A stretch of 64,000 bases of DNA from Euglena gracilis (Eukaryota). The stretch is taken from assembly GCA_039621445.1 (NCBI GenBank), contig CP154954.1, forward strand, positions 48,711,847-48,775,846, written 5' to 3'. The translations under genes were made by a program, and so were the position numbers. This document shows positions 1 to 64,000 of this stretch, piece by piece; position 1 is the stretch's first letter, and every line of letters starts with the position of its first letter. Under the pieces are notes generated by a model that worked only from the letters and a program-made list of their open reading frames with translations, had not been told where the DNA came from and made no database searches.

Positions 1-612
1 CATGGCTGCGCCTTTGGAAGAAATGCAGCCACCTCTACCACCAGTGCCTCCTTGCCAGGCTTTTCCTCCTGTTCTCTTTGGTGTCAAACTCCATGCCAAA
101 ACCCGGCAATGTGTTCACCCCCCCAGAGCTGACCCTGAGCCCCTTGGGTGGTGTATGAAGGGGGTTGTCCATTGAATATCCATTAGTGGGTGGGGTGGGT
201 TGGACTCCCCCCACACCAGGTTTTCTTTTTTCTTTTCAAAGCTTTCAACGGGTATCCTTCAGATGCCTTCAGTACCGAAGGAATTTGTCCTTGCGAGCTG
301 GCATACCCACCATGTGGCCCTGCCCCCCTGCCTGCCCACCAGTTGGAGGGCAGGCACAACACTTAGGGTATCCCGGTCCACTGGCTGACACGCGGCAGGG
401 CAACCCCCCCTTTCTTTTCCAGGAATTCCTGGCTGGGTGGGCCCCACGGCCGCAACCAAACCGCAGTGCCCAGTTTTCTGCACGTTCGGGTTCTCCCGCG
501 CCGAATTCGCATCAAAGTCCCCCCCCCCTGATGGTGTCGGAGTGCTGTTTCACAAACAAAAGCCTGCCCTCGGCCCGCCCCCACTGCCCGCCACCGCCCC
601 GCCCAGCAGCGG

Positions 613-3600
613 CGGCATGCAGATCCGGCTGAAGACCGAGGACTTGACGCAGCTACACACCGAAGAACGCGCAGCGGCGGTGGAGGTGGAGATGCGCGTC
701 ATCCCCAGCATTGAAGGTGCTGGCCCATGAGTTCCACTCCGCACTCCCTCTGTCTGGTTTGAGCAATCTTTGTCCAACAATCCAGTTCAAGGCAAATTCT
801 CCAATTTGACATAGTTTCGATCAAAATTTGTTTTTTCTGATTTTTGTGAACACTCATCCAAAATTTTGGGGAAAAATTACCGCCCCTGCCAAGAGCTGGC
901 TCCCCTCTTCTGTGGAGTCAGGGTTTTTTTTTAGTCTTGGACCCTGGGGGGGGGGGCAGGGGGGGTGGGTCTGGCTGAGCCCCCTCCCCCCCGGGGGGGG
1001 GGTCCCCCCAGGGGGTGGGATATACTTTTCGGCGCCAAAGGCACCGAAATTTTTTGAAAGAGGTGCCTTTTTTTAGCATTTTTGTTATTTTTTTGGCCTT
1101 TTCAGGGAAAAGTGGGTTGGGTCCCCCAACCCCCCCCCCCGGCCAGGGGGTGGGCGGGTGGGGGGGGGACCCCCCCTCCCCCCAGTCTTAAAAAAAACCC
1201 CTGGGTGGAGTGATCATGGTTGACAAAAGCAAACAGGGCATTTAGCCATTGTGCATGTATTATGTGCCCATCACATCCCTCTGTTACGGCTTACACCGAA
1301 AGGTGGCTGCCGTTTTCCCTGGGGAAAAAGACAGACTACGTGGCGATGCACACGCGGTCCCTTCTCTCTCAGTGGGCAATCCCCGGCCCGTTGCCTGGCC
1401 ATTCGCGGAGGGGGCTGGGGCCAGTGCCCCCCAGCCAGCCCCGCCCCCGCCGCCCCCGCCCCCGCCTGCCGCCCCGGCGCTGTTCAGCGGGCCACCCCCG
1501 GACACCCCAGACCAGCAGCAGTGCCACCTTCAGGTGCCAGAGCTCTCCAAATTCCCTTTGCACTGTTCAGGGAATCAACGTAATAGAAATGATCACTTGC
1601 GTTGGGAGGGGTTGGTGAGTCGCCCAGCCAGTTGGTCTGACGGGTGGGGGTTTCTGGTGATAAAACCACTCATATGTGTACAACTCATATTGCATGTGGA
1701 TGTCGTTGTTCAACAACAAAACAAACAAAACTCTTTAATTGGCTTACAAAGCCTTCCAAAACAAGCTCAAATGGTGCCAAAGCCTTCAAAAAATCACTCC
1801 AAATGAAGAGAAAAATAGGTAAAGCTTGTGGATGGCGTCGGGGCAGAGGTTTTTTTGTTTTTGGGGGTCGGGATCAAGCACCTATAGTCAAAATGGCCGA
1901 AAATGGCCGAAAATGGCCGAAAATGGCCGAAAATGGCCGAAAATGAAATTTTGGGCTCTATAGGTGGGGGTCCCGAAAATGGCCGAAAATGGCCGAAAAT
2001 GGCCGAAAATGGCCGAAAATGAGAAAAAAAACATTGCAAAAATTTTCGAGTTTTTTTTGCCCAACAGCTTTGCCCAACACCTGAGGGGCGATTTCCAGTG
2101 CGACTGATTCTTGTCTCTGTGCAGCCTCTGTTCTCCTGCCATTATGCCTGGCACTGCAACACATGCTGCTCAAAGAACCACCTCCGAAAGGGTTATTTGG
2201 GCCAAAGCTGAATGTTTTGATGACATTTCAGAAAATTTTGGTGACAAGGGCGATGCTGGCATTTTTTTTGTATTTTTTGAAGAATAAAACCTATTTTTGG
2301 GATAATTTCTCCACAAATCTCCAGTATTACGCCCATTTTGGCCATTTTTGTATCAATTTTTGCTGATTTTGGGGTATTTTGCACTGATTTGGCAAGTATT
2401 GTGCTAATTTGGGTCAATATGAGCTCATTTTATGACATTTCTGGCCATTTTGCGCCATTTCTCCCAACCTAGCAAAATGACCACAAAAACCCCAAAAATG
2501 ACCACAAAAAGCCCAGAATTGTCCACAAAAAGCCCCCAAAAGCACCCAAAATGACTTAAAATGGCTTGAAATAACCAAAAATTGCCCAAAAAAGCCAACA
2601 ATGTCCACAAAAAATATGAAAAATAACCCAAATCACCAAAATGAGCCAATGGATGAAGACATTAGGCAAGACACAAATATTGGACGAGATGAATTGAATG
2701 GAGATACTGGACAAGATGCAATGGATTACCACCTGTCGGAGCCCGCATCGTTGAGGACCCAGAGGAGGAGGTCCACACCCAGGAGCAGCACGGCACACTG
2801 CATCGTTCCCATTTACGTCCGCTACGTTCCCGGTCCCCTTCTCGGTCCCCCTCACTCCCGGGCCCACATTCCCTGCCCCTGGACTGGCAACCACTCCCCA
2901 CAGCTCTCCGGGACCCCACCGTCCCTCGCTCTCTGGGTACCCCCACCCCAAGAAGACCAAGGACCCGAAGCCCGAAACCCGAAGCTATGAAACCCATTAG
3001 ATCCTCCTGCACTGGGAGTGCGCAGCGCACCCTCTCTGTTTCTCCCTACAATCCTCCAATCACCCCCTCGACGCTCTACACATCATACAGGAGCAGCTCG
3101 ACGGCTTGCGGCTGACCATCTATGCAGCTGCCGATCCCGAGCAAGGATATCAACGCCATTCTTGGGACCCATCCGAGGGTCCAAACCGCCGGCGGCGGAG
3201 TCGTTCATCGCGGCAGAGGCAGCCAAAGCAGTCCGCCTCCCACCTACATACACCCCACCAGCTCATCGCCTTCGCCCCCAACCTACGCGGAGGCGGTGCA
3301 GTTGCCGCCACCATCGTCATCATCGTAGCAGCTGGTGCAGCCCAAGCAACGCCAACAACGCCAACAAGGAGGCCCATGCCGCGCGGAGCAACAGGTGTCC
3401 CGAACCCCGGCTCATTCGGGCTGGTATCCCGAGCCCCGCAGGCCCGGCCGGTTGCGGGTGGGCGAGCATCCCGTGCGGAGCCTCTCCCCAAACCCGGCCA
3501 GGTGCCCTCCCTCTCCTCCCTTCCTCCCTGCCCTCCTATTCCCCCGGTCCTCTCCAACAGAAAAAATGGATGCAGATACTGAACAAGATGCAGATGCTGG

Positions 3601-5728
3601 ACAAGATGTATATGCTGCAGAAATTGGGCAATCGGGTGAGCGCATTTGATGTCAATATTTCAACATTATGTGCTGATCACATGTTTGCTTGCTTTTGCTC
3701 TGAGCTCAAGCCGAGCGCACTTTCTTCCAACTTTGCCACATCCAGACGGATGATCATCTCATCATGATAGATGAAATTTAACATCAAGGCTTCTTTGAAG
3801 TGATCGATTTGTGCCATTTAGATTTTTCACGATATTGCAACCAATTTTTTTTGACCTCTTTAATCCCTGAGCACCCATTCCAAACGGACCTCTTTGGATG
3901 TGTTGGCTTGATTTGTTGCTCACAACTACTTTTACGTTGCATGAATGATCAAATGCATTTTTGGTATGAAAGGATTTTAAGGTAATTTTACCCCCCACCT
4001 ATGGAAAAAATGGCCGAAAATGGCCGAAAATGGCCGAAAATGGCCGAAAATGGCAAAAATCGGGGTGTCAACTATAGGTGCTTGGTCGGGATCCACCTAC
4101 CCAGGGGGGGGCTTGGGGGACCACTTTTGGGGTCAATTTCGGGGTCCAAAAGTTCTTCGGTGTACGGTGCCCACTTTGCCCAACCCCCGACCCGGGGTTG
4201 CAGGGTATTCAGACTGATCTGCATGGTGTGCGCAGTTACAACTCTGCACCCAAAATCTGAATTTCGAAATTGAAATCTTCCCAAATTTTCTTTTTCTGAA
4301 GTATTATTTTCCTGTCATTTTTACGTTCCACGATCTTTGTTCAGGCTTTAAAATGCTTTGAAGATGAACGCCTGTGCAAGCTTTTCCATTGATTTGTTTG
4401 TTTGCCCCTGATCTATCAGTCGAATATTTGACAACAATGGTAATAAATTTTGCTTTTGCACAAGGGGTGTTGCAAAAAATTCTTGTTTTCATTTGTGGGA
4501 TTTCATTTTTCAGACCAGCCTGATGAAAAACATGAAAGTCACATTGGATCCAGGCTTTTGCTTAAGGACCCCCGGGTACTGGCTAGCCAATCGGCTAGAC
4601 ACTGGAAAAAATGGACTAGCTAGACCCCCCTCCCCCGGGGGGGGGGGGGGTCCGGGGGTCCCCCCAACTGGAATTTTTTTCCTCCAGTTTTTTTTCCTTT
4701 TTTTCCTCCAGCGCTGCGCGCCGAGGTGGAAATGAGGTTTTTAATAGGTTTTTGGCTGATTTTGTTCCAAAAATTCCCAAAAAAAGTTTCTGGTGCTTCG
4801 CGCCGGGCACTGGAAAAAATTTTCCACTAGCTAGCCCTGCCAGCAGACCCCCCCGGGGGGGGTCTGCTAGAAATCCCACTAGCCAAATTTGGACTAGCTG
4901 CAGTCCAGCCCCCCCCCCCCCCGGGGCACTGCAATCCCTTAAGCAAAAGCCTGATTGGATCGTTGTGAGTTTGGTGAGTAAATTGCTCGAAAATGTGCTC
5001 ATGTTTGTGGCAATGGTGACCAATCATCAGTAGTTGTTTGCCATAATTACCTGATTGAGAGCGTCCTATTGCGTGTCTTTTTTGTCCCTTTTCACACATT
5101 CCATCCTGGAAGGGAAGTTAAACCTGTTGGCTCAGGGCTGGCTGACGCGGCTTTACCAGTCAAATCGGCGTGACATTTTGGTTCCATCGTATGCCCTTTG
5201 TGACTCAGGATCAGATCCTGCAGCTGCAGCAGTTTGCTGTTTCGTTCAAGTGCCATCGCCGTCAATCCCCCCAATGTCGAACAATTTATATTTATATGTT
5301 TATATCTCCACAGAAAATATTCCACACTAGGTGGGCTAACATTTGGCAAGACAGTGCGCGCCAAGTTCAGCATCCTGACATCTGAGACCCAAGCCCACTA
5401 CAATCGCTCAGTCATTTAACCCCCCCTGAATAGAAACCCCTGGGGGCAACTATTCGGAACGTTGGTTGAAAACCGAGGGGGGGCTTCTATTCGGGGGGGG
5501 GGGGGGGCACTATTCGGAAAAGTGGTCGAAAACCAGTGGGTTCGAGAATTATCGAAGAAATTTCTTCGTGGGTCTACATGCCCAACCTTCCAAACCATGT
5601 CAAATCTGCTGCAAATGTTACTCTTGTGAATGCATGATCATTAAACGTAAAATCATCCAACCCTCATTTAGAGGTATTGCAAAAACTGGAGCCCTGCACT
5701 AGACATTTACCCCCACCCCGCACACCCC

Positions 5729-5759
<31 letters not shown>

Positions 5760-7782
5760 CACACTTGACCAGTGTAGGCTCCAGTTTTTGCAATATATGC
5801 TCATTTTACCAATTGCTGAAGAAGCCAAAGCCAAAGCATTTGCCGTCTCAATTGACAGACAACCCACAGGGAGCGGTCTACTATTCGGGGGGGGGGGGCA
5901 CTATTCGGAACGTTGGTCGAAAACTGAGGGAGGGGGACAATTGGGGGGGAGGGGGCGTCTATTCAGGGGGGGTAGTCACTGGCAGACCCCCAGGGTTTGT
6001 GACTGTTTTTTTCAGAGTGATTGAGTGGTTGTTGGCCCAGACCTCCTCCCCCCTTGGGGGTGGTCTGCAAAAAAAAATGAAAGTAAATACCCAGTGCTGA
6101 AGGCGACAAAAAAACCTTTTTGCCATTTGTTTTTTTTTGTTTTTTTTTACGTTTGTGGTCAATTCCCCCTTGGGATTCAGAGTGGCCACCCCCCCCCCCA
6201 CCAGGTAGTGGGTAGTGACTGACTGGTTTTTGGAAGTGTGGAACTGACCCTAGGGCGGTAAAAATTGCATGGAACCCGTGACAAAATGCTGGTGGTCAAC
6301 CGTTTGATCGCCCCAGCCAACCGTCCAGCCAAACCCAACGTTGGCCCCCGAAACGTTCCGCTCACCCCTGCGCGGTGGCGTTTGCCCCCGTTCCATGTCG
6401 GCGCGGAGGAGAAGTCGCTGGAGGAGCTGGCGAAGGGGGCGGAGGACCTCCAGCGGCTTCAGCAGCTCGAGCAGCTCCAGCAGGAGGAGGCCTCGGCGAG
6501 GACCGCCCAGGGCGTGCCTGCCGCGGAGGCCCCGACCCACCGAGCAGCGCAGGGCGGGCCCGCTGGCTGTGTTGCGGCCCGCGAGGGGTTGATCCAGCCG
6601 CAGCGGTTTGATCCTCTCAAATAAAATTTTGCTGTCCACATTTTTGTCCCAATTTGATTCAATTTAATTGATCGGGTCACAGCATTGGCATCGGCATTAG
6701 TATTAACGTACAGCATTGCTGCGTGTTTCTGGTTTTTTGCCTCCTTGTTTTTGTTTTGGCCCGAGGCAATGCGTTTGCAGCCATCGTGCGGAAGGGTCTG
6801 TGCGACGGTTCCCGGCGATGTGCCGGCTTCCCTCCATTCCTTGGCGTCCGGCGCCGCCCTGCGGTGGTCCCAGTGTGCCTTGCACTTTCGCTTCCGCTGC
6901 GGCCCCTTCCTGCAGCAAGGTGCCGATGGGCAGTGGCGCTGCCTCCCCCGCTTCGCCTGCCAGTACTCCTCCCCGCTGGTGTGCAGGGGCCCCCTTCCCG
7001 CTGAGCTGTTGGAGCCCCACTCCTGTGATGACGTCCCAAACATCCCACGCACATCCCTTTCCCAAATGGCGACCACATCTGTTCCCCAATAGAAAGCATT
7101 TTTAGATTTTTAGAATAGAAGCGTTTTTAGATCGAAGTAGGACGAGAAGTTGATGCCCTTGTGGTGCCCTTTCACAGCTAGTTGTTGCTGTTTTTTGAAA
7201 AGGGGACAGTTACAAAAGAAAATGGCAGCTGACCATCCCTGTGGGCCAGGATCTGAAGTCAAGCTGTTTGGGGACGAGTTCAACAAGCCGGCCGCCACTC
7301 CCTTGTGTGATGTATGCCAACCCATCCATCCTCAGCTCTACCACCCCGTCACAGATACCAGCGGTGGCCGCCCCCAGCGTGGAGGTTCCCAGCAGCATGC
7401 CTCCCGCGGAGCCTCAGCCTGCCCAACGCGGGCGCAGTGCCTCTGTGCAGTCCCTCCTTTGGCCGTTTGCAACAGAAATCTGCCGCGTCAGGCTGAAAGG
7501 CTTGCGGCAGTCTTTACGCTGCAACTGAAAAGCTGAGTGCCTCGGTTGGCTGGCTTTGGCATGGCATGGTGATGAATGGGAGGGGCTGGGCCCAGCTCCA
7601 GTAGCTCCAGCAGTAGCTCCAGCAGCCGACACAGCGACAGCACGCGCGCCCCAACTCCGGAGCCGGAGAATGCAAACGTCAACTGGCACGATATTAACGT
7701 TGGGCCTGCAGGCTATGGTCGGAGGCTGCTGCGGAAAGGGTGTGCTGAGTTTAAAGATTCCCTGCAGGGGGATCCTGCATAA
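613..7782 (+). CDS. Multi-exon gene of unknown function (probably 5'-truncated; exon structure only partly resolved)
   Basis: GC3-rich exon-like islands: ~613-716 (GMQIRLKTEDLTQLHTEERAAAVEVEMRVIPSIE|gt), ~1335-1355 (DYVAMHTR), ~6397-6552 (EEKSLEELAKGAEDLQRLQQLEQLQQEEA, coiled-coil like), ~6835-6990 (ALRWSQCALHFRFRCGPF...), ~7258-7310, possible last exon ending TAA at 7782. No family recognised; joining them into one gene is inference. Confidence 0.4.
919..1203. mobile_element. hAT-type MITE
   Basis: Ends CAGGGTTTTTTT...AAAAAAACCCCTG; flanks TGTGGAGT (911-918) / GGTGGAGT (1204-1211), 7/8 TSD match. Confidence 0.75.
1875..4084. mobile_element. Non-autonomous hAT-type DNA transposon, 2.2 kb
   Basis: Perfect 14-bp TIR CAAGCACCTATAGT...ACTATAGGTGCTTG; perfect 8-bp TSD GTCGGGAT (1867-1874, 4085-4092); subterminal (GAAAATGGCC)n arrays at ~1890-1945, ~1975-2020 and ~4006-4055. 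Confidence 0.9.
4566..4938. mobile_element. TTAA-flanked repeat element (GG...CC ends, possibly Kolobok-like)
   Basis: TTAA on both sides; a related copy in opposite orientation starts at ~28291 and resumes at ~29288 after a nested insertion. TIRs are weak. Confidence 0.45.
5973..6270. repeat. Dispersed repeat family (GTGACTGACTGGTTTT motifs)
   Basis: Homologous copies at ~15908-16356, ~46431-46732 and ~57280-57972. Confidence 0.7.
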
Positions 7783-9949
7783 TCCTGCATAGGTCTGTCT
7801 TTATAAATTCCTAAAACAGCAAAAGAATGCCCAACCATAATGGGTTTCAGAAGGTCAGGAAAAACATTTTTCTGTTTCGCTTGATTGGTATTCTGTTAGG
7901 TGAGGAAATTGTTTTTCAGTCATCCCACTTTTTCCTTGAAAATTTAATCAAAGAATTTTGAAGTTGAATTTTGGTACATCTCAAACCAATTTGTGTCTTT
8001 GGTATGGAGTGTCAGAGAACTTTTTGGCACCATTTTCACGAAATATTCATCATCCTCATCAGCATTTTCCTGTTTTGAATTATTTCCACGATAACCCTTC
8101 AGGGTCGATACATTTTCCACCTATTAAAGTTGGCTGAAATGCATTTTGTCAAGCTCCATCTTGTCTGGCAGCGCATTTTTGAAGTGCCGCTGAAAAGAAT
8201 GGGCTGATGGCTTTTTTTTTTGATTCACAAAAGGCGATTTGCAAACTCTGAAAAAAAAAGATGTTTACAACCGCCAAAAATCAAGCCCTCACTGGGGCCT
8301 AAAACTGACCCCCTCCCCCGGGGGGGGTGCCTGCTTTGCCAGAAGCGAAGTTAGTGGCGGCAATAAACAGGCAAGAAGCCTCAGTGCAGCCTAAGGGGGC
8401 TTTGGGCAGGCACCACATTGCACAAGGTGCCCCCCTGGGCTTGACAGAAACGGATCTTTGGCTTTCACATATGCAAAAATGGCCAGAAATTGCAAAAATG
8501 GGTCGGATTTGGGCTGGCCAGGGCAAATTTTGGGTCAAAAAACCCGTGTTTTTTTACACCCCTGGCAGTTTTTTTGGGCTTTTTTGGAGTTTCAATGTTT
8601 TGATCCCTGGTTCGACTCCCAGTCTGGCCCAGTTCCAGCCCGGGGGACCCCGATGGGGGGGTTAGCCAGCAGCCTTATTCCAGCCAGCCCAAATTTTCCA
8701 GCTTCTGACCTGGACCCCCCCCCTCCCCTCATTAAGCAATGCCCTGGTCTCAGGCCCAACCCCCATACATTCTGAGAGCATAATTGGGAAAACGGTTGCG
8801 TCATCTTTTGCTTCCTTGTGGTTTTGTGTGGCGTTTGTAATTTTGGGAACTTTGAAAATTTTCAAAAAAAAACTTGTTGGAAAAGCTCTAAGGTTGAACC
8901 TGCCTCTGGGGTAGGGGTTTTCTTAAGCTGTAGGGGGCTTTGCTTCCTGGGGGGGTCCAGTCAGCCATCACTTTTTTTTTTTCAAGCCAGCACCTCCCAG
9001 CCAGGCTGTGGACCCCCCCCCAGGGGTCCGCTGAAACAAAGTTTGGGCCAGCCCAGCAAAGCCAGCCTGGCAGAAAATTTTTGAAGAAAGGGGTCAAAAA
9101 ATGGCCAAAAATGGCATTTTTTGGGTGCTTTTTGGGGTTTCACCTGAATTTGGCTGAAAAATGCCAACCCAACTGTATTTCGGCTTTTTCGGGTGTTTTT
9201 TTGGGTACCCACCGGGTCCAGCTCCCAGCCGGCCGGACCCACCCCCCACTCACCACTCACCTGACAACTGCGCCAGAAGCGAAGTTAGAGCCAGCCATGT
9301 ACCGAAACGAACCATTAGTGCAACTAAGGGAGCCCAGCCAGCACCTTTTTCCAGCCGGCCCGCGGACCCCCCCCCCCCGGGATCCTTAAGAAAACCCCTG
9401 CTTGGGGTAAGCCAGAGTCACAAAAGCAGGTTGGTTGTAATTACTTCGTGATTTATCGTTCCATGGAATTTCTCGTGAGAACTTTTTGTTGAGAAACTGA
9501 AACAACTGAGAACCGGGTTCACTTTCGTTTTCATCATTCGGAAGAATGGGAAAATAACACGATGCTCGCCACTTGGAAAACGGGATTGGGACACGATTTC
9601 ATTGTCATGAATACCGTCATGTTTACAAACACGTTTTCCAAGGCATGGTGTGGCCTGAACACGTTTTTGATTAATGTTGAAACCGTGTCTGGGAACTCCA
9701 GCTTCACGCGCCAACTGCGCCAACTGGCGTCCGGGACGGCTCTGAGTTTTCACGAAATGTAATTTCACGAACAATGAACAGTGATACATACTTTCATTGC
9801 CATATTATGTAATTGCATTGAGCGAAAAGTGATATATTTTTGTGAAAGCAAAAAACACGGCAGTAAAAACCAGAAGCCTGCTCACTGTTCGTCGCGAAGC
9901 AGCCGGGAGGCCCCCCCATGGATGCCAAACTTCTCTGAAAGGGGGAGAA

Positions 9950-10970
9950 ACAACGGGCCCAAAACGGTTACACCAAACTGGCCCCAAGATGTGCCATCAA
10001 ACCGTTCCACCACCCCAAGGTGTGGCATCAAACTGTCCCAAAGTTGTTGCACAAAACTGGCTCCAAGTTGTGGCACCAAACTACGGCATCAAACTGGCCC
10101 AGAACTGTGGCACCAAACTGGTCCCCACTTGTGACACCAAACTGGACCAAATTGTGGCCCCAAGATGTGACATCAAAATGTGGATCCCGAACTGCGGCTC
10201 CAAGCTGGCCCTGAGATCTAGCACCAAACTGGCCCAAAAATGTTGCCCTGAGCTAGAACAGATTTGGGGATGACAATCCCCTTTTCCCTAGGGGTCAGCT
10301 TCGCTCTTACCCTAAAGAGATAAGAACTCGGCGACCCCCATATACGACCCCCCCCCTGGGATTTTGGCTCCGGGGGGGTCTCATATGGGGGGGGGGGATC
10401 AAACCAAAGTCGCTGCCGGCTGAACGGACAGAATTAAAAGGCGTCGTGACCGAAGGCATACCCGGCCCAGGGTTCGAGCCAGAGGGTTTTGGACAGGACC
10501 CTCTAAAATATAAAACAGGCACCACCTGTGTCACAAAACTTGCCCGAGATGGGGCACAAAACTGCCCACAAGCTGGGGCACCAAACTCGCCCCAAACTGT
10601 GGGTGACCAACCTGTGGCACCAAAATGTTGCCCCCACCTGTTGCACCAAACTGGCCCCAAAATCAAAGTGGACACAAAATGTTTCCCCCATCTGTGGCCA
10701 AGATCTGTGGCCCACAGCTGTGCCCAAGATGTGCCAGCAATGGCCAAGATTTGTGGCCCAGTAAAATGTGCCAGGAAATTGGAGCCAAAATGCTTCCCCC
10801 AACCATGGCCAAGATGTGTGGTATCAAAATGTTGCCCCAAGCTGTGGCACAAAACTGCCCCAAGATGTGCACCAAAATGTCCCCAAAATGGTGATGTGCA
10901 CCAAGATGTGCACCAAAATGTTTCCCCATCTGTGGCCAAGAGGTGGCCTCCAAGATGCGGCACCAAAATG
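9950..10970. repeat. Degenerate ~10-11 nt tandem array (CACCAAACTGG / CCCAAGATGTG-like units)
   Basis: Repeated short units seen directly; interrupted at ~10270-10520 by other repeats. Confidence 0.7.
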
Positions 10971-11229
10971 GGGGAGGGGGGTGAATGTTTCAGTTGCTGG
11001 GTTGACAAAAAAAAACTGTTTGAAAGAGTTTTTCTCAGATCTCAGGGCAAGGCAAAACGCAAAGGAGGCAAAGGTACCAATAACTTCTGCAGCACATCAC
11101 GAGGCAACATGGCAGGTGAACATTGGAATTTGGAATTTGCGAAAAGGGTCGGAACATGCGATCGGCGATTTTCTGAGCGCTGTGCAGTGTGGCTGAAGCT
11201 CAAGCGAAAGGGCTTGGGGAGAGCTTCGA

Positions 11230-13430
11230 TATTTGGGGTCCTCTAACAGTTGAGCAACTAAAGGGATTTGCCCCCCCAAAACGGGTGGGTAACATACCCT
11301 CACCCCCCCCCTCAAAGTGGCCGCCCTCTAGGGACTGCGGGACCCCAAAATGGCCACTCTCGAGGGGGGGGGGGCACTTTGGGGGCCCCCAAAGTGCTCC
11401 CCCATGGCGAATTTTGGCCTTCGGCGCCAAAGGCACGGAAGTAAAATGGCCACTTTGAGTGGGGGTAAACCAAAACTTGCCAAAAAATTTGGCCACTTTG
11501 GGAGGGGGGACACTTTGAGGGGGGGGTGAGGGTAACGATTTTTGTTATTTTCGGGCCCTCGAACAGTTGAGCAACAAAAGGGATTTGCCCCCCAAAATGG
11601 GTTTGAAACACAATGGATTGCCCCCCAAAACGACTTGGCAACACAAGGGATTTTTTTATTTTGGGGCCCTCGAACAGTTGAGCAACAAAAGGGATTTGCC
11701 CCTGACCTCTACCTCTACCTCCATCCAGCCCTGCCTAGGAACAGAAGGGATTTTGTTATTTGGGGCCCTCGAACAGTTAATCAACAAAAGGGAATTGCCA
11801 CAAAACCAGTTTGTTGCCAAGTTGTTTTGGGGGGGAAATCCCTTGTGTTGCTCAACTGTTTGAGGGCCCCAAAATAACAAAATCCCTCGTGATGCCAAGC
11901 CGTTTTGGGAGGAAGTCCTCTACTTCTATCTGACCCACCTCTACCTCTACCTCTACCTCTACCTCTACCTCTACCTCTATGTCACCTCTATGTCCATAAA
12001 ATGTCATAAACTGGCACCAATAAGGGCCACAAAACGCTCCAAATGCCTCAAATTTGGCAAACTAGCATCTCAAAGCATCTCACTTAGGTTAGGAACGAGA
12101 AAAAATATCCGGGATGGGTGGTTTCAAAATTGCCATGAGAGGTTTGTGACAAGAATGGCCAATTTCTGACTTTTCCATAAATTGCCTTCGTTCAGCACAC
12201 ATTTTCTTTTGATAAGCCACTTTCCTCAAAAGTTTGGCATTGAGGTGACATAGAGGGATAGTAGAGGTAGAGGTGACCTCTACCTCTACCTCTACCTCTA
12301 CCTCTACCTCTACGTCTACCTCTATCCCTCTACGGTACCTCTATCCAGCCCTGTCCTAGGTCGTTTTGGGGGGCAAATCTCTTGCGTTGCTCAACTGTAC
12401 CAGGGCCCCAAATAACAAAATCCCTTGTGTTGCCGAGTCGTTTTGGGGGGCATAGTAGTATTTCTTCTTTCTGTTTTCTTTGTATTTGGTCAAAAAAAAA
12501 AAATTCTCGAATTTTTCGAAAAAATTCGAAAGATCCAAGAGCCTTGTTTTTGGACCCAAATGGTACGCAAATTTATTACCCCCCCCCCTAAATGACCCCC
12601 CCCCCTAGATGACCCCCCTGGGGGGGTCATCTGGGGGGGGTCATAGAGCAGAGCAATTTTTCAAGTGGGAAAAGTATCCCCCCCCCCTAAATGACCCCCC
12701 CCCCTAGATGACCCTTTGGGGGGTCCTGAAGCAACATTAATAGGGTCATTTAGGGGGGGGGGGTGGTAGAGGAAAGGGGCACAGGATGGCACAGGTACCG
12801 GGGGCAGCCAAAAGTCGCATGGCATTAAACGTCAACCGGTTTTAACCCGTGTGTTTTTATGTCGCCCCCCACCCCTCCACCCGTCAGGCTTAATCCCGCC
12901 CCCTCCCCCGGAGGGGTACGACCGGATTTATCCCGACCCTGCTATATTCCCCCCCCCCGCCCTTGCGGCGAAAGTGAGTCGATTTTTTTTGCGTAAAAAA
13001 ACAACGGCACAGAAGGCTGCGGCAGGGCACGCAGTGCTCGGCGTTCACTACAGTTGGGAACTGAATGCTCTACCGCGCACATTCGGTGAGCCCACGCAGA
13101 AGCCTGATTTGAGCATTTACCCAAGGTGCGCCCATGGCCTCTGCAAAAAAAAAACAAGCAAGCCTGAACAAAGGCCGCCTGGAAAAGAAAAGGTTTTGTT
13201 TCAAGGCAAATCCCTTTTGTTTCAAACCCTTTTTGGGGGGCAAACCCCTTTTGTTGCTCAACTGTTCAAAGGGCCCCAAAATAACAAAATCGCTTTTGTT
13301 ACCCACCCCTTTTGGGGGGCAAATCCCTTGTCTTGCTTAACTGTTCGAGGGCCCTAAAATAACAAAATCCCTTGTGTTGCCAAGTCGTTTTGTTGTGTTT
13401 CAACCCCGTTTTGGGGGGCAACCGTTTTGG
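11230..13430. repeat. Foldback-like repeat cluster (GGGCCCTCGAACAGTTGAGCAACAAAAGGGATTTGCCCCCCAAAA units) with nested insertions
   Basis: Four forward units at 11230-11800 and about four reverse units at 11810-13430. Nested items: TA-flanked MITEs (11297-11532, ~12579-12766) and a (CTCTAC)n-ended insert (~11934-12353). Confidence 0.7.
11297..11532. mobile_element. Tc1/mariner-type MITE (TA TSD)
   Basis: TA|CCCTCACCCCCCCCCTCAAAGTG...CACTTTGAGGGGGGGGTGAGGG|TA. Confidence 0.8.
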
Positions 13431-14426
13431 AAACCCAAGAAAAAGTACTCTTAAGGAGAAATGTTCCTGAAAATCTCTGAACAAAAAAGTTTGATCCAAC
13501 GGGGGTGTTTCCCCCCCCCGCGACCCCCGTGTTTGGCAAAATGTTGCAAATATGAAGTTGTAATGAAATGCACAGCTAGTTATGCACCGTCCCAACATTG
13601 GTTTCCAAGCACCAAGTTGCTTTCTTTTTGGTTGGGGGTGTTGGGGTCGCGGGGGGGGGGGGTCGTGGGGGGGGGGGGGGGGGGGGGGGGGGGCGCGGCA
13701 AGTCATGCGTGACTTGTGTGATGTCATCCTGTCCTCTAATTTTAGATCCTAATTAGGAATTTGCGTGCCATTTGGGTCCTAAAATAGGTCCAATTAGGAA
13801 TTTGGACCAATTTTCGTACTTCTGATTCCTAATGCAGTGGCAAATTCCTAATTAATGCGAATTTTTGTACTTTTCGGAAGCCCGAAGCGGGTTCAGGGTG
13901 GGGTCGCGGGGGGGGGTCGCGGCATTCACAGGAAATTAAAACACAAATTTGAATAAAAACACAACCCTCTGAAACTGAAACAAACAGCGCTATGTTACAA
14001 AAAAATGCAACAGTTAAAAACGACCGTTCGTTGTCAAGACTGTTTGCTTAAGTTTCTTCAGCTTCTTCTTCACCTTCTTTCTCAACTCTCCTGAAGAAGG
14101 AATTTTGTGTCACACAAATATTGGCTGTGGGCTGTTGTTGGAAGGTGGGGGTGCACAGGGAATGCTGAGTTGAATTGTGATGCATGAAATGCGCAAGATG
14201 TTGCATGAATGATTTCACAGAAAATGCCCAGAAAGAAACGTTCATAGGGTTTGCTGGAATATTGTCTTTGAAAAAACGATTGTGATGACATGCCGCAGAC
14301 AAATGTTGCTAAATGATGTTGCAGATGCATTCAGACATTTTGACAACAAAAAAAATGTTTTTCGGCAGTTTGTGAACACTGCAGAAGAACGCAGGGGACA
14401 ACACAGGGATCATACCTCCAACTGTA

Positions 14427-14585
14427 CCATGCCCCCCCCCCATATAAGACCCCCCCATATAAGACCCCCCCTGGCCGGCCGAAGGCCGGCCCTTTGGCCG
14501 GGACCCCCCCATATAAGACCCCCCCCATATAAGACCCCCCTGGGATTTTGGCTCCCGAGGGGGTCTTATATGGGGGGGGGCATGG
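14427..14585. mobile_element. Tc1/mariner-type MITE (TA TSD)
   Basis: TA|CCATGCCCCCCCCCCATATAAGAC...GTCTTATATGGGGGGGGGCATGG|TA; second copy at 16645-16789, fragment at ~10335-10398. Confidence 0.85.
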
Positions 14586-15177
14586 TAAAGTGATCAGCAG
14601 AAACTGTACAAACCGGCTCAAAATGCATATCCATGATTTCTTCAAATTAAATCATCTCAAAGAGGAAAACAATGGTTCCATTTGACTGTGCCTAGATCTG
14701 AATTCAAAAAAGGTCGCAAAAAAAGTTGAAAATCATCCACAAACCTGACAAATTAAGATCACTTCTGGAATTGCAATTCCGAACAGGTTTGAGCAGGTTT
14801 TCCCAAATCACCTCCCCCAGTAAAATACCTCGACCAGACTAAAGCCGTCAGGATCAATGCCGCCCCCACAAGTGTGAGTCGTCGGGCAGGGGGGGGGGAT
14901 ATGCACCGTGCAGTTTTTGCAGTTTTTTTTGCAGTTTTGCGTTTTTGGTTTTTTGCAGTTTTTTTTTTGCAGTTTTTTGCAGTTTTTTCTTCCCTCAAAA
15001 AAGCACATGTGCATTTTTTTTGCAGTTTTTCGGTTTTTGAAAAAGTTGAAAACATATTTTTTGATGTGCTCCAAGGCTGGAGGATTTCAAAAAGAACGTC
15101 AATGCAATTCCATCACATGTTTTGTACAGCCACAAAATTCTTCGGGGCATTTTTTTTCTTTTGAACACAACGGGTTG

Positions 15178-15596
15178 CATAGCTGGCACTTCGTTTAAAA
15201 CGAAGTCAAAAAAAACACGTTTTTAAAAAAAAACATGTTTTTTTTAAAAAAAACAAAAAAAACGCCATTGAGGGTCCAGGGCAAAAAAAATTTTTGCCTT
15301 TGATTTTAGGTTTTTTTGCCCATCCTCGGTCAGAGAAAGACACCAAATTTGGGATGTTTCAAGTTAGTTTGGAATGGTTTCAAGCCAAAATGGCAGAAAA
15401 ATGCCCTATTTTGACCATTCTTGTTGAAGACAACCAAAAGTATTGGTTTTGAGCTAAGATTGGTTCACCCTTGCGATCAAAGGCAAAATTTGGACCATCA
15501 TTTTCCCCTTTGTTTTTTTTGCCGTTTTTTTTGCCCGTTTTTTTAATAAAAAAACAAAAAAAACGTTTTTTTAAATAAAAAAAAACGCCAGCTATG
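15178..15596. mobile_element. hAT-type MITE with CAT...ATG ends
   Basis: TIR CATAGCTGGC...GCCAGCTATG; perfect 8-bp TSD ACGGGTTG (15170-15177, 15597-15604). Confidence 0.9.
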
Positions 15597-16644
15597 ACGG
15601 GTTGGGAGAGAGCCCAAAAGGGCATCCACCGTTGTTCCACCTAGCGAATTTGTGGTTCGCAAAACAGCCTCAAATTCTTGTACGGTGGGGGGTTCAGGCA
15701 TCTGAGCATCCATCAGGTTCACAGCACGCTTCATGGCTGTGGAACACATCGAAAGGATATTGGCGGCTGAAATAAATACGAATGGTTTTTGTTTCATTTT
15801 CCGTTCACTGGTGCCCATAGGGGTAACTGTGAACGTTAAATGGTTGTTCCTATGGTCACCCGTGAACACCTTTGAGTGTTCATGGGTACCATTGCATACA
15901 ATAACTTAGTCACTGCCCCCGCCCCCCCCCCGGGGGGTGACTGGTTTTTTCAGAGTGACTGACTGGTTTTTGGCCCGGACCCCCTCCGGGGGGTCGGCAA
16001 AAAATCGTACCGGGGGGGGTCGGAAAACAAAAGTGACCCGGCGCCTAAGGGGGATCGGCACACCCCTCCCCCCCCCCTCCCCCCCTTTTCAGACCCCCTC
16101 GCCACGCCATGTCAGGCCCGCCAAAGAAAATTTTCTTGGCAAACCCCCTCTAGCCGGAAACCTCGCCACGGCGTGCCGACCCCCCTCCGGAATTTTTTTT
16201 GGCCTTTTTTTCATGTTTTGGGTCAAATTTCCTTTGGATTCCAGAGTGGCCGACCCCCCCCCCCGGGGGGGGGTAGTGACTGATGGCTTCCCGAAAAAAG
16301 TGACTGACTGGTTTTTTTGAAAAGTGGAGTGACTGGGGGGTCGGTAAAAACTTGTATGTACCCTTGGAGGTACCGGTGAACGCCCAAAAGTGCACCCATG
16401 AACGCTAAAAAAACACCAAAAAATAGCCCTGTAGGCATCTGGTCGGAAAAAATTGCCTACATTAGGGTAACCCGTGACTTTGTTAAACGGTTTTAAACTG
16501 GAAACGGGATTCAACCCCCGTTTTCGCACGGGGAATCATGTTTGAATCCCGTTTCCGCTTATAGAACGCGAGGCGTAAGCAATGAGGAGCACACCAACTG
16601 TCTGCCTCCATTTTTTCCCCTCACGGGACCCACCAGTAGCATTA

Positions 16645-16789
16645 CCATGCCCCCCCCATATAAACCCCCCCCTCGGGAGCCAAAATCCCAGGGGGGTCTT
16701 AAATGGGGGGGTTGGTCCCGGCCAAAGGGCCGGCCTTCGGCCGGCCAGGGGGGGGGGTCTTATATGGTCTTATATGGGGGGGGGCATGG
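16645..16789. mobile_element. Tc1/mariner-type MITE (same family as 14427-14585, inverted)
   Basis: TA|CCATGCCCC...GGGGCATGG|TA, with the same GGCCGGCCGAAGGCCGGCC core. Confidence 0.85.
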
Positions 16790-16965
16790 TATGTGTGATT
16801 GTACCAGGTTTTTTTTTGGGTGGCAGCTCTTTCTTCCCTTGTGCTGTGCCTGGCAATCTTGTGGTCCTCCTGGCGTCTCATGTGGATAATGGTTCTCTCT
16901 GGCTTAGAATTGGTTGTTCCGCACATCCACACACAATTCATTCATTGGGGGTGTACCCCCCGCCG

Positions 16966-16996
<31 letters not shown>

Positions 16997-19209
16997 CCCC
17001 CCCCACCCCCCCCCCCCCCGCGACCCACACATGGCGGGTTTCCGGATCCCAGTAGGAGCCAAAAATAGCACCTTAATTAGGAATTGGCACCCAAATTAGG
17101 GGTCAGAATTGCCAAAATGTGTTCTAAATTCCTAATTGGATCTATTTTTGGATCCAAAAGTTCTAAAAATAGGTCACACGTGACGTTGTATGTCAGGTCA
17201 CACTGGTCACACGTGACCCGTCAAAGCTGCCACGTTTCCCCCGCCCCCGCGACTCATACACCCCCATTCATTTTTGAAAATTAGGGGGGGGGATCAACAA
17301 TTAGGGGGGACTCAGGACAAAGCCGCTGACCGGCTTTGTCACCCCTGACTCCATCAAGGGGTTCACCGACTTAAACCGGCATTTGGGACGCCGGGCTCAG
17401 GACAGAACCGGCGTCTCCCCCCCCCCCTCACGGTTTTTCCAAACGCCGGTTCTGTTCAAAAAAGGTGGTTAGGGACACCGGTTCTGTCCAAACCCGACGT
17501 CCATTTTTTCATTCCTAAAAATGTCATAAAAAGTGCCCCAACATGGCCCTGAGGTCCCGAGATGACTGTTTTAACCATGTAGCACAATGAAATTTGCCAT
17601 TTGGGGACCACTGGGGTGGAAAACCAATTTTGGTGAAAATTGGCCCTGTTTTGGAAATAGAGTACTGTGTAGCGTGGAAAACCCTGATGACCACCGCTGG
17701 TCGTCTGTTGAAAACAGCTTTCGATCGAGGGGTAACTTGGGACCCTGACGTTGCACACAGCCCGTGTTCCAGAACGCCGGTTCGGGCTGCCGCCCGAACC
17801 GGCGTTCTGGAACACGGCTTCACGCCCGAACCGGCGTTCTGAACACAGTTGTTGAAATCGTGGATTAGGGGCTCTGGCTTCATGCCCGAACCGGCGTTCA
17901 AGGAATCACGACCAATTTCGGCCTAAATACCATGCCCCCCCCCCCGAGCTGTTCCCCCCCCCCCCCGCCCCCCCCACTGTCATAGCACTTTTTACAAAGA
18001 ACTTCCCAAAAAAGTGCTCAAAAATCGACGTTTTTGGGACGTTTTCAAAAATCACTTTTTGGCAAATGTGCTTAAAATTGACCATTTTTTGCGAACATCC
18101 AAAAAAGTTGCCAAAAATGGCCCCCTTTGGGTTGCCCGAGGGTCGGGTATGGGAACAGCTAGGGGGGGAGGGACCTAGGTCCCCCCCCCCCCGAGCTGTT
18201 CCCCCCCGTACTGTTCCCATTGGGCCGTAAAGGGTCCCGGGGACGGGAATAGCTCAGGGGGGGGGCACAGTACCCATTTTTTGAACCTTTGAGCATTTTT
18301 GACCTCCTTTGGGCGAAGGGCCATGTCGATCGGCCGATTGAAGTTTTCACGCGTCTGCTGCCATGTTGCCCATCAATCGAAAGCTCTTCTCAAGGGCTTT
18401 TGACAGGATGCAACAGGATTCAGCAATAATAATGCACACAGCGCTTGTTTTCAGCGATTGTGTGTTTCAAAATTTGACATTCTAATTTGTGAAATCCCAC
18501 ACCTCAGGTGCCATACAGCATATCAATCGAGAGCTCTCCCCATGAGCTTTCATTTGGTACCCTCAGAACTCAGCCACAGTGCACAGCGCCCTGAAAATCG
18601 CCGATCGCATGTTCCAGCCCTTTTCGCAAATTCCAAAATCCACTGTTCACCTGCCATGTTGCCCCTTGTTTGAAACCTCTTCTCAAGGGCTTTCAGCAGA
18701 TGGCCTTAGATTTCAGCCGTACTGCATGGTACTCTATTTCACAAAATCGCCAAATTGGGCCAAATGGAAATTGTTGCACAAAATACCCCAATTTCTGGCC
18801 AAATACCCCCCCAAAAACTGGTTAGATATGATTGCCACATGTCTAAAAACCATTTTGGACACTTTTTGGCACTTTTTATTTTGGGTCCCCTGGACGCCGT
18901 CTTCCCACCCGAACCGGCATTCTGGACACCGGTTCGGCGCAGAAAATTCTGCGCCGAACCGGCGTCCTGAACGCCGGTTCGGGCGTGAAGCCAGAGCCCC
19001 AATACACGGTTTCAAACAAGGGGGGGTGGACGCCGGTTCTGTCCTGAACCCGGCATTCCCGGACGCCAGTTCCGTCCTTCGGATGGAACCGGCGTCCGCC
19101 CCCCCTTTTTTGTAGGAAACCCTAAAAGCATTTTTGAGAGTGATCACGTTTTATTGACTGTGCAAATGTGGAATGAACACGTTTATCTGCCAAAAACTGT
19201 TTTTTGTTA

Positions 19210-19568
19210 CCCTCACCCCCCCCTAATTGCCCCCCCCCCCCTAATTGGCTAATTGGGGGGTCCTTAAGTGAGGTCCATTAGCCAATTAGGGGGGGGGTTA
19301 GCCCAATTGGCCAATGGACGTTCCCTTGGCCAACTTTAGGGCTCAGAAAACCTCCAAAAACGTCCGTTTTGAAAATGTTAAAAATTGCCGGATAAGAAAA
19401 AGTCATGACCAATCCAAAAAATGCACAAAAAATTGACCAATTTTGCCCACGTCAAAAATTATGGGGTCGGGGTCCTCGAGCCCCCCCCTAATTGTCCACC
19501 CCCCCCTAATTGGCTAATGGGGGGTCTGAAGGAGCCCGGCCATTAGCCAAATAGGGGGGGGGTGAGGG
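19210..19568. mobile_element. Tc1/mariner-type MITE (TA TSD)
   Basis: TA|CCCTCACCCCCCC...GGGGGGTGAGGG|TA; same terminal motif as 11297-11532 but a different interior. Confidence 0.8.
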
Positions 19569-19623
19569 TAGCTCTGGTTCTGGGCCACTTGCCGGGCCGG
19601 GCTGGCACCATCAGACAGGCAAT

Positions 19624-20312
19624 CAGGGTTGACGTTTTTTTTGTTTTTTTTTAAAAAAAACACAAAAAAACATGTTTTTTTTGAAAAGCAAAAATTGACC
19701 TTTTTCCTTGCGAAATCGCCATTTTTTGAGAAAATTTTTCCGGGGTGGTTCGGGTCACGGGGGGGGGGGGGTTCAGGGGGGAACACCACATTTTCGGTGG
19801 TTAAATTAGGAATCATTGAAAACGAATTTTTTGGGGAAAATCCCTTGTGGCGCCAAATTAGGAATCCCCAACTTAAAATTAGTATTTTGACACCAAATTA
19901 GGCATCACCAGTCCAAATTTTGCAAAATTTATGCCTCAAAATTATGAATCTACCTGAATATTTTGTCAGATTAGGCATCACCGGCCAAGTTATTTTTCAG
20001 AAAAAAATTGGCCGAAAAGGGTCTTAGGTCGGGTCGGGGGGGGGGTCACGGGGGGAATACTCCCTCTAAAGTTTTTTTTATGTGTGAAAGTATTTCCAAA
20101 TCTGTGTTTTCTGGTGCAAAAAATCATGCTTTCAACCCAAAAAAAAAGAAAAAAATGAATGCCGCAGAGATAAAAAATGAACTTTTTTCCAAAAAAAAAT
20201 TGCAAAAAATTTTTCCCCCAAACCCTCCATTACGTTTTTTTAAAAAAAACATATTTTTTTTAAAGAAAAAACATGTTTTTTTTGTTTCAAAAAAAACAAG
20301 CCGTCAACCTTG
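19624..20312. mobile_element. hAT-type MITE
   Basis: TIR CAGGGTTGACG...CGTCAACCTTG; perfect 8-bp TSD CAGGCAAT (19616-19623, 20313-20320). Confidence 0.9.
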
Positions 20313-21489
20313 CAGGCAATTGCACAAAATCTGGCCCCCCAAAACCCCAACTGGATTGCCAAGCAGAGGGGGGAGGGGAGCCTTGTCTAACCGGGGTGGT
20401 GCATGCGGCACTTCAGTCGTTGCATGGGCCAATTTTTTGGCAATTTTTTCGGAGAAATGTTAAAAATGTCACCTTGTTTGGACATTTTTCGGGTCCGGAA
20501 GGCAAATTTTCTGATACGAAAACTGTGTCCAGAACGCCGGTTCGGGCGTGAAGCCGTGTTCCAGAACGCCGGTTCGGGCCCCTGGGTTTTTCAGAATTAT
20601 GGTTAGGAAATTTTAGCTGGACCCCTTGGGTTTTTTCAGAATTACGATTTTGGACCCTTTTCGCAAATTCCAAAATCCACTGTTCACCTGCCATGTTGCC
20701 CCTTGATCGATAACCCTTCTCAAGGGGTTTAGATGGCCTTAGATTTCAGCCCTGCTGCATGGTATTCTATTTCAGAAAATCCCCAGATTTGGCCAAATGG
20801 AAATTGTTGCACAAAATACCCCAATTTCTGGCCAAATACCCCCCAAAAAGTGCCCAGATATGATTGCCTCGTGTCTACAAACCATTTTGGACATTTTTTG
20901 GCACTTTTCATTTTCGGTCCCCAGGACGCCGTTTTCCCGCCCGAACCGGCGTTCTGGACACCGGTTCGGCGCAGAAATTTCTGCGCCGAACCGGCGTCCA
21001 GAACGCCGGTTCGGGCGTGAAGCCAGAGCCCCAATACACGGTTTCAAGGAAATACATGTTTCTAACAATTCAATCTTGTTTTTCATTTTTGGTGGGTTCA
21101 AAAAATTTTGTGATCTCTTTGGCACCCGAAGGGGTCGAAGGGGGGGGGGGTAAGGGCCTTCGGCAAACGTGGTCTCCAACCCAAGTCAACCATGGGCGCC
21201 CCCCCCCCCCGGTTTTATGATCTGAAATGGGAAAATAAATACAAAAGATGCTCTTGCCCTCAAGTGCCATCGCGCATCAATCTTTGCAATTTCTCTTGAT
21301 TGTCCTTCCGGGGACAAATTCTACAGTGGGTTGTTAAATGTTTTCTTTCTGGGGTTGTGCAATTCTGCCCACCGGATGATTTTTCGCAGCAGAGGTTGGC
21401 AAATTTGCCACCGGTTCTTCTAAAAAAAATGCTTTTGCCGATTTGCCGATTGTCTTTCCTTCAGTCTTGGACTTGTCGATCCTTTTTGT

Positions 21490-24400
21490 ATGGGCTGCGT
21501 CTATTGTGTGGAGCAGTCAGAGGTTGCTATTGTTGAATCATGGGGAAAGTACGAAGCCACACATCTCCCTGGCATTCATTGTTTAGTTCCATGCAGAGAT
21601 CAAGTTGCCGGCAAATTGACTTTGAGGACACGAGAACTCCACATCAAAGTTGAAACTAAAACAGCTGACAATGTGTTTGTGACAGTGCTCATGCTCCTTT
21701 CTTCATCCCTTGTAGTTATTTTCCCATTTTATATCAGAGCTTGAAAGAACTTTTTGAGGATTTTGCCTTTCACTTTTTTTCCATGCAAAAATTTACCGAC
21801 ACTAACAGATTCTGCAGGGGCGCTGGGACATGCGAGCGAAGCGAGCGGCCCGGTGCCCCTGCTGTTAGTGTCGTTCTAAAAACCTATTTTGTGTGCCCGC
21901 ACGCCTGTCTTGAATTTCATTCTACCGAACCGCCTGGATGGAAATATTGCCAAATAAGTGGTTTCCTGAATGGAGATCCACCGACCTAAACAGATTCCGA
22001 TGTCTTGGAAATCGACCAACCTTTGTTTCATTTTTCTGAATGACATTTTGTTCCATTTTGGGCATTTTTGGCAACATCTACATTTCCCCAAATTCTCGAC
22101 CAATGAAACTGAAATTCCTGATTGTTAGATGATCAGGATCGTATCCGCCTGTTTCTGTTTCCACCAAAGAGTAGTAGCCTAGTAGGTCAATCTTTGTTCT
22201 TAATGGGATCCCCACCCCATTTTGCACAGCCAAAGGAAAAACCAGTGAAACCAGATTAGGGGAACCCCCTTTTCCATTTGTTTTATCGAAGCTTTGCATC
22301 GGTCACAAAGCTCAGTGGCCAGAACACAGGGTCAGTGACCTGAGGTTGTGGGTTCGAGCCCCACTGTGTGCATTTCCATTTTTGCACTAATGTGAAATGA
22401 TGTGCCTTGGGTTCAAAAACTGCATTCACAGTGGGGTTCACAATGGGCATTTTTTGAAGAAAAAAAACAAAACAATGTGCTCTTTTTAAAAAAAACATCA
22501 AAAAACAAAAGGGGAATTTCATTGAAAAAAAAACTCGTCCACACTACGAAACAGAGTCCTCGGGATCCTTTTTTCACCACAGCAGGTGCTTTTTGCATCT
22601 CAGCAACAAGAAACTCCAGGGATGAAGGGGCTTTCAGACTGGCCTCCCACACGAGGTTTTGCCGCTTGGCCACGAAGAACAATCTATAAAAAAAATGAAG
22701 AATCAAAATTTCGCTTTTCAACTTCACCTATTTCAACATTTACTGATTTTAGCAGGGGCACCGTTACAATGAAACGGGTTTAAAGACAGGAGCCCGTTTC
22801 TTTGAAACGATTTTCAGAGGGGCGCCTTTACTATAAAACGGTTTTCTGAGGGGCGCCGTTTTCTTGACAAAAACCACAAAAAAAAAACGGGAAAAAAGCG
22901 TCCGTACGGGTTACTAATCGTCGAACGTTGTTCAAGACAGGCGTGCGGGCCCTGCAAAATAGGTTTCAGAACAATCGACTGCACTAACAATTTTAGCAGG
23001 GGCGCCGGAGGCGCCAGGCCGCCCGGCGCCCCTGCTAAAACCGCTAGTGGCAGTTGATTTTTGTATAAAAACTTTTTTTCTGGGCTCGATGTCTGTCTTG
23101 AATTTCTGCTGATTTAAATGGAATTCAGGCTAAAATTGTTTAGGTCATTCCATTCAGGCGCCCGCTTAGGTCAGTCAATTTCCAAGCCGTAGAAATCTGT
23201 TGCTGGTCAGATTCGGAATTTTTAGTGAAATTTTGGACATTTTTGGAGTTTTACTTTTCTTCGAAATTTTGGGCACCATGGAGTTCAGGGAGCATTTTTA
23301 GCCTAGTCAGAGTGAATTTTTTCGGTCAGAGGGCAAAGATGACAGTTTTATTTTCTTGTCAATTCAAAGTTTTTTGTCCATTCTGACTTGCATGGCTGTC
23401 ATCGCCCACATAGCTGGATGGAGATGTGTGTTCGAACTGCACCATAGTTGGCAATTTGTTTTTTTTTGGATGCTGTTTTTTTTTCAAAATTCAACAATGT
23501 TTTTTAAAAAACAACAAAAAATACCCATGAGGTTTTGCACAGAAAAAATTTTGAAAGCATATTTTCACTCATTTTGGCAATTTTGGGTCATTTCTGCCAA
23601 AAAATCCTTCCACAAAAAAGTGAAAAAAGTCATAACACAACATTGTTTTGCATTTTTGGATGGTTTTGACCATTTTTTTGGCAGTGTTTGAATTTAGTGT
23701 CAGCGGCCCAAAAAAGGCTGAATGCCAAGATTTTCGAGGTGTTCGCTGTGAAGTGTGTAGTGTTTGGTGGCACTGGAAGTGTGTGGATCTCCGACATCCA
23801 TCCAGATTTGGGTGGATGTGCGAGGGCTGTCGCAACGCTATGCAGTAGTTCGGTTTCAGTTGTGCAGTCCTGGTCGTGATTGTGTCTGGGTTATTTTTGT
23901 CACGTTTCTGTACTTACCACGTTTTCAGCTCTTTTTGAGCTCTGGGACACTAGAACCAAACCTGCGTGTGCAATTCTGCATTCACATATTCGTCATCTGT
24001 TCCATCAGTTACCAGGCAGGTACAAGTACAAGTAAACGGGCGCCCCTCTGAAAACCGTTTTAAAGAAACGGGCGCCTGCCTGTCTTGAAAACCGTTTTAT
24101 TGAAACGGATGCCTGTCTTGAAAACCGTTTCATTGTAACGGCGCCCCTGCTAAGTTCCGTTAATGTCATTAAATTTTTAGGACAGGCGTCGGGCCCTGGA
24201 AATAGATTTTAATGGAGGCTGGGTGGTCAGGGGGGAGATGAATTTGAGGGGGGGTCTGGCCGGGGCGGCGCACGCGGCGCTTTTGCTACGGGCCAAATTT
24301 AGGACATTTTTTAAAAAAAATTGAAAAATAAAAAATTTCGGTAGTTTTTCAGACCGGGACAGCAGTTGTTTAATGAAATAATGTCGAAAAAATTCAGTCC

Positions 24401-27400
24401 AAGTTTTTTGGGGCATTTTGTGGGTCAGATTGTTTTGTGACCGCCTAGGCAGAGGGGGGGGGATGAGGGGGGGTCGGGTGGGGGGGGGGGGCGCCACAGC
24501 ATGCGTTGCGCCACGGCGCCAGGGGGGGGGATGGCGTCCGGCAAAATGGCGCCATCTATACAAACAAGCCATTCACCTCCAAATGTTGAGTCTCAAATCA
24601 TTTTCTGAACATCCACTTAGGCGGCCGGATTTGCACTCAAGTTTTTTTATGATTTGCGCACTTGCACTGCAGTATTCAAGCCGGTTCAGTCACCCCGTCG
24701 GCACCAGTTCCAAGTGTCGTAACAGCCGGTGTGTGCCTCTCACCTGTTTGATGTACGAGAGCACCAGTCTCACCCTCGGCCCTATTCACGTCACTCGGTA
24801 AGCAGCATGCACACCAAACCACCGGGAGTTAATGCCCTACAACACAGGGGTGTAACAGTTCATTAACTGTCTTCCGTGTGTCAGGGTACAGGGTCCCAGA
24901 AATTTCGTAAAATGGTCGAATTTGCGCAAATGAGCCCATTTCAAAGAAGAAACCCTTAAGTGCAAATCCGGCCGCCTAAGATCCAGCAAAAAATCAACCA
25001 ATGTAACCAATATGGTTTTTGCATTTTCAGAACGTCGCAGGGCAAAAAAACACCCCATTCAATCAAGTGACCACCCCAGAATGACATGAAAAATGAAAAA
25101 TTAAACACAATAGTGGGGAACACAGGGGGGAACACAAACGTGTTTTTTTTACATTTTTGGATTTTGGCAAAATTTGCTTTTTCTTGGCATTTTTGGGATT
25201 TTTTTTTTGAATATCTGAAAAATATCTGATCCAAAAAATTCCTCATTTTTTGTCCGATTTTCCGCCGACGCTTAAAATTTTGTCAAAAAATTTCCACTTT
25301 TGTAAATAATTGGCATTGCATTTTTTGTCAACAAAATGCTTATTTTTATGCAAAATGAGAAATTTTCCCCGGCGGAGCCGAAAATTCCTTTCCAATGTAC
25401 ATCCTGGGAGATCCTAAAGAATTTTGTATGCAATTTGCGGTTTTTTTTTGTGGGTTTTTTTGTTTTTTTTCTGTGGTTTTTTTTTTGTTTTTTTTGTGTT
25501 GTTTTGCGTCGTGTTTTTTTGGGGGGTTCCATGTGTTTCCCCCCTGGTAAACAGCGTGGAAAAGATTTCAAATGAACAATGTAAGAGTGGGATCGAATGT
25601 GTAGGCGCCACTGACCTCCCTTCAATGGTTGGGTTTTGGTGCGGGTGGGTGGTGTATCACACCGAGAGGCCCCGAAACAGTTTTGAGCGGAGAGAGTGAA
25701 GCAAAGGGCTTTAGAATGGAAAGAAAGAGTGCGACACCAACCGTCACCATCATGTTCATGCAGGGTTGCTTGCATTCCTTGAATCTGTTCTGTCATATCC
25801 CCCCCCCCCGATCTTGTCCCATACCTTGGCCCACAACAGTCCCGGTGTGGGACAAGATCGGGGACAACAAGGGGGTCAACAAATTTCCTTTTGTGGACCC
25901 TTCCTTAACCCAGGCCATTGGCCGGGCATGAGACAAGATTGGGGACAAGATCAAGATCGGGGGGGGGGGATGATAATGAGGAAGGACCCCAAGATAGTTC
26001 TGTCTCAAATTAGTCCCAGACCCTCCCCCATTGTTCCTGACCTGAACTCTCAACCAGTTGACCCCCCACCCCAAATGGCCCAAATTTCATTGATTTTTCA
26101 TCGAAAACCCCCCAAAAATTCAGTGCCTTTGGCGCTGGAACCCTGCCCCTCTCTGGGAAGTCAGCCGGTCCGAGTGACTAGCGAAGTCAACTGTGGGGGG
26201 GGGGGGGGTCCAGCAGCCCCAACCCTCCCCAGTTGACAAACAAAGTCAACCGAACCGGGGGCGGTCCGAAAATGAAGTCAACCCAACTATCTACCTCCAA
26301 GGATGGCTGGAGACAAAGACCTATCAGAGGCAACTGCGCTTCCATAAGCCTGCAGTTTTCTTTCAAGACCGTAGGCGTCCAAAAAATGCAATTGGAACGA
26401 AAATTGAGAGCAGCAATTCCAAATTTAAGGCCTGTTTTTTTTTTGAAAGAAAGCATTTTCTTCTTTTTCAAAAATATACGGAACATATTATCCCTGGGTA
26501 TAGTATTTTGTGCATTTTTTTGCAACGTTCATGTTTCCTTTTTTTGCAAGTTTTTTTTGCAACTATGCGCAAAACCAAAAGAAACAAATGAATTTTTACA
26601 TTTTTATATCTTTCAAATGTGAACTCCTGCGAAAGGAGACCAGGCAGAGGGGAGGGGTTGCAGCGCGCGCCGGGAGGTCCAGTGGGGCAGAACATGCGGT
26701 GCTTGCATTGTGGCGTGGGCCAAAATTTGGTCATTTTCTTCGGAAAAATGTTGATGTTTTGGCCATTCTTCGGGTCGGGATGGTGATTTTTCAAGGAAAC
26801 ATACAGGAAAAATAGTTTTAATTTTCGGGCTATTTTACGAGGGGTCAAAATTTTTTGAAACCCCCCAGCAAGGCTGGCAGTAAAAAGAATTTTTTTTTGA
26901 AAAAAGAACACAAAAAAATCCAACAAGGGTTGGAGGAATATTCTTTTGAATGGGAATTTTGGTAGGGTTTTCCCATCGGCCATCACATACACAGCGATTT
27001 CCAGGGGGATTTTGCCTGTGCCCAGGCTGGGCCGCCGGGCTGCCGGGACGTGCCTCCGGGTCGCCGCTGGGCAGGAGAAAAAGTCCCTTTTCAGAAAAGC
27101 CATCTTTTATGGCATTTTTTAAAATTCAAATCCCGACCCGGCTCGGCAGCTTGGGGTCGGCCTGACCTCCCAGCCTGGGCGCAGCTGGATCTGGTGGAGC
27201 ATGCTGTCCTGGCTGTTGGCCTGATGGCCCAGCCCGGCCTGACTTCCTTGCATTCCACCCTAAAAGGGGCTGCTGCCGGGGGGGGGGTTCCCATCCCTCC
27301 TAGTTTAGTCGTCCTCTGCCAAGGAGCTGCATATTTGAAGACCAAAAAAAATCTTCATTTTTGCTGGGCTTTTTGAAAAACTCAACATCCAGTATTGTTG

Positions 27401-30400
27401 AGCACCACACGTTCAGGGCAGACATTTATCAAGCCAAAACAAAATTTGTTGTTTGGGCGACTGGGACCAACAGACTGGATCAAAATGTGAACAGCAGTTT
27501 CAACCGAAATTGCAGCGGTGTGACGCTTGGCTTTCAGTTGTTGGGAGAGGGGGAGGGGACAGGTGGAAAACAACAGGGCAGGGATGGGATGCAGTAGCCT
27601 GAGAAACAATATTGGTTGAAACCCATGTTCAGCAGCATTTTGCACGCAGAAATATAGGGGGTGATAGCTTCGGAACCAGTCGTACACCTGCAGTGCGGTA
27701 TTGTGTCTCTTCCCTCCCCCACGTACATAACATCCCTGATACCCTCAAAACTCCCCTGGTGTATTTATGGGGAGGTCCAATAAAGGCAAAATCCCCTGGA
27801 CTGGTCACCAGCGGCCTTGGACGGGTCACTGGAGGCCAAAAAAAGTGCGATTGGGAGGGAGGGTGTTACTTAATTGGGGTGGCATTTATGTCGGGAGTGG
27901 TTCCATATCTATTAAAATATGCTGTGTGGTACAGTGTCATGTGGTGTGAGGAAGCTGGACGATGCAAACTTAAAAACAGGAGGGGCTCGTTGCTGGGTTT
28001 TGCAATGCGAGTACCCCTGGGCCAAGGTGCTGGACACCGGCCTGCGGCAGGCCTTCTATGAGCTGTCCCATCCAGGCTGAATTTTGAAGGTGAGGCCGAC
28101 CCCGCTCCGGGAGGGGGGGTAATGCCTGGCTGCCAGACACTCAAAGGCCCTCCGACATCCCCCTCTGCCGGGGGTTGGACATACTCAGCCTAGTCCCATC
28201 CAGACCAGCAGCTGCACTCTTATGTCCTGAACAATGCCCACACAGGCGCTTTGGTTGGCTCTGAAGGGGGAGGGTTGCACCGGTTATTGCTTAAGGGTTC
28301 GCAGTGCCCCGGGGGGGGGGGGCTGAATTCAGGGGGGAGAAAATTGCACCGTGCAATTTTTGCAGTTTTGTGCAATTTTCGATTTTCCTGAAATGTGCAA
28401 TTTTTGGCAATTTTGTGCAATTAATTGCACATGGCCCAGGATATTTTGTTTTGGAAAATGTCAGTTTTTGATGCCTTTGAGAGCTTACCGGTTTTTTTTT
28501 TTGCTGGGAAACTGATGTGCGTAGTGAAAATTTCCGTTCAAAGGCTGTTTATTGTTGGTTTACTCAGTGTGCGAACCCTAACTTGAGTCCCCTGCCCAAG
28601 TGTCTTCCAACAGAAAAGGAAAAGGAAAAAGGAAGAAAAAAGGAGTTTTTTTATTTTTTTTGGAAAACCGTGCAATACGTTTTTTTTGGTTTTCGTGGTG
28701 CATGGTCCCTGGCATTCTTGTGAAGTCTGTCCATGCCTCTACACGTCGTCGGGTTTTCAAATTTCTCAAGGCGCAAGGTCGCCCCCTGACCCTCCCCCCC
28801 AAAGTAGGGGGCACCCGCTGGAACTCTTGCAGGGTTTTCCCCCTCAAGAAAAGGACCCTGTTACTGTGCAGGGACGCTTTTAAATGGTGGTGTGAGCATC
28901 TTTTGGAAATGAAAAATTTTTTAGCATCGGAAGTACAGCGCATGACACGTTGCGTCTTCCGCTGGATGATGAAAAAATTCAGGATGTCCACTATGATGCT
29001 GTTCAATGGTGACATTGATGGCCGCTTTGTTTGACCGCGGCGGACTGCTGCCCAACAGGCTTCACCTGTTTTGCTGTGCCGCGCTGTCATTTTTGGATGT
29101 TCTTGACAAAGGAACAAGATGAGTCTCCAAGTAGGTGCATGTGTGCATGCTCGTTACAAGGGATCCAATGCAATCTCCAAGTATGTGCAATTTTGTGCAA
29201 TTTTGTGCAATTTTGTGCACTTTTGTGCAATTTTTTTTGCACTGCAATTTTTGACCTTCCGATGTGCAATTTCTCCCCCCCCCCCTGCTGAACTGCAGCT
29301 AGTCCAAATCTGCCCAGTGGGAATTCCAGTGGACTCCCCGGCGGGGGTCCGCCAGCAGGGCTAGCTAGTGGAAAGATTGAAAAAGATTGAATTTTTTTTC
29401 AAAACTTGCCAAAAATGGCCATATTTGGCCATGTTTGGGATTTTTTTTTGGAACATTTAAAACCTGATGTCCACCTCGGCACACAGCGCCGAAAATTTTT
29501 TTCCAGTCAGGGGGGACCCCCGGACACCGGCATTAAGTGAGCGTTGGTTTTGTACAGAGGGGTCCCTCCTCCCTCGGAGTAAGAGGCGGGGTCCAACCCC
29601 CCCCCCCCCTCAGGCCCCCTCATTTTCTTCTTGCTCCAAGAAAACATCCAAGGCTGGGGTCGAGTGGAATACCAAAGCAAATAGAAATAAGGGAACAGTG
29701 AGAGGACACATCCATTTTGATTGTGTGATCAGTTCTGAGTCGGACGTTCACAACGCTGGAGAGCCTTTGTGACCTGGTCAGGGCCCAGATCCCGAAGTAC
29801 GAGCTCGACCAGCTGTTTTTGGCGAAGGATGAGATCGCCAAAACCCTGAAAACCGAGCTGGAGCATGAAATGAATCAGTTTGGCTACACGATCGTGCAGA
29901 CCCTCATCACGGACATAGACCCTGCTCCGCTTTATGCTTGAAACCACAACCTCATCAGCTCATCGTCTATGCTTTGGAAATTCTGTCGGTGTGAGTTGAT
30001 TTCCACCATCGTCATAAAGCGCTCGTTTAGAGAAAACAAAAGCAAACAAACGCATACGCACATATCCAACCTCCGCATGTGACCAAGTGTGCCCGAGTCA
30101 ACCTGTGCTTTTGCTGCGAAAGCGCATTAAAAAACTCCTCCAAAAGGGAAGCACTGTTTCTTTTGATTTGACTTTAACATGCCACGTTGACGTCGTGTAC
30201 TGTGGCATTTTTTTTTCTTTTTCAATCTGGCAAGCGATTTCCAGAATACCAAGCATGCTTCAGAATCAGACGCAACGGTGAAGCGTGCTGGACAGGCTTC
30301 TTCAAAGCAGTCTCCTCTCCTCCAACTTAGCAACAAACTGTTACCGGCTGACAGGGATAAGATCAGACAGACCGCAGGAGAGTTCGACAGACCTGTCCTA

Positions 30401-32250
30401 TATGGTGGCCAGATGTTTCTTTTAAAGGCTGGCGACCCGTGGGCTAAGTTACCCCCCCCCCCCCCACCAGAATGCTGTAGTTACCCCATAGCACAAGGCA
30501 CATTAGTTTGGTTCAAAAGGGGTGTTGTTATCATAGAGGGGGGGAAGGGGGGTTTCCAGAAAAAAAAGAAAGATGAGTTGGGGGATGGCCACAGGCCCCC
30601 TCTCCCCACCACCCAGGGTATTAAGTGAGCGTTGGTTTTGTCCAGGATGGAAGGGGTCAAACTATTGGGGTCCATATCCCCCTTTCCCCTTTCAGACCAA
30701 GGGTGAGGGGGTGTCCGGGACCGACCCAGAAACCAAAATTATTTTTCTTTGGCACTTCGTGCCGGTGAAGATGAAATTTTGAGTGTACGGTTGGCCGATA
30801 CTTTTTTCAGCAAAAAAGTGCGCGAGAACGCCACTTTTGGGCCTGTTTGTCAAGGGCCGAATTATTCCGGTGCATTCCACTAAAAAATTTTTGCCCAGGG
30901 GAAGTGGGGTCCGACCCTCCCCTCCAGGGGGAGGGAGAGGGGTCCAGACCACCCCGCCTCCCCTCCTCTCTGCCACTTAAATACCCTGCCCCCACCGTCC
31001 GTCACCCCCCCCCCCCTGTGCTGGCCCGGAGGGCATGGAATTCGAGACTGTGGTCACTGCTGCAATGTGCGAAAACGTTGTACACAGAACTTCCCAATTT
31101 TTTCCTGTTGCCATCTTGCCTATGTTGATTACTCTCTGGGAAACTGCAGCAAAAACAATAAAACCTTCTTTCAAATATTGTTCACAAATTACGTGATCTG
31201 ACGCTCCATGAAGACTCTTCCAGGTTACCAAAAGCCGTTATTTATAACTCATTGTTGGCCTGGATGCAAAGCAAACTTGAGTGCAAGGACTCCATAGATT
31301 GTCAAATGAAGCCTGGGGCTATGAATGACATCAACGCTGCCCAGCGATTGCGTGTCGCCTTCATACTTCCTTTCCTCTGTTCGTTGCCGAGTCGGCTACT
31401 TGAATTTTTCCAACATTTCTGAATCTTGCAGCAGTTTCCAAAATCGTTCAGTTACGACTCTGCCCTGTCTCTGTCAGTGAAAGGCAGTATGGCAACGGCT
31501 CATGACAAGGCGGAGGCGGAGAAGTTGGCAATTGTCAAAGCAGCTGAGGCGGATGCCGAGAGCAAACGGCTCTCTAAGGGAGAGGGCCAAGGGATGGCAA
31601 CACTATCCTCTACATCAGCAGAATAGTGGAAGTGCAGTGGAATTGGGGCCTCTTTCCTGTTTCCCGAACCACCCCCCCCCCCCCGAAGAGCTTCCCCCGC
31701 CTACCATGATCCAAGGTGGCCACTTATTTTAAGGAAGCTTCCCATATCGTGGCCGAAGTTTATTCAAATTTGCATGATTCTGAAAAGAGTTTTACATGTT
31801 CTTTCGTATTCCCAGGAAACCGTTTTGTGCTGTTTGTTATGTTTACACTCCCCTGAACCTACGAAAAGAATTTTTAAGATTTACAAAGTGCAAAGTTGTG
31901 TCCACAAGTCCACACTTTGTGCTGCTCTTGTATCAAAAGGTCCTCCCCCTCGTTGGGCGTTGGCCTGGCCGAGCAACGCAAGGCGATCATTATGGGCCTC
32001 CATGACTCCATTCGAATGTTCACAGCCCGACAGAGGTACCCCATAGACGTTACCCCTTCATTTACAGGACAGCTGTGTGTCCTTTGTGTTTTTTTTTTCG
32101 TAGTTGAGGAGATGCCTCTCCCCCACACTAACATCACGCAGTCGGAGGTGATGGAGCTGCTCCTCATGAATCAGTACTTCGACACCCTGAAGGAGATGAC
32201 CGCTTCCTCTCACGCGAAGACAATCTTTGTTCCCCACGACCCGGTCGCAG
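21490..32250 (+). CDS. Band 7/SPFH domain protein, hypersensitive-induced reaction (HIR)-like; multi-exon
   Basis: Exons read by eye: 21490-~21684 (MGCVYCVEQSEVAIVESWGKY...ETKTADNVFVT), 28051-28075 (AFYELSHP), 28204-~28230 (DQQLHSYV), ~29770-29923 (LVRAQIPKYELDQLFLAKDEIAK...GYTIVQTLITDIDP), ~30269-30289 (DATVKRA), 31321-31358 (MNDINAAQRLRVA), 31497-~31575 (AHDKAEAEK...AEADAESKRLS), ~31956-32026 (GVGLAEQRKAIIMGLHDS), ~32124-32250 (VMELLLMNQYFDTLKE...TIFVPH). Motif order matches plant HIR / bacterial SPFH proteins. The exon(s) between 21684 and 28051 and the last exon were not resolved. A pyrimidine tract + AG at ~21464 precedes the ATG. Confidence 0.92.
22301..22372 (+). pseudogene. tRNA-like sequence (decayed tRNA or SINE head) inside the HIR gene intron
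   Basis: A-box-like AGCTCAGTGG and B-box/T-arm GTGGGTTCGAGCCCCAC at tRNA spacing; acceptor and anticodon stems are imperfect. Confidence 0.5.
22750..24152. mobile_element. TIR element (~28-bp TIR) carrying a PHD-finger-like fragment
   Basis: TAGCAGGGGCACCGTTACAATGAAACGG ... CCGTTTCATTGTAACGGCGCCCCTGCTA with subterminal AAACGG/CCGTTT repeats; no TSD seen. Confidence 0.65.
23720..23848 (+). pseudogene. PHD-finger-like coding fragment
   Basis: VRCEVCSVWWHWKCVDLRHPSRFGWMCEGC fits the C-terminal part of a PHD finger (C-x2-C..W.H-x2-C...W.C-x2-C), then a stop. Confidence 0.55.
24616..24980. mobile_element. TIR MITE with apparent 5-bp TSD
   Basis: ~26-bp TIR CTTAGGCGGCCGGATTTGCACT...AGTGCAAATCCGGCCGCCTAAG flanked by ATCCA on both sides. 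Confidence 0.75.
28073..28192. mobile_element. hAT-like MITE forming a whole intron of the HIR gene
   Basis: CAGGCTGA...TCAGCCTA inverted ends, perfect 8-bp direct repeat GTCCCATC (28065-28072, 28193-28200); removing 128 nt restores AFYELSHPDQQLHSYV. Confidence 0.75.
28330..29287. mobile_element. hAT-type element nested in a TTAA-flanked repeat
   Basis: CAGGGGGGAGAAAATTGCAC...GTGCAATTTCTCCCCCCCCCCCTG with TGCAATTTT subrepeats; flanks GCTGAATT / (G)CTGAACT. A related left end lies at ~14887. Confidence 0.7.
30614..30988. mobile_element. hAT-type MITE
   Basis: CAGGGTATTAAGTG...CACTTAAATACCCTG; flanks CCACCACC / CCCCCACC (7/8). Confidence 0.8.
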
Positions 32251-35200
32251 GCCGGGCCATCCCCTGGAGTTGTGTGATACCGCTGCTGGTCCGTTGCTCA
32301 CTCCAAAAGTGTTGGACAGGGTGGTGCATGAACCCCCACCCCAAGACAAAGCATCTAATTGAGAGCATGCATCCATTTGAGGGCCCCTGGGGGTTGCTGA
32401 GCTTGGGTTAGAATTCGGGCTGCCTTGCTAATTCCCTCCGGGGGCTGTGCAGGCTGGGCCGTACCAAATGGGACAATTGCCAAAAAATCACCTGCAGAAC
32501 ACAGCTTTGAAAAGAAAATGAGCGTCTGGTGACTCCCCAAAACCCCCTGAAAACCCTCAAAAACCCTTTTTTTTATATACCATTTTCGACCATTTCCCAG
32601 TTTTTTTTGGGTTTCACTCAGCAAAAGGGGGCTGGATGTTGGGCTGGTGGTACCCCGGAGGGGGGTGCTGTGCGGCTGGACCGGGCCAAAATCGACCTCT
32701 GGGGTCTGCAAAACCTTAGAGAGCCAATGACCCATACCTTTTAATGAGGTGCCAGCACCGATGGCATTGGTAGCCCAGCGATGATTCATTCTTCAAATGA
32801 ACTTCAGATGAAGGGGTTTTCTCTGAAATGCGAATTCCCTCCACTAAAACCACGCGCCAGAGAGAGAAGGGATACAGAAAACATCGCACTGTCCCCCAGA
32901 CGCCCCAGATGGAATTACAGCATTTTTCACACCGAATATTGCGTATGCCGTATCCTGGGGTGCTTGCTGGCGATGGGCTTTTTTAGCCTGCCCAAACGAG
33001 GGCATTTTCATTTATTTCATTTCGTCGAAAAAAGTGCTCAAACACAGTCAAAATTGGTGAAATGAAATGAGCGTTTTTCTCCTTACATGGTTTCCGTGCA
33101 TATTTTTTTGACTGAAATTTCAGTCCAGCTGCATTTGGATGATTTCCTTTTGGGCTGTAGCCCGGTCAAGCCTGGCAGTCACCTGGCCTCCTCCCCGCCG
33201 TCCTCCGCTGTGCTAACTGTATTCCCCATCCTTCAATTTGCGGGAAAAACAGCCTGACACATCACACCACATGTGGTGGCTCGCCCTCGCCCAGGGCATC
33301 GGGCAGCAGATACGACAGGGTTTGCTGGAGGCTGGTCAAAGCTTTAAAATGGACTGAACTCTGTCCCCGACCACTGCTGTCTGGGGGCCTCCCCAGTCAG
33401 GGCGTCGCTGAAGCCAGAGAAGGGTACCAACTGCCTGCCAGAAGGCAGCCCCCGAAGCGACTACCTGGAAGGTGTCAAAGTTGATGTGGGCCAAAGTTGG
33501 ACGAAAATGCACCTGGCACACATCATTGGTTGATTCCCAGTTGTTTTTTTCCTCGCAGTTTTCGAGCCTGGCTGGACCTTGGCCCCATTCCGATCGGGAC
33601 AGCCAGAAATTTTTCCAGCCAGCCCGAATTTCCTTTCCTCTGAACTTCCTCTGAGCTGGATCCTTCACTGGAGGGTTACCCCCTCAAATAATACCCCCTG
33701 GGGTATTTTTTTTCCGCCCGATGTCCCAGGAGGAGGAGGGTATTATTGACCCCAAAATTTTCGAAATTTTTCGAAGTCCCATAGGACCCAAAATAGCACC
33801 CAAACCCCCCCCTTTGGTCATCTATTTTACTTTCTCATGAAATTTAGCATTTTTGGAGGCCAGATGGTCCAGAGAAATCGATTTATCGTCAAAGATTAAT
33901 ATTTTTCTACGTACATTTTCAGGTCAAAATCCGGGGTGTCGGCCCGAAATTGGGGGGGGGGGAATTAAATCGGTCACCGAAGTCCCGCCCCGGGGGGGGG
34001 GTATTATTTGGGGGGAGGGTTTTGTTCAAAGACGTCCTGTCCCCAGCTTTTGACCCTCCTCACTCACCCGCCCACCATGCCCACCCTGCCAATCGCACGT
34101 GTCTTGCCCGCCTCCCCGCAATGTACAGTACCTGGCTCAGGCCTTCCCCTGCAAACCATCACCTAGGTTAAAGTTTGTGTTTCTTGCTTCCTGGGGGGTT
34201 CGAAATCAGTTTGGTTGCCCAGCCGGATTCTTAAGGTTCTCAGGGGGTTGGATGGGTGAGTTCACCCTTGCCTTGAGGGTGTCCACATTGGATGGCTGGT
34301 AAAAGATGCAAACCTTGGTTGGGTGTGGGAGAAAGTTCCCCAGGATCTCAATTATCATTGAGCTGACCCCCCCCCCCTTCGCCAGCGTCTTGGTCTCGAG
34401 GCAACGTGGAACCTAGGGAAATATATGTTTCATTCTCCATCTGCTTTCTTCGAGTGAAATTATGGGGGCGGCCCTGTCACTGGCCTGTGTCTTCTTCCAC
34501 TGGCCTACACCCACCCCTCAGGCACTGCCTTTGAGCAGAGGTTCTGTAACATATGCCTGGGCCTCTGAACCCCGCACCGCGCATCCGCACCTTCACTGGC
34601 GTGCCCTTTTCTTGACCCAGCGTTTTCATTTGCATTTCCATCCCAGAAAAAAGCTATTGCACAAGGACAGCTGAAAGTACCGAGGAATCTTATTTTATCG
34701 AGACATTGCTATTTTCTTTGGAGGCACTGGCTGCAGAAGGTTTCATCATCCCCGAGAGCCCTCTGTCGACCCCGCGACAAAAGGATATTCCTTTGGGGAT
34801 GGGCCATTGCCTAGTACCCAAAATACGGCTTGATTTGGATCAGAATGCGTTTCATTTTCTGATCACCGCTCATATTTCTCGGGCAAATGACAAGAGCAAG
34901 CCCCCCCCCCCACCCCTCAACCGAGTTGGAGGAGATCTGGAACCCACTTGGCGGGATTGGCCATTTTTTTTTCCTGCGGAAGGGTTCCCCCCACCCATGC
35001 CAGTGCATGGAGACCGGGGAGTCCAATTGTGTCCAGAACGACTCCATCTCCGGAGAAAATGCCTGATCATAATTGGTGGATGATCACCAAAGCATGAGGT
35101 GATGAATTTGGCGAAGTTCCAGAGTGCTCAGTGTGGCAGCTGATGACTGTGGTTTCAGCGCGATTTGGTTGCCATACTGTTGCTTGTACAATTTATTTTG

Positions 35201-35810
35201 TTTATTATATTATATATATTATATGTTGTATATTAAAAGGCGCACCAAATTCAAGTCTTTCACATTAGCCAATAACGACCAAAAAAGCCCAAAATGGCCA
35301 TATTCCCCCACCAATGGGCAATTTTTGCCAACCTGGGGTCCCCTTTCCCCCTTGTCTGGCGACCCCCCCCCCCACCCAGAGGCCATCGGTTTTCAGAGAA
35401 ATATTGTGCCAAATTGGCCATTTCCCCATTTTCACGCCCCAAATTGGCCATTTGGCCTGGGAAAAATTTATCCCCCCAAAATGGGCCATTTTGGTCCAAA
35501 AGGTGCTGATTGTTCCCCCTCCCAGGTTGGCCATTGTCCAAGGCCGCCCAAGGGGTGGCCAATCTGGGGGGGGTGAGGGTCAATTGTTTCCAGTGTTCAT
35601 CTCCGACTGCGGGACAATCTGGTAAGGTTTCAGTTCGCCCTAAGGCCCCCCAAGGGGGGGGGATGGTTTGGACCCCTGGGGGGGGGGGTCCAAACCATCC
35701 CCCCCACCAGCCCAGAAATATGCAGGCTGGTAGTGTCCTGCCCCCCGGGGGGGGGGCAGGATACTACCTGCGACGGTATTGCTTGGGGTTACTGAAGGGG
35801 TTGTGAATAT

Positions 35811-36178
35811 AGTGTGCCAAAAGTTTGTATACCCCCTCGGGTTTTGTGGGCGGGTACTCAACCCCAAGCCCCAAAGCCCATGTTACCGATGGGCTGTGGT
35901 GATGGTGTGCGCACACACCCCAGTATTGACCACCTCGCCCCCTTGCCGGGCTGGGGTTTGAGTGCCAAACAAAAAGGGCCACGGATTGAAAGGTTTTGCT
36001 CTTGCACAATTGGCCTCAGATTTGCACAAAGCCCTGTGTGTGGCAGAGGTTGGTGCTGCTGTGCGGCAGGTCTGTGCAAGCATTCACACACCATCACCAC
36101 AGCCCATGGGTAACATAGGCTTTGGGGTTGCGTGCGCGCCCACAAAACTCGAGGGCGTATAAAAAATTTTGGCACACT
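35811..36178. mobile_element. Foldback MITE with ~100-bp imperfect inverted repeats
   Basis: 35811-~35910 is the approximate reverse complement of ~36084-36178; no TSD seen. Confidence 0.65.
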
Positions 36179-36490
<312 letters not shown>

Positions 36491-36718
36491 CCTTGGCAGG
36501 GTCAACATCAGAATGAAAAATTGAGAAATGAAGTTAAAATATGCACCGTGAGGACTTGAGTTCGAGAATTTTATCCAAAAAACATATGTCACAAAATAAT
36601 GAACCCCTGATCCCAAAATGATATGCCCCCGGTGCATTATTTGGGGCACTGGCGTTTATTTGCAAGAAGGACAGGTAATGTGCGCATGTGTTTTCCCACG
36701 AACCTCGCAGGGGAGGCG

Positions 36719-44935
<8,217 letters not shown>

Positions 44936-46235
44936 ACCCTCCCTCCGAACGTTAAAATCGCATGATTTTCCTTTTGAGCGGAGACACTGCAATCCCCCTC
45001 CTCCCGCGGATTTCTTTCGACGGCCTTGTTCTAACCTGGCCGGCCCCATATCGCATAAAGGAACATGGCCAGTGATCAAAATTGATCTTGGACCATTTAT
45101 CTTTGTGACGACTTGCGATATTCTTTGCGCAAAACCAAACCGCCCCAAATGTGAACACTCACCCCATCATATTCCCTGATTTTGACTTTGCCTTTTTTTG
45201 GAGCCAAATGGGCTTTCCATTGCCTATTTTGAGATTATTCTTTTCACTGGTTTTTGATTTCACATCTGAAGCATATCCCAAATTCGATCCAAGTCATTGA
45301 TGTCATTTATGGTGAAATATTAAGAGCGATGATATCTTTTGTTTGGATGAAATTTCTAACTCTACAACAACTGCAATGCCACCCGGTGCACCCGGGCAAC
45401 AGTAGTGCCATCTGGGGGGGGGTCTTGGGGGTTCCGCCCAAATGTGGATCCAGGGTGTGGGCGGCTGAAATTGGTTCTGAAGTGCCACCACTTTAAAATG
45501 TGCCTTTTTGTTTCATTGTTTAATGTGTTCATGTCGGATCATCCGTTGACCTAACCCCTGTGTGATCCTCGGTGAATGGGTGGGAGGGCCTTCGACAGAG
45601 GGTGGGTGGGTGGGTTTGGTGGGGTGGTGGGGCATGGGTCAAACCAACCCGACAAACCGGAGGATGGGCTGTCCGAAAAAATTTAAGGGGATTTGGCCGA
45701 GTTTTGGGAGGCTTTTGGCTGGGTGAGTGGATGCACCCCCTGGGGGGTGCGGTTGTTGGTGGGTGGGTGGGGTTTCGGGGAAAAAAAACGGTTGGGTGGA
45801 TTTGGGCCCGGGGCACCCCTCCCATGGCCACCGAGTGAATCTACGTGCCGGATGTGTAACGCACCCCTCCCCAGAGGTTGTAACCACAGCAGCACAACGA
45901 AGATTTTAGATGGCGCTCCGGCTTTAAAAATTGCAAACAGGAAACTCGCATGAAACAGGTTTTTTGGAGGTTGTGGAAATTTTGTGGCGTTTGATTCGGA
46001 TTTATTACGGTATATGGAGTTTGGCTTACGGTTTCAGTTTGCAAGTTCAAAAACCAATTGATTATTATGTGCTCATTTCTACGTGTCAACAATTGGCAAC
46101 ATATACAGAATTCTGTGCACATTTTGTGTACATTGTAATGTTCATGGTTTGAGTGCCAAATCCCCCCTCCTTTGAAATTTCTGTCCCATGCTGCCAGTTC
46201 CCCCTCTCACCATAGCCCTCCTCCACCCGCAACAG

Positions 46236-48922
46236 ATGGATCTGGTTCGCTCACCCTGGAACTGGAGCATCTGGAATGCGCTGGCCGGCGTGTCAGGCAC
46301 TGCCACCCCTTCCGAGTCAGGGGTGGTCGTGTGTGATTTTGTCTTCCGCCTCAAGCACACCACACACTGGGAAAAAGGTTGGTTTGCTTGGACCATGCCA
46401 TTGCTTAACACCTGTCCCACCCAACCCAACGGGGGGTGACTGACTGGTTTTTTCAGAGTGACTGACTGGGTTTTTTTTTTGTCCCAGAGCCCCCCCTCTG
46501 GGGGGGGGTGGGGTCGGCCCAAAAATGAAAAAGTGGCTGGTCTGGCGCCGAAGGCGCCGGAATTTTTTTGGATTTTTGAGACTTTTTGGCAAATTTTCAT
46601 AGCCTTCTGAAGAGTGGCCGATCCCCCCCCGGGGGGGGGGGTAAAGTGACTGACTGGTTTTTTTCGGAGAAAGTGGCTGACCGGTTTTTTCAGAGTGGAA
46701 AGTGACCTCCCCTCCCCCCGGGGGTCGCTAAGCAATGGTATGGCTTGGACCACAACTTTGCATTTTTGACTTTTTTTCATTTTCCCTTTGCACCTGCCTT
46801 GCCAAGCGCTTGGCGCTGATTTACAAGAATCAGCGGGGAATCGGGGGCCCATTATTACGACAGCTTTTGCCAATTCGCACAAAAGGTTGCCAAAATCGCG
46901 ACCTTTCTGGACCGAAAGCCCCTCTGACTCAAGGTCACACACGCCAAACCCCGACACCACCCTCTGAGGTTTCCGGCACCACTGCCACTGGCGCAGACCG
47001 TTCACGGCGGGCGCCACCGGGCCCTCCCAGTACTTCACCCTCAAGGTGCGGAACGGCACCAAGCTGGACGCGCCGCTCTTCGTGCTGGGCAAGGGTCAGG
47101 ACCCTGGCCACCGGCCAGCCCACCCCCCGGCAGCGGAGGTCTCTCCCACATGGGGCCCACCCCCGGCAGCGGAGGTCTCTCCCACATGGGGCCCACCCCC
47201 GGCAGCGGAGGTCTCTCCCACATGGGGCCCACCCCCCGGCAGCGGAGCTCTCTCCCACATAGGATGGAGGTGCGGCGATGCGAAGCCGGATGGCAGGGTA
47301 TGGAAGGTTCAAAGGGGATTTCGTTTTCCGGCAACAACACCGGACAGGAACTAAAGGGTTGGTCAAAAATGATTGGAAAGACCGAAGGCAGTGAAAAATT
47401 GGTTCCAACCAAATATCACCAGACACATTTGTGGTTTTTGTGCTTTTTTCACTTTGCATTTTCCGCTTTATAAATTTTCTCTTTGTTGCAATCCCCCCCA
47501 AAACGCTTCGGATTCTGCTGGAGAAAAAATCTGATTTGAAGTTTTCCTTATTCTTTAGATTCTCTTTAGTGGCGAGGTTTACATTTCAGCACGTCCAGCA
47601 CGTCCCAAAAATGTAAAACCGCATTTTTGCGGCTTTTGGTGAACCTGAATAATCCAGACAATCCAAGAGCTTTTTTTTTTGCAGGTGTTGTGCCGCATTT
47701 TGGAGGGTCCCTCCTACGTCCCCATCCCTTGGTATCTGTTGGTACATTTTGCAAATGAATTATGCAGGTGCTTTTTGGAGAAAGGGATGTCGTTGGGTGT
47801 GGCCTGGATCGTTTGCATAAAGGAGAGGCGCCAAGCAGTGTTACGCCGCTTGGAACCCTGGCTGCTTGGGTTGTGTTTGAGACTGATTGTCCCGTGATAT
47901 GCGTCGATCCCCGGCTGGGGGAGGCGCTGCCCCCACAAGGAAGGGCAGTACGCCATGGTGGAGGCGTACCCAGGGTTCGATATAAGGAGGGTGTCACAGC
48001 TGTTGGTGGGGGTCCTGAGGGAGTCTGGACCTCCCCACCCGCCAGGGGTCTGGATGGACCCGGGGGGAGGTGCCTGGGACCCGTCAAACGGTCAACTTTT
48101 CCTTCCGGCGCTTTCCGCCGAAAACTTCGGCAATTTGAAAGAGTTCTGCCCAAAAGCAAACCAAAATGGCATTCTGGGTTGAATTTGGGAGGAGCGTGCC
48201 CTCGTTGACCGGAGGGGAGGGAGAGCCTGACTCCCCCCTCCCCCCTTGCCACCCATACGCCGAACCCTGGCGCACCTCCACTTCAACGATGGCGGCGTGG
48301 CGTCCTTCGTGCCCGCCACCACCGCCGGGCCCTCGCCCACCCCCCTGCCCCTCCGATGGCCCCCCCCCCCCGCCCGACCTGATAGGCGGCGCCTGAGCCA
48401 TCGCTGGTCCCTTCCGTCAACCCTCCCCCCCCGGTCGTCTTGGGGCAGCGGTTGTCGCGGCGCGGCAGCACACGGCGCAGGGGGATGGCCGCGGGGGCGT
48501 ACGCCCGGAAGCTGTCCGACTTCCCTGCCGGGGCCCACCCCCGCAACGCTGCCCTGCGCTGTTCTCCCTCGGGTTGCAGGAGGGCTGGGGCGACCTGTGG
48601 AACTTCCCCCAGATGGGCGGATTAGTTGCAGGGGGAGCTGCATTGCACCCAGCGTTGCTGCCGAGAAATTTCCACATTGAGAGGCGGAGATTTACCTCCC
48701 CCCCCCCCCCGGCCTTGCCACACGGCTTGCCCATGGCCCCTCCCCCCTCAGCCGCGTTTCCCCTGTCCTTTGTCGTGGCGGCTGTATCAACGAGGGACTG
48801 GGGGCCCCATCGCAGCGACCCGAAGGACCCCTCTCTGCGGGTGCTCACCATCCCGAAGACCATCGGCGGCCGCCTGTACTTTTCCTTCGCCGAGCCCGTG
48901 GTGCTGTCGGTGGTGGCCCAGG
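46236..48922 (+). CDS. N-terminal exons of the GH64 beta-1,3-glucanase region, copy 1 (cut off from the catalytic exons by the duplication junction)
   Basis: Exons 46236-46296, 46997-47094 (PFTAGATGPSQYFTLKVRNGT..LFVLGK), 47570-~47611, ~47685-47730, ~47901-47967, 48274-~48330 (YLHFNDGG), two or three small exons, ~48792-48922 (LTIPKTIGGRLYFSFAEPV, matching the GH64 'P..SGRIYFS' motif). Confidence 0.7.
47120..47260. repeat. 36-bp tandem repeat, about 4 units (single unit in copy 2 at ~58370-58400)
   Basis: Unit CCCCGGCAGCGGAGGTCTCTCCCACATGGGGCCCAC; intronic. Confidence 0.9.
47971..48269. mobile_element. Decayed hAT MITE that constitutes a nonconventional intron
   Basis: Starts CAGGGTTCGATATAAGGAGGG and ends CGAACCCTG; interior is collinear with the MITE at 57290-57693; flanks GCGTACC / GCGCACC. 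Also present in copy 2 (~59112-59396). Confidence 0.8.
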
Positions 48923-49899
48923 CTGCCCTTGGCCCGCGGGCCCAATTGCAACGTCATCGTACTGCCGCTGCCCCAACACGCTTGATGACACCCTCAGACT
49001 TATTTCAGGGCAGGTCGTACCCCCCCCCAGTGCTATGGGCACTGTCGACCCCCCCCCCTACCCTTGTGGGGTGGGTGTTTTGGGCAGCGATGGTACCCCC
49101 CGGAAAATGCCTGATGAATAGCCTTTTCAAGGGAAACTTGGGGCGGAACACCCAAGGATTTTTTTCTTTCTTGCTACGAGCAGGGCCCCCGATGGCAGAT
49201 ACTGCCCCATTGCCCCGCCATCCCAAGCAAGTGGTACCCTGGGTCGCCGAACCGAAGTCCGCTATGGGCTTTCTCCGGTGCGATACAATGTCCTCTCCGC
49301 CTTTTACCCTTCCTCTCATCCTAAGGAGCAGGGACACCGAGCCAAATAATTTTAACACCGGAGTACGACCGAGCTGTCCATTGGTTTCCTGCCCCCTCCC
49401 CGACTCCGGTCGCAAGCTGCAGCCTTCCACCGAGGGAAAGGACCTCCAGGGGCGTGCCGTTTCCAAGACCCTCGCCGAGCCCAAAGGCTCCGGTGTGGGC
49501 GTGTGCCATTTCTGCATTCCTGTATTTCGCTGAGAACATTTTCAGGAGAACGGAACCGAACCATTTTTCGTTTTAGCTCTACAGGCTCTGAAGGGGGTGG
49601 ATGGGTACGTCCCGGACCAAGCTCCTCCCCCCCCTACCACAGGTGTTTCCTGGTACAAAGCTCCAGAAAACTTTTTTGACAGAAATGGTTCAAATACTGG
49701 GGAATGTGTTTTTTTTGTGTGCCCCCCCCCCTCGTGGGTGGGCAGGCAAGCCGGGTGTGGAATGTAAAAAGCACACACGACAGATTGACATGCCGAGGGA
49801 CTGAGTATAACCTCTTGCTGGCGTTTTTTCACACCTCTTGTCCCAGGGCCGGGAGAGTGTTTGATCTAAATCCAATCTTTGCCCCCCCCCTCCTCCCAG

Positions 49900-55773
<5,874 letters not shown>

Positions 55774-57084
55774 ACCCTCCCTCCGAACGTTAAAATCGCA
55801 TGATTTTGCTTTTGAGCGGAGACACTGCAATCCCCCTCCTCCCGCGGATTTCTTTCGACGGCCTTATTCTAACCTGGCCGGGCCCATATCGCATAAAGGA
55901 ACATGGCCAGTGACCAAAATTGATCTTGGACCATTTATCCTTGTGACAACTTGCGATATTCTTTACCCAAAACCAACCGCCCCAAATGTGAACACTCACC
56001 CCATCATATGCCCTGACTTTGACTTTGCCTTTTTTTTGGAGCCAAATGGGCTTTCCATTGCCTATTTTGAGATTATTCTTTTCATTGGTATTTGATTCCA
56101 CATCTGAAGCATATCCCAAAATCGATCCAAGTCATTGATGTCATTTATGGTGAAATATTAAGAGCGATGATATCTTTTGTTTGGATGAAATTTCTAACTC
56201 TACAAACAACTGCAATGCCACCCGGTGCACCCGGGCAACAGTAGTGCCATCTGGGGGGGGTCTTGGGGTTCCGCCCAAATGTGGATCCAGAGTGTGGGCG
56301 GCTGAAATCGGTTCTGAAGTGCCACCACCTTAAAATGTGCCCTTGTTTCATTGTTTAATGTGTTCATGTTGGATCATCTGTTGACCTAACCCCTGTGTGA
56401 TCCTCGGTGGATGGGTGGGTGGGCCTTCGACAGAGGGTGGGTGGGTTTGGTGGTGGGGCATGGGTCAGCCCAACCGACAAACCGGAGGATGGGCTATCCG
56501 AAAAAATTTTTAAGGGGATTTGGCCGAGTTTTGGGAGGCTTTTGGCTGGGTGAGTGGATGCACCCCCCTCGGGGGGAGGGGTTGTTGGTGGGTGGGTGGG
56601 GTTTTGGGGAAAAAAACGGTTGGGTGGATTTGGGCCCGGGGCGCCCCTCCCATGGCCACCGAGTGAATCTATGTGCAGGATGTGTAAAAGTTGGTATTTA
56701 TTCCCTTCCCCAGAGGTGGTAACCACAGCAGCACAACGAAGATTTTAGATGGCGCTCCGGCTTTTAAAATTGCAAACAGGAAACTCGCATGAAACAGAGG
56801 TTTTTTGGAGGTTGTGACGAAATTTTGCGGCGTTTTATTCGCATTTATTACGGTGTATGGAGTTTGGCTCACGGTTTCAGTTTGCAAGTTCAAAAACCAA
56901 TTGATTATTATGTGCTCATTTCTACGTGTCAACAAGTGGCAACATATACAGAATTCTGTGCACATTTTGTTGCACATTACGTTGTAATGTTCATGGTTTG
57001 AGCGCCAAATCCCCCCTCATTTGAAATTGCTGTCCCATGCTGCCAGTTCCCCCTCTCACCATAGCCCTCCTCCACCCGCAACAG

Positions 57085-60000
57085 ATGGATCTGGTTCGCT
57101 CACCCTGGAACTGGAGCATCTGGAATGCGCTGGCAGGCGTGTCAGGCACTGCCACCCCTTCCGAGTCAGGGGTGGTCGTGTGTGATTTTGTCTTCCGCCC
57201 CAAACACACCACACACTGGAAAAAAGGTTGGTTGGCTTGGACCATACCATTGCTTAACACCTGTCCCACCCAACCCAACGGGGGGTGACCAGGGTTTGAT
57301 ATAAGGAGGGCGTACATGGTTTAGGTGGGGGGGGGCCCCCCCCCCCCCCCCCCCCCCCTCCTGGCCCGCAGGGGGGTCCGGACCACCCCCCCCCCACCTG
57401 CCAGGGGGGTCCGGACCGACCCTCGGGGGGGTTCCCGGGACCCCCCCCCAAAAAAAGGGTCAATTTTTTCCTCCGGCGCTTCGCACCGAAAATTTTTTGC
57501 ATTTTGGCACATTTTTGCCCAAAAAGTGCCCAAAATGGCACTTTTGGTCATTTTGGGGGGTCAAAAATTTTCGGTCACCCAGACCGCGCAACTGTTTAGG
57601 TGGGGGGGGGGTGTCCCCCCCCCCCCCCCCCTCCTGGCCCGCAGGGGGGGTCCGGACCACCCCCCCCCCCACCTGTCCTTATATCGAACCCTGGGGGTGA
57701 CTGCTGGTTTTTTCAGAGTGACTGACTGGTTTTTTTTGTCCCACAGCCCCCCCCCCCCCCGGGGTGGTGTCGGCCCGAAAATGAAAAGTGGCTGGTCTGG
57801 CGCCGAAGGCGCCGGAAATTTTTTGGATTTTTGAGACTTTTCGGCAAATTTTCATAGCCTTCTGAAGAGGGCCGATCCCCCCCCCCGGGGACTGACTGGT
57901 TTTTTTTGGAAAAAGTGACTGACCGGTTTTTTTCAGAGTGGAAAGTGACCCCCCTCCCCCCGGGGGTCGTTTAAGCAATGGAATGGCTTGGACCACAACT
58001 TTGTATTTTTGATTTTTTTTCATTTTTCATTTTCCCTTTACACCTGCCTTGCCAAGCGCTTGGCGCTGATTTACAAGAATCAGCGGGGAATTGGGGGCCT
58101 ATTATTACGACAGCTTTTGCCAACTCGCGCAACAGGTTGCCAAAATCGCGACCTTTCTGGACCGAAAGCCCCTCTGCCTCAAGGTCACACACGCCAAACC
58201 CCGACACCACACTCTGCGGTTTCCGGCACCACTGCCACTGGCGCAGACCGTTCACGGCGGGCGCCACCGGGCCCTCCCAGTACTTCACCCTCAAGGTGCG
58301 GAACGGCACCAAGCTGGACGCGCCGCTCTTCGTGCTGGGCAAGGGTCAAGACCCTGGCCACCAGCCAGCCCACCCCCGGCAGCGGAGGTCTCTCCCACAT
58401 AGGATGGAGGTGTGGCGATGCGAATCCGTACGGCAGGGTATGGAAGGTTCAAAGGGGATTTCATTTTCCGGCAACAACAACGGACAGGAACTAAAATGTT
58501 GGTCAAAAATGATTGGAAAGACGGAGGGTAGTGAAAAATTGGTTCCAACCAAATATCACCGAACACATTTGTGGTTTTTGTGCTTTTTTCACTTTGCATT
58601 TTCAGCTTTTTCAATTTTCTCTTTGTTGCAATCCCCCCCAAAACGCTTCGCATTCTGCTGGGGGAAAAAATCTGATTTGAAGTTTTCCTTATTCTTTAGA
58701 TTCTCTTTAGTGGCGAGGTTTACATTTCAGCACGTCCAGCACGTCCCAAAAATGCAAAACCGCATTTTTGCGGCTTTTGGTGAACCTGAATAATCCAGAC
58801 AGTCCAAGAACTTTTTTTTTGCACGTATTGTGCCGCATTTTGGAGGGTCCCTCCTACGTCCCCATCCCTTCGTATCTGTTGGCACATTTTGCAATTGAAT
58901 TATGCACGTGCTTTTTGGAGAAAGGAATGTCGTTGGGTGTGGCCTGGATCGTTTGCGTAAAGGAGAGGCGCCAAGCAGTGTTACGCCGCTTGGAACCCTG
59001 GCTGCTTGGGTTGTGTTTGAGACTGATTGTCCCGTGATATGCGTCGATCCCCGGCTGGGGGAGGCGCTGCCCCCACAAGGAAGGGCAGTACGCTATGGTG
59101 GAGGCGTACCCAGGGTTCGATATAAGAAGGGTGTCACAGCTGTTGGTGGGGGTCCTGAGGGAGTCTGGACCTCCCCACCTGCCAGGGGTCTGGATGGACC
59201 TGGGGGGAGGTGCCTGGGACCAGTCAAAAGGTCAACTTTTCCTTCCGCCGCTTTGCGCCGAAAACTTCGGCAATTTGAAAGATTTCTGCCCAAATGGCAT
59301 TCTGGGTTGAATTTGGGAGGGGTGTGCCCTCGTTGACCGGAGGGGAGGGAGAGTCTGACTCCCCCTCCCCCCTTGCCACCCGTACGCCGAACCCTGGCAC
59401 ACCTCCACTTCAACGATGGCGGCGTGGCGTCCTTCGTGCCCGCCACCACCGCCGGGCCCTCGCCCACCCCCCTGCCCCTCCGATGGCCTCCCCCGCCCGA
59501 CCTGATAGGCGGCGCCTGAGCCATCGCTGGTCCCTTCCGTCAACCCTCCCCCCCCCTGGTCGTCTTGGGGCAGCGGTTTTCGCGGCGCAGCAACACACGG
59601 CGCAGGGGGATGGCCGCGGGGGCGTACGCCCGGAAGCTGTCCGACTTCCCTGCCGGGGCCCACCCCAGTAACGCTGTCCTGCGCTGTTCTCCCTCGGGTT
59701 GCAGGAGGGCTGGGGCGATCTGTGGAACTTCCCCCAGATGGGCGGATTAGTTGCAGGGGGAGCTGCATTGTCCCAGCGTTGCTGCCGAGAAATTTCCACA
59801 CTGAGAGGCGGAGATTTACCTCCCCCCCCCCCCGGCCTTGCCACACGGCTTGCCCATGGCCCCTCCCCCCTCAGCCGCATTTCCCCTGTCCTTTGCCGTG
59901 GCAGCTGTGTCAATGAGGGACTGGGGGCCCCATCGCAGCGACCCGAAGGACCCCTCTCTGCGGGTGCTCACCATCCCGAAGACCATCGGCGGCCGCCTGT

Positions 60001-63000
60001 ACTTTTCCTTCGCCGAGCCCGTGGTGCTGTCGGTGGTGGCCCAGGCTGCCCTTTGCCCGCGGGCCCAATTGCAACGTCATCGTACTGCCGCTGCCCCAAC
60101 ACACGTGATGACACCCTCAGACTTATTTCAAGGCAGGTCGTACCCCCCCCCCAGTGCTATGGGCACTGTCGACCCCCCCCCTACCCTTGTGGGGTGGGTG
60201 TTTTGGGCAGCGATGGTACCCCCGGAAAATGCCTGATGAAAAGCCTTTTTCAAGGGAAACTTGGGGCGGAACACCCAAGGATTTTTTTCTTTCTTGCTAC
60301 GAGCAGGGCCCCATGGCAGATACTGCCCCACCGCCCCGCCACCCCAAGCAAGCGGTACCCTGGGTCGCCGAACCGAAGTCCGCTATGGGCTTTCTCCGGT
60401 ACGATACGATGTCCTCTCCACCCTTTACCCTTCCTCTCGTCCTAAGGAGCAGGGACACCGAGCCAAATAATTTTAACACCGGAGTACGACCGAGCTGTCA
60501 ATTGGTTTCCTGCCCCCTCCCCGACTCCGGTCGCAAAGCTGCAGCCTTCTACCGAGGGAAAGGACCCCCAGGGGCGTGCCGTTTCCAAGACCCTCGCCGA
60601 GCCCAAAGGCTCCGGTGTGGGACGTGTGCCATTTCTGCATTTCTGTATTTCGCTGAGAACATTTTCAGGAGAACGGAACCGAACCATTTTTCTTTTTAGC
60701 TCTACAGGCTCTGAAGGGGGTGGATGGGTACGTCCCAGACCAAGCTCCTCCCCCCCCCCTACCCCAGGTGCTTCCTGGCACAAAGCTCCAGAAAACTTTT
60801 TTGACAGAAATGGTTCAAATACTGGGGAATGTGTTTTTTTGTGCCCCCCCCCCCCGTGGGTAGGCAGGCAAGCCGGGTGTGGAATGGCCCAGACCGGGGC
60901 CAGCGGGACCCGTTCAAGTTGGACGACCCCAGCTACTACGTCCTGTATGACAAGGTGGAGTTCACCTTCAACGATCTGGGGGTGTGGGGCAGAGCGCTGC
61001 CTTTTTTGCCTGCAGCAGTTCAAGTGCGATCCCTCACAAGGTTCTGGAAGTTCCATTTTGGGGTCTTTGTTTTGAATTCTTCTTCAGCAATCGGACACAA
61101 AAAAAAACACGTCATTTTGGGAAATGCGGAAATTGCAGGATTTGCACAAAACTTGCAAAAGAAATTATGCTGGGAGTGTGCAAATATCTGTTGGAGGGGA
61201 CTGACAAATAAATTCATCCCATTCACCCATATGGGATTCATTTTCATTTTGAAACAGTGGAGTATACTTTTGAACTGTCATTCACACTTTTTTCACAAAC
61301 CAGAAAACATAATTTCGTAATTTCGGAGTAAAAGGCCAAAAAATTGCTTCCTGGAAAAGGCGGAAATGACAAAAATTTGATAAAGCCTTTGGTCTCAGGT
61401 AGAATCCAGAATGCAAATATTTCTAAGTCGAAAGGTTATAAACCAAGATCATTTCTGAGCAGAACTCGAAAAAACCTAAGAAGTCATAAAACTCATAAAT
61501 GCAAAAATTCGCAAATTTTGCAAGAAACCAGCAGAGAGGAAGAATTTGTGCTTCCTTGCGAATCATTCAAAGGACGGCTGGAACTCACCGCCACTTCATT
61601 TTGCAGATGCCACCAAAGAATGCAGACCAAGGGAGGAAAGGAAAAAAAAACTGCAGAAAAATTGCAAAAAAATGGCGGAAATGGTGAAATTGCCAGGAAA
61701 TTGCGGACATCAATTATCCCCCCTACCGTGGTGCGGCGGGGGGTCCAGGGCGATCTCCACTGATGAAGTCTGATGCCCGAAGATATCACAAAATGGGTTT
61801 TTAATTGGGGGGAAAAGAATTTGCCGTCCCGGCACATTCATTTGAAGAAGGGGCGGGGAATTCAACAGGTTGGCAATGGGAAACAATTGCTTCCCAGCAT
61901 CCTTGGAGGAAAACAGCACTGAAACCACATCCTATGTGTGCCTTGGAATGGAAACCTTGAATCATCTTTTCCTAATGTATTCTGGCAGCAATCTTCCTGT
62001 GTGTGACGCACGCACTCAAGGAGCCAAATCTTATATCTGGAAAAGCAGTGTGTGTGTGTGTGTGTGTGCAGAGTGAGGCATTTCCGAAAACATACCGCCA
62101 CAGAAAAATTATAAGTTACTATTGTGCCTAAAAAACAACAAAAGCAAAATTAACAAGCCTCTCCAAAATCAGGTTCCCAAAAAACCATCCCTGGATTGAC
62201 TGAACAAGGACCCCCCCCAAAAAAAAACACTCCCCCTCCTCGCATTTGGAGGTGAAGCGCTGGACGCTGAAAAAATATTTCAAATCTTCCAAAAACCATA
62301 ATTTCAAACAGAAAAAAATTATTTGGGGATCATCGAGGCCAGTCAGTATAAACGCCGAGTTTCGCAGGTCAAATATGAAGCAAAAGTGCCAAATTTTTTT
62401 GGGTCGTTGGAAATTCAAAATTTCCCCCGCACTTTTCCCCAAGGCCTCCAATCTCGATTCCACCCCCCCCCCCCGTGTCCCAGCGAGCGTCCGGGCCCCG
62501 CCCTGCGCGGGATCGACACCACTGCGGTGGATTTCTTCTGCATGCCGGTCGCCCTCCACTTCGAGGGCCGGCCCGGCACCGCCGTCGGCCTCGCCCAGCC
62601 CCGCGCCGCCGTGCTGCGCACCGTGGCGGACGCCTTCGCCGGCCCCTGGGGCCGCCTGCGCCTCACGCACCCCGCCCGTCCCGGTGAGGGAGCCGCCGCC
62701 ATACACGCGTGCGCGTGCGGTGCGAGACTTGCCGCCACGTTCCCCCCTTCCCTTGGGGCCCCCCGCGTGGGACGCCGGCAACCCGGACGGCAAAGAAGCG
62801 GTCCTCCGCATCCTGGCGCCCAACAAGGCCATTGCGCAGGGGCACTCCCAGGCCGACGGTTCTTCTTTCCGCTCGGGAACCGAAGCGCCCGAGAAATTTT
62901 TTGTGCATCCTCTTTCAGCAGAGTCAGTGTCGCCGGTGCAGAATATGCTGTACCCAATTTGGACACAGTTCCGCTTGATGGGTGGTGGATGTGGACTATT

Positions 63001-64000
63001 GTCGCATCCACTGGTTTCCGGCGGGGGTACCTGCGAATGGCACACCTGGGAACCAATTTTCCCCGGTGCACTTTCCCCCCGGCCGATTCCCTCTGGCCTT
63101 GGCCGTCGGGACCCAGCCGAGAACTTCCCCGCAGACTACCTGCAGACCGCCATCCAGGCTGTCTGGACCCACTACCGAGCCTCCGGGGCCAGCCCGGCCA
63201 CGGCCCGGTTCACACTGGGAAAACCTGCAAATGCCTATGGATGGCTGGGACCCCGCCAAGGTGCATATCTGTTTTGCCTCAGCTGTGGAGCCGTCGAGCC
63301 AAAGCAGCACAATGTCATGCATCGGTCCCAGTTTGCCTCAGCTTGGCAAGCAGTTCTTACACAAGACCAGGCAATTTTCTGACTGCTAGTTTTTTTATTT
63401 AATTTTTCAAAATCAAAATACAGGGGCGTGGTGTGTGAGGTGCACGGAGAACTCCGGGTTCAGGTGCCTATGTGGGTACAGTCCACGTTTGCCGCAACTC
63501 CGCGCTCTTCCACACCCGTGGCGTTGGGTGGGGCACCTTGTCGGGGGGGCGGGGCCGGGCAGTGCGTTGGAGCCCCGCGGACCACGTGCTGCGGGTGGAC
63601 TGCGGCGAGCTGATCGGCTTCGGCTTCCCGCTGAGCGACGTGGCCGGCGGCAAGCTGACCGCCGCCAACGCGCTGTTCACCGGCTGGGTCACCGCAGACG
63701 GCGCCACCTTCCACTTCGAGAACTCCACAAAGAACCAGGCAGCCCCAGGGTGACAGGGTGTGGGTTGGGAGGTATGGAGGGGTGGCCGGGGGCCGGGCTG
63801 CCTGTCGGGGACGTGGTGAGGGTCGCCCTCCCGCAGTCCAACCAGGTCTTCGGATGCGACGGCGGCTCGATGACGTGCGTCCCCAACACCGCGGCCTCCG
63901 TTGTGGTGCGGGAGTTGGGGGCGGCGGCTGCCACGCTGCCTGTGCGGCTCGGGGGGTGGGGGAGGTGCGTTGGAAGACAACGGGGTCTTGTTTCCGTCCC
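57085..64000 (+). CDS. Glycoside hydrolase family 64 (laminaripentaose-producing-type beta-1,3-glucanase); multi-exon, 3'-truncated by the window
   Basis: Copy-2 N-terminal exons (57085 to ~60044, IPKTIGGRLYFSF), then ~60906-60986 (DPFKLDDPSYYVLYDKVEFTFNDLGVW), 62511-~62667 (IDTTAVDFFCMPV...GPWGRL), ~62780-62842 (VLRILAPNKAI), ~63119-63180 (FPADYLQTAIQAVWTHY), ~63580-63738, ~63810-63930 (PQSNQVFGCDGG...VVRELGAA). The Glu and Asp are 16 residues apart, as for the GH64 catalytic pair. Confidence 0.85.
57290..57693. mobile_element. hAT-type MITE, insertion present only in duplication copy 2
   Basis: TIR CAGGGTTTGATATAAGGA...TCCTTATATCGAACCCTG; perfect 8-bp TSD GGGGTGAC (57282-57289, 57694-57701); empty site in copy 1 at ~46433-46440. 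Confidence 0.95.

Follow-up and report, generated by a model that had tools for sequence, protein, structure and literature searches.

Could the nonconventional introns of euglenids have begun as transposon insertions into exons? The question is raised by the window analysed here, a stretch of 64 kb that is euglenid-type nuclear DNA. Nonconventional introns as described for euglenids (Milanowski et al. 2014, 2016; Nomura et al. 2025) lack GT-AG borders, join their ends in a helix with CAG at +4 to +6 and CTG at -8 to -6, keep spacers of 3 and 5-6 nt, have a purine as first exon base and bear short direct repeats at their borders, a MITE-like origin having already been proposed for them. As stated in PMC12501133, the spacers outside CAG/CTG are genetically defined as 3 nt on the 5' side and 5 nt on the 3' side (6 nt being tolerated), the code C-D-G/C-H'-G, with a purine opening the exon, is present in 61.2% of such introns, and 84.4% of the introns of E. 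agilis are bordered by short direct repeats. A published knock-in assay showed splicing to be lost on single changes within CAG or CTG, and with CTA in place of CTG the intron stayed in the transcript.

Inverted-repeat elements are present in the window as 13 copies (Table 1) that correspond to 11 independent insertions, the other two copies (53424-53645 and 57243-57985) having been made by tandem duplication. The two ends match each other in inverted orientation over 9-14 of the first 14 nt in 13/13 copies, while all 11 independent elements show the end letters CA..TG or CA..TA and are flanked by 8-nt repeats, perfect for seven and with one mismatch for four. Seven of them had been listed in the initial annotation by their starts (919, 1875, 15178, 19624, 30614, 42988 and 57290), and each of these indeed proved to mark the 5' end of a terminal-inverted-repeat element that has the triplets attributed to it and an 8-bp target duplication, perfect at 1875, 15178, 19624 and 57290 and with one mismatch at 919, 30614 and 42988; 4551-4953, 28073-28192, 33398-34039 and 46394-46742 are further independent elements. 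Position 6 of the duplication, which after splicing would open the exon, is a purine in 10/11. Subterminal 10-bp repeats, AAAATGGCCG, occur within element 1875-4084, and a diverged relative of element 42988-43209 lies at about 38248-38471.

Two scans served as chance controls. The first took the 3322 CA..TG pairs whose inverted ends agree at 11 or more of 14 positions; 8/8 flank identity was found in seven, against one when the flanks were shifted by 12 nt. The other scan was seeded on exact direct repeats with the end letters unfiltered; its 8-nt class consisted of seven hits, 7/7 of which start with CA and end with TG, while inspection of the list showed that the 7-nt and 9-12-nt hits could be put down to tandem arrays or to register shifts of the same elements. 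Direct evidence comes from the tandem duplication, whose unit B bears two element insertions missing from unit A. Unit A shows a single GGGGTGAC, located inside element 46394-46742, at the place where unit B reads GGGGTGAC-element-GGGGTGAC; the insertion of 57290-57693 is therefore later than the tandem duplication, and this pair of filled and empty sites proves the 8-bp duplication for that element.

Table 1. Coordinates of the features in the window. Intron ends are written from the 5' spacer to the 3' spacer; N3/N5, spacers of 3 and 5 nt; the last column gives context or target duplication (matches in brackets).
Feature	Coordinates	Strand	Length	Ends	First exon base	Target duplication or remarks
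Element	919-1203		285 bp	CAG/CTG		TGTGGAGT/GGTGGAGT (7/8)
Element	1875-4084		2210 bp	CAA/TTG, inverted ends 14/14		GTCGGGAT (8/8)
Element	4551-4953		403 bp	CAG/CTG, inverted ends 14/14		ATTGGATC (8/8)
Element	15178-15596		419 bp	CAT/ATG		ACGGGTTG (8/8)
Element	19624-20312		689 bp	CAG/TTG		CAGGCAAT (8/8)
Element	28073-28192		120 bp	CAGGCTGA/TCAGCCTA, 3' triplet CTA		GTCCCATC (8/8); within SPFH gene
Element	30614-30988		375 bp	CAG/CTG		CCACCACC/CCCCCACC (7/8); nested in intron 30290-31320
Element	33398-34039		642 bp	CAG/CTG		(7/8)
Element	42988-43209		222 bp	CAG/CTG		(7/8); duplicated copy 53424-53645
Element	46394-46742		349 bp	CAT/ATG		GCTTGGAC (8/8)
Element	57290-57693		404 bp	CAG/CTG		GGGGTGAC (8/8); nested in 57243-57985
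Element copy	57243-57985					Unit-B copy of 46394-46742 carrying nested insertion 57290-57693
SPFH/Band-7 gene	21490-33357	+				Exon 1 from 21490, stop at 33357
Intron candidate, SPFH	28070-28197	+	128 nt	ATC-CAG..CTA-GTCCC	A	N3/N5 register
Intron, SPFH	28236-29776	+		GCC-CAC..GTG-ACCTG	G	Nonconventional; end helix 9 bp (1 mismatch)
Intron, SPFH	29924-30268	+	345 nt			Borders slide over 4 positions
Intron, between SPFH exons	30290-31320	+		GGA-CAGGCTTC..GAAGCCTG-GGGCT	A	In initial annotation
Intron, between SPFH exons	31359-31496	+		CTT-CAT..ATG-GCAAC	G	In initial annotation
Intron, SPFH	31575-31954	+		GGG/CCC in place of CAG/CTG		N3/N5 geometry kept
Intron, SPFH	32028-32123	+	96 nt	CGA-CAG..CTC-TCCCC	C
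Intron, DnaJ gene	36827-37061	+		TGG-CAT..ATG-CTACG	G	In initial annotation
Intron, enoyl-reductase-like gene	41609-41984	+		GT..AG		Conventional; contains CA microsatellite
Intron, enoyl-reductase-like gene	42090-42290	+		AGG-CAA..CTG-CCCCC	A	In initial annotation; unit-B counterpart 52477-52672
Intron candidate	42343-42850	+		AGA-CAGGGACC..GGTCGCTG-ACCCCC	G
Intron candidate	60987-62510	+		GGG-CAG..CTG-CGCGG	G	In initial annotation
Tandem duplication, unit A	39462-49764					Contains enoyl-reductase/ADH-like gene (+)
Tandem duplication, unit B	49765-60886					92-95% identical to unit A over most blocks

Regarding the introns, the five proposed in the initial annotation all fit N3-CAN..NTG-N5 as written, and protein continuity was found for four of them (two in the SPFH gene, one in the DnaJ gene and one in the enoyl-reductase-like gene), whereas all that supports 60987-62510 is a frame that stays open over the join, its locus having yielded no homologue and no Pfam match. 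Intron 36827-37061 splits the HPD motif of the J domain as HP and D, and the relative P0138 runs unbroken across the junction of 42090-42290; candidate 42343-42850 keeps the frame only with a 3' spacer of 6 nt (3+6=9). In the SPFH gene, where the first intron is of about 6.3 kb with an approximate junction, the exons from 28024 on measure 46, 38, 147, 21, 38, 78, 73, 120 and 63 nt, and the predicted spliced frame is open as far as the stop. The stop codon is followed after 41 nt by the start of element 33398-34039. Nested element fragments lie inside intron 28236-29776, and they belong to the family of element 4551-4953.

Considered together, nine of ten introns combine the absence of GT/GC..AG borders with a helix joining their ends. 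The exception is 29924-30268, with neither GT-AG nor N3/N5 triplet pairing, and with a deeper helix (ATGCTTG/CAAGCAT) about 9-12 nt inside its borders. The triplets at +4 to +6 and -8 to -6 are fully complementary in six of these ten, pair at two of three positions in three and do not pair in one; in 9/10 the exon opens with a purine. The code 5'-N3-C-D-G...C-H'-G-N5-6 with a purine opening the exon is fully fitted by 30290-31320, by 60987-62510 and, with N6, by 42343-42850. In contrast to the published code, several introns keep its spacing with letters outside C-D-G/C-H'-G, namely CAT/ATG (two), CAC/GTG, CAA/CTG, GGG/CCC, CAG/CTC and CAG/CTA.

The link drawn in the initial annotation between these spacers and the length of the duplication is arithmetically sound, as published spacers are of 3 and 5 nt and free elements duplicate 8 bp. 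The short non-autonomous DNA transposons of the window, with ends CA(G/A/T)...(C/T/A)TG, duplicate 8 bp of target on insertion. The complementary triplets of the introns in the window, mostly the same CAN/NTG, begin after 3 nt at the 5' border and stop 5 nt short of the 3' one, at the foot of the helix in which the two intron ends pair. According to the mechanism proposed, the euglenid machinery, cutting at a fixed 3 and 5 nt outside this helix, would place both cuts between duplicate positions 5 and 6. Since 3+5 equals the duplication length, the transcribed element would be removed with exactly one copy of the duplicate, and an exonic insertion so spliced would not alter the mRNA; as the element ends are inverted repeats, this would hold for both orientations. 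In older introns, those halves of the duplication that lie within the intron would have disappeared.

One exonic element is found in the configuration predicted by 3+5=8. Candidate 28070-28197 consists of the 120-bp element 28073-28192, whose ends form a perfect 7-bp helix and whose 8-bp duplication is perfect, plus one copy of GTCCCATC. The element interrupts the conserved SPFH run FYELS.PDQQL, and reading through it meets a stop; when it is removed in silico together with one duplicate, the frame stays open in every later exon as far as the stop codon. Its borders form an 11-nt direct repeat offering 12 equivalent positions, among which 28076-28203 reads GC..AG. As the 3' triplet CTA blocked splicing in the published assay, 28070-28197 may leave as that GC..AG intron, or the gene copy may be dead; that the element is spliced is our inference. 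The claim that any exonic hAT insertion would be a scarless intron has one case of the predicted type but is too broad, given that single changes in CAG/CTG abolish splicing. No second copy of this element was found within the 64-kb window.

That 28070-28197 is no intron at all, and reflects instead a recent insertion that killed a redundant SPFH paralogue, is rather unlikely, though several observations point that way. The perfect duplication makes the insertion young, its CTA triplet is the one retained in the assay, close paralogous or orthologous proteins exist (P0001 and P0002, 98% and 94% identical over one exon), the SPFH protein of the window itself was not found in either cluster (nine members examined), and exon 2 diverges upstream of KVLD. 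On the contrary, all later exons are open and in frame to the stop, the longest being 93-98% identical to expressed relatives, and the GC..AG reading is also available. A broader objection is that the geometry reflects a filter and not an origin, the splicing system predating the elements and those that fit being merely tolerated in transcribed DNA, or mimicking the code. In this respect, a recognisable element occurs in only 1/10 introns, and the GGG/CCC and CAC/GTG introns share the geometry without transposon-like ends. The flank similarity envisaged in the initial annotation is a perfect 8 bp at 28070-28197, but the other nine introns match at 24/72 positions in the 8-nt register (binomial p 0.07 at 0.25; none of 82 shifted offsets, which overlap, reaches this value). 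As 16 of these 24 matches fall at -2, -1 and +1, they could come from a shared preference for pyrimidine before and purine after the border; beyond these three junction-proximal positions there is no 8-nt footprint, and the pattern of the nine is not that of a decayed one. Nor does any intron end resemble a free family past its first few letters, contrary to what had been expected of the stems. The purine at duplication position 6 could reflect selection for spliceability or target preference. Against the filter, most elements that retain an intact duplication are located away from coding exons, and no filter is expected to act there, yet 11/11 combine CA..TG or CA..TA ends with 8-bp duplications; we consider it unlikely.

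Two further readings concern the elements themselves. Border repeats could derive from staggered double-strand-break repair during intron gain, as Milanowski et al. 2016 (PMC4770533) suggest for the eight-nucleotide direct repeats of a strain-specific, newly gained nonconventional intron of E. agilis gapC. This is improbable here, since the elements between the 8-nt repeats have inverted ends, form families, occur in non-genic DNA and have a counterpart in an empty site, which is the signature of transposition. The superfamily is less firmly settled. Neither a transposase nor a hAT domain was detected among 145 window ORFs (at least 125 aa), and the five internal ORFs of the 2.2-kb element 1875-4084 gave no Pfam match and no hAT domain. 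The hAT label of the initial annotation, although favoured by the 8-bp duplication (11/11 independent elements and the empty/filled pair) and by short terminal inverted repeats (all 13 copies), is therefore unproven. Ends of hAT elements follow YARNG, and their targets nTnnnnAn. The former fits the 5' end of 6/11 independent elements, CAGGC, CAAGC, CATAG and CATGC ends (three families start CAT or CAA) being outside it, and the duplication has T at position 2 in 3/11 and A at position 7 in 4/11, a small sample. A non-hAT superfamily duplicating 8 bp (P-like or undescribed), which would make the label wrong even if the geometry holds, is thus a tentative possibility of some weight. Merlin is the sole 8-bp-duplicating DNA transposon of E. 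gracilis found in the literature surveyed (PMC8101967). Its described families share the 8-bp duplications in a euglenid genome, but all their ends start with GG, as opposed to CA here, and membership was rejected (0/11). The short inverted ends (10-25 bp) and the 8-bp duplications given for hAT elements and MITEs in PMC3942097 resemble those found here, and we infer a hAT-like class from the duplication length and the CAGGG-type ends (6/11).

Known systems help to place these observations. Introners (Micromonas, dinoflagellates and others; PMC11282704) are likewise short DNA transposons with inverted repeats, which turn into introns when they insert into exons, the target duplication partly supplying the precision of their removal, but they depend on the spliceosome, GT/GC..AG sites and 3-5 nt duplications. 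Removal here would instead be by a structure-measuring nonconventional system, with two fixed spacers summing to 8 bp. Within this single 64-kb window, a weak test, no near-identical copies were found as introns of different genes, and no intron matched another except for the segmental duplicate. Ds is removed from maize transcripts by the spliceosome, as a rule imprecisely. Ds acting as an intron in maize was reportedly described by Giroux et al. in 1994, as cited in PMC3935182. For euglenids, PMC3935182 stated that no transposable elements had been identified. A MITE origin, repeats resembling target duplications, the N3/N5 code and a machinery mitigating transposon insertions are already published; the euglenid intron papers differ in naming no transposon superfamily, in not equating 3+5 with the target duplication and in attributing the eight-nucleotide repeat of the new intron to break repair. 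What appears to be new is the 8-bp synthesis, together with the families of free elements.

If elements were only filtered by a pre-existing system, the geometry match would be real but silent on how that system or most introns arose. The explanation preferred here, to which we assign a probability of roughly 0.55, sees in many nonconventional introns members of this 8-bp-duplicating transposon class that inserted into exons; other introns would then share their origin with the exonic element of the SPFH gene. The element ends and the 8-bp duplication fit the idea that introns began as such insertions.

Each start coordinate proposed in the initial annotation marks where an inverted-repeat element begins (its 5' end), with the claimed end triplets. 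Direct repeats of 8 nt flank all seven of these elements; the repeats agree fully in four cases and with one mismatch (7/8) in the other three. Four extra independent elements were detected, together with two additional copies that are products of segmental duplication. Of the 3322 CA..TG pairs whose inverted ends agreed at 11/14 positions or more, seven showed 8/8 flank identity, and the same pairs with shifted flanks yielded one. When the scan was started from exact direct repeats, irrespective of the end letters, the 8-nt class consisted of seven elements, all of them (7/7) starting with CA, and repeats of other lengths corresponded to tandem arrays or to register-shifted versions of the same elements.

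The window also contains a two-copy tandem duplication, with units (A and B) of ~10.3-11.1 kb that are 92-95% identical over most blocks and carry an enoyl-reductase/ADH-like gene. At the position of element 57290-57693, unit A presents the empty site with one GGGGTGAC, and unit B reads GGGGTGAC-element-GGGGTGAC; this pair of empty and filled sites therefore proves that the elements transpose and duplicate 8 bp. Unit B further holds an element that duplicates a TA target; it is Tc1/mariner-like, a second type of small element for this genome, and thus the 8-bp class does not cover all elements of the window. In one exon-intron-exon stretch (42040-42340 versus 52427-52722) identity between the two units rises to 99%, suggestive of gene conversion or constraint.

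Elements, introns and related features of the window (a single figure denotes a 5' end)
Feature	Position	Ends	Remark
Initially annotated element	919	CAG/CTG	
Initially annotated element	30614	CAG/CTG	
Initially annotated element	42988	CAG/CTG	
Initially annotated element	57290-57693	CAG/CTG	unit B only
Initially annotated element	19624	CAG/TTG	
Initially annotated element	1875-4084	CAA/TTG	2.2 kb
Initially annotated element	15178	CAT/ATG	
Additional element	4551-4953		
Additional element	28073-28192	CAGGCTGA/TCAGCCTA	120 bp; 3' triplet CTA
Additional element	33398-34039	CAG/CTG	duplication 7/8
Additional element	46394-46742		
TA-duplicating element	~54339-54749	(A)ACCCCCCCCAAATATAAA	~410 bp; unit B only
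Tandem unit A	39462-49764		
Tandem unit B	49765-60886		
SPFH exon 1	21490		
SPFH exons, nine	28024-33357		
SPFH first intron	21690-28023		~6.3 kb
SPFH intron candidate	28070-28197		128 nt
SPFH intron	28236-29776		from exon mapping
SPFH intron	~29924-30268		345 nt; from exon mapping
SPFH micro-exon	30269-30289		21 nt; amid nonconventional introns
SPFH intron	30290-31320		initial annotation
SPFH micro-exon	31321-31358		38 nt; amid nonconventional introns
SPFH intron	31359-31496		initial annotation
SPFH intron	31575-31954		from exon mapping
SPFH intron	32028-32123		from exon mapping
SPFH last intron	32244-33294	GT..AG	readable as such
J-domain intron	36827-37061		initial annotation
Enoyl-reductase-like intron	41609-41984	GT..AG	
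Enoyl-reductase-like intron	42090-42290		initial annotation
Intron candidate	42343-42850	CAG/CTG	
Intron candidate	60987-62510		initial annotation

GC content across the window ranges from 42 to 62%, CA/GT microsatellites are abundant, and the genes are made of very small exons split by introns mostly without GT-AG. For one gene, the top protein relatives include one recorded by its source as euglenid; the window was treated as euglenid-type nuclear DNA. SPFH/Band-7 proteins found by translation of one exon are 94-98% identical over that exon. A metagenome scan for close SPFH relatives gave identities of at most 63%, and its loci did not enter the mapping. Mapping from the 94-98% identical proteins placed the SPFH exons and, at the level of sequence, supported both SPFH introns of the initial annotation. 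Residues that the relatives show between DNVFV.V and KVLD had no recognisable coding counterpart in 21690-28023, and no micro-exon for the missing TVTIMF-like stretch turned up in a dedicated search, so the junction of exons 1 and 2 is provisional.

The intron at 36827-37061 falls inside a J domain's HPD motif (HP / D), the two halves matching DnaJ profile positions 1-30 and 38-58. These exons and their intron are enclosed by a 245-nt inverted repeat, 85% complementary, formed by CA-rich (36180-36490) and GT-rich (37639-37883) microsatellites. Across the predicted join of 42090-42290, P0138, an enoyl-reductase-like relative, runs continuously, which supports this intron. Another candidate of this gene, 42343-42850, needs a 3' spacer of 6 nt to stay in frame, and its flanks (GACCCAGA vs ACCCCCGA) agree at 5/8 positions. 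What supports the candidate 60987-62510 is an open frame across the join alone; the homologue search with the exon before 60987 gave no match. Domain searches with Pfam returned no match for 10 unit-A ORFs, a single ZIP match below threshold for 10 long window ORFs, and ADH_N in two members but otherwise nothing for 145 window ORFs; the homologue search with ORF 41232-42089 was dominated by His/Thr low-complexity matches and yielded none that was informative.

The correspondence between elements and introns is one of geometry. If copies of a duplicate t1..t8 border CAG...CTG on either side, cuts 3 nt before and 5 nt after the element would both fall between t5 and t6, and the join would rebuild t1..t8. 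With 3+5 spacers, only an 8-bp duplication restores the target exactly; the equivalence between the intron code and the 8-bp duplication is correct and non-trivial, and is supported by one case in the window and one published case that its authors read differently. The initial proposal that cutting at these distances removes the element plus exactly one duplicate stands in its arithmetic, and the observation of matching elements and introns is real and well above chance, but a general origin of nonconventional introns from these elements is plausible rather than proven. Duplication position 6, one of eight positions looked at, is a purine on the + strand in 10 of the 11 elements; it would be the first exon base in the model, a site at which purines are favoured by the published code, and could reflect target preference, selection or chance.

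The window case lies at 28065-28203, where the SPFH coding run is broken by the 120-bp element with GTCCCATC on both sides. Since the exon goes on with CAG, the repeat is lengthened to 11 nt and 12 equivalent borders exist, one of them reading GC..AG. Reading through the insert meets an immediate stop codon; removal of 128 nt restores the run conserved in relatives and leaves every later SPFH exon in frame to the stop. This same copy could alternatively be a recently killed paralogue, in favour of which its CTA triplet is the change that, in the published knock-in assay, caused a test intron to be retained (PMC12501133), and the window's own SPFH protein is absent from the protein clusters examined. 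Folding of 28060-28207 gave a terminal helix with an energy no better than that of shuffles (z 0.32). A further element, 33398-34039, begins 41 nt past the SPFH stop codon, probably within the 3' untranslated region, and if the 3+5=8 model holds it would also be spliced from the SPFH mRNA.

The other introns were compared for remnants of the duplication, as the initial annotation had proposed. In the 8-nt register, nine introns besides 28070-28197 gave 24/72 flank matches, a total that none of the 82 shifted offsets reached (they average 13.3 and peak at 21). The binomial p, however, is only 0.07 against 0.25, and 16 of the 24 matches lie at positions -2, -1 and +1. A pyrimidine|purine border preference of introns is noted in PMC11282704, and such a shared preference would explain this clustering, while an evenly decayed footprint would not. 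The expected kinship of intron ends with the free families failed within the window, likeness being limited to the first few letters. Triplet pairing at +4..+6/-8..-6 is full in 6 of 10 introns, two of three pairs in 3 and none in 1, and a purine follows 9 of the 10, counts biased towards the rule because sliding borders were set to the fitting register.

Regarding the superfamily, the hAT end motif YARNG occurs in 6 of the 11 elements, the usual hAT target consensus is not evident in their duplications, and no transposase domain was found among window ORFs, including those of the 2.2-kb element. The 8-bp duplications and short inverted ends that characterise hAT (PMC3942097) are both found here; the original assignment may therefore be softened, on these sequence features, to hAT-like, not hAT. 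Merlin, whose E. gracilis members likewise generate 8-bp duplications, was ruled out because its ends start with GG (PMC8101967). Close to each end of the 2.2-kb element 1875-4084, on the inner side (1890-2021 and 4007-4054), lie arrays of a 10-bp unit, AAAATGGCCG, in identical orientation.

Much of this framework was previously published. The +4..+6/-8..-6 pairing is given in a legend (Fig. 3D, PMC11282704), the same 2024 review terms intron ends TIRs and border repeats TSD-like, and Nomura et al. (2025; PMC12501133) set the code 5'-N3-C-D-G...C-H'-G-N5-6|R by knock-ins, a change of one base in the 5' spacer abolishing function and a 3' spacer of 5 nt being preferred and 6 tolerated; they also suggest mitigation of transposon insertions as a possible role of the machinery. 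A MITE-like origin was put forward in 2014, in a paper stating that euglenids had yielded no identified transposable elements (PMC3935182). Milanowski et al. (2016; PMC4770533) described a new intron, specific to one strain, and attributed its eight-nucleotide direct repeats to break repair. The term hAT is absent from PMC11282704, PMC12501133, PMC3935182 and PMC4770533, and the literature searched gave no paper tying euglenid introns to hAT or to an 8-bp duplication. Apparently new are the families of free elements, the demonstration that they duplicate 8 bp, and the link 3+5=8.

The origin and removal mechanism of euglenid nonconventional introns, which account for ~72% of the introns of E. 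agilis, have posed questions since the 1990s; a MITE-like origin has not advanced beyond suggestion, since free elements to match it had not been described. If the window elements are the source, the 3/5 spacing of the splicing code would be simply explained, the eight-nucleotide repeat of the published new intron would be reinterpreted as a target duplication, and the idea could be tested on genome and RNA-seq data that already exist, as well as in the published knock-in assay. The precision of intron removal would in that case stem from transposition geometry and not from splice-site sequence. An unlikely but far-reaching reading, to which we give a probability of roughly 0.15, is that the splicing machinery has been calibrated to a single class of transposon, with its 3-nt and 5-nt spacers as a fossil of the 8-bp staggered cut, and that it arose or was recruited to erase insertions. 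The excised RNA circle would have inverted ends abutting across a rebuilt 8-nt target copy. Every transcribed insertion would be neutralised in either orientation, which would have let the elements spread through genes until most introns were of their type.

Follow-up and report, generated by a model that had tools for sequence, protein, structure and literature searches.

How did a 128-nt intron bordered by an exact direct repeat come to lie in a coding exon of Euglena gracilis, and by which machinery is it removed? The intron is the third of a band-7/SPFH ('HIR'-type) membrane-protein gene found at positions 21490–33357 of the window, the 64-kb stretch of genomic DNA analysed here, on whose + strand all features described below are placed. 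How euglenid nonconventional introns originated has gone unanswered since 2014, and their derivation from miniature inverted-repeat elements (MITEs) was still a suggestion in 2025 (PMC12501133). On balance, and with only slightly more than even confidence, we favour the reading that intron 3 is a relatively recent MITE-like insertion excised from transcripts as a nonconventional intron.

Architecture of HIR intron 3

The HIR gene model comprises 11 inferred exons and 10 introns; it was built from homology, by tblastn of the proteins P0001 and P0002 followed by homology-guided placement of the junctions, and not from RNA junctions. The Pfam domain PF01145 is present in the HIR homologues according to precomputed annotation, and a metagenome scan with exon 5 returned 19 loci, all 49–63% identical and none of them euglenid. 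All 10 introns lack GT-AG ends in any protein-compatible register, and none of the nine introns other than intron 3 is conventional. In the +4/−6 register, 8 of the 10 introns pair at 8–9 of 10 positions, intron 3 being among them (8/10).

Intron 3 is bordered by the exact direct repeat GTCCCATCCAG, whose upstream (28065–28075) and downstream (28193–28203) copies are spaced by 128 nt. The upstream copy consists of an 8-nt putative target duplication (28065–28072) followed by CAG, so that the 8-bp duplication described in the sequence-only reading is exact and even longer than proposed, the 11 nt being the earlier 8-mer plus CAG. Spliced mapping with the homologues P0002 and P0001 shows that any 128-nt excision starting from 28065 to 28076 gives an identical mRNA (12 registers), and the protein obtained on removal of intron 3 aligns gap-free to both of these euglenid sequences. 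Among these registers are the two proposed previously, 28070–28197 and 28076–28203; both give the same mRNA as had been stated, and the peptide quoted at the time was reproduced. The first is the nonconventional register, which reads N3-CAG...CTA-N5 followed by A, carries AT..CC ends (that is, neither GT-AG nor GC-AG), and places the end of exon 3 (28024–28069) at 28069 and the start of exon 4 (28198–28235) at 28198. The second is the only GC-AG register, in which exon 3 ends at 28075 and exon 4 starts at 28204.

Between the two copies of the 8-mer lies a putative inserted element of 120 bp (28073–28192), the ends of which, CAGGCTGA (28073–28080) and TCAGCCTA (28185–28192), are complementary at 7 of 8 positions and sit directly inside the direct repeat. 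The sole mismatch is the outermost pair, C28073/A28192, and the inverted repeat does not extend past 8 nt (10/30 when lengthened). The overall architecture fits the proposed insertion of an element with terminal inverted repeats and an 8-bp target duplication. By our own arithmetic, an exact 8-mer repeat combined with an inverted repeat of at least 7/8 is expected by chance at about 6e-9 per register, and the repeat architecture of intron 3 exceeds chance. Moreover, the 8-mer preceding CAG equals the 8-mer following the 3′ motif only in the register predicted by the nonconventional consensus, in which all 8 unconstrained positions (3 spacer nucleotides on the 5′ side and 5 on the 3′ side) match their exonic counterparts. 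The other nine HIR introns show border repeats of 0–3 nt and 1–5 identities out of 8 in the corresponding 8-nt comparison, and intron 3 stands apart within the gene by its border repeat.

The interior of the 120-bp element is rich in G-runs and C-runs and folds as a single long hairpin, the minimum free energy structure joining the intron ends through pairing of 28074–28080 with 28185–28191. Since the folding energy is no better than that of shuffled sequences (z −0.08 and −0.60), which makes it unexceptional for the composition, a 'stable hairpin' cannot be claimed beyond composition. An Rfam search of 27500–28800 gave 3 matches, all far below gathering scores, so the intron carries no known RNA, and a tandem repeat search found none inside it. 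Tandem exon duplication as the source of intron 3 was rejected because the interior is unlike the flanking exon.

Mobile elements in the window

Elements with similar ends are present elsewhere in the window. A 404-bp MITE at 57290–57693 combines CAG...CTG ends with a 17/18 inverted repeat and an 8/8 target duplication. The duplicated copy of its host lacks this MITE, the empty site lying at 46433–46440 inside another MITE of 349 bp (46394–46742) that has CAT...ATG ends, an 8/8 duplication and an interior module resembling the interior of intron 3. The 403-bp MITE at 4551–4953 displays a 17/17 inverted repeat starting with CAGGCT as well as an 8/8 duplication, and matches the published nonconventional motif whichever way it is oriented. 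HIR intron 4 contains an element (28330–29287) with CAG...CTG ends and a 7/8 eight-nucleotide duplication, which lies within a MITE belonging to the 4551 family; DNA contigs of the runs X1 and X7 join 28305/28310 to 29287. Finally, a 222-bp element at 42988–43209 with CAG...CTG ends and a 7/8 duplication has a duplicate at 53424–53645. Because two filled-site/empty-site pairs are found in the window, CA...TG-ended elements move and make 8-bp duplications; like-ended elements are thus mobile in the E. gracilis genome.

Two systematic scans bear on how often this arrangement occurs. When 8-nt direct repeats were searched throughout the window, 20 of 7,963 pairs had an inverted repeat of at least 7/8 directly inside them, 9 of the 20 starting with CA, and 20 Markov-1 simulations gave 1–5 such pairs each. 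Controls with shifted inverted repeats gave 9–15 matches and are not independent, because long inverted repeats pass when shifted too. The scan for CAG plus stem facing stem plus CTG found 7–8 flanking identities out of 8 in 8 of 214 pairs, and two shifted controls both gave 0 of 214; with every locus entering once per strand, these 8 pairs correspond to 4 loci, which represent 3 independent insertions. Each of these free-standing CAG...CTG loci matches the published motif N3-CDG...CH'G-N5-6, followed by the purine R, in at least one orientation. A spectrum of duplication lengths obtained by searching inverted repeats first was confounded by palindromic flanks and tandem repeats and was set aside.

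Comparison of intron 3 with the free-standing MITEs (4551–4953, 57290–57693, 42988–43209 and 28330–29287) reveals a common 8-bp duplication and common CAG...CTG (CA...TG) ends, extending to a terminal CAGGCT in the case of 4551–4953. However, the free-standing MITEs have inverted repeats of 10–17 nt and a non-coding location, whereas the inverted repeat of intron 3 spans 8 nt with one mismatch, and they show no identity with intron 3 beyond the 6 terminal nucleotides and one module of about 50 nt. This module resembles the MITE family of the 46394–46742 element (local score of 44 against a shuffle maximum of 23). A likeness of intron 3 to the 42988–43209 element was rejected, its score being equal to the shuffle maximum. 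Since the intron 3 ends have only CAGGCT in common with other elements, family membership is unsupported. Furthermore, DNA depth in the bins of 28330–29287 exceeds single-copy depth roughly a thousandfold, unlike that of intron 3, which contigs of X1 and X7 span at single-copy depth. The 120-bp interior has no second copy within the 64-kb window, and DNA bin depth leaves room for at most about 5–6 further copies at 80% likeness or more, the read-mapping threshold of 80 having been chosen to catch diverged copies. On these data the interior is nearly single-copy and lacks a family-level relative.

Transposons of the hAT superfamily have ends that follow YARNG and make 8-bp duplications. Intron 3 had been described as derived from hAT, an assignment in keeping with its 8-bp target duplication and with an element end that starts with CAG. 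However, CAGGC matches the YARNG consensus at only 4 of 5 positions, missing position 5, the inverted repeat is 7/8 only, and sister elements in the window start with CAT or CAA. Nor is the duplication length diagnostic, as it fits other superfamilies too: Merlin elements, reported to have 8–9-bp duplications and a terminal 5′-GG, make 8-bp duplications in E. gracilis (PMC8101967). Merlin itself is not matched by the intron 3 element, which ends in CA...TA/TG instead of GG. Inspection by eye of the open reading frames of 1800–5400 yielded nothing transposase-like. We therefore call the element MITE-like without a superfamily label and regard membership of hAT as unlikely, though it is the best placed of the alternatives discussed here.

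Probable removal of intron 3 from the transcript

According to the favoured reading, a 120-bp non-autonomous MITE-like DNA element, bounded by CAG...CT(G>A) and bearing short terminal inverted repeats, would have inserted in a HIR coding exon, duplicating 8 bp of its target. The inverted ends would pair in the pre-mRNA, and the nonconventional machinery would cut 3 nt ahead of CAG and, at the other end, 5 nt beyond the 3′ motif. Removal would thereby take away the element together with one duplication-equivalent (3 + 5 = 8 nt), restoring the reading frame exactly.

The nonconventional splicing code published for Euglena (Nomura et al. 2025, PMC12501133), N3-CDG...CH'G-N5-6 with a purine (R) at the exon start, resembles intron 3 in its N3-CAG, its 5-nt 3′ spacer, its exon-start purine and the pairing behind its motifs. 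Intron 3 displays the 5′ signature as ATC-CAG at 28070–28075 and the purine as A at 28198, but has CTA at 28190–28192 where the code calls for CH'G, and none of its 12 registers fits the code. The strict code is reported to fit 61.2% of E. agilis nonconventional introns (PMC12501133), and it fits 1 of the 10 HIR introns. Because the nine HIR introns that miss it are nevertheless apparently removed, judging from exon RNA depths, a missed code is compatible with nonconventional removal.

Evidence for removal comes from RNA run X21, in which 406 of 5,742 mapped reads are at least 99% alike. RNA depth per exon base is about 70x in the bin of exons 3 and 4 compared with 56–74x in three other exon bins, and full retention of intron 3 would give about 28x by our own arithmetic. 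This bin depth, the one basis for the conclusion, suggests that intron 3 is removed from the mRNA. Transcripts that retain intron 3 would run into a stop immediately downstream of the exon, and decay could eliminate them. What appears to be new for intron 3 is its CTA 3′ motif, as changing CTG to CTA in the EaNC-INT1 knock-in assay led to intron retention (PMC12501133); the data suggest that intron 3 is removed despite carrying the very change that abolishes nonconventional splicing in that assay. The CTA end may thus be considered a natural experiment, indicating either that the code tolerates more variation than the knock-in assay would suggest or that the hybrid intron is truly spliceosomal.

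The latter possibility assumes the same origin, with CTA breaking the code so that the spliceosome would remove the GC-AG intron 28076–28203, which would then be a genuine hybrid saved by its 11-nt repeat. The GC...AG ends of this register do yield the correct mRNA, making intron 3 a 'hybrid' by its border letters, and its last 20 nt contain 13 pyrimidines, 9 of them C, which may correspond to the C-rich 3′ end described for E. gracilis conventional introns (PMC11170887). The effect of CTA in the published assay, set against the RNA depth that points to removal, also speaks for it. However, the 5′ site, GCTGA, departs from the conventional E. gracilis consensus GTGTG and has A at +5, whereas in the GC-AG class only the +5 G is reported to be prominent (PMC11170887). 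Conventional introns are absent (0/9) from the rest of the HIR gene, where introns that miss the code are apparently removed all the same. In E. agilis, 0.8% of introns bear both conventional and nonconventional border motifs, and the authors judged these hybrids to be nonconventionally processed (PMC12501133). Taken together, we consider spliceosomal removal rather improbable, somewhat more so than membership of hAT, and infer that intron 3 is removed by the nonconventional pathway.

The GC-AG register also has a different explanation from the one given in the sequence-only reading, which held that the duplicated target supplied the spliceosomal sites. GC corresponds to the element's own bases after CAG, and AG belongs to an exon CAG that happens to follow the target. 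The register exists only because the target chanced to precede CAG, the same bases with which the element starts; the GC-AG reading thus rests on a 3-nt coincidence and not on the 8-bp duplication. A similar situation has been described for E. gracilis tubA intron 5, a 'C/I intermediate' with CAG border repeats and several registers, one of them GC-AG, which its authors consider most likely nonconventional, the GC-AG register being a chance by-product (Milanowski et al. 2014, PMC3935182). The repeat is 3 nt long and allows four registers in tubA intron 5, compared with 11 nt and twelve registers in HIR intron 3, and no repeat of target-duplication size is reported for tubA intron 5, in contrast to HIR intron 3. 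The route from nonconventional to 'intermediate' introns previously proposed for this locus is not new: the hypothesis is already in the literature, together with a case, tubA intron 5.

Origin and age of intron 3

The most direct precedent for the border repeat is gapC intron 4 of E. agilis ACOI 323, a nonconventional intron bordered by an eight-nucleotide direct repeat, which is longer than in the other introns of that study (PMC4770533). Its presence in one E. agilis strain only indicates that it was recently gained (Milanowski et al. 2016, PMC4770533); recent gain is therefore demonstrated by strain comparison for gapC intron 4, and is only deduced for HIR intron 3. The authors favoured double-strand-break repair as its source (PMC4770533). 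Applied to HIR intron 3, this model would make the 128 nt filler DNA from the repair of a staggered double-strand break, fill-in having produced the direct repeat, and the insertion would have survived because its ends chanced to satisfy the requirements of nonconventional splicing. That the model was put forward for the only published comparable case lends it weight, as do the nearly single-copy interior, the short inverted repeat and a direct repeat of 11 nt rather than a clean 8. However, it requires that a 7/8 inverted repeat should by chance lie exactly next to the direct repeat (about 4e-4 by our own arithmetic), and the interior includes a module resembling a MITE family of the window. 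In addition, transposition in the window makes exactly 8-bp duplications around CA...TG ends, which were not selected by splicing because the elements concerned sit in non-coding DNA. We consequently hold filler DNA to be improbable, and infer that transposition gave rise to this copy. That intron 3 is instead an old nonconventional intron, with a long border repeat due to chance or maintained by selection or gene conversion, is very improbable indeed: although 'slidable' introns predominate in euglenids (84.4% in E. agilis; PMC12501133) and half of the repeat is coding, all 8 unconstrained spacer positions match the exon in intron 3, compared with only 0–3 nt in the other nine introns.

The proposed MITE-like origin of intron 3 parallels that of the introners, or MITE-derived introns, of Micromonas, dinoflagellates and others, in which insertion of an element with terminal inverted repeats and a target duplication gives rise to an intron (PMC11282704). 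Their splice signal is reported to come partly from the element and partly from the duplicated or flanking target. Unlike introners, which are multi-copy and spliceosomal (PMC11282704), intron 3 is nearly unique and most likely removed by the nonconventional pathway. Derivation from a MITE, a newly gained intron with an 8-nt repeat and a dual GC-AG/nonconventional reading have each been published before, which makes intron 3 a fresh rather than unprecedented example of how hairpin-ended euglenid introns are thought to arise. The 2025 study leaves target duplications undiscussed, the word 'duplication' occurring 0 times in its text (PMC12501133).

Tentatively, and with somewhat less than even confidence, we suggest that the fixed spacers of the code, with 3 nt ahead of CAG and 5 nt behind CTG, may each represent one part of an 8-bp target duplication that they make up together. 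Nonconventional introns would descend from still-mobile CA(G)...(C)TG MITEs that make 8-bp duplications, the machinery would erase the element plus one duplication in RNA, and HIR intron 3 would represent one such insertion into an exon, observed while its duplication is still intact. If so, any such MITE insertion into an exon would be silent from the start, and the CTA end combined with a fortuitous GC-AG register could illustrate how a damaged nonconventional intron is handed to the spliceosome. A single window unites an exon insertion whose full 8-bp duplication lies in the register of the splicing code with mobile elements that have the same ends and duplication length, and also offers a simple reason why the spacers of the code sum to 8. 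The MITE-origin hypothesis thereby becomes a genome-wide test on published intron sets.

Regarding age, the description of intron 3 as 'young' holds in a relative sense only. The intact duplication bounds age only loosely, because elsewhere in the window an insertion that is older than a segmental duplication still has its 8/8 target duplication, even though the two segments have diverged to 87% identity. Judged by the border repeats, the insertion of intron 3 would be later than the nine other nonconventional introns of the HIR gene.

Anatomy of intron 3 within its gene

The window is euglenid nuclear DNA. Its band-7/SPFH gene (21490-33357, plus strand; Pfam PF01145 precomputed on homologues), here called HIR, finds its closest proteins in transcriptomes and assemblies of euglenids, EukProt entries labelled RCo... 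and Eutreptiella among them, and every intron of the gene shows borders peculiar to this group. The gene model, based on homology rather than RNA junctions, comprises 11 inferred exons and 10 introns. Two inferred micro-exons of ~19 and ~22 nt (25739-25757 and 30268-30289), each between nonconventional introns, were recognised by short conserved peptides alone. GT-AG is absent from all 10 introns in every protein-compatible register, and a GC-AG register is found in intron 3 only. Eight of the 10 introns have a register in which 8-9 of 10 positions pair between the bases from +4 onward and those from -6 inward, and for intron 3 register 28070-28197 gives 8/10; in introns 2 and 5 just 5-6 positions pair, and the junctions of both may be misplaced.

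Intron 3 is bordered by an exact 11-nt direct repeat (28065-28075 and 28193-28203, spacing 128 nt), which consists of the 8-mer noticed in the sequence-only reading plus CAG. Just within this repeat, 28073-28080 can pair with 28185-28192 at 7/8 positions, the mismatch being the outermost C/A, and the intron ends read CAG...CTA. Homology-guided mapping with the euglenid proteins P0002 and P0001 shows that excision of 128 nt from any start point between 28065 and 28076 leaves an identical mRNA, and the resulting protein is colinear with both homologues. The earlier observation of a direct and an inverted repeat, with the same mRNA from a nonconventional (28070-28197) and a GC-AG register (28076-28203), is thereby confirmed, both registers being correct. 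The border repeat, 11 nt in intron 3, is 0-3 nt at the nucleotide level in the nine other HIR introns, and the 8 nt before +4 agree with the 8 nt after -6 at 8/8 positions versus 1-5 of 8.

Contigs from DNA runs X1 (26227-28322, depth 108) and X7 (27278-28317, depth 179) span intron 3 together with its two flanks, their depth matching that of neighbouring single-copy contigs. Summed depth in bin 27832-28258 is 283 (X1) and 421 (X7), compared with 154 and 232 in the bin before it and ~312,000 and ~497,000 in the bin after it, which holds a high-copy repeat. If all excess depth is assigned to them, extra copies of the 120-bp interior at ≥80% likeness number at most ~5-6, an upper bound because paralogous exons and G/C-run modules add depth too.

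Among proteins P0001/P0013, a EukProt entry labelled Eutreptiella braarudii has matches spanning its full 214 residues to JGI metagenome proteins and to the product predicted on a 221-kb ENA contig; HIR exon 5 is 94-98% conserved between these proteins and the window.

Elements with 8-bp duplications

A first scan of the window took exact 8-nt direct repeats spaced 30-3000 nt and asked for an inverted repeat of at least 7/8 immediately within them. Of 7,963 pairs, 20 qualify, whereas each of 20 Markov-1 simulations yields 1-5. Nine of the 20 start with CA, eight of them ending in TG and the ninth, intron 3, in TA; two of the nine represent one insertion present in both copies of a segmental duplication. 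The other eleven are mostly tandem-repeat or low-complexity artefacts or lack an inverted repeat past 8 nt. In a second scan, CAG+stem...stem+CTG pairs were scored by 8-nt flank identity: 8 of 214 show 7-8 of 8 identities, against 0/214 in each of two shifted controls, and these hits are four loci counted on both strands, two loci being duplicates of one insertion.

Clear free-standing elements include 4551-4953 (inverted repeat 17/17, start CAGGCT), 57290-57693 (17/18), 42988-43209 with its duplicate 53424-53645 (duplication 7/8) and 19624-20312. Other clear ones end in CAT...ATG (15178-15596; 46394-46742 and its duplicate 57243-57985) or CAA...TTG (1875-4084). The 46394/57243 element is duplicated, and the 57290 element lies within one of its copies; in the other copy the 8-mer occurs once. 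Likewise, a 958-bp CAG...CTG element (28330-29287) is nested within a 4551-family MITE in HIR intron 4, and the host minus this element and one duplication is colinear with the reverse complement of 4551-4953; DNA contigs from other parts of the genome join 28305/28310 straight to 29287. These two filled/empty-site cases show that this genome has seen movement of CA...TG-ended elements that make 8-bp duplications.

Summed X1/X7 depth over 28259-28685 and 29113-29539 in HIR intron 4 is 2-5 x 10^5, versus ~110-180 for single-copy contigs, so the elements there belong to repeats of thousands of copies. The segmental duplication relates 42900-47000 to 53300-58000 at an offset of ~10.4-10.9 kb (corresponding points 43142/53578, 42988/53424 and 46386/57235); its copies are ~87% identical over one element, and one gained a 404-bp MITE after duplication. 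A long (TG/CA)n-type microsatellite occupies 35858-36655, its minus strand reading as a 265-aa Cys/Val 'ORF'.

Intron 3 has the duplication length and CAG start in common with the free-standing elements, and its terminal hexamer CAGGCT with MITE 4551-4953 and HIR intron 6. A ~50-nt interior module is also found in the 46394 family (local score 44 versus a shuffle maximum of 23). Its inverted repeat is 7/8 only, family-level identity to any window element is lacking, and no second copy of its interior occurs within the window. The sequence-only reading, which proposed a young hAT-derived intron, had named a single-copy interior without a TIR family as half of what would speak against it, and this half is what the window holds.

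Proposed removal pathways of intron 3

PMC12501133 gives the nonconventional splicing code as N3-CDG...CH'G-N5-6|R, together with pairing behind the motifs. Any CAG...CTG-ended element flanked by an 8-bp duplication meets this code by construction: the upstream copy of the duplication would supply N3 from its last 3 nt and the downstream copy N5 from its first 5 nt, so that cuts there would remove the element plus 8 nt and restore the pre-insertion sequence (3 + 5 = 8). The four free-standing CAG...CTG loci (three independent insertions) all fit the published motif in at least one orientation. CA/TG, the ends common to all 8-bp-duplication elements of the window, are also the most conserved nucleotides of nonconventional introns (+4,+5 and -7,-6) in PMC3935182. 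Neither the 3 + 5 = 8 argument nor a named euglenid MITE family with these properties turned up in the openly accessible article texts searched, including PMC3935182, PMC4770533, PMC11282704, PMC12501133, PMC11170887, PMC12621601, PMC8101967 and PMC12455990; the argument may have been published earlier.

Intron 3 itself fits the code in 0/12 registers. According to PMC12501133, every single substitution inside CAG or CTG impaired splicing in a knock-in assay, and intron-retaining transcripts accumulated from a CTG-to-CTA variant. Several points speak against treating the CTA end as decisive: just one of 10 HIR introns fits the strict code, several have other paired triplets (CAC/GTG, CAT/ATG, GGG/CCC, AGA/TCT), RNA depth is similar across all HIR exon bins, and in E. 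agilis 38.8% of nonconventional introns lie outside the code (PMC12501133). The one fitting intron is intron 6 (30290-31320), whose 8-nt inverted repeat is perfect and begins with CAGGCT, while its 8-nt flanks agree at just 4/8. Were the machinery to measure from the first real base pair (28074/28191), 126 nt would be removed and the frame shifted. On balance, we lean towards removal of intron 3 by the nonconventional pathway.

Removal by the spliceosome as a GC-AG intron appears unlikely: the C-rich 3' end is plausible, but the 5' site is poor (GCTGA versus consensus GTGTG), and the E. gracilis GC-AG class has G at +5 (PMC11170887). The proposal that the duplicated target supplies the spliceosomal sites does not hold, since the GC is the element's own sequence past its CAG and the AG belongs to an exonic CAG that chances to follow the target, neither deriving from the 8-bp duplication; the dual reading requires a 3-nt coincidence with a chance of 1 in 64. 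E. gracilis tubA intron 5 likewise has CAG repeats and four registers, one of them GC-AG, which PMC3935182 judges a chance by-product, and in E. agilis 0.8% of introns are hybrids (PMC12501133). Given these precedents, the suggested route to INTERMEDIATE introns is not new, and intron 3 adds an example rather than a mechanism. Mixed or inefficient removal takes up what likelihood the nonconventional and spliceosomal pathways leave.

By our own conversion of bin means, X21 RNA depth per exon base is ~70x in the bin of exons 3 and 4 (84 exon nt), and 67x, 74x and 56x in the bins of exon 5, of exon 9 and of exons 7 and 8; full retention of intron 3 would give ~28x in the exon 3 and 4 bin. This arithmetic on bin depth, rather than on RNA junction reads, is consistent with efficient removal; retention would place a stop codon directly after the exon, and decay could then eliminate the transcripts that keep the intron.

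Age and expression

Eight unconstrained positions of intron 3, made up of 3 nt of 5' spacer and 5 nt of 3' spacer, are unchanged and other HIR introns have no duplication trace, which indicates that intron 3 arose after them. Still, an intact duplication dates an insertion only loosely: the 46394/57243 insertion is older than the segmental duplication, and although the copies of the latter have diverged to 87% identity, both remain 8/8. Overall, the earlier observation is borne out and its interpretation in part. Intron 3 is best read as one of the slidable, hybrid nonconventional introns of euglenids. Its insertion footprint is unusually complete, and live-looking relatives of its presumed source lie in the same window; it would be of high interest only if the link between 8-bp duplications and MITEs holds genome-wide.

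Among 5,742 mapped X21 reads, 406 are ≥99% alike and 5,063 <90% alike, the latter mainly poly-G reads heaped at 24454-24495. Thousands of X21 and X24 RNA reads with long poly-G loose ends pile up there, most likely a sequencing artefact caught by a G-rich stretch and not expression. In the last HIR exon (33315-33375), 8 substitutions are common to about half of the X21 RNA reads and also occur on one lower-depth DNA contig (34 of 134 in X1); HIR thus has an expressed close paralogue or diverged allele.

Follow-up and report, generated by a model that had tools for sequence, protein, structure and literature searches.

How the nonconventional introns of euglenids arose has been a question since the 1990s. 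Derivation from MITEs was suggested in 2013, and according to excerpts of PMC12501133 such an origin was still regarded as unclear in 2025; no identified donor element family for these introns was found in the literature that we searched. In the stretch of Euglena gracilis DNA analysed here (64 kb, the window), about 306 nt interrupt the coding frame of a gene. An earlier sequence-only reading took this segment for an intron that is itself a copy of a recently mobile MITE, and its remark that such an origin had been suggested before is correct in view of the 2013 hypothesis. The locus raises two questions, namely whether the segment is removed from RNA as an intron and whether it came from a transposon. 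The coordinates of the features are collected in Table 1.

Table 1. Features of the intron locus and of the related elements in the window (TIR, terminal inverted repeat; TSD, target-site duplication).
Feature	Position	Strand	Evidence or remark
Exon 3, gene B 5' half, copy 1 (...KEGQYAMVEA-)	47933-47967	+	RNA joints and open frame
Nonconventional intron, 306 nt	47968-48273	+	Leftmost form; junction slides to 47971-48276; RNA joint 47967>48274
Exon 4 (-YLHFNDGGVASFVPATTAGP)	48274-48333	+	RNA joints and open frame
Left copy of presumed 8-bp TSD, GGCGTACC (5 nt exonic, 3 nt intronic)	47963-47970	+	
5' TIR, CAGGGTTCGATATAAGGAGGG	47971-47991	+	Sequence, pattern search, blastn
3' TIR remnant, CGAACCCTG; CTG, then 4-nt spacer GCGC	48261-48269	+	Sequence and perfect inverted repeat
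Right TSD remnant, GGCGCACC; first G is the G of the TIR's CTG; 7/8 match to left copy	48269-48276	+	
Intact MITE, 404 bp, TIRs 17-21 nt, only in duplicate copy 2	57290-57693	+	
Left TSD of MITE, GGGGTGAC	57282-57289	+	
Right TSD of MITE, GGGGTGAC	57694-57701	+	
Empty paralogous site, single GGGGTGAC, inside nonconventional intron 46315-46995	46433-46440	+	
Gene B first nonconventional intron, copy 2; hosts the fresh MITE, removed as a whole	57164-58245	+	
Paralogous MITE-derived intron, copy 2 (intact gene), 91.7% identical to 47968-48273	59108-59400	+	
Third family copy, degenerate, interrupted by another repeat; MITE positions 404-204	38002-38213	-	

Excerpts of PMC12501133 describe the Euglena splicing code as a 3-nt spacer followed by CAG on the donor side, CTG followed by a 5-nt spacer on the acceptor side, and an acceptor exon that starts with a purine. 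The donor spacer is strict, splicing persists at about 20% when the 3' spacer is 1 nt shorter, and synthetic 50-bp inserts that follow the code are spliced (PMC12501133, in excerpt). In this study, we examined removal of the segment in two raw RNA runs (X21 and X24) and one small-share RNA contig run (X15). The joint 47967>48274, which skips 306 nt and slides by 3, was carried by 10 reads with 9 starts in X21, by 9 reads with 7 starts in X24, and by one contig of depth 160 in X15. It was present in all three RNA data sets and in 0 contigs of X1, the one DNA run checked. The depth of the intron bin was 0.08/0.46 in X21 and 0.04/0.52 in X24, versus 1.05/4.03 and 0.28/3.28, respectively, in the adjacent downstream bin, where exon sequence lies. 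Retention of the segment, or GT-AG splicing away from the TIRs, had been named beforehand as evidence against the intron; the transcripts drop the segment and are cut 3 and 4 nt outside the TIRs. These results demonstrate that segment 47968-48273 is spliced out of RNA just outside the inverted ends of the transposon.

The intron sits in a truncated duplicate of the 5' half of the gene (copy 1), and copy 2 is the intact gene; the tandem duplicates are 95% identical. The junction reads may stem from copy 1 or from the paralogous intron in copy 2 and are not assignable to copy 1. At three exon positions that differ between the copies, X24 reads carried the copy-2 letters in 5/5, 8/8, and 4/4 cases, and the X15 contig also had the copy-2 letters at all three. 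X21 was mixed at the same positions, with copy-2 letters in 5/10, 4/9, and 15/20 reads. Position 47954 is diagnostic between the duplicates, with C in copy 1 and T in copy 2.

The junction has the layout ...GGAGGCGT/ACC CAGGGTTCGATATAAGGAGGG ... CCGAACCCTG GCGC/ACCTCCAC, where the slashes mark the splice points. The intron ends are AC..GC, and no GT-AG borders occurred in any of the four slidable forms of junction 47967/48274. CAGGGTTCGATATAAGGAGGG begins 3 nt into the intron and CGAACCCTG stops 4 nt before its end. On the donor side, the spacer ACC and CAG lie at 47968-47973, with CAG at intron positions +4 to +6. On the acceptor side, CTG is followed by the 4-nt spacer GCGC, not by the published 5 nt, and the first exon base is a purine (A at 48274). 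A 10-nt inverted repeat, 100% complementary, links 47970-47979 with 48261-48270, and the predicted MFE RNA fold of the intron pairs both ends (z = -3.1). The sequence and the RNA joint thus agree with what the sequence-only reading had described, that is, about 306 nt lacking a usable GT-AG within a coding frame, with TIRs at 3 and 4 nt from the borders, one short of 3 + 5. Among the other nonconventional introns in the stretch, at least 5 of 7 fit the 3 + 5 spacing with a purine acceptor.

The spliced frame was open over 166 codons. Frame +1 of the spliced sequence was open as well, which is not surprising in GC-rich DNA. Two of the four single-exon fragments matched Pfam family PF16483 at collinear profile positions, each at E 0.014 and below the gathering score; of the remaining two, one was without a match and one had an irrelevant weak match. 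These matches suggest that the host gene is a GH64-like beta-1,3-glucanase. A search with the 46-aa in-frame reference returned no homologue at E<=0.01 among longer proteins, so the evidence for the frame across the junction is the RNA and the open frame, with no contribution from homologues. In an Rfam scan of the window, one tRNA only was found.

We then compared the intron with the 404-bp element at 57290-57693. In a blastn search of the element against the 64-kb window, element positions 100-271 aligned with 48030-48192 (71.1% over 173 nt, E 4.6e-17) and positions 1-42 with 47971-48012 (83.7%). The local score of the intron against the element was 97, compared to 22.3±3.4 (maximum 39) in 500 dinucleotide shuffles, corresponding to z about 22. 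After 25 nt were trimmed from each end, the score was still 97 versus 21.5±3.2 in shuffles. The global alignment was collinear from TIR to TIR. Similarity beyond the termini, on which the claim of a MITE copy had been made to depend, is therefore highly significant, and the claimed collinearity holds in blastn, in the shuffles, and in the global alignment. The core of the intron shares only about 71% identity with the mobile copy, with many indels, which suggests that the intron copy is older or belongs to another subfamily. Of the 17-21 nt that form a TIR in this family, the 3' TIR of the intron retains just 9. Judged by these alignments, the whole intron 47968-48273 is confirmed, from end to end, as a decayed copy of a small transposon family that appears to be of the cut-and-paste type.

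The family consists of short non-coding elements bounded by TIRs, here of 404 bp and 299 bp, with CAGGG at every terminus. A search with the pattern CAGGGTTYGATATAAGG, allowing <=3 mismatches, gave five matches in the window (38002, 47971, 57290, 57677 on the minus strand, and 59111) against 0.32 expected, and 0 of 100 shuffles reached five. Three independent insertions and one paralogue were counted in the 64-kb window. Within it, the family occupies one intron site only, in two paralogues. An intact TSD was found at one family copy only; examination of the flanks of the third copy at 38002 revealed no recognisable TSD. DNA contigs broke at 47986 and resumed at 48157, with a summed depth of 1275 versus about 75, a value that is not a copy number. 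A metagenome scan with the TIR 18-mer gave 17 loci, all 17 of which matched an 18-22-nt seed only, as expected by chance.

About 9 kb from the intron copy, the fresh MITE occupies a position within a different nonconventional intron of this gene, in copy 2. Its TIRs at 57290/57693 pair at 17/17 positions, one of them U-G. GGGGTGAC stands on both sides of it as a perfect 8-bp duplication and is present singly at 46433-46440 in copy 1. Since the element is absent from the paralogous site of a 95%-identical tandem duplicate, it was inserted after the duplication. Both grounds given earlier for recent mobility, the perfect TSD and the absence at the paralogous site, are thus upheld.

We also investigated the flanks of the intron for traces of a duplication. 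When the G of CTG was counted, GGCGTACC and (G)GCGCACC matched at 7/8 positions, which indicates an 8-bp TSD minus one G of a G run. The TSD remnant proposed around the intron is therefore supported, except that it is not the 7-bp pair originally described but an 8-bp TSD that agrees at 7/8 and has lost one G. At the other seven nonconventional introns, TSD-like flanks gave 1-5/8 matches and were uninformative. The published spacers of 3 and 5 nt sum to 8, the length of the duplication, with the result that splicing in line with the code takes out the element together with one duplicate copy and leaves no scar.

RNA splicing, the interior homology, and the TSD and empty site of the fresh MITE all support the transposon-to-intron reading. 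We consider it very probable that a MITE inserted into an exon became an intron by means of its own TIR splice stem, and that the family stayed mobile. Prior to the local tandem duplication, a coding exon of the GH64-like gene would have received an insertion of a short, non-autonomous DNA transposon that has CAG...CTG TIRs and makes an 8-bp TSD; that the landing site was exonic is suggested by the coding context and the 7/8 TSD remnant. In the pre-mRNA, the TIRs would pair, and the resulting CAG/CTG stem would be the published Euglena nonconventional splice signal. Cuts would fall 3 nt before CAG and, originally, 5 nt after CTG. As 3 + 5 = 8, the element and exactly one TSD copy would be removed and the reading frame restored, a geometry that we infer to be causal. 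One G would later have been lost from the 3' spacer with the acceptor kept on the same purine, giving the present spacers of 3 and 4 nt. The family would have remained mobile, with the 404-bp copy entering another intron of the same gene after the duplication.

The order of transposon first and intron second might also be reversed, if nonconventional introns were mobile, for example as circular RNA that is reverse-spliced and copied to DNA; the element at 57290 would then be a transposed intron. Nonconventional introns are indeed released as full-length circles, as stated in excerpts of PMC11282704 and PMC12501133, and the 57290 copy lies in a transcribed region, within an intron of the same gene. 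However, this copy has a perfect 8-nt duplication that is single at the empty site, as a staggered DNA cut leaves behind. An intron that had been reverse-spliced would bring its own 3 + 5 spacers and would need an 8/8 match to the target by chance, and TIRs of 17-21 nt far exceed the needs of the splicing code. We regard this reversal as improbable. It is even less credible that the MITE entered a pre-existing intron, such that the intron would be only partly transposon-derived and its splice signal older than the element. MITEs do enter introns here, as seen at 57290 (nonconventional) and 54339 (GT-AG), but at 47968-48273 the 3 and 4 nt outside the TIRs leave no room for an older host intron. 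Those 7 nt are the TSD remnant, a 7-nt host intron is not credible, and the element itself begins with the CAG and ends with the CTG that serve as the splice signal.

The superfamily is a separate matter from the origin by insertion in an exon. TIRs of hAT elements begin with YARNG, and members of this superfamily classically combine an 8-bp TSD with a CAGGG terminus. In this family, the 8-bp TSD was found as one perfect case and one 7/8 remnant, and CAGGG, which fits YARNG, at all termini. The intron could be MITE-derived exactly as described while the family belongs to another superfamily with 8-bp TSDs, or to an undescribed euglenozoan one. The combination of an 8-bp TSD with CAGGG argues against this. 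On the other side, no transposase was found in an analysis that listed the window's 18 ORFs of >=220 aa, and our literature search found no paper linking euglenids and hAT. The target preference of hAT elements is nTnnnnAn, which GGGGTGAC satisfies only at position 7. A family outside hAT is thus a real possibility, if the lesser one. The assignment to hAT is tentative and draws on the duplication length and the CAG terminus.

The intron resembles the euglenid nonconventional introns of E. gracilis and E. agilis, as described in excerpts of PMC12501133, in the absence of GT-AG, in CAG at +4 to +6 and a terminal stem, in Y/R at both junctions with a purine acceptor, and in its removal from mRNA. 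Neighbouring introns of the host gene obey the same code. It differs from that code (PMC12501133, in excerpt) in its 3' spacer of 4 nt instead of 5, and from any published euglenid case that we found in that the entire intron is alignable to a TSD-flanked mobile element. Introner elements are MITE-like and create spliceosomal introns in Micromonas, Aureococcus, dinoflagellates, and Fritillaria, according to excerpts of PMC11282704. Like them, the element described here is non-autonomous, has TIRs and a TSD, and becomes an intron on insertion, with the TSD helping to restore the exon; unlike here, introners yield spliceosomal introns with one splice site taken from the TSD (PMC11282704, in excerpt). 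Intron 47968-48273 lacks the spliceosomal GT/AG of introners; its TIR stem is the nonconventional signal, and splicing cuts into the TSD copies, by 3 nt in one and by 5 (now 4) nt in the other.

Maize Ds, a hAT element, reportedly behaves as a de novo intron that is spliced out of transcripts (Giroux et al. 1994, cited in PMC3935182). Ds shares with the present element the 8-bp TSD, the CAG terminus, and the removal of an exonic element at the RNA level. Removal of Ds is said to be imprecise and to use cryptic spliceosomal sites, whereas removal here is exact and follows a stem-based code.

The locus pairs a fresh, TSD-flanked family member with an RNA-verified intron whose splice points lie 3 and 4 nt outside the TIRs, and it yields a quantitative prediction, 3 + 5 = 8 = TSD length. 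In E. agilis ACOI 323, the recently gained intron 4 of gapC has 8-nt direct repeats at its junctions; the authors took these repeats for a mark left by double-strand-break repair, and excerpts of their paper (PMC4770533) identify no donor element family. We tentatively propose, with confidence a little short of an even balance, that the Euglena splicing code is the RNA-level mirror of a transposon geometry, CAG...CTG with an 8-bp TSD. Any such MITE that entered a transcribed exon, whichever its orientation, would then form an intron at once. Decayed 8-bp-TSD (hAT-like) MITEs may accordingly make up a large share of the nonconventional introns, which are roughly 70% of introns in Euglena, and the 8-nt repeats of gapC would be a TSD and not a repair scar.

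The stretch 41960-50200 was compared with two raw RNA runs (X21 and X24), one run of apparent RNA contigs (X15) and one run of DNA contigs (X1). The joint that skips the 306-nt segment, whose reads derive from copy 1 of the tandem duplication described below or from the paralogous intron of copy 2, was found in X21, X24 and X15 and in no contig of X1. As the sequence-only reading had claimed, the segment is spliced out and not retained. Depth in the bin 48010-48284, nearly all intron, was 0.08/0.46 in X21 and 0.04/0.52 in X24, versus 1.05/4.03 and 0.28/3.28 in the next downstream bin, which has exon sequence; intron retention is therefore not evident. The junction sequence is ...GGAGGCGT/ACC-CAGGGTTCGATATAAGGAGGG...CCGAACCCTG-GCGC/ACCTCCAC, with slashes at the splice junctions. 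Because ACC is repeated, the joint slides by 3 nt; in its leftmost form the donor spacer is 3 nt, both junctions are Y/R and the first exon base is a purine (A). The majority of RNA-defined introns in the compared stretch were without GT-AG. At 46215 an RNA contig opens with nine letters that are not in the genome (eight T, then C) and that presumably correspond to the 3' end of the Euglena spliced leader; immediately upstream, the genomic sequence shows a C-rich tract and AG. The window is nuclear DNA of euglenid type.

The intron had been read as a copy of the family of a 404-bp MITE, with collinear interiors, and its interior similarity was significant both in blastn and in a shuffle test. 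With blastn in the window, positions 100-271 of the element matched 48030-48192 (71.1% over 173 nt, E 4.6e-17) and positions 1-42 matched 47971-48012 (83.7%). Local alignment scored 97; 500 shuffles of the intron that preserved dinucleotides averaged 22.3±3.4 and reached 39 at most. When both sequences were trimmed by 25 nt at each end the score was still 97 (shuffles 21.5±3.2), so the similarity extends beyond the termini. Global alignment was collinear from one terminal inverted repeat (TIR) to the other; most of the length difference comes from long G/C-run palindromes that the 404-bp copy has and the intron lacks. The 17-mer CAGGGTTYGATATAAGG, allowing at most 3 mismatches, occurred at 5 sites in 64 kb against 0.32 expected, and 0 of 100 shuffles reached 5. 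Of the 3' TIR of the intron 9 nt are left, CGAACCCTG, and the ends of the intron form a perfect 10-nt terminal inverted repeat. Long X1 contigs break off 16 nt inside the TIR, at 47986, and restart at 48157. Summed X1 depth was 521-1275 across the intron versus ~75 nearby, which is not a copy number and to which G/C runs may contribute; a core present in multiple copies would give such a pattern. The exon bases flanking the intron, 47958-47964 and 48275-48281, are complementary (GTGGAGG / CCTCCAC) and lengthen the terminal stem in a predicted fold; the complementarity may be fortuitous or reflect a palindromic target.

The window contains a tandem duplication with ~95% identity and a unit of ~10.3-11.1 kb. 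The aligned blocks 43902-46440/54750-57289 and 46432-47151/57693-58400 leave 57290-57693, the 404-bp MITE, as an insertion in copy 2 only. Copy 2 reads GGGGTGAC-CAGGG...CCCTG-GGGGTGAC, and the empty site of copy 1 has the 8 nt once. The perfect 8-bp target-site duplication (TSD) of the MITE and the absence of the element from the paralogous site, both noted earlier, were thus found again, and the MITE is a clean insertion later than the duplication. Its host is the first nonconventional intron of copy 2 (57164-58245), which is spliced out whole in the copy-2 contig. A second copy-2-only insertion of ~411 bp, 54339-54749, has a TA duplication and a 29-nt TIR (TAACCCCCCCCCAAATATAAAACCCCCCC, 93% complementary) and sits in the GT-AG intron corresponding to 43456-44125. 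It is of a different, Stowaway/Tc1-mariner-like family, and has a 28-nt internal motif, TTCCTTCCGGCGCTTCGC..., in common with the CAGGG family. Since both insertions are confined to copy 2, the duplication was followed by movement of at least two MITE families.

The spliced exons of gene B, which carries the intron, gave a 166-codon open frame including ...KEGQYAMVEAYLHFNDGGVASFV...; a second frame was likewise open, as expected in GC-rich DNA. Exon 6 (E 0.014, profile 68-96) and the exon at 60907 (E 0.014, profile 112-134) had collinear matches to Pfam PF16483 (GH64 beta-1,3-glucanase), both below the gathering score. Loose read ends at 49482 and 49898 matched only 60907 and 39184 in the window; therefore, the duplication cuts two genes. 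The arrangement is A5'-[A3'-B5']-[A3'-B5']-B3', with duplication ends inside introns of genes A and B, an upstream exon of gene A at ~39184 and the next exon of gene B at 60907. The intron belongs to the truncated B5' copy, and the intact gene has the paralogous intron. At the copy-diagnostic exon positions 46286, 47099 and 49445, X24 (5/5, 8/8 and 4/4 reads) and the X15 contig had copy-2 letters only. X21 was mixed (copy-2 letters in 5/10, 4/9 and 15/20 reads), so X21 appears to contain transcripts of both copies, copy-1 B5' included. The 3' exons of gene A (41984-45100) translate by eye like a medium-chain dehydrogenase / enoyl reductase (...VVVYGTLANKSDRFPYIPLMYKEVTLRGFWL...); three introns of gene A are GT-AG and one is nonconventional. 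The intronic segments 42785-43334 and 46360-46909, with X1 summed depth of ~100,000-400,000 versus ~75 elsewhere, are either repeats of very high copy number or artefacts of G/C runs.

Features of the locus and its surroundings (window positions)
Feature	Position	Detail
Joint, X21 raw RNA reads	47967>48274 (306 skipped)	10 reads, 9 start positions
Joint, X24 raw RNA reads	47967>48274	9 reads, 7 start positions
Joint, X15 RNA contigs	47967>48274	one contig, depth 160
Joint, X1 DNA contigs	47967>48274	no contig
Gene B exons, copy 1	46215-46314, 46996-47110, 47933-47967, 48274-48333, 48492-48526, 48814-48915, 49432-49482	
Paralogous intron, copy 2	59108-59400	91.7% identical
CAGGGTTYGATATAAGG-like site	47971	intron
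CAGGGTTYGATATAAGG-like site	59111	paralogue of intron
CAGGGTTYGATATAAGG-like sites	57290 (+) and 57677 (-)	both ends of 404-bp element
CAGGGTTYGATATAAGG-like site	38002	degenerate copy
Tandem duplication	39462-49764 and 49765-60886	
Empty site, copy 1	46433-46440	single GGGGTGAC
Introns fitting 3+5, purine acceptor	46315, 47113 (after sliding), 48527, 48916, 49986	
Relatives of 46360-46909	15913-16317, 6000-6064	
Relative of 42785-43334	38247-38471	
Related microsatellite-like arrays	36172-36490, 37617-37886, 38513-38682, 39903-40137, 41702-41955, 50211-50436, 51969-52203	both strands
Sole tRNA match	22301-22372	Rfam RF00005, 31.5 bits, slightly above gathering score

The available text of a report on Euglena splicing gives a code of a 3-nt spacer then CAG, and CTG then a 5-nt spacer, with pairing just inside CAG/CTG and a purine first on the acceptor-side exon (PMC12501133). 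The donor spacer is a strict requirement; on the acceptor side +1 is tolerated and -1 leaves ~20% efficiency, and code-conforming synthetic 50-bp inserts were spliced out of an exon (PMC12501133). CAG, CTG and at least 17 paired bases are supplied by the TIRs of the family, and the TSD is 8 bp; 3 + 5 = 8. A code-based cut of the fresh MITE would remove GAC-element-GGGGT and leave GGGGT/GAC, exactly the empty-site sequence, with G as first exon base. We infer that the 3+5 spacing is tied to TSD length. The compared stretch has 7 other nonconventional introns, of which at least 5 conform to 3 + stem...stem + 5 and have a purine at the acceptor. Introns 48334-48491 and 48527-48813 keep the 3+5 spacing with terminal-stem triplets that are CCA/TGG-like or GGG/CCC, not CAG/CTG; they are code variants within one gene. 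For the MITE-derived intron, the left flank (5 nt of exon, then 3 of intron) is GGCGTACC and the right flank (5 nt of intron, then 3 of exon) is GGCGCACC; they match at 7/8 positions, and the first G of the right flank doubles as the G of CTG. The TSD remnant proposed earlier is therefore present, but is better read as an 8-bp TSD with one G lost. Loss of one G of the G run and one T to C change, both intronic, would give these flanks, and an acceptor kept on the same A would give the observed 3+4 spacing. The G deletion predates the duplication because it is common to both paralogues.

Conversion in the reverse direction, with the family arising from an intron, is disfavoured, as a single copy of the 8 nt stands at the empty site, the pattern that a staggered DNA cut gives. 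With no more than 7 nt of intron outside the TIRs, insertion of the MITE into an older intron can in practice be dismissed. The 8-bp TSD and the CAGGG terminus, which we take to be a hAT motif, would point to hAT; that the family belongs to another superfamily is the less probable alternative, though one of appreciable weight. The observation made from sequence is confirmed. The reading as a MITE-derived intron is supported; this support does not extend to hAT membership or to a general mechanism.

The MITE hypothesis for nonconventional introns was printed in 2013 (PMC3935182) and also appears in PMC4770533, PMC6221363, PMC11170887 and PMC12621601. A review already describes the ends of these introns as TIRs and their junction repeats as TSD-like (PMC11282704), and the origins of these introns 'remain unclear' in the available text of PMC12501133. 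For a newly gained gapC intron, 8-nt direct repeats were described and ascribed to break repair (PMC4770533). A search of open-access main text found no named donor MITE family, no connection with hAT and no statement that 3+5=8. The locus is one well-documented example of a long-hypothesised origin, together with a sharp, testable geometric rule.
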